NCBI RefSeq assembly: GCF_044704955.1
Contig: NC_092007.1
Coordinates: 5,022,001-5,086,000, forward strand
Length of the DNA stretch: 64,000 nucleotides
Source of the DNA: Pristiophorus japonicus
Taxonomy: Eukaryota
Direction: 5' to 3'
The notes below the pieces were generated by a model, which did not search any database, was not told where the DNA came from, and saw only the letters and a program-made list of their open reading frames with translations. Below are positions 1 through 64,000 of this stretch, piece after piece (positions within the stretch are counted from its first letter, which is position 1; every line of letters starts with the position of its first letter). The translations under genes and the position numbers were made by a program.

Positions 1-121
1 TAAATGCAAGGCTACAGGTAAAGGGCGGGGCAGTGGGATTGGCTGAAATGCTCTTGCAGAGATCCGGCACGGACTAGAAGGGGGCCAATGACCTCCTTTT
101 TTGCTGTAACGATTTTAGAAT

Positions 122-127
122 TTTATT
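122..127 (-). promoter_or_regulatory. Candidate polyadenylation signal (AATAAA) of copy A
   Basis: AATAAA on the minus strand ~510 nt after the predicted stop; present in all units. Confidence 0.3.
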
Positions 128-638
128 TTGTTTAAAAAAAACACAGTAAACAGAACTGAAAATATTAGCGATTAATCTGCGAAATATGCTCATTTTCACA
201 GAAATTGCAGGCATATGAACTTTAAAATCATTTAAATTTGCAGCATATTAACTGTAATCTTCATTCTTGAGACACCTTTCATATTTGTGAAAGTTTCAAA
301 CTTCCAGCGATTGCCGCCGGAACCTCGACACTTTGCGCTGATTGGAAAGATGCTGTCCATCTGCGAGCAATGTTTCTCTCCTGGTCTTGGCTCTGTAACA
401 GAAAGCAGTGCGTTAGAAAAGGGTGTGAGGCCACTTTCTGTCCCAGAATAACCCTCTTTCTCGCTGCTCAGATCATTTTCAATCTTTCCCTACTCAATGA
501 TGGAAACATTCTGAGCGTTGCAACATGCAGCACCTATGAAAGACGAACACGAAAATAACAGATGCCCCATCGAGCCTATCCCAAACAGTCAGGACGCAAC
601 AATGCCTCAGGATTGCAACTCTCCCTCTCGGCACCATG

Positions 639-3600
639 TCAGCTCTGACTGGTGGGAAATAACGTAATAAAAAAGTACTGGGTCAATTCAGCAATAAATA
701 CATCTGCAAATGTCTTCTCCTACCTCTATGACGAACAAAACGAGTTTCAATTGATAACAATGTCGATGAGGTACATCACCTAACAGAGCAACTAAGATTT
801 GCCCGCAATGATATTAGCCCCAGGAGCGGATTCTACCCGTTCCAGTCCAGCAATTCTTGCTCATATGCTGAAATTCTGACGACACGTTATTTTGAAATCT
901 CTCTTTATTACCCCACGAGTTGAAGTAATTATTCCCATACCCGTGTGAGTCTATTTCTTTCATCACCAAGACAATGATGGCAATCAGAATGAGAACGGCA
1001 GCAGCGGTTCTGATTGACATGGCGATTTTCCAAAATGATCCTGAAAATATTCAACAACAAAAAACACGCTCTTCATTATTGCTCTGATTAACCCAGGTTT
1101 CTCGATAGCATTTAACAACATGTATGGGACTATTAAGATAGAAATCAACTCACATTTATTTAGTGCTTTTCCAAACCTCGCAACCCACTTTACAGCCAAT
1201 GAAGTACTATGGAAGTTTATTCACTGTTGCACTGTAGGTAACGTGGCAGCTGTATTGCGCATAGCATGCTCCCACAAACAGCGATGAGATAAATAAGCAG
1301 ATAATCTCTTTCAGTATTACTGGTTGAGGGATAAATAATTGCCAAGGCATCGGAGAGCGCTGCGCCTGCTCGTCTTCAATCGATTCAGTATTACAGCATC
1401 CCTTAGAAAATGCAGCTATCCACATCGCATACTCCAATCTGCTCCTCCGTTATCCGATATCTTATTTCAGTCCATAAGTTGCGTTTAAAGTTATTCTGCG
1501 CCAATTGTCAGTATTTTGACACGTGATAGTTTGCTCAGAATATCAATAAAACTGACATTCGGCTGAAAAAACTGCGTGAAAATAAATTGAACTGAGCAAT
1601 TGTAAATTGAATGATGGACTGTGCCCCACTAATGTTACAGTGAGCGCAAATATGGTTTCATAGAGTGTGTCACTAATTCAGAAAGTTCTGTTTTATAAAC
1701 GATGACACATTCCTTCTAGTGTTTTATATTACACTTTCTATCTTCGTTAAAAAAGGCGACAATAATCAAATTCAGAAGACCAGAATATAAACTTGACGGG
1801 GATTATTCTCATCTGAATTTCGCGAGCAGCATGAACCAGAGCCAAACACTACTAAAATTAAGAATGGTATACGTCCTAAATTGCAAATAATCAGAGAAAA
1901 ATACAACATTACTGCATAGGAGGAGGACATTCGGCCCATCATGTTCCTGCCGGCCAATTTAGCATTATCCAGCCTAATTCCATTTTCAAGCTCATCGTCA
2001 TATCCAACTAAATGCTATGAGAGAGTGTGCCTCTAAATTCTTTCGGGCGGTGATTTGCAGAGCACGACCATCCTCTGGTGAAAGCATATCATCTCAAATC
2101 CCCTCTAATCCTTCTACAAATTACTTTAAATAAGTATGGTATTACGGACTCAGTGGAATTATTGCCTTCTCAGGGATACTCTGAAATAGCTGCAAGCCCT
2201 CCGGAGTGAAGCTGTGTGGCAAAGTTAAATCTGAGCATCGATCAAGTGATTGAGAGCCTGCAGCTCACTACCATTACAATGAAAGGAAACCAGACGTCAT
2301 AAAGTCTCCGATCAATTCAGAAGGTCTCGCTTGTTTAAAGATCATACGCTACCTTTACTGTTTAATGTTAACCCCTTCCTCTCTTCACAAGCACAGTGCG
2401 ACCATAACTTAATTCAGAAAATCAGTGATTAAATTTTACATTTTTCCAACAATTTTAAGATAGCAGACAGTCACTAACCAGACAATTACTCTACTGAAAT
2501 TAGCAATGGATTCAGTCCTCAATCATAGATCAGTAAGTTAATACAAGCTCAAATGGAACTGATATTTGCTGACACTAATTCTGTTCACTTAGTATCGGGC
2601 CAATGATGGAATAAACCAGCTATTTTAATCAAATTGCAGCAAATCTCAACACTCACCTGTTGAACAGATCTGATATTTGCCGACACTAACACCGTGTTCG
2701 TTCCATGCAACACAGGAGATATGGTGTCCTGTACCGGTTGGGTGGGTCAGTGTCAGAGAGCTCTGCACCAGGGAATTATTCATTGACCGGGTGGTGACTC
2801 CGAGACCTGGCATGTTTCTAGTGATGTTTCTTCCATTGACGCTCCAGGTGATGTTTGCCGGGGGCTTGGCTCTTACACTGCAGGTACAATGAAACCCACT
2901 CTCAAATCTGGTGCAGGTCGGGCCCCATACTATGGTGGGTTTAACTGAAAAAATAGACAGTTCCACTTAAGATGATTTTAATCATGCAGTTGCATTGTTT
3001 AAGTTAAACCAATTGGCGCTATTTGGAGAAGCACAGGAGTGAACACAAAGGCCGGCATTACCAATAAAAAAACTTGCATTTCAACTTGCATTCCAATCTC
3101 CAGTTCTGATGAAAGGTCCGCGGCCCGAATCGTTAACTCTGCCTTCTTTGCACAGATGCTGCCTGACCTGCTGAGTTTTCCAGCATTTTCAGATTTTATT
3201 CCAGATTCTAGCATCCGCAGTTTTTTGCTTTTTTTAATTTGCATTAATATAGCGCCGCTAACGTGGCAAAAATTCCCAATGAGCTTCAAAAGTTCACAGA
3301 AGACTACATCGGAAGTTTGGCACAGAAACGGTACAGTTGGCTCAACCACTCCATGTCTGAGTTAATGCTCCACTCGAGCCTCCTCCCGTCTTTCCTCATC
3401 TAAAGCTATCAGCATAACGCTCTATTCCCTTCTCCCTCATACGCTTTTTCAACATCACTTTACATGCATCTGTTCAATCAGCTTCAACCACTCGCTGTAA
3501 AGAAGTTCCTTCTGAATTCTCTCTGGGATATATCTTTTTGTCTACCCTATAAAAACCTTTCGTCATTTTAAAGATGTCAATTAGATCACTCCTCAGCCTT

Positions 3601-6600
3601 CTATTTTCAAGTGAAAAAAGACCCCAAAGAGCGTTAGCAAACAACATTTGATACGGATCATTCCTGTACCGTTACAAATGTAATTGGCTCACATCACACT
3701 GACATTGTACAGAAATCTGTGTGGATCTGTTGGCGGTGCTCAGGTTATTTTCAGCCACGCAATAATACTCGCCGTCATCTTCAGAACTAATGTTGTGAAA
3801 TGTGTGCTTCAGTTCACCGGTGGATGATCTGCTGATCTCAGTGACAACTCGGACCAATGTTAAATTGACGGGCTGGTCACCCAGAGCCCTGCAGTACAAT
3901 AATAATGAAGTGCCCTCCACTATTACGATAGAAGAATTGAAGCTTGGTTTCTCCAGTGCATCTGAAACACACGAGAGCATTGGTGTTATTGGAGAATATC
4001 GGAGCAGAAGAGTAAAGTCAATTTGGCAATTGAAGAATAATATTAAAGCCGATATGGTGGCTATATTGCCAAATCTAAATTTAAAAAGCCAGCCTATGAT
4101 TGTTGGCGCTGTACTGCTTAAGATTATTTCAAATTTAGACCAAATTTATCTCAACGTTTTATCCTCTTCACTTCAAACGTTTGTAGTGACTGCCTGGACG
4201 TGATTCTTTTCCACAGAAACATCAATCAAGCGGCCATTCCTCCAACAACAAGAACAGTGGCCTTTCTCATCACTTGAACAGAGCTGTTGAGGCGGATTGC
4301 AGGCTCCCGACCACCACCGCTGATAACTCGTCACATACACTTATGTTTCAGATGCTCTCTCGGTGCAACTATATCAGGAATTAGGAGCCTTTGGAATAAC
4401 ATTTGACATAAGTAGCATCTATGGAGCCTTCCAATGTTACTCCCTGGGTCTTTGTCAATGTGAAATAATACAACTCACAAGAAATGTTTGATAGTCAGTT
4501 CGACCCAATGGTTATAGGAATATATCTTACACTTCGAGTACGTTCCGCTATTCAATTAGATCATGGCTCATCCATATGGTAGCTCTGCCTACCCGCTTTT
4601 GCTTTATTCTTATTTTTAAAAACTATCCATCACATATGTTGTATATTTAATTATCTCGGCGAGCTATCACTCCACTGAGCATCAAGACAAGTTTGGATCC
4701 TGTTTATCAAAGGATGATGCAATGCAGGGTACAGCAGATACTTACTTTGAATGTGCAGTGTGAGAGTTTCTTGAACACTCCCCTCGACACCATCAACGAC
4801 AAGCTGACATCCCAGCTTTTTCCCATTGTGGTCTGGTGATGGGGTGAAGATGAATGTTGTTGAAATAGCCCATGATCCCTCCAACCTGTTGTCTCTGTAT
4901 TTGGAATTTTTAGTCTCTTGCAGCAAACGAACATTATCCTCGTCCTGAATCCACGTCAGTTCTGGATTGGCGGAGGGGCAGCTGGAGGTGACTGAGCAGG
5001 TTAAATATACGGGCTTTCCAGCAATCAATTCCCCAGGGACTGAAATCCATGACTTATGTGTAAGCAGTGAAAGGAATTCGTGTGACTGTGGATTTCAATA
5101 TAACACATGTGGAGGGAAGGGCCAGGCGGTTCAGTTCAATGTCTGAGATAATACCATGAGCAAAAATTTATATGTTTTCCACTTGATCTCTGCTATGGGA
5201 AGGAGCCGATTGTTAATTATTACTTACGGTCACAGAATCAATCGATTGATGCATGTGTTCATGAACTTAATGTCCTGCCACAATATGAATGAATTATTCA
5301 TGTGGGCTTGTTTCTGATCGGTCAGTCACCGCTCTGCAGCACACAATTATTTCAATTCAAATTAAGGTCAGAAAAAACATTCAAAACAGAGTCCGAGATT
5401 TGGTTCCTTGAGTATACCTGGGATATTCTTAGTCCAACGGCTCACTCTCACGTGGAACAGTTGATTTAGCCATTGCTTATTTTTATTCTTGCTTTTAATT
5501 CATTTTCTCTCATTTAGTCTCGCGATAGGAGTGCCACAACTAACCTTCAGGACGAGGGACACGCTTAACAAACCTGGTTTGTTACTGTTACCAACAGCGG
5601 GACAGTGCACAGCTATGAGAAGAAAGCAAGACCAGGTTGCGGGTTCAAGACCCATTTCAGAGACTTAAGCACAACCTGTAGCCTGACACTCCAGTGCAGT
5701 ACTGATGCATTGTCACAATGCCGGAGATTCCATTTTACGGATGAGATATTAACCTGTTCTCCTAATTTACCTCTCAAGTGTACATAACAGTTCGCACAGT
5801 ATTATTTTGAATGAGCCTTTGTCCTCGTTAACTTTGATTGATCGACGCGTTATCTGCAAGGCTGGTGGATGTTTTAAAAGACAAATACAGATGTCCTTCA
5901 GCCGTGGTGGGCCGAAGGGCCTCTTAATGTAATGTAAGATTAAATATTTCTATGATTGTATTTTATAACACACACCTGGATATTATTCAGTGTACCAGCC
6001 CTGCAGAGATGGCGTGTGACGTGGGCCAATGTCAACATGAAATCTTTCATTTTAGGCAAAAATTGAATGGCATTGGCGAGATGGAACATTAACTACAAAA
6101 CGAAAAATTCAAAATAACTTACTTAAAATAGAAAGATTGACAGGAGTTTTGGAACCGTATCCTTCTATCTGATCCTGGGAGTTCATGATCTTCAATATGA
6201 AGTAATATTCTCCTCCATCGCTCTCCCTGATGTCCTTTAACCGTAAGGAGCATTGCTTCTTTATAAAGTCGCCGGCTAACTCTGCCCTCCCTCGATAGTC
6301 ATGGTGCATATTGTCTGCATCTCTGGAATCATAGATAACCGAGACCCCTGGTGCATAAAGATGAGGACTCCCCTTTAACCACATACCCTGTGGATTGCGA
6401 CCATTCGTGGGATAGTCAAATCTACACGGGATCTTTGCACATGAACCCTTCACCGTCGATAAACTCCATGGTGTCGTCACAGACCATCGTGAACTACGTA
6501 CAACTGGTGAAGAAATAGAAATTAAACATCCATTGAAATCCCCAATATGAATACTTTCCCTCATCGTCAGGTTAAATAATATTACTTTAACCTTTGACGC

Positions 6601-6921
6601 CCACGAAAACATATTAATGAGTACCTCAATGAAAAGGCGTTAAATTTTAATTAAAACTCCTCCAATTCCATTAACTACTCCATTGAAAGCCGGCAAATCA
6701 GAAAGTAAATATTAAATCAATATGATAAATACATAAAGAAGTTCTGAATAAAACATATTAAAAGTGCAAATCACAAATTACTAGTTAAGCATGTACTATC
6801 TCTATAAAGTAAGAACGTTTTAATTGAACACAAAATGGAAATCGTTTCGAACATCAATTAGTAAACTGAACATTTTACCTTTACAGAATATCAGAATGGA
6901 GATAAATGTTAAACTCTTCAT
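639..6921 (-). CDS. Siglec-like Ig-superfamily receptor, copy A (7 coding exons; exon-3 acceptor mutated, so possibly a variant or pseudogene)
   Basis: Exons: 6879-6921 (MKSLTFISILIFCK, G|GTAAAA), 6123-6503 (V-set), 4746-5057 (C2), 3704-3961 (C2/I), 2657-2944 (C2), 941-1040 (TM), probable 639-648 (GQS*). Ig exons are all phase 1-1 with lengths divisible by 3. Boundaries are GT/AG except the exon-3 acceptor (AC at 5058-5059). Total 1392 nt, 463 aa. Confidence 0.85.
941..1040 (-). CDS. Copy A exon 6, transmembrane segment with Arg
   Basis: attttcag|GA gives in-frame GSFWKIAMSIRTAAAVLILIAIIVLVMKEIDSHG; GG|GTATGG donor. Confidence 0.82.
1150..1380 (-). mobile_element. DeuSINE/SacSINE-like 3' fragment (also in units B and C)
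   Basis: Matches the SINE bodies at 49.3-54.3 kb (cagccaatgaagtact, ctcccacaaacagc, gagggataaata). Confidence 0.7.
2657..2944 (-). CDS. Copy A exon 5, membrane-proximal Ig domain
   Basis: PTIVWGPTCTRFESGFHCTCSVRAKPPANITW...ISCVAWNEHG resembles the membrane-proximal domain of CD33-related Siglecs and MAG; ttttttcag acceptor and GTGAGT donor. Confidence 0.9.
3083..3245 (+). mobile_element. Penelope-like-element-derived short insertion with degenerate hammerhead ribozyme motif (second copy ~16638-16800)
   Basis: AGTT-CTGATGA-[GGTC cgc GGCC]-GAAT-CGTT-AACT followed by cacagatgctgcctgacctgctgag; flanked by AA(C/T)TTGCATT direct repeats; absent from copy C. Confidence 0.6.
3704..3961 (-). CDS. 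Copy A exon 4, Ig C2/I-set domain
   Basis: EGTSLLLYCRALG...ISSEDDGEYYCVAEN; tttcag acceptor and GTCAGT donor. Confidence 0.9.
4746..5057 (-). CDS. Copy A exon 3, C2-set Ig domain
   Basis: LTCSVTSSCPSANPELTW...FTPSPDHNGKKLGCQL, typical of Siglec domain 2; GTAAGT donor; acceptor is AC instead of AG. Confidence 0.85.
5620..5810 (+). mobile_element. tRNA-derived SINE 5' fragment (DeuSINE-like)
   Basis: B-box-like GGTTCAAGACCC followed by gacttaagcac...ctgacactccagtgcagtactga. Confidence 0.6.
6123..6503 (-). CDS. Copy A exon 2, Siglec-type V-set Ig domain
   Basis: GSCAKIPCRFDYP, W on the C strand, YRGRAELAGD, KQCSLRLKDIRESDGGEYYF; cttcaccag acceptor and GTAAGT donor. Confidence 0.92.
6879..6921 (-). 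CDS. Copy A exon 1, signal peptide
   Basis: ATG at 6921, hydrophobic MKSLTFISILIFCK, phase-1 GT donor; conserved in all three copies. Confidence 0.8.
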
Positions 6922-7299
6922 GGGTGGAACGGTTCACGATGTCAAAATGACAGAAATTGACTCAATCTCAGATATCACTAATCTAGTTCCAGATTCCGTT
7001 CGCCGGTAATATCCTGGAGTTCACAGATGACCGAATCAGAGTATCAGCAGGTCAGTTGAAAGCTATCCAACAAACATTCAACACCGTGGTTGCTCAAACA
7101 GCTATCACCACTCCTCGGATGTTGTTCATCAAAACTGCTGCAATTCTGGATCATTTCGAACGTGACCATGTCCTGTAGTAATTGGCCCGCAGTTACAGGA
7201 TATGCTGAGACCCCGCCTGTTGCTGATTAGCTCTGAGCAGAAATATACCAATTTCCCCTTCATCAGCACAGCTACAGGGCACGGGTGGCATTCTAGTTT

Positions 7300-7955
7300 G
7301 GAATACAGAATAAATGTTCGGACACTGAAATATGTAGAGGAACAAAGTGGCCTTGGAGTGCAAGTCCACCGATCCCTGAAGGTAGCAGGACAGGTAGATA
7401 AGCTGCTTAAGAAGGCATACGGAATACTAGCATTTATTAGTCAAGGTGCAGAATACAAGAACAAAGAGGTTATTCATGAACTGTATAAAACACTAATTGG
7501 ACCACTGCTAGAGTACTGTGTGCAGTTCTGGTCTTCACTTTACAGGAAAGATGTGATGCACCAGAGAGGGTATGTTGCCTTTAATGGAGAATCTTATATT
7601 TGAGGAACGGTACTATAGGCTGGGGTAGTATTCTTTGAAATAGATGAGGCTGAAGGAAGATTAAATTGAGCTGTATTACATTATGAGAGGCCTGGATAGA
7701 GTGGATAAGAAGGACCTACTTCCTTTAGCAGAGGGGTCAATAACGATGGGGCATAGATTAAAAGTAATTGGTAGGAGGTGTAGTGGGCATTTGAGGAGAA
7801 TTATTTTCAGCCAGAGGGTGATGGGGGACTGGAATCACTGCCTCAAAGCATGGTAGAGACAGAAACCCTCAGCATCTAAAAATTACATGGATGTGCACTT
7901 GAAGTGCTGTAACCTACAGGGATATGGAGCGAGAGCTGGAAATGGGATTAGGCTG
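7300..7955 (+). mobile_element. CR1 LINE 3' fragment (also ~20820-21475 and ~33490-34150)
   Basis: KAYGILAFISQGAEYKNKEVIHELYKTLIGPLLEYCVQFWS, the CR1 ORF2 C-terminus. Confidence 0.85.
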
Positions 7956-8119
7956 GCATCGCTGAAATTAACGGACTTATATCCAGGTTGCTGCAATGAA
8001 ACTTTTCTGATGATTCTGATTACAGTGCTGGAACTGTGAGTTGTGATTCAGCTTTTAGATTCGAGGGTCTATGTAGCTGGAAGCAATGTGGAAATTTGTC
8101 TACAGGAATATATCCCTTC

Positions 8120-8850
8120 ACCTTCTATGTTACAAGAAGGACATAGATGAATTGGAGAAGGTGCAAATCAGATTTTCAAAAAGTAGACCAGAAATGGGAG
8201 AATATAACCAGCAGGAAAGTCTGAACGGTCTGGCAAGCTTTCCTCTAGAAAAGAGAAGGTGGAGGGGTGACATAATAGAGGCCTGTAAAATGATGAAGGG
8301 GTTTGATAGGATAGATGAAGCAGAGATTTTCCACTTGTGCGGGGATCAAAACCAGAGTTCATCGATATGAGATAGTCATTCAGAAATAACAGAAGGAATT
8401 CAGGAGAACCTTATTTACCCAGAGAATGGTGAGAATGTGGAAGTTGCTACCACACGGAGGGATTGAGGCGAATAGTATAGATGTGTTTAAGAGGCAGCTA
8501 GATAGCTACATGAGGGAGAAAGGAATATGCTGCTGGATGAAATAAACTTGGGAGGAGAAAGCTCCGGTGGAGCATAAACGTTGCCTTGGACAAGTTGGGC
8601 CCAATTGCATGTTTCTTTGCTGCACATTTGATGTAATTAACCCTGAATTAATTGCATCAAGTTTGCTGAGTATCTCACTATATTCAAGGATGCGATAGAT
8701 AGATATTTGTAGTTTAGAGAATGAAGGCTATGTGGAGAGGGCGGGAATTTGCTAAGGTCGATGATCAGCTATGACCTCATTGAATGGCGGAGCAGGCTTG
8801 AGGGGCCATGTTGGCTACTCCTGCTACTATTTCTTATGTACTTTTGTTCT
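8120..8850 (+). mobile_element. CR1 LINE 3' fragments (also ~21640-22370 and ~36505-37245)
   Basis: YKKDIDELEKVQIRF...LEKRRWRGDIIEA; CR1-type 3' UTR ending ctatttcttatg. Confidence 0.8.
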
Positions 8851-11164
8851 TTATTATGGTTCTGTGTCGACAATGAGCTCTACGTTTGTTTTTTATTTAT
8901 TTTTATTTTGTTTCTGTCTTGACTGGTGTATGGAATGTGTATTCAACTCAGGCGCCAGCTTGGTTTATCTGTCTCGATTAGGGATGTGCGTTCAGATCCA
9001 AGACTCAGGTGTTTAACAATACCTGACTCCATATGCCTGCTCAGTCCCAGAGTGGAGGGTGATGCAATGTACTTTGCTCAATTACACTCCACACAAGGCC
9101 CAGCTTGCTTTGAGGCTCACGGGTTGGGTATTGTGTAATCAGCATCTGGGTCTAGTAAGTGTTTACCACTGACTGCCCCTATGGTACATGCTCAGTGTCT
9201 CCCTCAGTGTCGCTGCCTCGAGGTGGGTTTATTTACACCGTGTGTTGTGTAGCACCAGAGCGCGCTGTGAAGCGCTGGGTCCTATTTAGCGACTGTGTTG
9301 TTGTGGTTACCGCAACGCACAGCACCCTGCTATCTCTGGCGTACATGTAAGTGAATCATTGTGTACGACGGACATGGATGAAAGATATCTGTTGTCAAGC
9401 AACATCTCTTTATACCGTGTGCTGCATCTTGAAATTTCATGGTCTGTTTGCAGCTCTGTGTTTAACCCTTCAAGCAATGTGAGATCAACTTTGACAGTGT
9501 GCTTGAGTGATTTATATGAAACACGGGTGGAAGCTACAACGAGGATGCCGTTGCCTCATATCAGGGCAGTTAGTGCATGGGAACTCCATCCTCTTCCAGT
9601 TCCCCTGCAAGTCACAGCATAACCCTGATTTGAATATGTATCACCCTCCCTGCAACAGAGATAGGGCAAAGTCCTAAAATCCCGGAACTCCGTCCTTAAC
9701 AGCGCTGTGGGAGTACCTTCACCACACGGGCTGCAGCGGTTGCAGAGCTCGGCTCATTACCAGCTTCTCAGGGGCGATTAGGGATGGGCAATAAATGAGA
9801 CATTGCAAGCGATGCTCACATTCCAGGAGCGAATAAAAGATATGCAGCTGCATTTTTCCACGGTCCTCTCCCACCTCCAATATTCAAATTATGCCCCTGT
9901 TCTGAAATGTATCTTTATTAGTAAAATGAGTTCCCGCCAGTACCTCAAACAACTAACCATTTTTAACTTGCAAGTCACGCAAATAATATCTCCAGGATTT
10001 TCGATAGGAGCGGAATTTTTATGATCCTGGCACTGGTTGGCTGGGATGGGGATTTATAATTGCTGATTGGCCCTTGGATTTTAAGAAAATCGACAATGCA
10101 ATTGTGTATTGCAGTGTGTTGCCATTTCCTCGACTGCTCCTGCAGCCTGAGCTCATGGAGATTCCTTGGGCTCAGTGCGAAAGTGAAAGGCTTCTCCATG
10201 CAACAGCACCACACAGTGGCAGCCCGACGGCATTACAAGAGATGTTTTTCACTGCACCATCAGACACATCTGGGCTCAGCTGTGGCTAACATCCTCTATC
10301 ATGCCAAGATTAACTCCTAGTTCACCTCACCTTACCCAACACGTTGCCGAAATGTACTTCAGCATCTACAGAATGAAATAGGGGAATGTGTTATTCCTGA
10401 TACAATGGACTTTCCACTTTTGTCCAACACATCGCACACTTGGATCTGTTCTCTCTCCACACATGCTCTCAATAGTAGCAACAGCTCCCACTCCTATTTG
10501 GATCAGTTTACAGACCAGGCACATGAGTCTTCAGTTGTACAAGCGAAATGCTTCCGGAACAAGTTGTAAACCTTGCGAAATTCCTCTTGTTAAGGTATAC
10601 TGCTCTTACTGACAAACACGGTCTGGGCCTATTAGGTTGAATTGTTGTAAAGGGTGGAGTTCTGGCAAGGTGAATTGTTACCATATTTCATGCACATTAT
10701 TGTGTTCGATGCTTGGAACACAGTTATATCATGGAAATCACCGTGATTTTCTTTACTGAATTGGGACATTGAGACTATTTACTTTTCACAGTATCAAGTT
10801 CCCAGCATCGGTTTTTGGTCCTTGCACAATGAGCTCACATGGTTGAGCAGATGTCCCACTGGGAATATCCTAAAGATGCACCATACCAATCGTTGTGGAA
10901 ATAGCACGGCCCACTAAGTTCTTTGTTTTTAACTCGTGCTGTGCAATTCACTGGAACTAGTCGCAGTCCCACTACTCTATCCTCACAGCGCTGTACATTA
11001 TTCCCGTTTAAAATATATATCCAATATGGGTTTGAAAGTTACTATTGATTTTGATACTCCCACATTTTCAGGCAGTGAATTCCATGTCATAACAATTCTC
11101 TGTCTATTCCCTGCAAATGTTTTCCAAATTTACTTTCCGGTGCCTTTCAGTTTAATGCAGAGCA

Positions 11165-11520
11165 CACCAGTTACCCACCTTCAACACTCACTCCCTCCAC
11201 CACCCTGGTGCACCGTCTTCAAGATGCACTGCAGCAACTCGCCAAGGCTTCTTCGGCAGCACCTCCCAAACCCGCCACTTCAAACACCTAGAAGGACAAG
11301 GGCAGCAGGCGCATGGGAACACGACCACCTCCAAGTTCCCCTCCCAGTCACACACCGTCCAGACTTGGAAATATATCGCCCGTTCTTTCAACGTCGCCGG
11401 GTCAAAATCCTGGAAAGTCCTCCACAACAGCGCTGTGATAGCACCTTCACCACACGGACTGCATCGGTTCAAGAAGGCAGCTCACCACCAATTTCTCAAG
11501 AGCAATAAGCAACGGGCAAT
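11165..11520 (+). mobile_element. LINE (CR1/L2 group) 3' end fragment; shorter copies at ~9563-9840, in unit B and at ~37935-38205
   Basis: Repeated KMHCSNSPRLLRQHLPNP...HGLHRFKKAAHH segment and shared tail gggatgggcaataaatg. Confidence 0.65.
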
Positions 11521-12044
11521 ATATTATGTCGTGCCACTGATAAAGAGTCAAACATAACTAATTACCCATTATTATAAAATATCTCAGAAAATTATTCAAT
11601 TGTTAAGCTTCTCTTGGGCTCAAATCGGGACCCTAATAAACGAGGTTGCATGTATGTTCCTGGGTTTTATTGACAGGCTGAACATAATGGGAAGATTCAA
11701 TTTTATTGGCATCATAACATCCTGGGAAAGCTTCACGATTTCAGTGGAAATAGTGAAGGAGGAAATTGTTGCCGAAAAGCATTTCCAATATAACAAAGTA
11801 GCTGGTATTACTCAGAAATATCCACGCTGTCCCAACCACATTTGCTGCATTGAGTAACAGGAGCATATTTCCACTATTCACTGCACTGTGTCTGACCGGG
11901 AGAAGGTGGAGGTTTATTTTGGATGTAAGTATAGCGTTCCACTCTCAGCATCTCTGAGCTCCAGTAACAAATATCAAAATAAATTAGTTGTGATGTGTTT
12001 TAATGAAACTATGACAAATTACAAGTTACATAACAGAATTATGC

Positions 12045-12620
12045 AATCATAGAAAGGTTACAGCACAGAAGACTATTTGACCCGTCGAACCCATGCCGAC
12101 TCTCATCTCGATCCACTCCTGCTCCCTTTTCCCGTGGTCCTGCATTTTTTCCCTTCAGATATAATCTACCTCAGTTTTGAAAGGTAAGATTGATTCTGCT
12201 GGCACCGCCCTTCCAGGCAATGCATTCCAGATCCCAACCACGCGCCGCATAAAAAGCATTTATCTTACATCGCAATTTGCTTCTTTTGCCAATCACCTTA
12301 AATCTGTGTTTCTGGTTCTCGACCCTTCTGCCAATGGGAACAGTTTATCTCAATCTACTCTGTACAGTCCCATCATGATTTTGAACTCCTCTATCAAATC
12401 TGCTCTCAATACTATCAGTTCCAAAGATAACAACCCCCCAGGTTCTCCACTCTCTCCTCGTAACTGAAGTCCCACATTCTCGGAATCTTTCTCGTAAATC
12501 TTTACTGCACCTTCTCTGAAGCAGATGTATCTGTACCCAGTTGGGGCCGAACCAGTGTTTTATACAGGTTAATCATAACTTCCGCACTTTTGTACTCCCT
12601 ACCACTATTTATGAGGCCAA
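12045..12620 (-). mobile_element. CR1 LINE 3' fragment (also ~25585-26155)
   Basis: Antisense CR1 ORF2 C-terminus/3' UTR with a (ttctatga)-type tail. Confidence 0.75.
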
Positions 12621-13089
12621 CTGGCCTTACCTAATTGAATTTGCAATTTTCTGCACAGTCTGATAATGAGCGGAATCTGATACAGACAGCAATACTTCAG
12701 AAACCACGCAGATGCATTGTTTCTTAAACACATGTTCCTAAATAGTACACGGCTTTTAAATGACCCTTTTGAAAACACAATAGTTTGTACAATATCTGTG
12801 TATTGTAATGGTAACTGATTAGAATTGACACTGAGCTGTGAAGGTTTATTATACTGTGTTGACAGATGCTGCCAAATTAATCCAATTAACTGTGGAGAAG
12901 TTCCTCATTGACCGCCAGAGTTGTCTAAGACGTTAACAGAGGGAGGTGTGTAATGCAAACAATCTTAACATTACTGGGGAAGATTGCTACTTTATTAAAG
13001 CACATCAACACTGTTTAAAAGTGACTGGAACCATTCAAGCCAACGGCATTTCAGGCATCTGTTTGGAGTGAAAACAAGTGTGGGATTGT

Positions 13090-13680
13090 AAATTTCACAA
13101 ACGCAAGGATGTTATGCCAACCCTTTATAAAATATCGGATTGGCCTCAACTGGAGAATTCAGTCCAATTCTGGGCATCGCACATTAGGAAGGACGTGAAG
13201 GCCTGAGAGAGGGTGCAGAAAATATCTACGAGAATAGTCCCAATGACGAGGGACTTCAGTTACGTGGAGAGACTGGAGAAGCTGGGGTTGTTCTCCTTAG
13301 AGCAGAGACGTTGGAGAGGAGATTTGACAGTGGTGTTCAGAATCAAAAGTAGATAGAGAGAAAGTGTTCCCATTGGAGGAAGGGTCAAGAACCAGAGGAC
13401 ACAGATTTAAGATGATTGCCAGAAGAACCAATGGCGATATGAGGAAAAAATATTACGCAGCGAGTGGTTAGGAGCTGGAATGCACTGCCTGGACGGGTGG
13501 TGGAGGCAGATTCAATCGTGGCTTTCAAAAGAGAATTGGATATGTACCTGAAGGAGAATAAATGCAAGGCTACAGGTAAAGGGCGGGGCAGTGGGATTGG
13601 TTGAAATGCTCTTGCAGAGATCCGGCACGGACTAGAAGGGGGCCAATGACCTCCTTTTTTGCTGTAACGATTTTAGAATT
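13090..13680 (+). mobile_element. CR1 LINE 3' fragment (also ~26630-27220; the window starts inside its homolog)
   Basis: Degenerate LYK...RPQLE..VQFWA...LEKLGLFSLEQRRLRGD...WNALP. Confidence 0.8.
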
Positions 13681-14197
13681 TTATTTTGTTTAAAAAAAAC
13701 ACAGTAAACAGAACTGAAAATATTAGCGATTAATCTGCGAAATATGCTCATTTTCACAGAAATTGCAGGCATATGAACTTTAAAATCATTTAAATTTGCA
13801 GCATATTAACTGTAATCTTCATTCTTGAGATACCTTTCATATTTGTGAAAGTTTCAAACTTCCAGCGATTGCCGCCGGAACCTCTACACTTTGCGCCGAT
13901 TGGATGGATGCTGTCCATCTGCTAGCAATGTTTCTCTCCTGGTCTTGGCTCTGTAACAGAAAGCAGTGCGTTAGAAAAGGGTGTGAGGCCACTTTCTGTC
14001 CCAGAATAACCCTCTTTCTCGCTGCCCAGATCATTTTCAATCTTTCCCTACTCAATGATGGAAACATTCTGAGCGTTGCAACATGCAGGACCAATGAAAA
14101 GACGAACACGAAAATAACAGATGCCCCATCGAGCCAATCCCAAACAGTCAGGACGCAACAATGCCTCAGGATTGCAACTCTCCCTCTCGGCACCATG

Positions 14198-17100
14198 TCA
14201 GCTCTGACTGGTGAGAAATAACGTAATAAAAAAGTACTGGGTCAATTCAGCAATAAATACATCTGCAAATGTCTTCTCCTACCTCTATGACGAACAAAAC
14301 GAGTTTCAATTGATAACAATGTCGATGAGGTACATCACCTAACAGAGCAACTAAGATTTGCTCGCAATGATATTAGCCCCAGGAGCGGATTCTACCCGTT
14401 CCAGTCCAGCAATTCTTGCTCATATGCTGAAATTCTGACGACACGTTATTTTGAAATCTCTCTTTATTACCCCACGAGTTGCAGTAATTATTCCCATACC
14501 CGTGTGAGTCTATTTCTTTCATCACCAAGACAATGATGGCAATCAGAATGAGAACGGCAGCAGCGGTTCTGATTGACATGGCGATTTTCCAAAATGATCC
14601 TGAAAATATTCAACAACAAAAAACACGCTCTTCATTATTGCTCTGATTAACCCAGGTTTCTCGATAGCATTTAACAACATGTATGGGACTATTAAGATAG
14701 AAATCAACTCACATTTATTTAGTGCTTTTCCCAACCTCGCAACCCACTTTACAGCCAATGAAGTACGATGGAAGTTTATTCACTGTTGCACTGTAGGTAA
14801 CGTGGCAGCTGTATTGCGCATAGCATGCTCCCACAAACAGCGATGAGATAAATAAGCAGATAATCTCTTTCAGTATTACTGGTTGAGGGATAAATAATTG
14901 CCAAGGCATCGGAGAAGGATCCGCCTGCTCGTCTTCAATCGATTCAGTATTATAGCATCCCTTAGAAAATGCAGCTATACATATCGCATACTCGAATCTG
15001 CTCCTCCGTTATCCGATATCTTAATTCAGTCCATAAGTTGCGTTTAAAGTTATTCTGCGCCAATTGTCAGTATTTTGACACGTGATAGTTTGCTCAGAAT
15101 ATCAATAAAACTGACATTCGGCTGAAAAAACTGCGTGAAAATAAATTGAACTGAGCATTTGTAAATTGAATGATGGACTGTGTCCCACTAATGTTACAGT
15201 GAGCGCAAATATGGTTTCATAGAGTGTGTCACTAATTCAGAAAATTCTGTTTTATAAACGATGACACATTCCTTCTAGTGTTTTATATTACACTTTCTAT
15301 CTTCGTTAAAAAAGGCGACAATAATCAAATTCAGAAGACCAAAATATAAACTTGACGGGGATTATTCTCATCTGAATTTCGCGAGCAGCATGAACCAGAG
15401 CCAAACACTACTAAAATTAAGAATGGTATACGTCCTAAATTGCAAATAATCAGAGAAAAATACAACATTACTGCATAGGAGGAGGACATTCGGCCCATCA
15501 TGTTCCTGCCGGCCAATTTAGCATTATCCAGCCTAATTCCATTTTCAAGCTCATCGTCATATCCAACTAAATGCTATGGGAGAGTGTGCCTCTAAATTCT
15601 TTCGGGCGGTGATTTGCAGAGCACGACCATCCTCTGGTGAAAGCATATCATCTCAAATCCCCTCTAATCCTTCTACAAATTACTTTAAATAAGTATGGCA
15701 TTACGGACTCAGTGGAATTATTGCCTTCTCAGGGATACTCTGAAATAGCTGCAAGCCCTCCGGAGTGAAGCTGTGTGGCAAAGTTAAATCTGAGCATCGA
15801 TCAAGTGATTGAGAGCCTGCAGCTCACTACCATTACAATGAAAGGAAACCAGACGTCATAAAGTCTCCGATTAATTCAGAAGGACTCGCTTGTTTAACGA
15901 TCATACGCTACCTTTACTGTTTAATGTTAACCCCTTCCTCTCTTCACAAGCACAGTGCGACCATAACTTAATTCAGAAAATCAGTGATTACATTTTACAT
16001 TTTTCCAACAATTTTAAGATAGCAGACAGTCACTAACCAGACAATTACTCTACTGAAATTAGCAATGGATTCAGTCCTCAATCATAGATCAGTAAGTTAA
16101 TACAAGCTCAAATGGAACTGATATTTGCTGACACTAATTCTGTTCACTTAGTATCGGGCCAATGATGGAATAAACCAGCTACTTTAATCAAGCAAATCTC
16201 AACACTCACCTGTTGAACAGATCTGATATTTGCCGACTCTAACACCGTGTTCGTTCCATGCAACACAGGAGATATGGTGTCCTGTAGCGGTTGGGTGGGT
16301 CAGTGTCAGAGAGCTCTGCACCAGGGAATTATTCATTGACCGGGCGTTGACTCCGAGACCTGGCATGTTTCCAGTGATGTTTCTTCCATTGACGCTCCAG
16401 GTGATGTTTGCCGGGGGCTTGGCTCTTACACTGCAGGTACAATGAAACCCACTCTCAAATCTGGTGCAGGTCGGGCCCCATACTATGGTGGGTTTAACTG
16501 AAAAAATAGACATGTTCGACTTAAGATGATTTTAATCATGCAGTTGCATTGTTTAAGTTAAACCAATTGGCGCTATTTGGAGAAGCACAGGAGTGAACAC
16601 AAAGCCCGGCATTACCAATAAAAATAACTTGCATTTCAACTTGCATTCCAATCTCCAGTTCTGATGAAAGGTCCGCGGCCCGAATCGTTAACTCTGCCTC
16701 CTTTGCACAGATGCTGCCTGACCTGCTGAGTTTTGCAGCAATTTCAGATTTTATTCCAGATTCTAGCATCCGCAGTTTATTGCTTTTTTTAATTTGCATT
16801 AATATAGCGCCGCTAACGTGGCAAAAATTCCCAATGAGCTTCAAAAGTTCACAGAAGACTACATCGGAAGGTTGGCACAGAAACGGTACAGTTGGCTCAA
16901 CCACTCAATGTCTGAGTTAATGCTCCACTCGAGCCTCCTCCCGTCTTTCCTCATCTAAAGCTATCAGCATAACGCTCTATTCCCTTCTCCCTCATACGCT
17001 TTTTCAACATCACTTTACATGCATCTGTTCAATCAGCTTCAACCACTCGCTGTAAAGAAGTTCCTTCTGAATTCTCTCTGGGATATATCTTTTTGTCTAC

Positions 17101-20100
17101 CCTATAAAAACCTTTCGTCATTTTAAAGATGTCAATTAGATCACTCCTCAGCCTTCTATTTTCAAGTGAAAAAAGACCCCAAAGAGCGTTAGCAAACAAC
17201 ATTTGATACGGATCATTCCTGTACCGTTACAAATTTAATTGGCTCACATCACACTTACATTGCACAGAAATCTGTGTGGATCTGTTGGCGGTGCTCAGGT
17301 TATTTTCAGCCACGCAATAATACTCGCCGTCATCTTCAGAACTAATGTTGTGAAATGTGTGCTTCAGTTCACCGGTGGATGATCTGCTGATCTCAGTGAC
17401 AACTCGGACCAATGTTAAATTGACGGGCTGGTCACCCAGAGCCCTGCAGTACAATAATAATGAAGTGCCCTCCACTATTACGATAGAAGAATTGAAGCTT
17501 GGTTTTTCCAGTACATCTGAAACACACGAGAGCATTGGTGTTATTGGAGAATATCGGAGCAGAAGAGTAAAGACAATTTGGCAATTGAAGAATAATATTA
17601 AAGCCGATATGGTGGCTATATTGCCAAATCTAAATTTAAAAAGCCAGCCTATGATTGTTGGCGCTATACTGCTTAAGATTATTTCAAATTTAGACCAAAT
17701 TTATCTCAACGTTTTATCCTCTTCACTTCAAACGTTTGTTGTGACTGCCTGGACGTGATTCTTTTCCACAGAAACATCAATCAAGCGGCCATTCCTCCAA
17801 CAACAAGAACAGTGGCCTTTCCCATCACTTGAACAGAGCTGTTGAGGCGCATTGCAGGCTCCCGACCACCACCGCTGATAACTCGTCACATACACTTATG
17901 TTTCAGATGCTCTCTCGGTGCAACTATATCAGGAATTAGGAGCCTTTGGAATAACATTTGACATAAGTAGCATCTATGGAGCCTTCCAATGTTACTCCCT
18001 GGGTCTTTGTCAATGTGAAATAATACAACTCACAAGAAATGTTTGATAGTCAGTTCGACCCAATGGTTATAGGAATATATCTTACACTTCGAGTACGTTC
18101 CGCTATTCAATTAGATCATGGCTCATCCATATGGTAGCTCTGCCTACCCGCCTGTGCTTTATCCTTATTTTTAAAAACTATCCATCACATATGTTGTATA
18201 TTTAATTATCTAGGCGAGCTATCACTCCACTGAGCATCAAGACAAGTTTGGATCCTGTTTATCAAAGGATGATGCAATGCAGGGTACAGCAGATACTTAC
18301 TTTGAATGTGCAGTGTGAGAGTTTCTTGAACACTCCCCACGACACCATCAACGACAAGCTGACATCCCAGCTTTTTCCCATTGTGGTCTGGTGATGGGGT
18401 GAAGATGAATGTTGTTGAAACAGCCCATGATCCCTCCAACCTGTTGTCTATGTATTTGGAATTTTTAGTCTCTTGCAGCAAACGAACATTATCCTCGTCC
18501 TGAATCCACGTCAGTTCTGGATTGGCGGAGGGGCAGCTGGAGGTGACTGAGCAGGTTAAATGTACGGGCTTTCCAGCAATCAATTCCCCAGGGACTGAAA
18601 TCCATGACTTATCTGTAAGCAGTGAAAGGAATTCTTGTGACTGTGGATTTCAATATAACACATGTGGAGGGAAGGGTATGTCTGAGATAATACCATGAGC
18701 AAAAATGTATATGTTTTCCACTTGATCTCTGCTGTGGGAAGGAGCCGATTGTTAATTATTACTTACGGTCACAGAATCAATCGATTGATACATGTGTTCA
18801 TGAACTTAATGTCCTGCCACAATATGAATGACTTATTCATGTGGGCTTGTTTCTGATCGGTCAGTCACCGCTCTGCAGCACACAATTATTTCAATTCAAA
18901 TTGAGGTCAGAAAAAACATTCAAAACAGAGTCCCAGATTTGGTTCCTTGAGTGTACCTGGGATATTCTTAGTCCAACGGCTCACTCTCACGTGGAACAGT
19001 TGATTTAGCCATTGCTTATTTTTATTCTTGCTTTTAATTCATTTTCTCTCATTTAGTCTCGCGATAGGAGTGCCACAACTAACCTTCAGGACGAGGGACA
19101 CGCTTAACTAACCTGGTTTGTTACTGTTACCAACAGCGGGACAGTGCACAGCTATGAGAAGAAAGCAAGACCAGGTTGCGGGTTCAAGACCCATTTCAGA
19201 GACTTAAGCACAACCTGTAGCCTGACACTCCAGTGCAGTACTGATGCATTGTCACAATGCCGGAGATTCCATTTTACGGATGAGATATGAACCTGTTCTC
19301 CTAATTTACCTCTCAAGTGTACATAACAGTTCGCGCAGTATTATTTTGAATGAGCTTTTGTCCTCGTTAACTTTGATTGATCGAAGCGTTATCTGCAAGG
19401 CTGTTGGATGTTTTAAAAGACAAATACAGATGTCCTTCAGCCGTGGTGGGCCGAAGGGCCTCTTAATGTAATGTAAGATTAAATATTTCTATGATTGTAA
19501 TTTATAACACACACCTGGATATTATGCAGTGTACCAGCCCTGCAGAGATGGCGTTTGACGTGGGCCAATGTCAACATGAAATCTTTCATTTTAGGCAAAA
19601 ATTGAATGGCATTGGCGAGATGCAACATTAACTACAAAAGGAAAAATTCAAAATAACTTACTTAAAATAGAAAGATTGACAGGAGTTTTGGAACCGTATC
19701 CTTCTATCTGATCCTGGGAGTTCATGATCTTCAATATGAAGTAATATTCTCCTCCATCGCTCTCCCTGATGTCCTTTAACCGTAAGGAGCATTGCTTCTT
19801 TATAAAGTCGCCGGCTAACTCTGCCCTCCCTCGATAGTCATGGTGCATATTGTCTGCATCTCTGGAATCATAGATAACCGAGACCCCTGGTGCATAAAGA
19901 TGAGGACTCCACTTTAAGCACATACCCTGTGGATTGCGACCATTCGTGGGATAGTCAAATCTACACGGGATCTTTGCACATGAACCCTTCACCGCCGATA
20001 AACTCCATGGTGTCGTCACAGACCATCGTGAACTACGTACAACTGGTGAAGAAATAGAAATTAAACATCCATTGAAATCCCCAATATGAATACTTTCCCT

Positions 20101-20440
20101 CATCGTCAGGTTAAATAATATTACTTTAACCTTTGACGCCCACGAAAACATACTAATGAGTATCTCAATGAAAAGGCGTTAAATTTTAATTAAAACTCCT
20201 CCAATTCCATTAACTACTCCATTGAAAGCCGGCAAATCAGAAAGTAAATATTAAATCAATATGATAAATACATAAAGAATTTCTGAATAAAACATATTAA
20301 AAGTTAAGCATGTACTATCTCTATAAAGTAAGAATGTTTTAATTGAACACAAAATGGAAATCGTTTCGAACATCAATTAGTAAACTGAACATTTTACCTT
20401 TACAGAATATCAGAATGGAGATAAATGTTAAACTCTTCAT
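14198..20440 (-). CDS. Siglec-like Ig-superfamily receptor, copy B (all splice sites intact, ~463 aa)
   Basis: Exons 20398-20440, 19662-20042, 18301-18612, 17259-17516, 16210-16497, 14500-14599, probable 14198-14207. All GT/AG, no stops, ~99% identical to copy A. Confidence 0.88.
14500..14599 (-). CDS. Copy B exon 6, transmembrane segment with Arg
   Basis: Same as copy A TM exon. Confidence 0.82.
16210..16497 (-). CDS. Copy B exon 5, Ig domain
   Basis: GPTCTRFESGFHCTCSV...ISCVAWNEHG; AG acceptor and GTGAGT donor. Confidence 0.9.
17259..17516 (-). CDS. Copy B exon 4, Ig domain
   Basis: EDDGEYYCVAEN; AG acceptor and GTAAGT donor. Confidence 0.9.
18301..18612 (-). CDS. Copy B exon 3, C2-set Ig domain
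   Basis: Intact cttacag acceptor (18613-18614) and GTAAGT donor. Confidence 0.9.
19662..20042 (-). CDS. Copy B exon 2, V-set Ig domain
   Basis: As copy A but QGMCLKWS instead of QGMWLKGS. Confidence 0.92.
20398..20440 (-). CDS. Copy B exon 1, signal peptide
   Basis: Identical to copy A exon 1. Confidence 0.8.
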
Positions 20441-23400
20441 GGGTGGAACGGTTCACGATGTCAAAATGACAGAAATTGACTCAATCTCAGATATCACTAA
20501 TCTAGTTCCAGATTCTGTTCGCCGGTAATATCCTGGAGTTCACAGATGACCGAATCAGAGTATCAGCAGGTCAGTTGAAAGCTATCCAACAAACATTCGA
20601 CACCGTGGTTGCTCAAACAGCTATCACCACTCCTCGGATGTTGCTCATCAAAACTGCTGCAATTCTGGATCATTTCGAACGTGACCATGTCCTGTAGTAA
20701 TTGGCCCGCAGTTACAGGATATGCTGAGACCCCGCCTGTTGCTGATTAGCCCTGAGCAGAAATATACCAATTTCCCCTTCATCAGCACAGCTACAGGGCA
20801 CGGGGTGGCATTCTAGTTTGTAATACAGAATAAATGTTTGGACACTGAAATATGTAGAGGAACAAAGTGGCCTTGGAGTGCAAGTCCACCGATCCCTGAA
20901 GGTAGCAGGACAGGTAGATAAGCTGCTTAAGAAGGCATACGGAATACTAGCATTTATTAGTCAAGGTGCAGAATACAAGAACAAAGAGGTTATTCTTGAA
21001 CTGTATAAAACACTAATTGGACCACTGCTAGAGTACTGTGTGCAGTTCTGGTCTTCACTTTACAGGAAATATGTGATGCACCAGAGAGGGTATGTTGCCT
21101 TTAATGGAGAATCTTATATTTGAGGAACGGTACTATAGGCTGGGGTAGTATTCTTTGAAATAGATGAGGCTGAAGGAAGATTAAATTGAGCTGTATTACA
21201 TTATGAGAGGCCTGGATAGAGTGGATAAGAAGGACCTACTTCCTTTAGCAGAGGGGTCAATAACGATGGGGCATAGATTAAAAGTAATTGGTACGAGGTG
21301 TAGTGGGCATTTGAGGATACTTATTTTCAGCCAGAGGGTGATGGGGGAAAGGAATCACTGCCTCAAAGCAGGGTAGAGACAGAAACCCTCAGCATCTAAA
21401 AATTACGTGGATGTGCACTTGAAGTGCTGTAACCTACAGAGATATGGAGCGAGAGCTGGAAATGGGATTAGGCTGGCATCGCTGAAATTAACGGACTTAT
21501 ATCCAGGTTGCTGCAATGAAACTTTTCTGATGATTCTGATTACAGTGCTGGAACTGTGAGTTGTGATTCAGCTTTTAGATTCGAGGGTCTATGTAGCTGG
21601 AAGCAATGTGGAAATTTGTCTACAGGAATATATCCCTTCACATTCTATGTTACAAGAAGGACATAGATGAATTGGAGAAGGTGCAAATCAGATTTTCAAA
21701 AAGTAGACCAGAAATGGGAGAATATAAACAGCAGGAAAGTCTGAACGGTCTGGCAAGCTTTCCTCTAGAAAAGAGAAGGTGGAGGGGTGACATAATAGAG
21801 GCCTTTAAAATGATGAAGGGGTTTGATAGGATAGATGAAGCAGAGACTTTCCACTTGTGCGGGGATCAAAACCTGAGTTCATCGATATGAGATAGTCATT
21901 CAGAAATAACAGAAGGAATTCAGGAGAACCTTATTTACCCAGAGAATGGTGAGAATGTGGAAGTTGCTACCACACGGAGGGATTGAGGCGAATAGTATAG
22001 ATGTGTTTAAGAGGCAGCTAGATAGCTACATGAGGGAGAAAGGAATATGCTGCTGGATGAAATAAACTTGGGAGGAGAAAGCTCCGGTGGAGCATAAACG
22101 TTGCCTTGGACAAGTTGGGCCCAATTGCATGTTTCTTTGCTGCACATTTGATGTAATTAACCCTGAATTAATTACATCAAGTTTGCTGAGTCTCTCACTA
22201 TATTCAAGGTTGCGATAGATAGATATTTGTAGTTTAGAGAATGAAGGGCTATGTGGAGAGGGCGGGAATTTGCTAAGGTCGATGATCAGCTATGACCTCA
22301 TTGAATGGCGGAGCAGGCTTGAGGGGTCATGTTGGCTACTCCTGCTACTATTTCTTATGTACTTTTGTTCTTTATTATGGTTCTGTGTCGACAATGAGCT
22401 CTACGTTTGTTTTTTATTTATTTTTATTTTGTTTCTGTCTTGACTGGTGTATGGAATGTGTATTCAATTCAGGCGCCAGCTTGGTTTATCTGTCTCGATT
22501 AGGGATGTGTGTTCAGATCCAAGACTCAGGTGTTTAACAATACCTGACTCCATATGCCTGCTCAGTCCCAGAGTGGAGGGTGATGCAATGTACTTTGCTC
22601 AATTACACTCCACACAAGGCCCAGCTTGCTTTGAGGCTCACGGGTTGGGTATTGTGTAATCAGCATCTGGGCCTAGTAAGTGTTTACCACTGACTGTCCC
22701 TATGGTACATGCTCAGTGTCTCCCTCAGTGTCGCTGCCTCGAGGTGGGTTTATTTACACCGTGTGTTGTGTAGCACCAGAGCGCGCTGTGAAGCGCTGGG
22801 TCCTATTTAGCGACTGTGTTGTTCTGGTTACCGCAACACACAGCACCCTGCTATCTCTGGCGTACATGTAAGTGAATCATTGTGTACGACGGAGATGGAT
22901 GAAAGATATCTGTTGTCAAGCAACATCTCTTTATACCGTGTGCTGCATCTTGAAATTTCATGGTCTGTTTGCAGCTCTGTGTTTAACCCTTCAAGCAATG
23001 TGAGATCAAATTTGACAGTGTGCTTGAGTGATTTATATGAAACACGGGTGGAAGCTACAAAGAGGATGCCGTTGCCTCAGATCAGGGCAGTTGGTGCATG
23101 GGAACCCCATCCTCTTCCAGTTCCCCTGCAAGTCACAGCATAACCCTGATTTGAATATGTATCACCCTCCCTGCAACAGAGATAGGGCAAAGTCCTAAAA
23201 TCCCGGAACTCCGTCCTTAACAGCGCTGTGGGAGTACCTTCACCACACGGGCTGCAGCGGTTGCAGAGCTCGGCTCATTACCAGCTTCTCAGGGGCGATT
23301 AGGGATGGGCAATAAATGAGACATTGCAAGCGATACTCACATTCCAGGAGCGAATAAAAGATATGCAGCTGCATTTTTCCACGGTCCTCTCCCACCTCCA

Positions 23401-26400
23401 ATATTCAAATTATGCCCCTGTTCTGAAATGTATCTTTATTAGTAAAATGAGTTCCCGCCAGTACCTCAAACAACTAACCATTTTTAACTTGCAAGTCACG
23501 CAAATAATATCTCCAGGATTTTCGATAGGAGCGGAATTTTTATGATCCTGGCACTGGTTGGCTGGGATGGGGATTTATAATTGCTGATTGGCCCTTGGAT
23601 TTTAAGAAAATCGACAATGCAATTGTGTATTGCAGTGTGTTGCCATTTCCTCGACTGATCCCGCAGCCTGAGCTGATGTCGATTCCTTGGGCTCAGTGCG
23701 AAAGTGAAAGGCTTCTCCATGCAACAGCACCACACAGTGGCAGCCCGACGGCATTACAAGAGCTATTTTTCACTGCACCATCAGACACAACTGGGATCAG
23801 CTGTGGCTAACATCCTCTATCATGCCAAGATTAACTCCTAGTTCACCTCACCTTCCCCAACACGTGGCCGAAATGTACTTCAGCATCTACAGAATGAAAT
23901 AGGGAAATGTGTTATTCCTGATACAATGGACTTTCCACTTTTGTCCAACACATCGCACACTTGGATCTGTTCTCTCTCCACACATGCTCTCAATAGCAGC
24001 AACAGCTCCCACCCCTATTTGGATCAGTTTACAGACCAGGCACATGAGTCTTCAGTTGTACAAGCGAAATGCTTCCGGAACAAGTTGTAAACCTTGCGAA
24101 ATTCCTCTTGTTAAGGTATACTGCTCTTACTGACAAACACGGTCTGGGCCTATTAGGTTGAATTGTTGTAAAGGGTGGAGTTCTGGCAAGGTGAATTGTT
24201 ACCATATTTCATGCACATTATTGTGTTTGATGCTTGGAACACAGTTATATCATGGAAATCACCATGATTTTTTTTTACTGAATTGGGACATTGAGACTAT
24301 TTACTTTTCACAGTATCAAGTTCCCAGCATCGGTTTTTGGTCCTTGCACAATGAGCTCACATGGTTGAGCAGATGTCCCACTGGGAATATCCTAAAGATG
24401 CACCATACCAATCGTTGTGGAAATAGCACGGCCCACTAAGTTCTTTGTTTTTAACTCGTGCTGTGCAATTCACTGGAACTAGTCGCAGTCCCACTACTCT
24501 ATCCTCACAGCGCTGTACATTATTCCCGTTTAAAATATATATCCAATATGGGTTTGAAAGTTACTATTGATTTTGATACTCCCAGATTTTCAGGCAGTGA
24601 ATTCCATGTCATAACAATTCTCTGTCGATTCCCTGCAAATGTTTTCCAAATTTACTTTCCGGTGCCTTTCAGTTTAATGCAGAGCACACCAGTTACCCAC
24701 CTTCAACACTCACTCCCTCCACCACCGTGGTGCACCGTCTACAAGATGCACTGCAGCAACTCGCCAAGGCTTCTTCGGCAGCACCTCCCAAACCCGCCAC
24801 TTCAAACACCTAGAAGGACAAGGACAGCAGGCGCATGGGAACATGACCACCTCCACATTCCCCTCCAAGTCACACACCATCCAGACTTGGAAATATATCG
24901 CCCGTTCTTTCATCGTCGCCGGGTCAAAATCCTGGAAAGTCCTCCACAACAGCGCTGTGATAGCACCTTCACCACACGGACTGCATCGGTTCAAGAAAGC
25001 AGCTCACCACCAATTTCTCAAGAGCAATAAGCAACGGGCAATATATTATGTCATGCCACTGATAAAGAGTCAAACATAACTAATTACCCATTATTATAAA
25101 ATATCTCAGAAAATTATTTAATTGTTAAGCTTCTCTTGGGCTCAAATCGGGACCCTAATAAATCAGGTTGCATGTATGTTCCTGGGTTTTATTGACAGGC
25201 TGAACATAATGGGAAGATTCAATTCTATTGGCATCATAACATCCTGGGAAAGCTTCACGATTTCAGTGGAAATAGTGAAGGAGGAAATTGTTGCCGAAAA
25301 GCATTTCCAATATAACAAAGTAGCTGGTATTACTCAGAAATATCCACGCTGTCCCAACCACATTTGCTGCATTGAGTAACAGGAGCATATTTCCACTATT
25401 CACTGCACTGTGTCTGACCGGGAGAAGGTGGAGGTTTATTTTGGATGTAAGTATAGCGTTCCACTCTCAGCACCTCTGAGCTCCAGTAACAAATATCAAA
25501 ATAAATTAGTTGTGATGTGTTTTAATGAAGCATTGCATAAACTAAACTATGACAAATTACAAGTTACATAACAGAATTATGCAATCATAGAAAGGTTACA
25601 GCACAGAAGACTATTTGACCCGTCGAACCCATGCCGACTCTCAGCTCGATCCACTCCTGCTCCCTTTTCCCGTGGTCCTGCATTTTTTCCCTTCAGATAT
25701 AATCTACCTCAGTTTTGAACGGTAAGATTGATTCTGCTGGCACCGCCCTTCCAGGCAATGCATTCCAGATCCCAACCACGCGCCGCATAAAAAGCATTTA
25801 TCTTACATCACAATTTGCTTCTTTTGCCAATCACCTTAAATCTGTGTTTCTGGTTCTCGACCCTTCTGCCAATGGGAACAGTTTATCTCAATCTACTCTG
25901 TACAGTCCCATCATGATTTTGAACTCCTCTATCAAATCTGCTCTCAATACTATCAGTTCCAAAGATAACAACCCCCCAGGTTCTCCAGTCTCTCCTCGTA
26001 ACTGAAGTCCCACATTCTCGGAATCTTTCTCGTAAATCTTTACTGCACCTTCTCTGAAGCAGATGTATCTGTACCCAGTTGGGGCCGAACCAGTGTTTTA
26101 TACAGGTTAATCATAACTTCCGCACTTTTGTACTCCCTACCACTATTTATGAGGCCAACTGGCCTTACCTAATTTAATTTGCAATTTTCTGCACAGATTG
26201 ATAATGAGCGGAATCTAATACAGACAGCAATACTTCAGAAACCACGCAGATGCATTGTTTCTTAAACACATGTTCCTAAATAGTACACGGCTTTTAAATG
26301 ACCCTATTGAAAACACAATAGTTTGTACAATATCTGTGTATTGTAAAGGTAACTGATTAGAATTGACACTGAGCTGTGAAGGTTTATTATACTGTGTTGA

Positions 26401-27736
26401 CAGATGCTGCCAAATTAATCCAATTAACTATGGAGAAGTTCCTCATTGACCGCCAGAGTTGTCTAAGACGTTAACAGAGGGAGGTGTGCAATGCAAACAA
26501 TCTTAACATTACTGGGGAAGATTGCTACTTTATTAAAGCACATCAACACTGTTTAAAAGTGACTGGAACCATTCAAGCCAACGGCATTTCAGGCATCTGT
26601 TTGGAGTGAAAACAAGTGTGGGATTGTAAATTTCACAAACGCAAGGATGTTATGCCAACCCTTTATAAAATATCGGATTGGCCTCAACTGGAGAATTCAG
26701 TCCAATTCTGGGCATCGCACATTAGGAAGGACGTGAAGGCCTGAGAGAGGGTGCAGAAAATATAGACGAGAATAGTCCCAATGACGAGGGACTTCAGTTA
26801 CGTGGAGAGACTGGAGAAGCTGGGGTTGTTCTCCTTAGAGCAGAGACGTTGGAGAGGAGATTTGACAGTGGTGTTCAGAATCAAAAGTAGATAGAGAGAA
26901 ATTGTTCCCATTGGAGGAAGGGTCAAGAACCAGAGGACACAGATTTAAGATGATTGCCAGAAGAACCAATGGCGATATGAGGAAAAAATATTACGCAGCG
27001 AGTGGTTAGGAGCTGGAATGCACTGCCTGGACGGGTGGTGGAGGCAGATTCAATCGTGGCTTTCAAAAGAGAATTGGATATGTACCTGAAGGAGAATAAA
27101 TGCAAGGCTACAGGTAAAGGGCGGGGCAGTGGGATTGGCTGAAATGCTCTTGCAGAGATCCGGCACGGACTAGAAGGGGGCCAATGACCTCCTTTTTTGC
27201 TGTAACGATTTTAGAATTTTATTTTGTTTAAAAAAAAACACAGTAAACAGAACTGAAAATATTAGCGATTAATCTGCGAAATATGCTCATTTTCACAGAA
27301 ATTGCAGGCATATGAACTTTAAAATCATTTAAATTTGCAGCATATTAACTGTAATCTTCATTCTTGAGACACCTTTCATATTTGTGAAAGTTTCAAACTT
27401 CCAGCGATTGCCGCCGGAACCTCGACACTTTGCGCCGATTGGATGGATGCTGTCCATCTGCGAGCAATGTTTCTCTCCTGGTCTTGGCTCTGTAACAGAA
27501 AGCAGTGCGTTAGAAAAGGGTGTGAGGCCACTTTCTGTCCCAGAATAACCCTCTTTCTCGCTGCTCAGATCATTTTCAATCTTTCCCTACTCAATGATGG
27601 AAACATTCTGAGCGTTGCAACATGCAGGACCTATGAAAAGACGAACACGAAAATAACAGATGCCCCATCGAGCCTATCCCAAACAGTCAGGACGCAACAA
27701 TGCCTCAGGATTGTTACTTTCCCTCTCGGCACCATG

Positions 27737-30700
27737 TCAGCTCTGACTGGTGAGAAATAACGTAATAAAAAAGTACTGGGTCAATTCAGCAATAAATACA
27801 TGTGCAAATGTCTTCTCCTACCTCTATGACGAACAAAACGAGTTTCAATTGATAACAATGTCGATGAGGTACATCACCTAACAGAGCAACTAAGATTTGC
27901 CCGCAATGATATTAGCCCCAGGAGCGGATTCTACCCGTTCCAGTCCAGCAATTTTTGCTCATATGCTGAAATTCTGACGACACGTTATTTTGAAATCTCT
28001 CTTTATTACCCCACGAGTTGAAGTAATTATTCCCATACCCGTGTGAGTCTATTTCTTTCATCACCAAGACAATGATGGCAATCAGAATGAGAACGGCAGC
28101 AGCGGTTCTGATTGACATGGCGATTTTCCAAAATGATCCTGAAAATATTCAACAACAAAAAACACGCTCTTCATTATTGCTCTGATTAACCCAGGTTTCT
28201 CGATAGCATTTAACAACATGTATGGGACTATTAAGATAGAAATCAACTCACATTTATTTAGTGCTTTTCCCAACCTCGCATCCCATTTTACAGCCAATGA
28301 AGTACGATGGAAGTTTATTCACTGTTGCACTGTAGGTAACGTGGCAGCTGTATTGCGCATAGCATGCTCCCACAAACAGCGATGAGATAAATAAGCAGAT
28401 AATCTCTTTCAGTATTACTGGTTGAGGGATAAATAATTGCCAAGGCATCGGAGAAGGATCCGCCTGCTCGTCTTCAATCGATTCAGTATTACAGCATCCC
28501 TTAGAAAATGCAGCTATCCACATCGCATACTCCAATCTGCTCCTCCGTTATCCGATATCTTAATTCAGTCCATAAGTTGCGTTTAAAGTTATTCTGCGCC
28601 AATTGTAAGTATTTTGACACGTGATAGTTTGCTCAGAATATCAATAAAACTGACATTCGGCTGAAAAAACTGCGTGAAAATAAATTGAACTGAGCATTTG
28701 TAAATTGAATGATGGACTGTGCCCCACTAATGTTACAGTGAGCGCAAATATGGTTTCATAGAGTGTGTCACTAATTCAGAAAGTTCTGTTTTATAAACGA
28801 TGACACATTCCTTCTAGTGTTTTATATTACACTTTCTATCTTCGTTAAAAAAGGCGACAATAATCTAATTCAGAAGACCAGAATATAAACTTGACGGGGG
28901 TTAATCTCATCTGAAATTCGCGAGCAGCATGAACCAGAGCCAAACACTACTAAAATTAAGAATGGTATACGACCCTAAATTGCAAATAATCAGAGAAAAA
29001 TAAAACATTACAGCATAGGAGGAGGACAGTCGGCCCATCATGTTCCTGTCGGTCAATTAAGCATTATCCAGCTAATTCCATTGTCAAGCTCATCGTCATA
29101 TCCAACTAAATGCTATGGGAGAGTGTGCCTCTAAAGTCTTTCGGGCGGTGATTTGCAGACCACGACCATCCTTTGGTGAAAGCATATCATCTCAAATCCC
29201 CTCTAATCCTTCTACAAATTACTTTAAATAAGTATGGTATTACGGACTCAGTGGAATTATTGCCGTCTCAGGGATACTCTGAAATAACTGCAAGCCTTGC
29301 GTAGTTAAGCTGTATGGCCAAGTTAAATCTGAGCATCTATCAAGTGATTGAGAGACTGCAGCCAGCTACCATTAAAATGAAAGGAAACTAGACGTCATAA
29401 AGTCTCCAATTAATTCAGAAGGTCTCGCTTGTTTAACGATCATACGCTACCTTTACTGTTTAATGTTAACCCCTGCCTCTCTTCACAAGCACAGTGCGAC
29501 CATAACTTAATTCAGAAAATCAGTGATTAAATTTTACATTTTTCCAACAAATTTAAGATAGCAGCCAGTCACGAACCAGACAATTACTCTACTGAAATTA
29601 GCAATGGATTCAGTCCTCAATCATAGATCAGTAAGTTAATACAAGCTCAAAGGAACTGATATGTGCTGACACTAGCTCTGTTCACTTAGTATCGATCCAA
29701 CGATGGAATAAACCAGCTACTTTCATCAAATTGCAGCAAATCTCAACACTCACCTGCTGAAGAGATCTGATATTTGCCGACACTAACACCGTGTTCGTTC
29801 CCTGCAACGCAGGAGATGTGGTGTCCTGTACCAGTTGGGTGGGTCAGTGTCAGAGAGCTCTGCACCAGGGAATTATTGACCGCCCTGGCGGTGACTCCGA
29901 GACCTGGCATGTTTCCAGTGGTGTTTCTCCCATTGACGCTCCAAGTGATGTTTGCAGGGGGGGGTGGCTCTGACACTGCACGTACGATGAAACCCACTCT
30001 CAAATCTGGTGAAGATCGGGCCGCATACTATGGTGGGCTTAACTGAAAAAATAGAGGGATCCACTTAAGTTCCTTTTAATCGTGCAGTTGCTTGTTTAAC
30101 TAGAACCAATTGGTGCTATTTTCGATCCACATGAGTTAATGAAAGGTCCGTCATTAAAAACAACAGTAACTTGATGTTATATAGTGCCGCAAACGTAATT
30201 AAAACTTTCAAGGATTTTCAGAGGTTACATAAGATTACCTCGGATATACAGCACAGAAACAAGCCATTCGGTGCAACCACTACATGCCCGTGTTTATGCT
30301 CCACTGGAGCCGCTTCCCCATCTTTCTCCATCTAAATCTATCAACATATATCCTTTTCCCTCATATGCTTGTACAGCTTCCCCTTAAATGCATTGATATT
30401 TTCACATCAACCACATCCTGTTGTGGCGAGTTACGATATCCCATCACACTTTGGATCAAGAAGTTTCTTTTGAATGACCCATTGGAGATTGTGGTAACTA
30501 TTTTATACTGATGGCCTCTAGTCCACAAGTGCAAACACTCTTTTTGTTTCTAATTTATCAAAACCTTTCGTCACTAATTAGGTCACACTTCAGCCTTTTT
30601 TTCAAGCAAAAAGAGATCCCGAAAACTGTTACCAAAGAACATTTGAGACGGATCATTAATATGCTTTTATACATTTAATAGGTTGGCATAGCACTTACAT

Positions 30701-33110
30701 TGTATACAAATCTGCTTGGATCTGTTTGCGGTGACCAGGTTATTTTCAGCCATACAATAATACTCTCCGTCATCCTCAGAACTAATGCTGTGAAATATCG
30801 TCTTCAGTTCACCAGTGGAAGATCTGCTGATCTCAGTGCCACCTCGGACCAGTGTTAAACTGACCAGCGGGTCACCCAGGGCCCTGCAGTACATTAATAA
30901 TGAACTGCCCTCCACTGTTACTATAGAGGAATTGAAGCTTGGTTTCCCCAGTGCATCTGAAACACAAGAGAGAATTGCCTTTATTGGGGAATTTCGGAGC
31001 CCCAGTGCAAAGGCAACTTGGCGATCGAAGAATAATATGAAGCAGATATGCTGGCTATATTGCCAAATATAAATTGAAAAGCCAGATCGTGATCGTCGAT
31101 GCGAGGACGCTTAAGATTATTTCAAATGTAAACACGTTTTAAATCAACGTCTTTACCTCTTCTCTTCAAAAAGTTGTAGTGACTACCTGAAATTAATCCT
31201 ATTCCACCGATACATCAATCAAGGGTCCATTCCTCCCAGAGCAAGAAGAATAGGCTTTCCCATTATATAAGCAAAGCTGTTGAGGACAATTGTAGGATGC
31301 CGACCACAGCCCCAGCTAACTCGTAATATTTCATTCACTCTCTGGCTGCAACGGTATCAGTAATTAGGAGCCTTTTTGACATAAATATCAAGGATTTATT
31401 CATTGTTGGCCTATTTCTGATCGTTCAGTCACCGCTCTGCAGCACACAAGTGTTTCAACTCAATTTGCAGTCAGAAAAAACATAGAAAACGCAGTCGCAG
31501 TTTGGGTTTCTTGCTTGTACCTGGGATAGAATCTAGGATATTCTTAGTCCAATGGCTCACTCTCACGTGGCACAGTTGATTTACTCTTTGCTGCGTTTAA
31601 CTTTTGCTTATAATTCATTTTTTCTCATTTAGTCTCGTGATAGGAATGCCACAAATAATCTTCAGGGAGAGGGGCAAGCTTAGCTAACCTGGTTTGTTAC
31701 CATTAAAAGCAGCGCGACAGTGCACAGCTGTCAGAAGAAAGCAAGACCAGATTATGGGTTCAAGCCCCATTTCAGATTCTTAAGCACAACCTGTCGCCTA
31801 ACTCTCCACTGCAATAGTGATGCAATGTCACAATGCCGGAGATTCCATTTTACAGATGAGACATTAAACTGATGTCCTGTCTTTCCTCTCAACTTCCCGT
31901 GGCATTATTTTGAAAGACCCTTTGTCCTTGTTAAATTTGATTGATCGACGCACTACCTGCAAGGCTGGTGGATGTTTTAAAAGACAATTACAGATGTCCT
32001 TGAAGCAGACTAATTTGCAGGTTTATGGAGACAATGCGACAGAGTGCGTCTCAATTGGCTAGCTCCTTCAGGCGTGGTGGGCCGAATGGCCCCTTAATAT
32101 ACTGTAAGATTATATGGTTCTATGATTGTATTGTATAACACACACCTGGATATTATTCAATGTACCAGCACTGCAGAGATGGCCTGTGACGTAGGCCAAT
32201 GGTAACACAAAATATTTCCATTTTAGGCTAAGATTGAGTGGCATTTGCGAGGGTGAACATGAACTACAAAAAGGACCAATTAAAATTAACTTACATAAAA
32301 TAGAAAGGTTAATAGGAGCTTCGTAACCGCATCATTGTCTCTTATCCTGGGCGTTCCTGAGCTTCAATATAAAATAATATTCTCCTTCATCGCTCTCGCT
32401 GATGTCCTTTAACCGTAAGGAGCATTGCTTCTTCACAAAGTCGCCAGTCAACTCTGCTCGCCCTTGATAATCACGGTGTATATTGTCTGTACCTCTTGAA
32501 TCATAGATAACCTAGATAACCGAGACCCCTGGATTATCAGGAACAGGACCCCCTTTTATCCACATCCCCTGTGGACTGTGGCCATAGGTGGAATAGTTAA
32601 ATGTTCACGGAATCTCTGCACATGAACCGTTCACCGCTCACACTCTCCACATTATCTTCACAGACCATCCTGAAGTATGTACAACTGTTGAAGAAATAGA
32701 ATTTAAATACGCATTGAAATCCCCAATAATATAGCAATTAATACTTACTCTGACCGACAGGTTAAATACCTTAACTTTTAAACACCCACTAAAATATATT
32801 CATTAGTACCTCAAAGAAAAGGCGTGACATTTTAATTAAAACTCTTCAAATTCCATTAACTATTCCATTGAAAGCCGATAAATCAGAGAGTAAATATTAA
32901 ATCAATTTTATAAAAAAAACGTTGAAAATTGTGAATAAAATAAACATTAAAGGTGCAATTCACAAATTATTAACTAAACATGTACAATCTCTACAAATAA
33001 TAAATTTGTAAATTTGACACGAAATGGAAATCGCTCCTGACATCAATGATTAAACTGAATAGTTTATCTTCGCCAAATACCAGAATGCAGATAACGGTAC
33101 TGCTCTTCAT
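27737..33110 (-). pseudogene. Siglec-like pseudogene, copy C (chimeric, diverged 5' part)
   Basis: Exon 1 (33068-33110) has its donor changed GT>AT. V exon (32295-32684) has in-frame stops at 32638-40, 32605-07, 32512-14 and 32332-34. Exon 3 is deleted. Exon 4 (30699-30956) is intact. Exon 5 (29754-30042) has a +1 frameshift in the G run 29957-29964 and has lost cysteines. TM exon (28039-28138) is intact. Confidence 0.9.
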
Positions 33111-34744
33111 GACTGGAGGCGCTTCACGATGTCAAAATGACAGAAAATGATTTAATCTCAGATATAAATAAACACGTTTCTAGATTCCATTCCCCAGTAA
33201 TATCCTGGAGTTCATAGATAATCAAATCAGAGTATCAGGAGGTTAGTTGAATGCCACCCACCAATCATTGGGAAACGTGGCAGCTCAAACAGCTATCGCT
33301 ACCCCTCTGATTTTGCTGGTCTAAACTCCTGAAATTCTGCGTCATTACGAACGTGACAGTATCCATCAGTGATTGTTCCGCAGTTACAGGCTGTGATGAG
33401 GCATCGCCAACTGCTAATTAGCCCTGACCAGAGATACACCCACTCCGCTCTTCATCGGCACAGCAACAGGGCAGGGGATGGCATTCTAATTTGGAATACA
33501 CAATAAACAGTTGGTCACTGAGAAGTATCGAGGAACAGAGGGGCCCTGGAGTGCCTGTCCACAGATCCCTGAAGGTAGCAGGACAGGTAGATAAGGTGGT
33601 TAAGAAGGCATACGGACTACTTGCCTTTATTAGAATACAAGTGCAGGGGGTTTATGCTTGAACTGTATAAAACACTAATTAGGCCACAGTTAGAGTACGG
33701 CCAGAAGTTCACGTCATCACATTACAGGAAAGATGTGATTACACCTGGGAGGGTAGAGAGGATAATTACGAGGATGTTGCCTGGAATGGAGAATTTTATC
33801 TATGAGGAACGATACAATAGGCTGGGGTAGTTTTCTTTGAAACAGAGGAGTAAGAGGGCAGACTTAATTGAGGTGCATAGAATTATGAGGGGCCTGGATA
33901 AATTCGATAAGAATGACCTATTTCCCTTAGCAGAGGGGTCAATATCCATGGGGCATAGATTTAAAGTAGGAGGTTTAGAGGGGATTTGAGGATAATTATT
34001 TTCAGCCAGAGTGTGGTGGGGGTTTGGAACTCACTGCCTGAAAGGTTGGTAGAGGCAGAAACCCTCAGCATCTAAAAAGTAATTGTATGTGCACTTGATG
34101 TGCTGTAATGTACAGGGCTACGGATCAAGGGCTGGAAAGTGGGATTAGGTTGCTGTCGCTGAAATAAACTGAATAATGTCCAGGTTGCTACAATGAAAAT
34201 TTACTGAAGTTTCTGATTGCAGTACTGGAACTGTGAGGTGTGATTGAGCGTTTAGATTCGAGGGGCTATGCTGCTGGAAACAACGTGTGATATTTGATCG
34301 AATGGAATTAATTCCCTGACATTGATCGGTGTGAGCAAATCATGGATACAAACAGCAAACTCATTGAAACACAATCCAGCTTCAAACTGGGCGCGTTTGC
34401 AATCAGATTAAGAAGCAGAATCAGTTGAGGCTTGCTGGAAGAGAAGAGACCCGTGATACTGCTACCATGAAGGGGTTTGTGATCAATCGCGACCTTACCT
34501 TAAAGATCTCAGTAATGTACCTGGGATGAGCCTCGTACAGTTTGCACAACACACGTTTTTCAATTTTCACTATTCGATGTAGGAAATTCGTTGCATTTTC
34601 TAGAGGGAATTGCTTATCTTTCTGGCGCTCTTGCATTACAATATTTTGCAACTTTTATTCTCAAGACAAGAAATCTATTTAATTCTCAGTGCTTTTTTTC
34701 CGATACCCACAAGGTAAAGGGCACGGCAGCAGCGCGAGATAAAG

Positions 34745-35980
34745 AAGCTAATAATTAGGAGCAGGAGTCGGACATTCGGCCCCTCGAGCCTGTCCCACTA
34801 TCCAATAATATCACGGCTGATCAACGACCTCAACTCCACTTTCCCAACCGATCTTCATGTCCCTTGATTCACCTAGACTACAGAAATCCATCTAAGCCTT
34901 GGATATATTTAGAGACTCAGCATCCACAGCCCTTTGGGGCAGAGAATTCCAAAGATTCACCCCCTTTGAGTGAAGAAATTCCTCCTCATCTCTGTCCTAA
35001 ATGGCCGACCCCTTATTCTGACGCTGTGACCCATTGTTCTCGATTTCACAGCCAGAGGAAACATCCTCACTGCATCTACCCTGTCAAGCCCTGTAATAAC
35101 TTTGAATGTTTCAATGAGATCACCTCTCATTCTTCTAAACTCTAGAGAATACAGGCTTAGTCCACACAATCTCCATACAGCTCGATTGCCCTAGACACCC
35201 AAAGGCAATCTATCTCAGCCTTGAATATATTCAGCGATTCAGCATCCACAGCCCTCTGGGGCAGAGAATTCCAAAGATTCACAAGCATCTGAGTGAAGAA
35301 TTTCCTCCTCAGCTTAGCGTTTAATAGCAGACCCATCATCCTGAGGTTTTGCCCTAGTTTTATCCACTCCAGCAGGGGAAACAATCTCTCAGTATCTACG
35401 CTGTCAAGCCCCTTCAGAATCGTGTATATTTCAATGGGGTCCCCTTTCATTCCGCTAAACTCCAGAGAGTATAGGCACAATCTACTCAATCCATCCGTGT
35501 CGGTTAAACCTCTCATCCCAGAAATCAATCTAGGACTGAATAGTTTTAGCGGCGAAGACAGATTAGATACGCTGGTATTGTATTCTTTGGAATAGAGGAG
35601 GCTGAGGGGAGATTTAATTGCGGTAAACAAAATTATGAGAGATCTAAATAGAGTGGGTTGGAAGGAATTGTTACCATTAGCAGATATGTCAACATCAATG
35701 GGCATAGATTTAAAATAATTGGTAGAAGGATTAGAGGGGATCACTTCTCATTCTACTCAACTCCAGAGGGTATAGGCCCAATCCATTCAATCAATCCACA
35801 CAGAACACCCTATAATCCCAGGAATCAATTCAGTTAACCTTTGTTGCACTGCCTATATGCATGTATGTCCTTTATCAGGTAAGGAGATGAAAACTGTGCA
35901 CAGTACTCAGGATGTGGTCTCACTAATGGCCTGTACAGTTGTAGTAAGACTTGCTTACTCTTGTATTCCAACCCATTGAA
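34745..35980. mobile_element. Patchwork of CR1 3' fragments, mainly minus strand with one plus-strand piece (~35545-35745)
   Basis: LYSLEFRRMRGDLIETFK...NFFTQR motifs repeated on both strands. Confidence 0.8.
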
Positions 35981-38754
35981 TATTCTTTACACCCAATGCC
36001 TTGTAGAACACCAGGAATTGTTGAAAAGTCATTAGGAGCTCAGGGGCTGTCGGTGGGGTGAAGATATAAATGATAATGTTGGGTTAATAGTTCATCAGAA
36101 TGGAAAACAAATGATAGTGCGGCTCTCTGATTGTGACTATAAGATGGTCGTATAGGATGCCTATGGCCTAAATTGAATATGCAATCCGTTGCAATGCCAA
36201 TTTCTCTGAACTGTCTCTGGGTTCATGAATACAGGAAAGGGAGCAGTACCTTCCCGGGAGTGGTATATACACTCAGGAGTGTTTATCTCACTCCCTCAAT
36301 GGTATTAAACAAAAGGATTAGAATCAGTGAGTGTGAATTGTGACGGGCAAGTTTCAGGTCCCACGGGACCAATAGTCATTCCTGTTTTAATTGTTCTTCT
36401 TAAAATAAGTGCTAACACTTACTGTGGAGCACATGGAACGGTTGCTGTATTTGTGGGGTGTGAGGATATGGCAGTGTATCAGCAGACTAATGATTACATT
36501 CATACACAATTCTGGTCTCCATGTTATAAGAAGGACATAGATGCACTGGAGAAGGTACAAATCAGATCTCCTAAAAGTATACCAGAAATGTGAGGTTATG
36601 AACAGCAGGCAAGACTATATGGTCTGGCGAGCTTTTCGCTAGCAATGACAAGGCGGAGAGCTGACCTAATACAGGCCTTTAAAATGATAAAGGGGTTTTG
36701 TAGGATAGATGAAGCGGAGATGTTTCCACTTATATGGAGATCAAAACTAGAGTACATCAAAATGAGATTGTCAGTCGGAAACACAAGAAAGAATTCAGGA
36801 GAAACTTCTTTACCCAGAGAGTGGTGAGAATGTGGAATGTGCTACCACAGGGAGGGATTGAGGCGGCTAGTATAGATGTGTTTAAGAGGCATCAACATGA
36901 TGGAGAAAGGAAAATGCTGATAGGTTAAAATAAACTTGGGAGGAGAAAGCTCGTGTGTAGCATAAACGCTGCCTTGGATAATTTGGGCTCAATGGTATGT
37001 TTCTGTGCAACATATTAATGTAATTAACCCTGAGTTAATAACATCAAACTTGCTAACTCTCTGAATATATTCAAGGCCGAGATAGATAGATTTTTGTGGT
37101 CAGGGGAATCAAGGGATATGATGACCGGTTGGTAAATTGGAGTTGAGGTAGATGACCACCCATGATCTTATTGAATGTTGGAGCAGGCTCAAGGGGCCAT
37201 AGGGCCTACTCCTGCTCCTATTTCTTAAGTTCCTTTGTTCTTATGTTTTTATTTAGTAATGTGTGTTCAGTTTGAGCTATAAGTTTGTTTTGTATTTATT
37301 TTTTATTGTGTTTCTTTCTTGACTGGTGTATGGAATGTGTGTTTAAACCAGGCCCCAGATTGGTTTGACTCTCTAGATTAGGGAGCTGTGATCAAATTCA
37401 GGACCCAACTTATCTAAAAATAGCAGACGCCACACATCTACTGAGTCCCCGCGTGGAGGCTGCTGCAATGAACTTTGCTCAAGAATCCTCTACACAAGGT
37501 CCAGTTACCTTTGAGTCTGACAGTACAAGTGATGTGTGATCAGCTTCAGGCACAGTTTGTGCTCAGTGTCTCCTTCAGTGTGGCTGCCCCGAGGTGGGTT
37601 TATTTTCACCGTGTGCCAGTGTAGCAGCAGAGCCAGGTGTGAAGTACCGGCTCCTATGTAGCATCTGTATTGCTGTGGTTACTGCAGCTCACAACACCCT
37701 GCTATCTCTGACGTACTTGTGGGTTGATCATTCTGTACCAGTGAGACAAAATAAATTATCTGTGGTCAGGCAACATCCCTTTATACCATGTGCTGCATCT
37801 TGAAAGGGCATGTTCTGTTTCCAGCTCTGTGTTTAACCCTTAATGCAAAGCGAGATCAGATTTGACAGTGTGCTTGTGTGATTTATAGGAAACACGGGAT
37901 GGGAGATACAAGGAGGATGTCGTTGCCCCATATCAGGGCAGTAGGTGCATGGGAACTCCAGACTCCCCCAGTTCCCCTCCAAGTCACACGCCAACCTGAA
38001 TTGAACATATATCACCCTCCCTTAACAGCGATGGGTCAAAATCCTAAAATCGTGGAACTCGCTCCCGAGCAGCAATGTGGGAGCTCCTTCACCTCACCCA
38101 CTTTAGCGGTTCAAGAAGGCAGCTCACCACCACATTCTCAAGAGACGATTAGCGATGGGCAAAAATGAGACCCTATGAATCCCTCAACCCAGGAACGAAT
38201 AAAAAATATGCCGCTGTATTTTTCCACGGACCCCTCCCACCTACAATATTCCAACTATGCTCATATTCTGAAAGTCCTGTTTATTAGTAAACTAAGGTCC
38301 CTCCAGTCCCTCAAAAAACTGCACATTTTTAATTTGCAAGCCACAAAAAGAGTTTTTGCGGGATTTTAGACAGGAATGGGAGCCCTGACTGATCGTTAAG
38401 TTCCTGGCACAGGTTGGCTTGGATGGGGACATGCTAAGTGCTGAATTGGCCCTTGGATTTTAAGAGAATCTACAGCGGCATTTTGTATCGCTGTGTGTTG
38501 CCATTTCCCTGACTGCTGGTGCAGCCTGAGCTGATGTCGATTGCACGTGCTCAGTGCGATAGTGACAGGGTTCTCAACGCAACAGCGCCACACAGTGGCA
38601 GTCCGACGGCATTACACGTGTCATTTGTCACTATCATCAGACAGCTCTGGACCCAACTGAGGCATAGAAACATAGAAAATAGGTGCAGGAGTAGGCCATT
38701 CGGCCCTTCTAGCCTGCACCGCCATTCAATGTGTTCATGGCTGAACATGCAACT

Positions 38755-41733
38755 TCAGTACCCCATTCCTGCTTTCTCGCCATAACCCTTGATTCCCCTA
38801 GTAGTAAGGATTTCATCTAACTCCTTTTTGAATATATTCAGTGAACTGGCCTCAACATCTTTCTGTGGTAGAAAATTCCACAGGTTCACCACTCTCTGGG
38901 TGAAGAAATTCCTACTCATCTCGGTCCTAAATGGCTTACCCCTTATCCTTAGACTGTGTCCCCTGGTTCTGGACTTCCCCAACATTGGGAACATTCTTCC
39001 TGCATCGAACCTGTCTAACGCCATCAGAATTTTAAACGTTTCTATGAGGTCCCCTCTCATTCTTCTGAACTCCAGTGAATACAAGCACAGTTGATCCAGT
39101 CTTTCTTGATAGGTCAGTCCCGCCATCCCGGGAATCAGTCTGGTGAACCTTCGCTGCACTCCCTCAATAGCAAGAATGTCCTTCCTCAGGTTAGGAGACC
39201 AAAACTGCACACAATACTCCAGGTGTGGCCTCACCAAGGCCCTGTACAACTGTAGCAACACCTCCCTGCCCCTGTACTCAAATCCCCTCGCTATGAAGGC
39301 CAACATGCCATTTGATTTCTTAACCGCCTGCTGTACCTGCATGCCAACCTTCAATGACTGATGTACCATGACACCCAGGTCTCTTTGCACCTCCCCTTTT
39401 CCTACTCTATCACCATTCAGATAATAGTCCGTCTCTCAGTTTTTATCACCAAAGTGGATAACCTCACATTTATCCACATTATACTTCATCTGCCATGCAT
39501 TTGCCCACTCACCTAACCTATCCAAGTCGCTCTGCAGCCTCATAGCATCCTCCTCTTAGCTCACACTGCCACCCAACTTAGTGTCATCCACAAATTTGGA
39601 GATACTACATTTAATCCCCTCGTCTAAATCATTAATGTACAATGTAAACAGCTGGGGCCCCAGCACAGAACCTTGCGGTACCCCACTAGTCACTGCCTGC
39701 CATTCTGAAAAGTACCCATTTACTCCTACTCTTTGCTTCCTGTCTGATAACCAGTTCTAAATCCATGTCAGCACACTACCCCCAAGCCCACGTGCTTTAA
39801 CTTTGCACATTAATCTCTTGTGTGGGACCTTGTCGAAAGCCTTCTGAAAGTCCAATTATACCACATCAACTGGTTCTCCCTTGTCCACTCTACTGGAAAA
39901 ATCCTCAAAAAATTCCAGATTTGTCAAGCATGATTTCCCTTTCACAAATCCATGCTGACTTGGACCTATCATATCACCTCTTTCCAAGTGCACTGCTATG
40001 ACATCCTTAATAATTGATTCCATCATTTTACCCACTACTGATGTCAGGCTGACCGGTCTATAATTCCCTGTTTTCTCTCTCCCTCCTTTTTTAAAAAGTG
40101 GGGTTACATTGGCTACCCTCCACTCTATAGGAACTGATCCAGAGTCAATGGAATGTTGGAAAATGACTGTCAATGCATCCACTATTTCCAAGGCCACTTC
40201 CTTAAGTACTCTGGGATGCAGTCCATCAGGCCCTGGGGATTTATCGGCCTTCAATCCCATCAGTTTCCCCAACACAATTTCCCGACTAATAAGGATTTCC
40301 CTTAGTTCCTCCTCCTTACTAGACCCTCCGACCCCTTTTATATCCGGAAGGTTGTTTGTGTCCTCCTCAGTGAATACTGAACCAAAGTACTTGTTCAATT
40401 GGTCCGCCATTTCTTTGTTCCCCGTTATGACTTCCCCCGAGTCTGACTGCAGGGGACCTACGTTTGTCTTTACTAACCTTTTTCTCTTTACATATCTATA
40501 GAAACTTTTGCAATCCGTCTTAATGTTCTCTGCAAGCTTCTTCTCGTACTCCATTTTCCCTGACCTAATCAAACCATTTGTCCTCCTCTGCTGAGTTCTA
40601 AATTTCTCCCAGTCCCTGGGTTCGCTGCTATTTCTGGCCAATTTGTATGCCACTTCCTTGGCTTTAATACCATCACTGATTTCCCTTGATAGCCACGGTT
40701 GAGCCACCTTCCCTTTTTTATTTTACGCCAGACAGGAATGTACAATTGTTGTCGTTCATCCATGCGGTCTCTAAATGTCTGCCATTGCCATCCACAGTCA
40801 ACCCCTTCAGTATTATTCGGCAATCTATCCTAGCCAATTCACGCTTCATACCTTCAAAGTTACCCTTCTTTAAGTTCTGGACCATGCTCTCTGAATTAAC
40901 TGTTTCATTCTCCATCCTAATGCAGAATTCCACCATATTATGGTCACTCTTCCCCAAGTGGCCTCGCACAACGAGATTGCTAATTAATCCTCTCTCATTA
41001 CACAACACCCAGTCTAAGATGGCCTCCCCCCTAGTTGGTTCCTCGATATATTGGTCTAAAAAACCATCCCTTATACACTCCAGGAAATCCTCCTCCACCG
41101 TATTGCTTCCAGTTTGGTTAACCCAATCTATGTGCATATTAAAGTCACCCATTATAACTGCTGCACCTTTATTGCATGCAACCCTAATTTCATGTTTGAT
41201 GCCCTCCCCAACATCACTTCTACTGTTTGGAGGTCTGTACACAACTCCCACTAACGTTTTTTGCCCTTTGGTATTCTGCAGCTCTACCCATATAGATTCC
41301 GCATCGTCCAAGCTAATGTCCTTCAGAACTATTGCCTTAATTTCCTCCTTAACCAGCAATGCTACCCCACCTCCTTTTCCTTTTATTCTATCTTTCCTGA
41401 ATGTTGAATACCCCTGGATGTTGAGTTCCCAGCTCTGATCATCCTGCAGCCACGTCTCCGTAATCCCAATCACATCATATTTGTTAACATCTATTTGCAC
41501 AGTTAATTCATCCACCTTATTGCGGATACTCCTTGCATTAAGACACAAAGCCTTCAGGCTTGTTTTTTTAACACCCGTTGTCCTTTTAGAATTTTGCTGT
41601 ACAGTGGCCCTTTTTGTTCTTTGCCTTGGGTTTCTCTGCCCTCCACTTTTCCCCATCTCCTTTCTGTCTTTTGCTTTTGCCTCCTTTTTGTTTCCCTCTG
41701 TCTCCCTGCATTGGTTCCCATCCCCCTGCCATA
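38755..41733 (-). pseudogene. CR1 ORF2 (AP endonuclease plus reverse transcriptase) with several frameshifts/stops
   Basis: ORF pieces 40718-41890, 39856-40707 and 38755-39390. Confidence 0.92.
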
Positions 41734-42680
41734 TTAGTTTAACTCCTCCCCAACAGCACTTGCAAACACTCCCCCTAGGACATTGGTTCCGGTCCTGTCC
41801 AGGTGCAGACCGTCCGGTTTGTACTGGTCCCACCTCCCTCAGAACCGGTCCCAATGCCCCAGGAATTTGAATCCCTCCCTGCTGCACCACTGCTCAAGCC
41901 ACGTATTCATCTGCGCTATCCTGCGATTCCTACTCTGACTATCACGTGGCACTGGTAGCAATCCCGAGATTACTACTTTTGAGGTCCTACTTTTTAATTT
42001 AGCTCCTAGCTCTTAAATTCATTTCGAAGGATCTCATCCCTTTTTTTACCTATGTCATTGGTACCAATGTGCACCACGACAACTGGCTGATCTCCCTCCC
42101 TTTTTAGAATGTCCTGCACCCACTCCGAGACATCCTTGACCCTTGCACCAGGGAGGCAACATACCATCCTCGAGTCTCGGTTGCGGCCGCAGAAACGCCT
42201 ATCTATTCCCTTTACAATTGAATCCCCAATCACTACCGCTCTCCCACTCTTTTTTCTGCCTTCCTGTGCAACAGAGCCAGCCACGGTGCCATGAACTTGG
42301 CTGCTGCTGCCCTCCCCTGATGAGTCATCCCCCTCAACAGTACCCAAAGCAGTGTATCTGTTTTGCAGGGGGATGACCACAGGGGACCCCTGCACTACCT
42401 TCCTTGCACTGCTCTTCCTGTTGGTCTTCCATTCCCTATCTGGCTGTGGACCCGTTTCCTGCGGTACGACCAACTCGCTACACGTGATACTCACGTCATT
42501 CTCAGCATCGTGGATGCTCCAGAGTGAATCCACCCTCAGCTCCAATTCCGCAACGCGGACCGTCAGGAGCTGGAGGTGGATACACTTCCTGCACACATAG
42601 TCGACAGGGACACTGGAGTCATCCCTGAGTTCCCACATGGTACAGGAGGAGCATAACACCCGACCGAGCTCTCCTGCCAT
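41734..42680 (-). pseudogene. CR1 ORF1 (CxxC..CxxC, coiled coil, SGNH/GDSL esterase), frameshifted at ~42010
   Basis: CSSC..CRKC, VIGDSIV, HIGTND, and after the frameshift KPDGLHL; one further internal TGA. Confidence 0.88.
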
Positions 42681-42861
42681 GACTTAACCCTTAGATACAC
42701 ATAAATTGGCAACAACAATGTTAAAAGTTACTCACTGATCTAGAAGAGAAAAAAGAAAAACTACTCACGAATCCAGCCAATCACTTACCCTCTAGGCTGT
42801 GACGTCACCTTTCTGTTTCTTTCTACTTCTTTTTGCCTTCTCCCTGTAGCTGCACAAGTAC

Positions 42862-43150
42862 GCCTCTCCACACACCTCCTCGACGCTGATCCCGACTGTC
42901 ACCGACGCTGGGCCCCGGACTCCCTGCTGTGCCTTTTATAAGCCTCTCCACGCAACTCCTCGACGCTGCTCCCGACTGCCGCCGACACTGGGCCCCGGAC
43001 TCCCTGCTGTGCCTTTTATAGGCCTCTCCACGCAACTCCTCGACGCTGCTCCCGACTGCCGCCGACGCTGGGCCCCGGACTCCCTGCTGTGCCTTTTATA
43101 GGCCTCTCCACGCACCTCCTCGATGCTGCTCCTGACTGCCGCCGACGCTG
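42862..43150. repeat. 80-bp GC-rich tandem repeat x3.6 forming the CR1 5' end
   Basis: gcctctccac... starts at 42862, 42942, 43022 and 43102. Confidence 0.95.
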
Positions 43151-43249
43151 CTTTCCCCTATCATGCCAAGATGAACTCCTCGTTCAATTCAACTTGCCCA
43201 GCATAGACTGTGGAAAAGTGCTCTAGCGTGTGCAGAATGAAACAGAATG

Positions 43250-43980
43250 GTCCAGAAATTCCGGCCTCCCCGGTCGATACGGAGTTTTTACGATCCCGTG
43301 AAGGCATCGCAAAAGCCACTTTTTGGCGTACAATGCGCATGCAATGAAAACCGGTTTTCCTGATCTGTCAGAATGGTGATTGACAGATCCAACGGATCGC
43401 CACAACCAGGACATTCCCATGGGCAAGATTGTCATATTTACCCATATCTGGCCCAGCGGATGTCCTGAAAACACTTGCGTCTGATAAAAACAAGTGCACA
43501 GCCTACGTTTGCAGGCATGAGTTTTAAAATACACGCAAACATGAAAAAGTAAAATTGTTAAAACCCTTCCCCACGACGGTAAGTTTATTTTGAACCATAA
43601 TTTTAAAACCTTTTTATACAATTCCGAAAAATATATTTTTTTATAATACATAAATAACTTTAATTTAAATGAACAAAATATGTGGTGTATTTTTTCAATT
43701 TTTAATATTGTTTTGTGTGATTGAGGGGGGATTCTCATTCATAATAAAGGGAACTCCAACTTACGGAGTTCAGATTATTATGAATGAGAACATACTTTAC
43801 CTTGATTGGCTGCCCAGAGCCATGTGACTGCAGCATGCGCTGTGACGCATAGTCAGTGGAGGCCGAGGGCCGGGAACTCCCGGGGGTGCAGCAGCTTCAG
43901 GTAATTGAACATATTTTAAGTTTTTCCCTCGATCTCCCGCGGGAATTAGCCGATAGTGATTTATGTTCAATGTGTTCTCC
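43250..43980. mobile_element. Putative non-autonomous DNA transposon (MITE-like) fragment with internal palindromes
   Basis: Insertion relative to the paralogous region; starts ggtccagaaattcc; several internal inverted repeats; no ORF. Confidence 0.4.
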
Positions 43981-43984
43981 AAGG

Positions 43985-46440
43985 TTTTCTAACATTCCAT
44001 ACACTCTGGATCAGTTCATCTGGAGTGGAGGGTAGCCAATGTAACCCCACTTTTTAAAAAAGGAGGGAGAGAGAAAACAGGGAATTATAGACCTGTCAGC
44101 CTGACCTCAGTCGTGGGTAAAATGATGGAATCAATTATTAAGGATGTCATAGCAGCGCATTTGGAAAAAGGTGACATGATAGGTCCAAGTCAGCATGGAT
44201 TTGTGAAAGGGAAATCATGCTTGACAAATCTTCTGGAACTTTTTGATGATGTTTCCAATAGAGTGGACAAGGGAGAACCAGTTGATGTGGTGTATTTGGA
44301 CTTTCAGAAGGCTTTCGACAAGGTCCCACACAAGAGATTAATGTGCACAGTTAAAGCACATGGGATTGGCGGTAGTGTGCTGACGTGGATTGAGGATTGA
44401 GAACTGGCTGTAAGACAGGAAGCAAAGAGTAAGAGTAAATGGGTACTTTTCAGAATGGCAGGCAGTGACTAGTGGGGTGCCGCAAGGTTCTGTGCTGGGG
44501 CCCCAACTGTTTCCACTGTACATTAATGATTTAGACGAGGGGATTGAATATAGTATTTTTTTTGCGGATGACACTAAATTGGGTGGCAGTGTGAGCTGCG
44601 AGGAGGATGCTATGAGGCTGCAGAGTGACTTGGATATGTTAGGTGAGTGGGCAAATGCATGGCAGATGAAGTATAATGTGGATAAATGTGAGGTTATCCA
44701 CTTTGGTGGTAAAAACTGAGAGACAGACTATTATCTGAATGGTGACAGATTAGGAAAAGGGGAGGTGCAACGAGACCTGGGTGTCATGGTACATCAGTCA
44801 TTGAAGGTTGGCATGCAGGTACAGCAGGTGGTTAAGAAAGCATTATTCTAAATATAAACCCCCCCTGAACCCCTCAATTAGATTCCAGCCTGTAAATCAC
44901 TCCCGGGTATCTGTTATTCTATATATAAACCCCCCGAACCCCTCGACTAGATTCCCGCCTGTAACTCACTCCCCGGGTATCTGTTGCTCTATATATAAAC
45001 CCCCCCGAGCCCCTTGATTAGATTCCAGTCTGTTACTCACTCCTGGGTATCTGTTATTCTATTTATAAACATTAAGGATGTCATAGCAGCGCATTTGGAA
45101 AGAGGGACATGATAGGTCCAACTCAGCATGGATTTGGGAAAGGGAAATCATGCTTGACAAATCCTCTGGAATTTTTTGAGGATTTTTCCAGTAGAGTGGA
45201 CAAGGGAGAACCAGTTGATGTGGTGTATTTGGACTTTCAGAAGGCTTGCGACAAGGTCCCACACAAGAGATTAATGTGTAAAGTTAAAGCACATGGGATT
45301 GGGGGTAGTGTGCTGACGTGGATTGAGAACTGGTTGTCAGACAGGAAGCAAAGAGTAAGAGTAAATGGGGACTTTTCAGAATGGCAGGCAGTGACTAGTG
45401 GGGTACCGCAAGGTTCTATGCTGGGGCCCCAGCTTTTTACACTGTACATTAATGATTTAGACGAGGGGATTAAATGTAGTATCTCCAAATTTGCGGATGA
45501 CACTAAGTTTGGTGACAGTGTGAGCTGCGAGGAGGATGCTATGAGACTGCAGAGTGACTTGGATAGGTTAGGTGAGTGGGCAAATGCATGGCAGATGAAG
45601 TATAATGTGGATAAATGTGAGGTTATCCACTTTGGTGGTAAAAACAGGGAGACAGACTATTATCTGAATGGTGACAGATTAGGAAAAGAGGAGGTGCAAT
45701 GAGGTGCAATGGGTGTCATGGTACATCAGCCATTGAAGGTTGGAATGCAGGTACAGCAGGCGGTTAAGAAAGCAAATGGCATGTTGGCCTTCATAGCGAG
45801 GGAATTTGAGTACAGGGTCAGGGAGGTGTTGCTACAGTTGTACAGGGCCTTGGTGAGGCCACACCTGGAGTATTGTGTACAGTTTTGGTCTCCTAACTTG
45901 AGGAAGGACATTCTTGCTATTGAGGGAGTGCAGCGAAGGTTCACCAGACTGATTCCCGGGATGGCGGGACTGACATATCAAGAAAGACTGGATCAACTGG
46001 GCTTGTATTCACTGGAGTTCAGAAGAATGAGAGGGGATCTCATAGAAACGTTTAAAATTCTGACGGGTTTAGACAGGTTAGATGCAGGAAGAATTTTCCC
46101 AATGTTGGGGAAGTCCAGAACCAGGGGTCACAGTCTAATGATAAGGGGTAAGCCATTTATGACCGAGATGATGAGAAATGTCTTCACCCAGAGAGTGGTG
46201 AACCTGTGGAATTCTCTACCACGGAAAGTTGTTGAGGCCAATTCACAAAATATAATCAAAAACGAGTTAGATGTAGTCCTTACTACTAGGGTGATCAAGG
46301 GGTATGGCGAGAAAGCAGGAATGGGGTATTAAAGTTGCATGTTCAGCCCAGAACTCATTGAATGGCGGTGCAGGCTAGAAGGGCCGAATGGCCAACTCCT
46401 GCACCTATTTTCTATGTTTCTATGTTTCTATGTTTCTATG
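43985..46440 (+). mobile_element. 5'-truncated CR1 LINE with an internal ~700-bp duplication
   Basis: RT motifs (YLDFQKAFDKV, GVPQGS, SKFADD); (TTTCTATG)4 tail ending at 46440; same family as 38663-43150. Confidence 0.93.
44843..45070. repeat. ~70-bp satellite x3.2
   Basis: ttattctatatataaacccccc...gattagattccagcctgtaactcactcccgggtatctg at ~44843, 44914, 44984 and 45054. Confidence 0.92.
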
Positions 46441-47074
46441 ATGCAATGTACTTTCCACATTGTTCAACAGGTGGCTCGCACTGCGATCTGTTCTCGATCC
46501 ACACATGCTCTCGATGGAAGCAACAACTCCAACCCCTATTTGAAGCACTTTGCAGACGAGACACATGAATCTTCTAATATCCAGCTAACTACAGCCGGAA
46601 CAAGATGTACAGCTGGCTTTTGTTAAGACTCTCAGTCTCACTGGCAGACACAGTATGGGTGTATTAGTTTGATTTGTAGCAAAGGCTGGCATTTACCAAG
46701 CTGAATCATTGCCACATTTCATGAACATTATTGTGTGTGATGCTGGGAGCACATAGAAATTTTATGGAGATCAATGGGTTTTTTTTTAACTGATTTAGGA
46801 CATTAAGACTAATTACTTTTTACAGTCTCAGGATCTGTTTTGGTGTTTGCGCAATGCACTCACATGGTTCAGCAGGTGCTCCACTGGGAATATCCTACAG
46901 ATGCACCATACCAATATTTGTGGCTATATCACGACCCACTAAATTTTGAGTCCGGTGCAACCTAAAAGAAAGTCGATAATCCATCCAAGAGAGTCTCGCC
47001 TCCCTGTTCTGTCACCGTCGCTTCCTGTTGTTGCAACCGCGCTGCCACACATGGTCGATCGGCCCAGAAGCACA

Positions 47075-47440
47075 AGGCCTTGCTGAGACCACACCTAGAT
47101 CAGTGAGCACAGTTTTGGTCTCCTTATCTGAGGAAGGCAATGCCTTGGAGGCGGTGCAACGAAGGTTAACTAGATTGATTCCTGGGATGAGAGGGCTGTC
47201 TCATGAAGAGAGATCGTGTAGAATGGGCCTTTCCTCGCTGGAATTTAGAAGAATGAGTGGTGATCTAATTGTTGTTTCCCCCTGGCAAGTGTGTCTGAAA
47301 CCAGGGGTCACTGTCTCAGGATAAGGTGTCGGCCATTTAAGACAGAGATGAGGAAGAATTTCTTCACTCAGAGGGTGGTGAATCTTTTGAATTCTAAGCC
47401 CAAGAGGGCTATGGATACTGAGTATCTGAATATATTCAGT
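47075..47440 (+). mobile_element. CR1 3' fragment
   Basis: LEAVQRRLTRLIPGMRGLSHEE...LEFRRMSGDLI; NFFTQRVVNL. Confidence 0.8.
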
Positions 47441-47444
47441 CAAC

Positions 47445-47855
47445 GTAAGTTCAAATCCGACCACGGCAGCTGGGGAATTTAAATTCAATTAAAGAAATCT
47501 GGAATTAAAAAGATAGTTTCATTAATGGTGACCGTGACACTACCAGATTGTCGGCAAGACCCAACTGGTTCACTCATGCCCTTTAGGGAGGGAAATCAGC
47601 TACCCTTGCCCGGTCTGGCCGACATGTGACTCCAGACCCACAGCCAATGCGGTTGACTCTTACCTGCCCTCTGACATGCAGTTGTACCAAACCGCTAAGA
47701 CAAAGTCAGCACAGTGGGAGTACCTTCGCCACACGGGACAGCAATGGTTCAAGGAGGCGGCTCACCATTGCCTTCTCGAGGGGCAGTTAGGAATCGGCAA
47801 CAAATGCCGGCCTTGCCAGCGATGCCAACATCCCATGAACGAATAAGTAAAAGAA
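47445..47855 (+). mobile_element. tRNA-derived SINE-like element with a LINE-derived tail
   Basis: B-box-like AGTTCAAATCC at the start; 3' part matches the LINE tail seen at 9700-9840 and 11430-11520. Confidence 0.55.
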
Positions 47856-49254
47856 AGATGGCAGAAATCGGCAATCCATGCAAAATGAAAGCAACATTCA
47901 TTATCGGTATTGATCGACAAAATATAGTTCATCTGCCAACCAACATGACCGGTCCCAGTTACTGAGATACGGCTAATAGCCAAACCAAAACTGAGAAGTA
48001 TTTAAGAAATTGCCTGCAATTACATTGTAATTTACATAATTCAGTTTCCTGTTTAATTTTATGCAGTTTGTTATTGTTGTTTTGGTTTTGTAAAACCGAG
48101 ATAGTAACGTGTGACCTATTGGAGTAGAAAGTGGCCAAGGAACTCAGAGTTAAACTATGGCTGTTGCATAGCTGCCGATGCTGTGCCCTTCTTGAAATGG
48201 TATCGAACAGACAGCTATGGATTGGCCGGAGATCGTGATGTCACTGCCGCGCGCATGGCAGCTGGCAACATCATGGGAACAAACTTTGGTTCCGCCACAA
48301 CTCTGCGGTATCACCGGGGTGGCAACATCAATGGCTGCAGGAGGCGTTCTTCAGGAGTCCGGGCAGCTGGGGGGTGAAAGTCAAAGGGGATGTTGGTCCA
48401 GGAATTGCTCAAATGCTTCCTTATGAACTTCTCGTTTCCGCTTCGGCCGCGATCGATCAGACCGCTCTGCGGGAGATGCGTGGGGGCTGGCTCGTGGCTG
48501 CTGCCAGGGACCAGCTCTCCGGTCCCAGTGCAGAGCCTGCCGCAAAGGGGAGGAACCGTGGAGCGGAGCAGTGCCGCACGACCCGTTGTGCAGTGCCGCA
48601 ACACGACCGGCCCGCCTGCGTCCTTTAGCGCTGCAGGAAGGAAGTGGTAGCGCTCTATTTATTGCTCCTCTTCATTTCCTGGAACGCTAACGCCAACTGC
48701 ATAGAAAGCTGGGAATCATTAGCACATGGCGCTAATTTCTCCAGCTTTCAAATTTGCCGTCCCATGGGGATGCAACCGAATCTCTCCCCCAAAGTTTTTG
48801 CATGCACAGAAACAGGGCATTTGAACTAATCGATGTTGCACAGGAGCCTCCGCACACCCCACTTAATCTCACCCTATCACCCTGTCATTCTATTCCCTTC
48901 TCCCTCATGTGTTTATCCAGCTTCCGCTTAAATGCATCTCTGCTCTTCCGAATGCATCCTGTCGCCCTCCTGTAATAGTCGCGGGAACAATAATTATGTA
49001 TTAGCTGACGAGGAAAGCAAATAGCGGTCGCAAAATGTTAGCAATAAGGAAGGATAATGAGGGGAATGACGGAATTTAATTACTGGTTCTCCCCCTTACT
49101 AATTTCCATTATTCTGCAACTAAGGGGCTAAAAAACATGTAAAATGGGCTAACACTTCAAGGAAAATCTGTTTGCTTTACTGCACAACACGTTGAGTGAG
49201 TATTTCTGCTATTCAAGATTACCAATTAATATTTTCGCATTCGTACGCCATTCA

Positions 49255-50240
49255 TTTACATTTGCATTTATATAGCACCTTTCCCGACCACCGGTCGTCC
49301 CAAATTATTTTACAACCAATGAAGTACTTTTGGAGTGTAGTGTGGGAACTGTGGCAGCCAATTTGTGCAGAACAAGCTCCCACAAACAGCAATGTGATAA
49401 TGACCAGATAATCTTTTTTTTTGTCATGTTGATTGAGGGATAAATATTGGCCAGGGAGAAATCACTGCTTTTCTTTGAACTAGTGTCATGGGATGTTTTT
49501 TAAGTCCACCTGAGAGGGCAGACAATGTCTCGGTTTAAAGCCTCCTCCGAAGATGCTCCATCCGACAGTGTACTGCTCCATCAGTACTTGTAGTGAGAGA
49601 GGAGGGAGCCACAACACACAACAAGCACCGACGAACAGCAATGTGATCAAGGAGCAGATCTTTTTTTTGGTGATGTTGTTTGTGGGATAAATATTGGAGA
49701 ACTCCCCTCTGCTCTTCTTCAAAATAATGGCCGTGGGATATTTTACATTAAATGTCTAATCCGAAAGATGGCACGTCCAAACACATAGTACTCCCTCAGT
49801 ACAGCCCCTCTGACAGTGTGGCGCTCCCTTACTACAACTCCTCCAATAATGCAGGGCTCCCTCAGTACTGCCCCTCCAACAGAGCGGCAGTCCCTGAGTA
49901 CTGCCCCTCTGACAGTGCAGCACTCCCTCAGTACTGCCCCTCCGACAGCGCAACACTCCCTCAGTACTGCCCCTCCGTCAGTGCGGCACTCCCTCAGTAC
50001 TGCCCCTTTGACAATGCGGTGCTCCATCGATATTGCCCCATCGACAGTGCGGCACTCCCTCAAAACTGCACCTCAGACAGTGCGGCACTCCCTCAGTACT
50101 GCCCCTCCAACAGTGCAGCACTCCCTCAGTACTGCCCCTCAGACTGTACAGCACTTCCCCAGTACTGCCCCTCTGACAGTGCTGCACTCCCTCAGTACTG
50201 CCCCTCTGTCAGTATGGCACTCCCTCAGTACTGCCCTCTG
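49255..50240 (-). mobile_element. DeuSINE/SacSINE-like copies, the second carrying an expanded 33-bp minisatellite
   Basis: catttatatagcacc tail, gagggataaatattggcc, ccacctgagagggcagac body. Confidence 0.75.
49773..50237. repeat. 33-bp minisatellite (cagtgcagcactccctcagtactgcccctccga), ~14 units
   Basis: Direct observation; explains the 11-aa SAALPQYCPSD periodicity in the ORF track. Confidence 0.95.
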
Positions 50241-50316
50241 CAAGCCAAGCACTGGGGTTAATTTCGGGAGGGATGGAATTCAAAAGCAAAGAAGTTGCAT
50301 TAAATGTGCAGCCAAC

Positions 50317-50570
50317 CTTGTTTAGACCACACTTGGAGCATTGTGCACAGTTCCCGTCTCCATATACCTGGGTTAGACCACTCTTGGAGCAATGTGCACA
50401 GTTTTGGTCCCCATATACCGTGGTTAGACCATAATTAGAGCACCGTGCACTGTTCGGGTCTCCATATACCTTGGTTAGACCACACTTGGAGCAACATGCA
50501 CAGTTCTGGTCCCCATATAGCTCGGTTCGTTAAAACCTGGAGCACTGTGCACAATTCTGAGCTCCATATT
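50317..50570. repeat. 51-bp CR1-derived minisatellite, ~5 units
   Basis: accttggttagaccacacttggagcactgtgcacagttctggtctccatat. Confidence 0.9.
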
Positions 50571-51209
50571 ACAAAAAGGAGAAGGTGCAAAAATGGATTT
50601 ACAAGGATGATACCAGAACTGAGAGTTTGTAACAATCAGGAATGGGTGGACAGGCTGGGGTTCCGGGAGAAGAGAAGGCTGAGGGGTAACCTGATAGAGA
50701 TCTTATGAAAGAGATATTATGAAAGGTTTCGATAGGGTAGACGTAGAGAAAATGCTTCCACTTGTGGAGGAACACCAGAATTAGTGGTCATCAATAAGAG
50801 ATAGTCACGAATAAATCCAATGGGAAATTCAGGAGAAAACTCTTTACCCAGAGAGTTGTGAGAATGTGGAACTCGCTACTACAGGGAGGGGATGAGATGA
50901 ATAGCAGATATGCATGTAAGGGGAAGCTGGATAAACACATGAGGGAGAAAGGAATAGAAGGATATGTTGATGGGGTGAGAAGAAGAGGGGTGGGAGGAGG
51001 CTGGTGTGGAGCATAAACACCGGCACAGAGCAGTTGGGCAGAATGGCCTGTTTCTGTGCTGTAAATACTTCGTAGATTGAACGTTATCTCCAACTAGCTC
51101 AATGACCAGCAACGATACAAACTCCCTATTTTCTGAGTGAAGAGAGCAGTTATTGCATTGCTATGTACTTCGACAAAACTTAGACATGTGGTGAGAGAGG
51201 AGGATGCAC

Positions 51210-51820
51210 CAATGCACAGCATGCTCCTACAAACAGCAATGTGATAAATGAGCAGATCATTTTTTTAGTGGATGTTGTTTGAGGGATAAATATTGGAGAA
51301 CTCCCCTCTGCTCTTCTTCGAAATAATGGCGTTAGGATCTTTTACATTCTACCTAAGAGGGCAGACGGGGCTTCGGGTTTAATGTCTCCTCTGAAATATG
51401 GCACCTCCGACAGTGCAGCGTTCCCTCAGTACTGGCCCTCTGACAATGCAACGCACCCTCAGAGTTGCCTCTCTGACAGTGCGGCGCTCCCTCAGTATTG
51501 CCCTTCCGAAAGTGCGGCACTCCCTCAGTACTGACCCCCCCCAACAGTGGGGCACTCCCTCATTAATACACTTCCGACAGTGCGGCGCTTCATCAGTACT
51601 GCCCCTCCGGCAGTGCTGCGCTCACTCAGTACTGCCCCTCCGAAAGTGTGGCACTCCCTCAGTAGTGCCCCTCTTTTATGAAAGCCCTCTGACAGTGAAG
51701 CACTTCCTCAGTACCACACTTTGGTATCAGTTTAGTTATTTGTGCTCAAGTCTCTGCAGTGGAAATCAAACCCACGAGCTTCTGACTCGGAGGCGTGAGT
51801 GCTACCCACTGAGCCATGGT
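51210..51820 (-). mobile_element. DeuSINE/SacSINE-like SINE with tRNA head and internal 33-bp minisatellite (~51403-51716)
   Basis: Minus-strand head TGGCTCAGTGGG (A box) ... GGTTTGATTTCC (B box). Confidence 0.8.
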
Positions 51821-52320
51821 TGATGGGACAAGTAGCAGAATGGGTCGCAAGCTGGATGCAAAACATTAAACAAAGAGTAGGGTTTAAGGGTAAGTTACTC
51901 AGATTGGCAGGTGGAAAGTGTTGTTCCCCAAGGATTGTTGCTGGGACCACTGCTGTTTACCATTTACACAACGGATTTAGACTCGGGAATCGGAAGTACA
52001 ATGTCACAATATATGGACAACAAATCGGGGTTTGCAGCTAACATAAGGGATGAAGGCGATAACTTATAAGAATGCATTGATAAAGGTGCAGAATGGGCGT
52101 GTAATTGGCAAACAAACATCAATATAGATAATTATGAAATGAGGAGGCCACATACTGTTTGGATAATAAGAGTCTAACTGGGGTAGAGGAACTGAGGGAT
52201 CTGGGTATTACTGATTCAAAAATTTAGCGACGCAGGTTAATAATGCCACAAAAAAACACTAGGGTTCATTCTAGAGGGCTAGAATTCAAAAGCAATGAGT
52301 TTATGCTAAATTTGGAGCCA

Positions 52321-52882
52321 TCCTTGGTTAGACCATACGTGGAATACTGTGCATAGTTCCGAACTCCATACACCTTGGTTACATCACACTTGGAGCACTG
52401 TGCACAGTTCTGGTCTCCATATACCTGGGTTACATTACACTTGGAGCACTGTGCACAGTTCTGGTCTCCATATACCTCGGTTAAACCCCACTTGGAGCAG
52501 TGTGTACAGTTCTGGTCTCCATATACGTTGGTTAAACCCCACTTGGAGCACTGTGCACAGTTCTGGTCTCCATATAACTTGGTTAGACCACGCTTGGAGC
52601 ACTGTGCCCAGTTCTCGTCTCCATAAAGCTTGATTAGATCACACTTGGAGCACTGTGCACAGTTCTGATCTCCATATACCTCGGTTAAACCCCACTTGGA
52701 GCAGTGTGTACAGTTCTGGTCTCCATATACCTTGGTTAAACCCCACTTGGAGCACTGTGCACAGTTCTGGTCTCCATATACCTTGGTTAGACCACACTTT
52801 GTGCACTGTGCCCAGTTCTGGTCACCATATACCTTGGTTAGACCACACTTGCAGCACTGTGCTCAGTTCTGATCTCTATATT
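52321..52882. repeat. 51-bp CR1-derived minisatellite, ~11 units
   Basis: 17-aa periodicity TLVRPHLEHCAQFWSPY, embedded in the CR1 fragment ~51820-53390. Confidence 0.95.
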
Positions 52883-53519
52883 ATAAAAATGGGATAAAGG
52901 CACTGGAGAAGGTGCTAAAAAATGTACAAGGATGATACCTGAACTGAGAGGTTATAACTATTAGGAAAGGCTGGTGCTCTTTTGTCGAGAAAAGAGAATG
53001 GTGGGGTGACCTGATAGAGGCCTTCAATATCATGAAAGGTTTCGACAGGTTCGACGTAGTGAAGATGTTTCAAATTGTGGAGGAAACCAGAACTAAGTGC
53101 CATTAATATGAGATAGACACTAATAAATCCAATGGGGAATTCAGGAGATGTTTCTTCACCTAGAGAGTGGTGAGAATGTGGCACTCGCTACCACAGTGAG
53201 TGATCAAGGTGAATCGCAAAGATGCATTTAAGAGGAAGCTGGATAAGCACATGTGGGAGAAAGGAAAAGAAGGATATGGTGATGGGATGGGATGAGATGA
53301 AGAGGGGAGGGAGGGGGCTGGTGTGGAGCATAAACATCGGCACAGAGCAGTTGGGCTGAAAGGCGTGGTTCTGTACTGTAAATACTTTGTAGAATGATGT
53401 TAATCTCGAACTGGCTCAATGACCAGCAATGATGCAAACTTCCTCTTTTCTGAGTGGAAGCAACAGTTGTTGCAATGCTGTTGTACTTTGTAGAATTAAG
53501 ACACTTGTGGTGAGGGAGG

Positions 53520-54293
53520 AGGATGGCACAATGCACAGCAAGCTCCTACAAACAGCAACATGATAAATGAGCAGATCATTTTTTTTTTGGTTGATGTTGT
53601 TTGAGAGATAAATATTGGAGAACTCCCCTCTGCTCTTCTTCAAAACAATGGCATTGTGATCTTTTACATTCCACCGAAGAGGGAAGACGTGAAGGCGGGG
53701 CCGAGGGTTTAAAGTCTCCTCTGAAATTCGGCACCTCCAGCAGTGCGGCACTTCCTCAGTACAGACCCTCTGACAATGCAGTGCTCCATTAGAACTGCCT
53801 CTCCAACTGTGCAGCGCTCCCTCAGTAGTGCCCCTCCGACAGTGCTGCACTCCCGCAGTACTGCCCCTCCGAAGTGCGGCGCTCCCTCTGTACTGCCCCT
53901 CCGACAGTGCAGCACTCCCTCAGTACTGCCCCTCTGACAGTGCAGCACTCCCTCAGTTTTGCCCCTCCGACAGTGCTGCGCTCCCTCAGCACTGCCCCTC
54001 TGAAGTGCGGCGCTCCCTCAGCACTGCCCCTCCGACAGTGCGGCACTCCCTCATTATTTCCCCCCAACAAAGCGGCACTCCCTCAGTACTGCCCCTCTGA
54101 CAGTGCGGCACTCCCTCAGTACTGCCCCTCCATGAGTGCAGCGCTCCCTCATGAAAGCCTCTCTGACAGTGAAGCACTTCCACAGTATTGCACCTTCCGG
54201 TCAACCTAGATGTTTGTGCGCAAAGTCTCTGCAGTGGGACTCAAACCTACGATCTTATGACTCGGAGGCGAGAGTGCTACGCAGTGAGCCATG
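53520..54293 (-). mobile_element. DeuSINE/SacSINE-like SINE with 33-bp minisatellite (~53732-54195)
   Basis: Paralog of 51210-51820; tRNA-like head at ~54236-54293. Confidence 0.8.
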
Positions 54294-54509
54294 GTTGATA
54301 GGGAACAAGTCGCAGAATGGATCGCAAGCTGGCTGCAAAATATTAAAGAAAGAGTAGGATTTAAGGTTAAATTACTCAGACTGGCGGAAGGTGGAAAGTA
54401 TTGTACCACAACGATTGTTGCTGGGACCACTGCTGTTCACCATTTACACAACGGATTTGGACTCGGGAATCAGAGGCACAATCTTAAAGTTGGGGTTTGT
54501 AGCTAACAC

Positions 54510-56410
54510 AATAATAATAATGATGTTTATTTATATAGCGCCTTTAACATAGTAAAACGTCCCAAGGTGTTTCACAGCAGTGTGACAGACAAACAGATAA
54601 ATTTCACACCGAGCTACAGAAAAATTTAAGAGAAATTATCAAATGCTTGTTTAAAGAGGAAAGTTTTAATCAGCGTCTTAAAGGAGGAAAGAGTGGCAGC
54701 GAGGCGGACGGATTTAGTAAGGGTGTTCCAGAGCCTGGGGCCAGGCAGCTGATGGCATGGCCGCTGATGGTTGAGGGATTATAATCAAAGATGCTCAAGA
54801 GGGCAGAATTAGAGGAGTGCAGACACCTTGTGAGATGATTATGAGGCCGAAAAGATTACAGAGATATGGATGGAGCAAGTCCAGAGAGTGATTTGTAAAC
54901 AAGGATGAGAATTTTGAAATCGAGGCAGTATTTAATTGGTAGCCAATTTAGGTCAGAAATCCTAAATTTGATGTGGTTTAATAGAAGGACTGCTGTGTTT
55001 TGGATGACTTCAAGTTTACATGGTGTAGACAGTGGGAGGCCGGCCAGGAGTGCGTTGGAATGGTCAACTTTAGAGGTAACAAAGGCAGGAATGATGGTTT
55101 CAGCAGCAGAAGAGCTGAGGCCGGGGCAGAGACGGGCAATTCACGGAGGTGGAAAAAGGCAAGATTAGGGTCAAATATGATACCTAGATTGCGACCAGCT
55201 TGTTCACCCTCAGATTGATGCTTGGGAGAGGGATGGAGTCACTGTTTAGGGAACGCAATTTGTGGCGGGGACCAAAGATAATGACTTCGGTCTTCACATT
55301 ATTTGTGGCAGAAAATTTCTGCTCATCCAGTACTGAACGTCGGGCAAGCCGACTGACAATTTAGATACCAAGCTGGGATCGAGAGAAGTGGTGCAGAGCA
55401 AGAGTTGGGTGTCGTCAGCGTACATGTGGAAACTGACTCAGTGTTTTTGGATGATGTCGCCAAGGGACAGCATATAGATGAGAAATAAGAGGGGGCCAAG
55501 GACAGATCCTTGGGGGACACGATGCGGGAATGGGAAGAGAAGCTGTTGCAGGGGATTCTCTGGCTACGATTAGAGAGATGAGAATGGAATCAGGCGAGTG
55601 CAGTCCCACCCAGTTGGACGATGTTGGAGAGGCCTTGGAGAAGGATAGAGTGGTAAATTGTGTCAAAGGCTGCAGACAGGTCCAGAAGAACAAGGAGCGA
55701 TAGTTTACCTTTCTCACAGTTACAAAAGATGTCATTTGCGATTTTGATGAGAGTTATTTCGGTATGGTGGCGGGGGCGAATTTCAGATTGAAGAGATTCA
55801 AACATTGAATTCACGGAAAGATGTTCACGGATTTGGGAGGATACAACACGTTCAATGACTATGGATAGGAAAGGGATTTGGGTGACTGGTCGATAGCAAG
55901 CAAAGTAGGGTCAAGGGCTGTTTTTGTTAGGAGAGGGGTGATGACAGCAGATTTGATGGAGAGGGGAACAGTACCTGAGGAGAGAAAACCGTTTACCATG
56001 TCGGCTAACATGGAAGTCAAAATAGAAAGTTGAGCGGTCAGCAGTTTAGTGGGAATAGGGTCAAGTGAGCAGGAAGTGGACAAGATGAGCATGGAGCGAT
56101 GAAGAGTGGAGATCAAACATAAACTAGAGAAAGCTGTGAGTTCAAGGCTAGGGCAGGTGGAAGCCACAGATCAAGTTTGACCCTGTGGGATAGGTGAAGG
56201 AAGGGAACTTGCAGAGGCAGTTGATCAGATAGTCTCAATTTTTGAGACAAATTTGTCCATGAGCTCCTCACGCTTTCTGTTGAAGATGAGTGTGCTGGAG
56301 ACAGGGGAGAGGGTTTTAAGGAGACAGTTAGCTGTAGAGAATAGTAGCCGCTGGTTATTTTTGCAATCCAGAAGGATCCTGGAATAGTGAGCATTTTTTG
56401 TAGACAAGAG
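54510..56410 (-). mobile_element. L2-type LINE, 5'-truncated and decayed
   Basis: [39 protein letters not shown]; (TTA)n-like tail at ~54510. Confidence 0.88.
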
Positions 56411-56419
56411 CAGGAACCT

Positions 56420-59400
56420 ATAAAATGTTTAGTTACCCCAAATAAGTTCAGGTCCAAGTTATTAGTAGATCTCCATCTCCAGAACCTGGGAATAAGCTTG
56501 ACCAAGTGTTTGAGTCTCTGTGTCTCAATGCGAGAAGTATTCGTAATAAGGTGGACGAATTAATGAATTAATGGATATGATGTAATTGGCATCATGGAGA
56601 CATGGCTCCAGGGTGACCAAGGCTGGGAACTCAACCTGCAGGGATATTCAACATTCAGGAATGATAGGCAGAAAGGAAAATGAGGTGGGATGGCATTGCT
56701 GGTTAAGGAGGAAATTAACGCAATAGTAAGGAAGGACATTAGCTTGGAGGATGTGGAATCGGTATGGGTGGAGCTACGGAATACCAAGGGGCAGCAAACG
56801 TAGTGGGAGTTGTGTACAGACCACCAAACAGTAGTAGTGAGGTTGGGGACAGCATCAAACAAGAAATTAGGGATGCGTGCAATAAAGGTACAGCAGTTAT
56901 CATGGGCAACTTGAATCTACATATTGATTGGGCGAACCAAACTGGTAGCAATGCGGTGGAGGAGGATTTCCTGGAGTGTATTAGGGATGATTTTCTCGAT
57001 AAATATGTCAAGGAAACAACTAGAAGGCTGGCCATCCTAGACTGGGCGATGTGTAATGAGAAAGGACTAATTAGCAATCTTGTTTTGCGAGGCCCCTTTG
57101 GAAAGAGTGACCATAATATGGTAGAATGCTTTATTAATTTGGAGAGTGACAGTGTTAATTCAGAGACTAGGGTCCTGAAATTAAGGAAAGGTAACTTCGA
57201 TGGTATGAGACGTGAATTGGCTAGAATAGATTGGCAAATGATACTTAAAGGGTTGATGGTGGATAGGCAATGGCAAACATTTAAAGATCACATGGATGAA
57301 CTTCAACAATTGCACATATTGTCTGGAGTAAAAATAAAACGGGGAAGGTGGCTTAACCGTGGCTAACAGGGGAAATTAAGGAGAGTGTTAAATCCAAGGA
57401 AGAGGCATATAAATTGGCCAGAAAAAGCAGCAAACCTGAGGACTGGGAGAATTTTATACTTCTGCAGAGGAGGACAAAGATTTTAATTAGGAGGGAGAAA
57501 ATAGAGTATGAGAGGAAGATTGCTGGGAACATAAAAACTGACTGCAAAAGCTTTTATAGATATGTGAGGAGAAAAAGATTAGTGAAGACAAACGTAGGTG
57601 CCTTGCAGTCAGATTCAGGTGAATTTATGATGGGGAATAAAGAAATGGGGGACCAGTTGAACAAATACTTTGGTTCTGTCTTCACGAAGGAAGACACAAA
57701 TAACCTTCCGGAAATACTAGGGGACCAAGGGTCCAGTGAAAAGGAGGAACTGAAGGAAATCATTATTAAGCGGCAAATTGTGTTAAGGAAATTGATGGGA
57801 TTGAAGGCCGATTAATCCCAGGGGCCTGATAGTCTGCATCACAGAGTATTAAGGAAGTGGTCCTAGAAATAGTGGATGCATTGGTGATCATTTTCCAACA
57901 GTTTATCGACTCTGGATCAGTCCCTATGGACTGGAGGGTAGTTAATGTAAAACCACTTTTTAAGAAAGGAGGGAGAGAGAAAACAGGTAATTATCGACCG
58001 GTTAGCCTGACACCAGTAGTGGGGAAAATGTTGGAATCAATTATTAAAGATGAAATATCAGCGACAGGATCGGTCCAAGTCAGCATAGATTTATGAAAGG
58101 GAAACCATGCTTGACAAATTTCTAGAATTTATTGAGGATGTAACTAGTAGAATGGACACAGGAGAACCAGTGGTTGTGGTGTATTTGGACTTTCAAAAGG
58201 CTTTTGACAAGTTCCCACACAAGAGATTGGTGTGCAACATTAAAGCGCATGGTATTGGTGGTAATGTACTAACGTGGATAGAGAACTGGTTGGCAGACAG
58301 GAAGCAGAGAGTCGGGATAAACGGCTCCTTTTCAGAATGGCAGGCAGTGACTAGTGGGGTGCTGCAGAGCTCAGTGCTGGGACCCCAGCTATTTACAATA
58401 TACATTAATGATTTGAAAGAAAGGAATTGAGTGTAATATTTCCAAGTTTGCAGATGACACTAATCTGGGTTGCGGTGTGAGCTGTGAGGAGGACGCTAAG
58501 AGGCTGCAGGGTGACTTGGACAGATAAGGCGAGTGGGCAAAGGCATGGCAGATGCAGTATAATGTGGATAAATGTGAGGTTATCCACTTTGTGGCAAAAA
58601 TAAGAAGGCAGAGTATTATCTGAATGTTTGCGGATTAGCAAAATGGGAGGTGCAACGGGACCTGTGTGTCATGGTACATCATTCATTGAAAATTGGCATA
58701 CAGGTACAGCAGGCAGTAAAGAAGGCACATGGTATGTTGGCCTTCATAGCTAGGTGATTTGTGTATAGGAGCAGGGAGGGCTTATTGCAGTTGTACAGGG
58801 CCTTAGTGAGGCCTCACCTGGAATATTGTGTACAGTTTTGGTAACCTAATCTGAGGAAGGACTTTCTTGCTATTGAGGGAGTGCAGCGAAGGTTCACCAG
58901 ACTGATTCCCGGGATGGCAGGACTGACATATGAGGAGAGACTGGATCGACTGGGCCTGTATTCACTGGAGTTTAGAAGGATGAGAGGGAATCTCATAGAA
59001 TCAGATAAAATTCTGACAGAACTGGACAGGTTAGAGGCAGGAATAATGTTCCCGATGTTGGGGAAGTCTAGAACCTGGGGTCATAGTCTAAGGATAAGTG
59101 GTAAGCAATTTAGGACGGAGATGAGGAGAAACTTCTTCACTCAGAGAGTTGTTACCCTGTGGAATTCTCTACCACAGAGAGTTGTTGATGCCAGTTCTTT
59201 GGATATATTTAAGAGAGAGTTAGATATGACCCTTCCGGCTAAAGGGATCAAGAAGTATGGAGAGAAAGCAGGAAAGTGGTACTGAGGTGAATGATCAGCC
59301 ATGATCTTATTGAATGGTGGTGCAGATCCAAAGGACCGAATGGCCTTCTCCTGCAACTATTTTCTATGTTTCCATGTTTTACACACAGTTACTTATAGTG

Positions 59401-60640
59401 GCCAGGTATAGATAAAGATATAGACTACATGTTAGTCAGTGTAAAACAAGTCAATTGATAAGCAAGAAACCACCATCTGTACTAATGCAGCCATGGAAAT
59501 GGATCCTCGGGAGTGGCGAAGGTTATGTGTAGATTTTTGCTGAGCTAGAAGGACAACAATTGTTTATTGTGATTGATAGCAATTCGAAATGTGTAGAGGT
59601 GTTTTTGATGCAGAGTAAAACATTATTCAATTTGCGAAGATTGTTTTCTTCATATGGCCTCTTGAAGAAATTGTGTCTGATAATGTGCTGCAATTTTGTT
59701 CAGAAGAATTTGCACAGTTCACGAGCAGAAATGTTGTGAATTGTACAAAGGTACCACTGTACCAACCTCCTTCAAATGGTGCAGCAGAGCACAGATTACA
59801 AATTGGAACACATGCTCTCATCAAACAAATGTTAGAGACAAATCCAAAGAAATGGAAATTGTCATTGGATCATAAACTGGCAACTTTTCTAATTATTTTC
59901 GTAATACTCCTGATACAACTACTGGTAGAACACCAGCAGAGTTGTTTCTTAAACAACAGCAACGAACGAGTTTCTCATTGTTAATGCCAAACTAGGCACA
60001 ATCAGTGGACAAGAAACAATCAAAACAGAAAGAGAATCATGATAGAGGTAGAGTAAGATAGTGAAGTGTGAAATTGAGTCAGAAGGTTTGAACGAAGAAC
60101 CATCACCATAAATAGATAAAGTAGTTATCAGGAAGAATAGTAAGTTATGGTGGTCCTCCCACATATTTGGTTAAGATGTTTGATTATGGAAAGTTCAGGT
60201 TTGCTCACATTGATCATATTTTACCTACAGATTTGGCAAGTAAAAGTTGGAATGATTCGATTATTTCTGATGAGTCAGATAGTCTTGTTACAAGTCGATT
60301 ACCAGTAGCAAATCTTACATCAGATCTACGCGAACAAGTCCAAGAGAAAGTCAGAATTTAATTCTGACCCTGAGTCAGGCTGACAAACAGTCTGACGTAG
60401 TAAAGAGTTCAAATGTAAATCCAGGGATTCCCTTGGAGAAAAACTCTCCTCAGGATCAGCCTAGAATGAGCCTGAGTTTGACATCAAGTTTGGAAAGTTC
60501 TGTTCCAGGTCGAAGGTATCTTCTTCGAAAGAGACAAGCAGTGATTAAGTTTATTTGTAGATATGGCAAGATAAGTCCAAATCTTTTGTTGTCTATCACC
60601 ATGCATGGTATGTATGATAATTATTTTGTTATGAGCAGCA
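56420..60640 (+). mobile_element. Ty3/Gypsy LTR-retrotransposon integrase remnant (56420-56510 and 59376-60640), interrupted by CR1
   Basis: PNKFRSKLLVDLH..NLGISLTK | SYL*WPGIDKDI, FIVIDSNSK, EEIVSDN, PLYQPPSNGAAE. Confidence 0.8.
56511..59375 (+). mobile_element. CR1 LINE, near-complete ORF2, decayed
   Basis: LCLNARSIRNKVDEL through endonuclease and RT to KAGKWY*; ttctatgtttccatg tail. Confidence 0.93.
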
Positions 60641-60644
60641 TAGT

Positions 60645-61855
60645 TTGGGGAAAATACATGGATGTGTTGTCTTTGCATTTCCAGAAAGCATTCGAGAAGG
60701 TGCCACCTAAAAGGTTACTGCACAAGATAAAAGTTCATGGGGTTGGGGTTAATATAGTAGCATGGATAGAGGATTGGCTAACTAACAGAAAACAAAGAGT
60801 GGGGAAAAATTGCTCATTTTCCGGTTGGTAAATGGTAAGTAAAGTGGTGCCACAGGGATCAATGCTGGGGCCTCAACTATTAAAATCTGCATTAACGATT
60901 TGGATGAAGGGACCGAGTATAATGTAAACAATTTGCTGATGTTACCAACGAGGATGGGGAAACAAGTTGTGAGGAGGACACAATAAATCTGCAAAGGGAT
61001 ATATACAGACTAAGTGAGTGGGCAAACATTTAACAAATGAAGTATGATGTCGGCAAGTGTGAGTTTATCCACTTTGGCAAAAATGACAAAAAAAGCAAAT
61101 TATTATTTAAATGGAGAGAAATTACAAATTGCAACAGTACAGAGGGACCTGGGGGAACGTGTGCATGAAAAGCAAAACGTTAGTATGCAGGTACAGCAAT
61201 TAATCAGGAAGACAAATGGAATGTTAGCATTTATTGCAAGTGGGATAGATTAAAAAACAAAGCAGAAATGTCCTGCTACAACTGTACAGGGTATTGATGA
61301 AACCACAACTAGTGTATTGTGTACAGTTTTCTTCCCCTTATTTAAGGAGGGATATACCTGCATTGGAGGCAGTTCAGAGGCGGTTCACTAGGTTGATTCC
61401 TGAGATGACGAGGGTGTCTTATGTATATAGGTTGAGCAGGTTGGGCCTATACTCATTGGAGTTTAGAAGAATGAGAGGTGATCTTATTGAAATATATAAG
61501 ATAATGAAGTGGCTCTATAAAATAGATGCAGAGAGGATGATTCCCCTCTTGGGGGAGCCTCGAACTAGGGGTCATAGTTTCTGAATAAAGGGTCGTCCAT
61601 TTAAAACTGAGATGAGGAGGAATTTCTTCTCTCAGCGGGTTGTAAATCCAGGGAATTTTCTGCCCCGCAGAGTAGTGGCTGGGCCATTGAATATATTTAA
61701 GTTGGAGATAGACAACATTTTTTGTGATAATGGAGTCAAGCGGGTGGGAAAGTGGAGTTAAGGCCATGATCAGATCAGCCATGATTTTATTGAATGGCGG
61801 AGCAGGATCGAGGGTCAAAATTGCCGACACCTGCTCCTATTTTTTATGTTCTTAT
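60645..61855 (+). mobile_element. 5'-truncated CR1 LINE
   Basis: FQKAFEKVP..RLLHKIK..WIEDWL, YCVQF, LYSLEFRRMRGDLIE. Confidence 0.9.
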
Positions 61856-61880
61856 TACTTCTTCATTAAGGAGGGTGAAG

Positions 61881-62015
61881 TGTAATTTAGAGCTCCACCT
61901 AATGGACTATTGCGGTAATGCAAATCCTGATGTATAACAATAAAGGGTCATGTGATAGCCATTTATAGCCATCTTGTGTAACGTGTGGATTAGTAATGTC
62001 ATAAAGAACATATCA
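61881..62015 (+). mobile_element. Putative 3' LTR of the Gypsy element
   Basis: Purine tract aaggagggtgaag immediately before TGTAAT...ATATCA; internal AATAAA. Confidence 0.55.
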
Positions 62016-62749
62016 TAGTTTTAGCCTAAAGAATTATTTATTTTCTTTCCACTTTGCAGGTTTTGGACTTGTGAGACAAAAACAACACACATGCAGGATG
62101 TTTCTTTTCTCACCCTTATCCAGGGATTATTTTTACTTAGAATAATCAAAAGAAATACAAGCAATCACAATAGCATTAAATGCACAATAATTTCTAATTA
62201 TTAATCAGCACCAACCAATCTATTAAAGTAATTATCAGTTAAAAATTGCTTATTTCCTAAATGATTACAATACAAAGACTCTCACACATGAGTGAACTTC
62301 TGCCCTGGTCAGCGATTGGAAATTAACACTCTGATTCTCTTGGTAATTGACAAGGTCATCACTCACATCGACTGCAGTGCTGACTGCACACGTTACAGCC
62401 ATCCTTTACTAGTTTTCAGAATGACTGACCGCCATGTATGTAATTGTCTAGGTCTAAAACAAAGAGATGCACTTTCATCATGAATAAGCATTTTGTTCTC
62501 TTCTCTTCACAGGTCCCAGGCAATGACTTGGAGAAGTGTCTCTTTGCAGCTGTGAGAGTTTAAAACACACGAGAAAATATTTTGAATTCGCAAAGCCTTT
62601 TGAGTCACTAAAAATTGGTTAACCCATGTTTTCAGCCATCTTGGAGCAGTTTGCAAACACATTTATTAGTAGAAAATGAGCACAATAAAAGCTGTCGACT
62701 TACAAAGGCTGCAGCTTAGCAACAATGAATCTTTGGCTGATACATTAAA

Positions 62750-62900
62750 TAATTTTTAAATGCAATGAAGGTTTCTGCATCTACCACCATTTCAGGCAGT
62801 GAGTTCCAGACACCCACCACCCTCTGTTGATGAAATTTCCTTTCAAATTCCCTCCAATACTCCTATCAATTTCTTAAAATCTGTGTCCCCTGGCTGTTAT
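62750..62900 (-). mobile_element. CR1 3' fragment overlapping the GPCR C-terminus
   Basis: Minus strand ccaggggacacagatttt...cagagggtggtgggtgtctggaactcactgcctgaa matches the CR1 pieces at ~7740-7870 and ~33945-34070. Confidence 0.75.
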
Positions 62901-63915
62901 GACGTTGAAGCGACTTGTTGAGCAAGTCCCTGAAGTCCTGCCACATGAAGATGTAGAGAACGGGGTTGATGCAGCTGTTCATGCAGGCCAGGCTGTAGCT
63001 GAGAGGGACGCCCACGCTGAGTACCAGGGGCCATGGCTCCTCGCGTAGCTGCAGCAGCCTGAGGATAGAAAAGAAGTGGTAGGGCGCCCAGCACAGGAGG
63101 AAGGCCAAGACAACGCTGGCAATGACCCTGAATAGTTTTCCTCTGCTGGGCGCCAGGCGGTCCCACCTCAGCCGCAGCCCAATGATGGCATAGCTGGCGG
63201 CGATGACCAGGAACGGGAGGAGGAAAGCGCCGAGGAAGCGGGAGAGTGTCACCGCTCGGTATCGGGCATAGCGGAGGTTCTCCGCCTGCTTCAACACCTC
63301 CCGGTGTTCCTTGTCTCCGTAAACAGTCATGTTCAGAGCCGCCCTCTCGCTCTGCAGCAGGTAGTTGTGGTTACACATTGTGCGATTACCCGAGGACACC
63401 GTGTCGCAGAAGACGAAGGTCAACATGCTAAACATGGCGGCCACCACCCAAACCCCGAGGCTGAGCTGGGTGGCCAGCCGCGGGCTGCGGTGGTTCCTGG
63501 ACCAGATGGGCAACGCTACTGAGATGCAGCGATCCACGCTGATGGCGACCAGAATGAAGATGCTAGCGTTCAGGCAGAGCGCAAGCGCCCCGCTGTTGAG
63601 CTTGCAGAGCAGCCGGCCAAAAGGCCAGTTGAAATCCAGGGAGAATTCGGTGATGAAGAGCGGGAGCAGCAGAGAGACGGTGAAGTCAGCCACGGCGAGG
63701 CTCAGCAACCAGACTGTGTTGGCCGTTCTCTTCAGCTTGAAGCCGGTGGCCCAGATGACCAGCCCGTTGCCCAACATGCCGAGGATGCAGTTGGTGATGA
63801 AGATCGCATTGATGAAGGCATACATCGCATGGTGCCCGCTGGAGTAGTCTTCAGTCACCGAGACATGGTGCAGAACCTCGCTAGATTGGGTCAGCTGAAT
63901 TTCCTCAGGCTCCAT
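62866..63915 (-). CDS. Class A chemoattractant GPCR (chemerin-like receptor 1 / C3aR / FPR-like), 349 aa, single coding exon
   Basis: GNGLVIW, LSLAVADF, WPFG.LLCK, ISVDRC, P.WSRNHR, CWAPYH, NSCINPVLY; seven hydrophobic segments; GC-rich relative to flanks. Confidence 0.93.
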   Translation of the reverse strand: MEPEEIQLTQSSEVLHHVSVTEDYSSGHHAMYAFINAIFITNCILGMLGNGLVIWATGFKLKRTANTVWLLSLAVADFTVSLLLPLFITEFSLDFNWPFGRLLCKLNSGALALCLNASIFILVAISVDRCISVALPIWSRNHRSPRLATQLSLGVWVVAAMFSMLTFVFCDTVSSGNRTMCNHNYLLQSERAALNMTVYGDKEHREVLKQAENLRYARYRAVTLSRFLGAFLLPFLVIAASYAIIGLRLRWDRLAPSRGKLFRVIASVVLAFLLCWAPYHFFSILRLLQLREEPWPLVLSVGVPLSYSLACMNSCINPVLYIFMWQDFRDLLNKSLQRHNSQGTQILRN

Positions 63916-63929
63916 TTCCGATGTACCAC

Positions 63930-63975
63930 CTGAAGAGATGGAGAGAGAAAGAGAGAGGGGGGGGGGGGGGGAATG
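63930..63975 (-). promoter_or_regulatory. Splice acceptor and polypyrimidine tract upstream of the GPCR ATG
   Basis: C run plus ctctctctttctctctccatctcttcag|GTGGTACATCGGAAATG; the exon begins at 63929, 14 nt before the ATG. Confidence 0.75.
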
Positions 63976-64000
63976 AGAGCGGGAAAGAGAAATGGAAAGC

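Follow-up and report, generated by a model that had tools for sequence, protein, structure and literature searches.

A young tandem array in a squalomorph shark ends in the window analysed here, a 64-kb stretch of DNA from Pristiophorus japonicus. The array lies on the minus strand and consists of units of ~13.5 kb. Start-to-start spacings are 13,559 and 13,539 bp (period ~13.54 kb), and unit 1 (1-13558) is 98.2% identical to unit 2 (13559-27097) across 13.58 kb, in agreement with the tandem expansion described in an initial annotation of this DNA. The array has grown by recent unequal crossing-over. Where the annotation counted three gene copies, copies 1 and 2 were found to be intact and the third is a chimeric pseudogene; taken as a whole, the earlier observation proved real, yet overstated, and is partly confirmed. 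The queries in our searches were single exons or natural proteins, never exons joined into one protein. Rfam returned no match in the window.

Gene models of the three copies

Copy 1 begins with a signal-peptide exon (6879..6921, minus strand, as are all features described here; MKSLTFISILIFCK) that ends at a phase-1 donor, GTAAAA. It is followed by a Siglec-type V-set exon (6123..6503) and three C2 exons. The first of these (4746..5039; Pfam C2-set_2) carries an extra Cys (SSCPS) of the kind used for an interdomain disulfide, the second (3704..3961) matches Pfam Ig_2 (1.5e-10) and MAG domain 4 (1e-13), and the third, membrane-proximal exon (2657..2944; Pfam ig, 1.6e-5) shares 58-67% identity with the matching exon in shark relatives. 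The transmembrane (TM) exon (941..1040; SFWKIAMSIRTAAAVLILIAIIVLVMKEIDSH) ends in phase 2 at the donor GTATGG, and the modelled stop is a TGA at 641-639. Copy 2 (14198..20440) is likewise intact and repeats the exons of copy 1 shifted by 13,519 to 13,559 bp: signal peptide, 20440-20398; V, 20042-19662; C2, 18594-18301, 17516-17259 and 16497-16210; TM, 14599-14500; modelled stop, 14200-14198. In both copies every acceptor is AG and every donor GT, leaving 12 of 12 splice junctions intact, and the Ig exons are of phase 1-1. The previously proposed exon order of signal, V, C2, C2, C2 and TM, with four Ig exons per intact gene, is borne out in both intact copies, all splice sites being canonical.

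Copy 3 joins the 5′ half of an older paralogue to an array-type 3′ half, and is a pseudogene. Its 3′ part (27098..30156) shares 96% identity with units 1 and 2 and contains a fossil tail exon (27336-27489), a modelled stop (27739-27737), the TM exon (28138-28039) and the third C2 exon (~29752-30043), which carries a +1 frameshift and lacks two of its Cys residues. For the old 5′ part (30157..34296), identity to these units is just 78-82%. This part retains the second C2 exon (30699-30956), a V pseudo-exon (32295-32684) and a signal exon that starts from an ATG at 33110 and has its donor changed from GT to AT. The first C2 exon is deleted, positions 4393-5281 of unit 1 having no counterpart. 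Three in-frame stops interrupt the V pseudo-exon, including a TGT to TGA change at the second Cys of the CxxxxC motif and a stop within a 9-bp duplication.

Divergence between copies 1 and 2 is 1.10% in exons versus 1.37% in non-coding sequence, and this comparison gave no sign of purifying selection since the duplication. Of the coding changes between the copies, 13 are replacements and 2 are silent (pN/pS 1.9, not significant), and one change in copy 2, W41C, removes a core V-domain Trp that is otherwise invariant. Such figures, together with a third copy that is already dead, favor an explanation in which the copies are recent duplicates drifting to pseudogenes, intact only through youth and either unexpressed or non-functional. 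Loss of the canonical Arg, loss of the tail and death of copy 3 would then be one decay process, and intact frames at 1.3% divergence are not unlikely by chance. We consider drift of this kind unlikely, while granting it serious weight. Against it stand the 12 intact junctions and a TM exon that is identical in all three copies. Over the older divergence between copy 1 and the old part of copy 3, both of which have Ile at the canonical Arg position, pN/pS is below 1 (0.63, p=0.03, with one partner being a pseudogene), which suggests past constraint on the Arg-less ectodomain. A TM Arg combined with a short tail is also found in annotated genes of four other elasmobranch species, and therefore represents a maintained type rather than an accident.

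Siglec-type V domain and the canonical arginine position

The V domain is clearly of Siglec type, and lies nearest to MAG (Siglec-4) and sialoadhesin (Siglec-1) by sequence and predicted fold. In a PDB sequence search with the V exon of copy 1, the best 17 matches were all Siglecs (MAG, 2e-14; sialoadhesin, 5e-14), and Pfam identified V-set (4.5e-10) and Ig_CD22 (1.2e-7; 32.5 bits versus a cutoff of 27). The AlphaFold model of this exon had a pLDDT of 90.5, and the predicted fold was matched best by Foldseek to sialoadhesin and MAG, with TM scores of 0.84-0.91. CD33-related Siglecs scored more weakly than MAG and sialoadhesin, both in the PDB search (7e-9 to 1e-6) and by predicted fold (TM 0.73-0.78 vs. 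0.84). The cysteine layout agrees with these matches. GSC-AKIP-C and QCSL are present in the V exon, and the SSCPS of domain 2 aligns with DNCPE of MAG; this is the Siglec pattern, in which a B-E disulfide within V and a second disulfide between V and domain 2 would form. The Siglec scaffold proposed in the annotation thus holds on cysteine layout, PDB matches and predicted fold.

Similarity to MAG extends beyond the V domain: the first C2 exon matches MAG domain 2 (2.7e-10), which has the same extra Cys, and the second resembles domain 4. Orthology to MAG was nonetheless rejected, as tetrapod and teleost MAG lie outside the shark clade of the V tree and the shark genes have four Ig domains, not five. 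In this tree, whose references were MAG, CD22-like sequences and one sialoadhesin, the window copies fell in an elasmobranch-only clade (support 93/87) apart from the MAG clade. Compared with MAG and sialoadhesin, which have 5 or 17 Ig domains, the shark genes also have a TM Arg and no canonical Arg.

As the annotation had noted, the Arg that binds sialic acid in Siglecs is missing. Copies 1, 2 and 3 all have Ile at this position; YYFILKI aligns with YNFRFEI of sialoadhesin, and the Ile column also aligns with the Arg of MAG and of the CD22-like references. The change from Arg to Ile predates the split of copies 1 and 2 from copy 3. Binding of the ligand probably does not use the canonical sialic-acid pocket. 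Arg-less family members occur in many elasmobranch species, and the Arg is kept in P0170 of Heptranchias (YYFRLNI). Equivalent losses are known in primates: the essential Arg is also lost in great-ape Siglec-5 (PMC6288428), and human Siglec-XII (SIGLEC12) has it replaced while keeping the Siglec fold (PMC6288428). Siglec-XII retains an inhibitory tail, whereas the shark genes are of activating type.

Transmembrane arginine and fossil tail exons

The activating architecture proposed for these genes was supported by an Arg in the TM segment, the absence of an ITIM and the presence of fossil ITIM exons. All three copies encode the same TM exon, in which a basic residue lies within the helix (AMSIRTAAAVLILIAIIVLVM). 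The Arg is located in the outer third of the helix, ~five residues into the hydrophobic stretch, and the exon is homologous to the TM-Arg exons of P0026 from Cetorhinus (XP_078392811), P0056 from Mustelus asterias and P0162 from Scyliorhinus torazame.

A shallow Arg could be read differently, as a residue at the membrane edge that contacts no adaptor, in which case the products would be membrane-anchored, non-signalling adhesion or decoy proteins. The closest known V domains, those of MAG and sialoadhesin, do belong to adhesion-type Siglecs. Without the Arg, however, the hydrophobic stretch comprises ~16 residues (TAAAVLILIAIIVLVM), which is too short for a membrane-spanning helix, and the depth of the Arg is conserved in P0026, P0056 and P0162, always together with loss of the ITIM tail. 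Non-signalling proteins are accordingly an improbable outcome.

Downstream of the TM exon, no ITIM was found in any frame. The spliced model predicts a short, tyrosine-free tail ending in ..SHGQS-stop: in copy 1 it enters a decayed first cytoplasmic exon (490..648; the 490 end is approximate) and reads G-Q-S-stop, the stop being the TGA at 641-639. Read in its ancestral frame, the same exon encodes VRADMVPRGRVAILRHCCV, which matches TRDTVSVPATNNDSVTYAAV of the relatives with the Tyr now His (aligned by eye, against P0167). A fossil last tail exon, which would have carried the ITIM and ITSM motifs, was located by tblastn with relatives' tails at 224..392 (the 224 end is approximate). It reads ..RFRRQSLEV-stop-NFHKYERCLKNEDYS-stop-YAAN, with two in-frame stops and the ITIM Tyr replaced, and is followed by a poly(A) signal at 127. 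The corresponding exon of copy 2 (13797..13950) has stops identical to those of copy 1, and fossil tail exons are present in three of three copies with the stops common to all. Since these exons contain stops and have lost their tyrosines, the genes, judged from the remnants, descend from an inhibitory ancestor with ITIM and ITSM motifs and cannot encode an ITIM tail themselves.

Most relatives have tails with ITIM plus ITSM-like motifs, and the tail exons remain recognisable in the array. An inhibitory receptor whose tail had been missed, with the TM exon spliced to Tyr-bearing exons, is the alternative that these observations bring to mind. It is highly improbable, and for these three copies largely refuted: the spliced frame ends after three codons, the tail exons have in-frame stops, and both ITIM tyrosines have been replaced (Tyr to His and Tyr to Arg). 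A tblastn search of the units with tails from 18 relatives, at E up to 5, recovered the Arg-TM exon and the fossil last exon but nothing else resembling a tail. Read-through of the TM-exon donor adds 45 codons without an ITIM, and the similarity of this extension to the P0026 tail is too weak to decide. A hydrophobic ORF at 2014-1775 was rejected as a TM or tail exon, being without a homologue. The modelled splice places the stop in a non-terminal exon, and nonsense-mediated decay could follow should splicing still include the fossil last exon.

Elasmobranch relatives and receptor evolution

All close relatives of the array genes are elasmobranch proteins, in line with the cartilaginous fish supposed in the annotation. 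By sequence comparison, the genes are members of a family widespread in sharks and rays, whose proteins RefSeq already lists with automatically assigned names (MAG-like, Siglec-5/8/12/13/14). The family includes members with ITIMs, members with a TM Arg and short tail in Cetorhinus (P0026), Mustelus (P0056), Scyliorhinus torazame (P0162) and Mobula (P0182), and repeated losses of the canonical Arg. For this reason the term lineage-specific, applied to the cluster in the annotation, could not be upheld. The closest relative, P0170 of Heptranchias perlo (XP_067831... cluster P0170/P0167), is 62% identical to the array genes in V, with values of 50-67% for the C2 exons, and has retained the Arg where the window genes have Ile. 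In Mustelus, the V domains of P0056, a TM-Arg protein, and P0009, an ITIM protein, are sisters (support 100/97), which illustrates the paired-receptor arrangement within the family.

Protein word searches with P0036, P0170 and the TM and tail region of P0026 returned no protein encoded in the window; the sole Pristiophorus japonicus protein returned was P0165, a paralogue with 39% identity in V. The last of these searches returned nothing besides P0026. No ITIM-bearing partner with a near-identical ectodomain lies within the 64-kb window. As far as the literature on Siglecs in sharks, elasmobranchs and Chondrichthyes was searched, no account of the family was found, and nothing usable emerged on ITAM adaptors in cartilaginous fish.

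The explanation we favor, with moderate confidence, is that the products of the array are activating-type receptors belonging to a Siglec-type paired-receptor family found throughout elasmobranchs. An inhibitory ancestor with ITIM and ITSM motifs would have given rise to an activating-type receptor as its tail decayed with an Arg present in the TM segment; tandem amplification would have come afterwards, followed by the death of one copy. To judge from its position, the Arg may pair with the Asp in the TM segment of an ITAM adaptor, of the FcR-gamma or DAP12 type. Ligand binding would then lead to Syk-type activation through the adaptor, and the receptors would be counterparts of their ITIM-bearing relatives, in the way that Siglec-14 is of Siglec-5.

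Primates are known to have both activating/inhibitory Siglec pairs and Siglecs with a mutated Arg (PMC4042635, PMC5701461, PMC6288428). Siglec-14 and Siglec-16, the activating partners of Siglec-5 and Siglec-11 respectively, likewise combine a Siglec V domain and C2 domains with a basic TM residue and a short, ITIM-free tail. They too trace back to an inhibitory relative, within a tandem cluster that gene conversion or unequal crossing-over has shaped (PMC4042635, PMC5701461, PMC6288428). They differ from the shark genes in several respects. The shark V domain resembles MAG and sialoadhesin more closely than it does CD33-related Siglecs and belongs to an elasmobranch-only clade, and the shark genes have four Ig domains, an Arg nearer the outer end of the helix and an independent origin. 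The suggestion of an undescribed immune system does not survive this comparison, as the design is familiar from the Siglec-5/14 and Siglec-11/16 pairs (PMC4042635, PMC5701461).

A broader proposal is that sharks and rays possess their own fast-turnover paired-receptor system on a MAG/sialoadhesin-like scaffold, analogous to the CD33-related Siglecs, in which Arg-less activating members act as "counter-trap" sensors of a non-sialic, probably pathogen-derived ligand. We regard this as doubtful and offer it tentatively.

Reviews based on teleosts hold that fish have just Siglec-1, CD22, MAG and Siglec-15, and that CD33-related Siglecs are absent (PMC7226832). The locus and its relatives show that a multigene Siglec-type family exists in cartilaginous fishes, with inhibitory and activating members and repeated loss of the sialic-acid Arg. 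They extend a familiar principle rather than reveal a new kind of system. The array is an ordinary yet instructive case of paired-receptor evolution in sharks, of use to comparative immunology and glycobiology as a snapshot of the passage from inhibitory to activating receptor in which the TM Arg, the frame-truncated tail, the fossil ITIM exons, the amplification and one dead copy can be seen together.

Organization of the tandem array and its gene copies

The window is vertebrate DNA with abundant LINE fragments (G+C ~42%, zero N), and its left half is a minus-strand array of direct repeats with start-to-start spacings of 13,559 and 13,539 bp. Units 1 (1-13558) and 2 (13559-27097) align over their full length at 98.2% identity (182 mismatches and 11 gaps across 13,580 columns). 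Unit 3 has a mosaic structure: the stretch 27098-30156 keeps 96% identity to the other two units, identity past 30156 falls to 78-82% (30539-31375 and 31384-34296), and, beyond an insertion, 36518-38663 matches the array units at 77%. The abruptness of this drop indicates that the 13.5-kb array stops within the last gene, in the intron preceding its C2 exon 3. A LINE copy with APE-endonuclease and reverse-transcriptase ORFs (Pfam Exo_endo_phos, RVT_1) is located where the likeness of unit 3 to the array ceases (38755-42680, minus strand), and similar copies lie on the plus strand at 44113-46332 and 56560-59285. At ~49740-54210, long open frames of degenerate ~10-residue short repeats run on both strands (..ALPQYCPSDS.. 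on one, ..GAVLRECxTV.. on the other); the pattern resembles a minisatellite-type tandem repeat rather than a gene. A chemoattractant-receptor gene lies ~29 kb from the array, an intact 349-aa ORF in one exon that encodes a rhodopsin-type GPCR (62866-63915, minus strand) whose top match is chemerin-like receptor 1 (PDB 7ykd, 3.6e-68), followed by C3a and formyl-peptide receptors.

Each unit carries one Siglec-like copy, and the copies were modelled one exon at a time, with no joined protein made or used as a query. In copy 1 (minus strand), the signal exon (6921-6879) and V exon (6503-6123) are followed by C2 exons 1 (5039-4746), 2 (3961-3704) and 3 (2944-2657) and a TM exon (1040-941) with a phase-2 donor; the modelled tail, entered at acceptor 648, adds Gly-Gln-Ser before a TGA stop at 641-639. 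Copy 2 has an identical exon set, offset by 13,519 to 13,559 bp. The exon coordinates proposed for both copies by the initial annotation were reproduced, with AG at all acceptors and GT at all donors, and their Ig exons are phase 1-1, like those of Ig-superfamily genes. Poly(A) signals were found on the minus strand at 909 and 127. The first, AATAAA at 904-909, lies 32 bases 3′ of the TM-exon donor within the read-through frame and may be a chance match or a hint of an alternative short 3′ end.

Three gene copies had been claimed, of which copies 1 and 2 proved intact and copy 3 dead. Three in-frame stops interrupt the copy 3 V exon (32684-32295), one of them at the second Cys of CxxxxC and another inside a 9-bp duplication; its signal-exon donor is AT, 889 bp bearing C2 exon 1 are absent, and C2 exon 3, besides a frameshift from one additional base, no longer has two of its cysteines. 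These lesions make copy 3 a pseudogene rather than a gene.

Between copies 1 and 2, 15 of 1,364 coding bases differ (13 replacement and 2 silent changes; pN/pS 1.9, Fisher p=0.54) and the non-coding rate is 1.37%, so nothing points to purifying selection after the duplication; these counts do not distinguish diversifying selection from drift. One change in copy 2, W41C, removes a Trp found without exception in the 36 other V domains of the alignment, and G44W follows three residues later. The pair (19911-19922, V codons 41-44), less than 10 bases apart, may reflect a compensating shift or a micro-conversion.

A Siglec scaffold without the sialic-acid arginine

The Siglec identity of the domains was supported by sequence and predicted structure. 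Pfam assigned V-set and Ig_CD22 to the V exon of copy 1 and Ig/C2 families to the following three exons. The best 17 matches of the V exon among PDB sequences are all Siglecs, led by MAG (2e-14) and sialoadhesin (5e-14), then Siglec-8/-7/-10/-5/CD33 (7e-9 to 3e-6) and Siglec-15 (1e-3). Domain 2 matched MAG domain 2 (2.7e-10), extra Cys included, and C2 exon 2 matched MAG domain 4. The V-exon fold predicted by AlphaFold from a 25-sequence alignment (mean pLDDT 90.5) was structurally nearest to sialoadhesin (TM 0.84-0.91) and MAG Ig1 (0.84), with weaker matches to PILR (~0.8) and Siglec-7/-8/CD33 (~0.75). The copies are real genes on a real Siglec-type scaffold, two intact and one dead.

A full HMMER scan over 1.84 billion representatives returned 146 proteins with E no higher than 1e-10. 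The closest single-V matches are shark RefSeq predictions, and relatives come from sharks (Chiloscyllium, Heterodontus, Stegostoma, Mustelus, Cetorhinus, Heptranchias, Scyliorhinus and Carcharodon) and rays (Hypanus, Hemitrygon and Mobula) under automatic names that include "myelin-associated glycoprotein-like", "sialoadhesin-like" and "Siglec-5/8/12/13/14". The nearest, Heptranchias perlo P0170 (P-numbers denote database proteins), is 62% identical in V and 50-67% in the C2 exons. In a maximum-likelihood V-domain tree, the window copies and P0170 fell within an elasmobranch-only clade (support 93/87, 28 rows), apart from the tetrapod/teleost MAG and CD22-like clades; the reference sequences in this tree were MAG, CD22-like proteins and one sialoadhesin. 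The C-terminus of P0170, named "Siglec-5 isoform X2" (..FQTFANMKAISRMRSSVNTPQLNL..), corresponds to the tail exons in a different frame, with FETFTNMKGVSRMKITVNMLQI as its counterpart in the out-of-frame translation of the window tail; the isoform thus seems to omit the TM exon and so to change frame.

As initially proposed, the sialic-acid Arg is missing: where sialoadhesin has its F-strand Arg (YNFRFEI), the window V domain has Ile (YYFILKI), as does copy 3. Arg is present in sialoadhesin, MAG and CD22-like references and in P0170, Chiloscyllium P0004, Mustelus P0009 and P0056, Cetorhinus P0026, Mobula and Heptranchias P0016. The residue is Ala in Heterodontus P0005, Lys in Stegostoma P0006, Thr in two Scyliorhinus proteins, and Ile, Ser or Leu in nearly the entire second subclade, including Pristiophorus japonicus P0165. 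Arg loss is recurrent within the elasmobranch family; since P0170, the closest relative, retains Arg, the Ile of the window genes represents an independent loss. It predates the split of copies 1 and 2 from the old part of copy 3 (~20% diverged). Comparison of copy 1 with copy 3 gave pN/pS of 0.73 for V, 0.47 for C2 exon 2 and 0.63 for the sum (p=0.03), with the caveat that copy 3 is a pseudogene; these ratios modestly favour selective retention of the Arg-less ectodomain over this older divergence. Loss of the Arg need not end all glycolipid binding (PMC12953582).

A charged transmembrane segment and the relics of an inhibitory tail

All three copies share the TM exon SFWKIAMSIRTAAAVLILIAIIVLVMKEIDSH, which bears out the Arg noted initially and has homologues among the TM exons of annotated short-tail proteins: Cetorhinus P0026 (GSFWRIILPIRVVSTVFILFAILVIM..NSHR), Mustelus P0056 (GPFWDFIFPIRVAVAIVVFFALVALV..NSHRYNR-end) and Scyliorhinus torazame P0162 (containing FWEILLRIGAAAAVLVVLLAVVMK..SHH). 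FcR-gamma-coupled receptors such as Fc-alpha-RI, LILRA2 and GPVI carry their Arg at this depth, four or five residues into the helix, and Siglec-14 likewise employs an Arg, with DAP12. Mobula P0182 combines a TM Arg with a short tail, whereas its sister P0184 has Ile, a longer tail and one ITIM-like motif; in most other relatives an uncharged helix is followed by SxTYAxV, VLYAxV and xEYAxI motifs. P0162 ("hemicentin-1-like", 722 aa) carries its activating-type TM segment (FWEILLRIGAAAAVLVV..) mid-protein, at residue 172, and seems to be a gene prediction that fuses two adjoining Siglec-like genes.

When the window was searched with the tails of 18 relatives, the last tail exon was found 3′ of every copy (acceptors 392, 13950 and 27489). 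This fossil exon (..RFRRQSLEV*NFHKYERCLKNEDYS*YAAN vs ..ENVLYAAVKVSNVRKHEKYLQNEESSEYA.. in Heptranchias P0167) contains two in-frame stops and Arg in place of the ITIM Tyr. In the exon entered at 648, the old frame reads VRADMVPRGRVAILRHCCV vs TRDTVSVPATNNDSVTYAAV, with Tyr changed to His (alignment by eye). These lesions are common to all three copies, so the tail was already dead prior to amplification. No ITIM is encoded in any frame downstream of the copies, which takes away the main route to refutation that the initial annotation had set against its own reading, splicing to an ITIM tail. The genes have an activating-type architecture (putative function) with a clear evolutionary history.

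Relation to known paired Siglecs

The shark genes match the paired-receptor design of primate Siglec-5/14 (PMC4042635) and of Siglec-11/16, where gene conversion is at work (PMC5701461), and resemble Siglec-XII and great-ape Siglec-5 in their mutated Arg (PMC6288428). The teleost Siglec set is given as Siglec-1, CD22, MAG and Siglec-15 only (PMC7226832), and a literature search on a shark Siglec multigene family found no describing paper. On this comparison, the window genes appear to be a further instance of a familiar Siglec-type paired-receptor design, with a putative function.

What the first reader, a model, noticed from the sequence alone, without database searches (positions are those of the whole stretch)
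6185..6225. Essential Siglec arginine replaced by Ile in all three copies
The F-strand motif reads DGGEYYFILKI in A and B and DEGEYYFILKL in C, where Siglecs have Y-x-F-R (the Arg salt-bridges sialic acid). The codon is ATA, one change from AGA. The strongly diverged copy C shares it, so the loss predates the old duplication and is a family trait rather than recent decay. The Lys two residues later could partly substitute (speculative).
Basis: partly seen in the sequence, partly recalled or inferred. Interest (0 to 1): 0.7.

Follow-up and report, generated by a model that had tools for sequence, protein, structure and literature searches.

The report
Shark Siglec-like receptors lacking key arginine
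Eight related copies of an immune-receptor gene, likely from a shark, have isoleucine where Siglec receptors use an arginine to grip sialic acid, so they likely no longer bind that sugar the usual way; such losses are already known from ape and human Siglecs and recur in this shark-and-ray family.

Summary
Observation confirmed. Ile (ATA, 6196-6198) aligns with sialoadhesin Arg97; copies B and C carry the same codon.

The three copies likely record one mutation. Eight genes of one branch share it, while six cluster paralogs keep Arg, so it is a sub-branch trait, not family-wide. C is a pseudogene, A has lost a splice acceptor and B its core Trp.

It is still not just recent decay: an Ile-bearing, two-ITIM gene upstream (U1) has an open 527-residue model, and dN/dS within the Ile branch is 0.53 (0.39-0.74). 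A and B are chimeras of the U1 ectodomain and an Arg-bearing anchor like C's, likely activating partners.

Lys+2 is unlikely to be compensatory: 11 of 17 Arg-bearing relatives have it. In other sharks and rays 16 of 27 family domains lack the Arg (at least 5 changes). Precedent: Siglec-XII and ape Siglec-5/14. This scan already noted the pairing here and Arg loss in other genomes.

The parts
6196..6198 (-). Copy A: Ile codon ATA at the Siglec essential-Arg position (V residue 98)
6190..6192 (-). Copy A: Lys two residues later; also present in Arg-bearing relatives
6879..6921 (-). Copy A signal-peptide exon (ATG, GT donor)
6123..6503 (-). Copy A V-set exon, open, Siglec-type cysteines C17, C22, C80
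4746..5057 (-). Copy A domain-2 exon; acceptor is AC instead of AG (shared with upstream copies U2 and U3)
3704..3961 (-). Copy A domain-3 exon; donor GTCAGT (GT kept, weaker than GTAAGT of the paralogs)
2657..2944 (-). Copy A domain-4 exon; holds the switch from U1-like to C-like sequence (inferred crossover zone, about 2750-2930)
941..1040 (-). Copy A membrane-anchor exon with Arg near its outer end; no ITIM follows
222..392 (-). Decayed homologue of the ITIM exon behind copy A (about 71% to the U1 exon, stops in the motif frame); ends approximate
19735..19737 (-). Copy B Ile codon ATA
19662..20042 (-). Copy B V exon: open, but Trp37 to Cys and Gly40 to Trp
14500..14599 (-). Copy B Arg-bearing membrane-anchor exon
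32368..32370 (-). Copy C Ile codon ATA
32295..32684 (-). Copy C V exon: pseudogene (3 TGA, 1 TAG, 9-base insertion)
28039..28138 (-). Copy C Arg-bearing membrane-anchor exon; its lineage is the likely donor of the anchor in A and B

Best explanation
One branch of a Siglec-like receptor cluster, likely from a shark, carries isoleucine at the sialic-acid arginine site in all eight of its copies, likely from a single AGA-to-ATA change, so these receptors likely cannot bind sialic acid in the canonical pocket and were likely kept as a paired-receptor set for another, unknown ligand. Shown: the residue and codon; the eight-copy clade; an open Ile-bearing inhibitory gene model (U1, G000:C33 about 4.965-4.975 Mb, motifs VVYAAV and TEYAAL); five chimeric copies (U2-U4, A, B) whose ectodomain is U1-like and whose Arg-bearing anchor is C-like; lesions in several copies. 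Inferred: a single origin by point mutation; loss of canonical binding (by analogy with mammalian Siglecs); an unequal crossover in the domain-4 exon followed by tandem amplification of a 13.5-kb unit; activating signalling through an ITAM adaptor; a non-sialic ligand, most plausibly microbial. The two window copies A and B may themselves be damaged members.
For: Position: ungapped alignment to sialoadhesin Arg97; confident model whose best match is sialoadhesin. Single origin: A, B, U1, C and D form a starred clade (98/94) built without the trait column; U2-U4 carry the same codon; the nearest row outside the clade carries Arg. Retention after the change: U1 splices at GT donors to an open 527-residue protein; U1 vs D over 393 codons gives dS 0.274, dN 0.144, ratio 0.53, bootstrap 0.39-0.74. 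Chimera: A's ectodomain region is 97.6% identical to U1 and 82.0% to C; its tail region is 98.3% identical to C, with only 176 of 2170 bases alignable to U1 (71%). Recurrence: 16 of 27 family V domains from other sharks and rays lack Arg; at least 5 Arg/non-Arg changes on the tree. Literature: Arg mutation abolishes sialic acid binding in human Siglec-XII and ape Siglec-5/14 (PMC6288428, passages); activating partners have a positive membrane residue and a short tail (PMC13358205, section 8).
Against: No binding or expression data. Selection on the V exon alone is weak (dN/dS 0.74 vs D, 0.80 vs C), and the U1 branch alone is inconclusive (0.70, 0.42-1.39). The six recent copies differ by 18 amino-acid-changing and 5 silent changes over domains 1-3, close to the roughly 3.2:1 site ratio expected without selection. 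Of the eight Ile copies two are pseudogenes (C, D), three have a dead domain-2 acceptor (A, U2, U3) and one lost the core Trp (B); only U1 and U4 show no such lesion, and U4 has the weaker donor. Siglec-6 binds glycolipids without its canonical Arg (PMC10122656, passages), so loss of all sialoside binding is not certain.
Confidence: 0.55

Rival explanations
1. Birth-and-death decay: the Arg loss was tolerated because the branch was redundant with the Arg-bearing paralog; the copies now have no ligand and are drifting to pseudogenes, the 13.5-kb amplification being neutral.
For: C and D are pseudogenes; A, U2 and U3 share a dead acceptor; U3 lacks 12 bases in domain 4; B lost Trp37. Recent copies show 18:5 changing to silent differences. 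U1-branch dN/dS interval includes 1.
Against: U1 has an open 527-residue model with two tyrosine motifs after about 17-18% DNA divergence from C and D; U1 vs D ratio 0.39-0.74 excludes 1; a separate Arg-less clade of 13 rows spans several shark genera and a ray.
Confidence: 0.25
2. Sialic acid is still bound, through Lys100 on the same strand face or through a second site as in Siglec-6.
For: Trp2 aligns with sialoadhesin Trp2. Arg68 is invariant in the 53-row alignment and lies 30 residues before the site, the spacing of Siglec-6 Arg92/Arg122 and Siglec-7 Arg94/Arg124 (PMC10122656).
Against: Lys+2 accompanies Arg in 11 of 17 Arg-bearing family rows, so it did not arise with the loss. PMC10122656 says that the second Arg is conserved in other Siglecs, yet only Siglec-6 used it; Siglec-1, -5, -9 and -10 lost binding when the canonical Arg was mutated.
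Confidence: 0.13
3. The Ile is shared with the older Ile-rich clade of the same cluster (genes at 4.258 and 4.376 Mb and their shark and ray relatives), by descent or gene conversion, i.e. one ancient loss.
For: Both groups have Ile at the site and lie in one cluster; the backbone of the family tree is unresolved.
Against: Holding the 18 rows together is rejected (p-AU 0.030); the codons differ (ATA vs ATC at 4.258 Mb) and the flanks differ (YYFILK vs YHFIVS), while the window flanks match the Arg paralogs. A very short conversion tract is not excluded by a whole-domain test.
Confidence: 0.07

Closest known systems
Human Siglec-XII and great-ape Siglec-5/Siglec-14 (natural essential-Arg mutants; PMC6288428, passages)
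   Same: A Siglec-type V domain with the F-strand Arg naturally replaced; in apes the loss is shared by an inhibitory and an activating partner with near-identical ectodomains.
   Different: Shark cluster with no resolved orthology to these genes; the residue is Ile; the activating-type copies are five tandem chimeras; Arg-less domains are the majority (16 of 27) of sampled relatives rather than rare exceptions.
Sialoadhesin/Siglec-1 and MAG/Siglec-4 V domains (PDB 1qfo, 1oda, 5lf5)
   Same: Best sequence and fold matches (E 4e-14; TMq 0.85-0.87); Trp2, the C17/C22/C80 pattern and no F-strand Cys.
   Different: Arg97 replaced by Ile; longer F-G hairpin; four Ig domains; ITIM-type or Arg-anchor ends.
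Paired receptors Siglec-5/14, Siglec-11/16, PILR alpha/beta (PMC13358205, section 8)
   Same: Linked genes with near-identical ectodomains, one with ITIMs and others with a positive membrane residue and no ITIM.
   Different: The adaptor is unknown. The Arg lies at the outer end of the anchor, a placement that I recall from FcR-gamma-coupled receptors such as LILRA (recalled, not tested).
Annotated shark and ray 'MAG-like / Siglec-13-, -14-like / sialoadhesin-like' gene models (P0004-P0008, P0028, P0036, P0049, P0153-P0166)
   Same: Same family: 43 rows form one clade (99/98); both ITIM tails (P0005, P0006, P0008) and Arg anchors (P0036, P0049) occur.
   Different: Automatic names only; nearest relative P0161 (Heptranchias, 61% identity in V) keeps Arg.

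Membership tests
Siglec | N-terminal V-set domain followed by further Ig domains and one membrane anchor | tested here: met
   Pfam V-set and Ig_CD22; exon models; fold match
Siglec | Siglec cysteine pattern: B- and E-strand Cys, no F-strand Cys, extra Cys for the link to domain 2 (pattern recalled; interdomain bond also in PMC10122656) | tested here: met
   C17, C22 and C80 align with sialoadhesin cysteines and are conserved; domain 2 has three Cys. The bonds themselves were not examined.
Siglec | Essential F-strand Arg (Y-x-F-R) | tested here: not met
   Ile98 opposite Arg97; ATA in all eight copies. Hence Siglec-like, not filed as a functional Siglec.
Siglec | Aromatic residues on the A and G strands that flank the sialic acid (recalled) | tested here: inconclusive
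   Trp2 aligned. Tyr111 may correspond to the G-strand Trp by strand register, but the HMMER alignment does not place it there.
Siglec | Binds sialic acid | not testable with these tools
   Needs glycan or cell binding assays
Named Siglec lineage (Siglec-1, MAG, CD22, CD33-related) | Orthology by tree | tested here: inconclusive
   The 43 shark and ray rows form their own clade (99/98); its sister is unresolved and the outgroup was not one side of a branch.
Paired inhibitory/activating receptors | Linked genes with near-identical ectodomains | tested here: met
   A vs U1 97.6% over 3847 aligned bases
Paired inhibitory/activating receptors | One member with ITIMs; others with a positive membrane residue and no ITIM | tested here: met
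   U1 tail VVYAAV and TEYAAL; Arg anchors in U2-U4, A, B with a decayed motif exon. Sequence level only.
Paired inhibitory/activating receptors | Adaptor association and opposite signalling | not testable with these tools
   Needs co-immunoprecipitation and reporter assays

The most novel reading that the evidence does not exclude
Sharks and rays have a Siglec-derived paired-receptor family that has repeatedly abandoned sialic acid (at least 5 changes; most sampled members lack the Arg) and uses the Siglec V domain as a fast-changing sensor of non-glycan, probably microbial ligands. This array would be a newly made activating arm, created in one step when an unequal crossover grafted the Arg-less ectodomain of an inhibitory gene onto the Arg anchor of its neighbour.
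Probability: 0.3. Interest if true: 0.65.

Novelty: new member of a known kind. Interest (0 to 1): 0.35.

Why it matters
Loss of the Siglec arginine is known from primates and is read as a move in the arms race with sialic-acid-mimicking microbes (PMC13358205, passages). This cluster shows the same change in a cartilaginous fish, repeated several times, and offers a natural comparison in one genome: an Arg-bearing and an Ile-bearing ITIM gene of the same build (528 and 527 residues), plus activating-type copies with a mapped crossover. That makes it testable what an Arg-less Siglec fold binds. The single codon itself is an ordinary event, and the two copies in the window are likely among the damaged ones.

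Tried and rejected
The search for homologous proteins with the V exon against longer proteins found nothing; the HMMER library search and a profile search did. The look-up of sequencing runs: no RNA holder was listed; this is no evidence on expression, and no reads were laid. Complex prediction of the copy A anchor with two copies of the one zeta/FcR-gamma-family exon found in the genome (L111) gave no answer (score 0.15); it is not used for or against binding. Searches used wrong frames or exon ends, and the U1/R tails were one base short; corrected. Two papers were not held (PMC3015071, PMC516556). Rejected: mis-alignment (no gap around the site); 'three independent copies' (one clade); Lys compensation (ancestral); a single origin with the older Ile clade (p-AU 0.030). 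C33 4.65-4.82 Mb was not fetched; one search listed no V match there.

Full report
1. Observation. On the minus strand the V-set exon of copy A spans 6123-6503 and reads DGGEYYFILKI. The Ile codon is ATA (6196-6198), and copies B (19735-19737) and C (32368-32370) have the same codon. The best solved relatives are sialoadhesin and MAG (E 4e-14 to 2e-13). The alignment is ungapped over the E and F strands and puts Ile98 opposite sialoadhesin Arg97. An AlphaFold2 model from a 53-row alignment has pLDDT 95.0 with the F strand at 93-102, and its best Foldseek matches are sialoadhesin structures (TMq 0.85).

2. Setting. The window is G000:C33:5022001-5086000. All named close homologues are from sharks and rays, so the source is likely a shark. 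A genome search gave 57 V-like matches, 30 fetched as loci. I fetched 800 kb around the window (4.15-4.65, 4.82-5.02 and 5.09-5.19 Mb). A 13.5-kb unit occurs six times: U1 (4.974 Mb), U2, U3, U4, A and B, followed by C. The gene plan is signal, V, three further Ig domains and anchor.

3. One mutation, not three. In a tree of 54 V domains built without the trait column, A, B, U1, C and a pseudogene D (4.917 Mb) form a starred clade (98/94), all Ile; U2-U4 were left out of the tree as near-identical and carry ATA. Six cluster paralogs keep Arg: 4.467 Mb, which splices to an open 528-residue protein with two tyrosine motifs, and five broken ones. The codon is AGA where it was printed (4.467 and 4.901 Mb). 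A is 82-83% identical in DNA to C and D and 77% to the Arg gene over the ectodomain region, which brackets the change between those two splits. The nearest relative from another species, P0161 (61% identity), keeps Arg. Outside the cluster 11 of 12 fetched Siglec-like loci keep Arg.

4. State of the copies. C is a pseudogene: 4 stops in V, AT instead of GT after the signal exon, no domain-2 exon, and a frameshift in domain 4. D has a stop and a 2-base deletion in V. A, U2 and U3 have AC instead of AG at the domain-2 acceptor; A, U3 and U4 have a GTCAGT donor after domain 3; U3 lacks 12 bases in domain 4; B has Cys for Trp37, which is invariant in the 53-row alignment. U1 has an open 527-residue model with VVYAAV and TEYAAL in its tail. 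U4 shows only the weaker donor and a Pro27Leu change. A could still make protein by skipping domain 2 or by an in-frame cryptic acceptor 18 bases downstream (inference from the sequence, untested).

5. Selection. U1 and D both carry Ile, so their divergence follows the change. Over 393 codons dS is 0.274 and dN 0.144 (ratio 0.53, bootstrap 0.39-0.74), so the branch was under purifying selection for part of that time. Against this, V alone gives 0.74 (vs D) and 0.80 (vs C), the U1 branch alone 0.70 (0.42-1.39), and the six recent copies differ by 18 changing and 5 silent substitutions over domains 1-3, about the neutral ratio. These are simple counting estimates on few sites.

6. Chimeric, activating-type copies. 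A's ectodomain region (3100-6950) is 97.6% identical to U1 and 82.0% to C. Its tail region (1-2170) is 98.3% identical to C and barely alignable to U1. Diagnostic sites are mostly C-type below about 2790 and mostly U1-type above about 2820, inside the domain-4 exon. The simplest reading is one unequal crossover between U1 and a C-lineage neighbour, then amplification (inferred). The C-type anchor has an Arg near its outer end and is followed by a decayed motif exon; read-through gives a 502-residue protein without an ITIM pattern. Arg anchors also end gene models from Cetorhinus and Mustelus (P0036, P0049). A positive anchor residue with a short tail marks activating partners (PMC13358205, section 8 read whole).

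7. Recurrence. Of 27 family V domains from other sharks and rays, 11 have Arg and 16 do not (Ile 7, Thr 5, Ser 2, Lys 1, Ala 1). With this genome's rows the family has 17 Arg and 26 non-Arg rows. The whole tree needs at least 5 Arg/non-Arg changes; the count cannot tell loss from regain, though all 11 rows outside the family have Arg. A separate Arg-less clade of 13 rows (98/94) spans several shark genera and a ray; joining it with the window's clade is rejected (p-AU 0.030). Ile, Thr, Lys and Ser are each one base from AGA, which fits removal of Arg better than selection for Ile (inference). Samples are cluster representatives from two searches, not a census; P0160 lacks this part of V, and P0159, P0165 and P0167 gave no V match, so they were not counted.

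8. The Lys idea. Lys+2 stands beside Arg in 11 of the 17 Arg-bearing family rows, so it is likely ancestral and not compensatory. Residual binding is not excluded: Siglec-6 binds glycolipids without its canonical Arg, and the second Arg discussed there has a likely counterpart here (Arg68). The same paper notes that this Arg is conserved in other Siglecs that do not bind this way (PMC10122656, passages).

9. Known and new. Natural loss of the essential Arg is documented for human Siglec-XII and ape Siglec-5/14 (PMC6288428, passages), and point mutation of this Arg is listed among the ways Siglecs evolve fast (PMC13358205, passages). A fish Siglec paper had no hit for 'shark' or 'cartilaginous' (PMC7226832, passages). 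Seven searches (listings and abstract starts only) showed no paper on this shark family. The library lacks most subscription journals, two relevant papers were not held, I recall but could not check a report of dogfish CD33-related sequences, and no supplements were read. Earlier unchecked notes of this scan describe the same pairing upstream in this genome and Arg loss in other genomes. I had reached these readings before that look-up; one note (e1-9587913) supported modelling read-through of the anchor exon.

10. Verdict. The feature is real and correctly placed. It is one likely point mutation in a sub-branch, seen here in copies that are partly damaged, within a family where the loss recurs. 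It works like the Arg-mutant primate Siglecs and fails the defining Arg test for a functional Siglec. New member of a known kind; interest 0.35.

Noticed in passing
window 62869-63999 (-), continuing to G000:C33:5086074: Open single-exon rhodopsin-family GPCR, best matches chemerin-like receptor 1, C3a receptor and formyl-peptide receptors; relatives at C33 5.105, 4.364 and 4.343 Mb, the last two in pieces. Formyl-peptide receptor genes lie beside the mammalian CD33-related Siglec cluster (recalled), so this may be old synteny.
   Followed up: partly
G000:C33 4.328, 4.339, 4.408, 4.450, 4.932 and 5.124 Mb: Six more Arg-bearing anchor exons; at 4.408, 4.450 and 4.339 Mb the frame stops within a few codons after the anchor, suggesting that this exon normally ends the protein.
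   Followed up: partly
G000:C33:4967535-4967583 (U1) and 4460207-4460255: The first cytoplasmic exon is cut to 49 bases by a GTGAGT donor that removes the first tyrosine motif present in other sharks' gene models; the frame to the last exon is kept.
   Followed up: yes
P0042 (Heterodontus) and P0158 (Scyliorhinus canicula): These gene models lack domain 2 and also have Asp in place of the V-domain Cys that would link to it, a possible coordinated loss.
   Followed up: no
G000:C33 cluster, 4.2-5.06 Mb: 5 of 6 Arg-bearing V exons are broken, against 7 of 16 Arg-less ones; six of the open Arg-less exons are recent duplicates, so this is not a test.
   Followed up: partly
window 38600-46400 and 56500-59400: Broken LINE-type retrotransposon copies (RVT_1 and endonuclease matches at 39859-41893 and 45076-45699), related to each other at 82-94%.
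   Followed up: partly
window 42862-43150, 44843-45070, 49790-54195: Tandem repeats with periods of 80, 70, 33 and 51 bases.
   Followed up: no
L111 (G000:C11:77265267-77265353): One exon of a CD3-zeta/FcR-gamma-family adaptor (PF11628).
   Followed up: partly
G000:C33:5111190-5116965 (+): Three long adjacent ORFs that look like an LTR-type element by eye; not tested.
   Followed up: no
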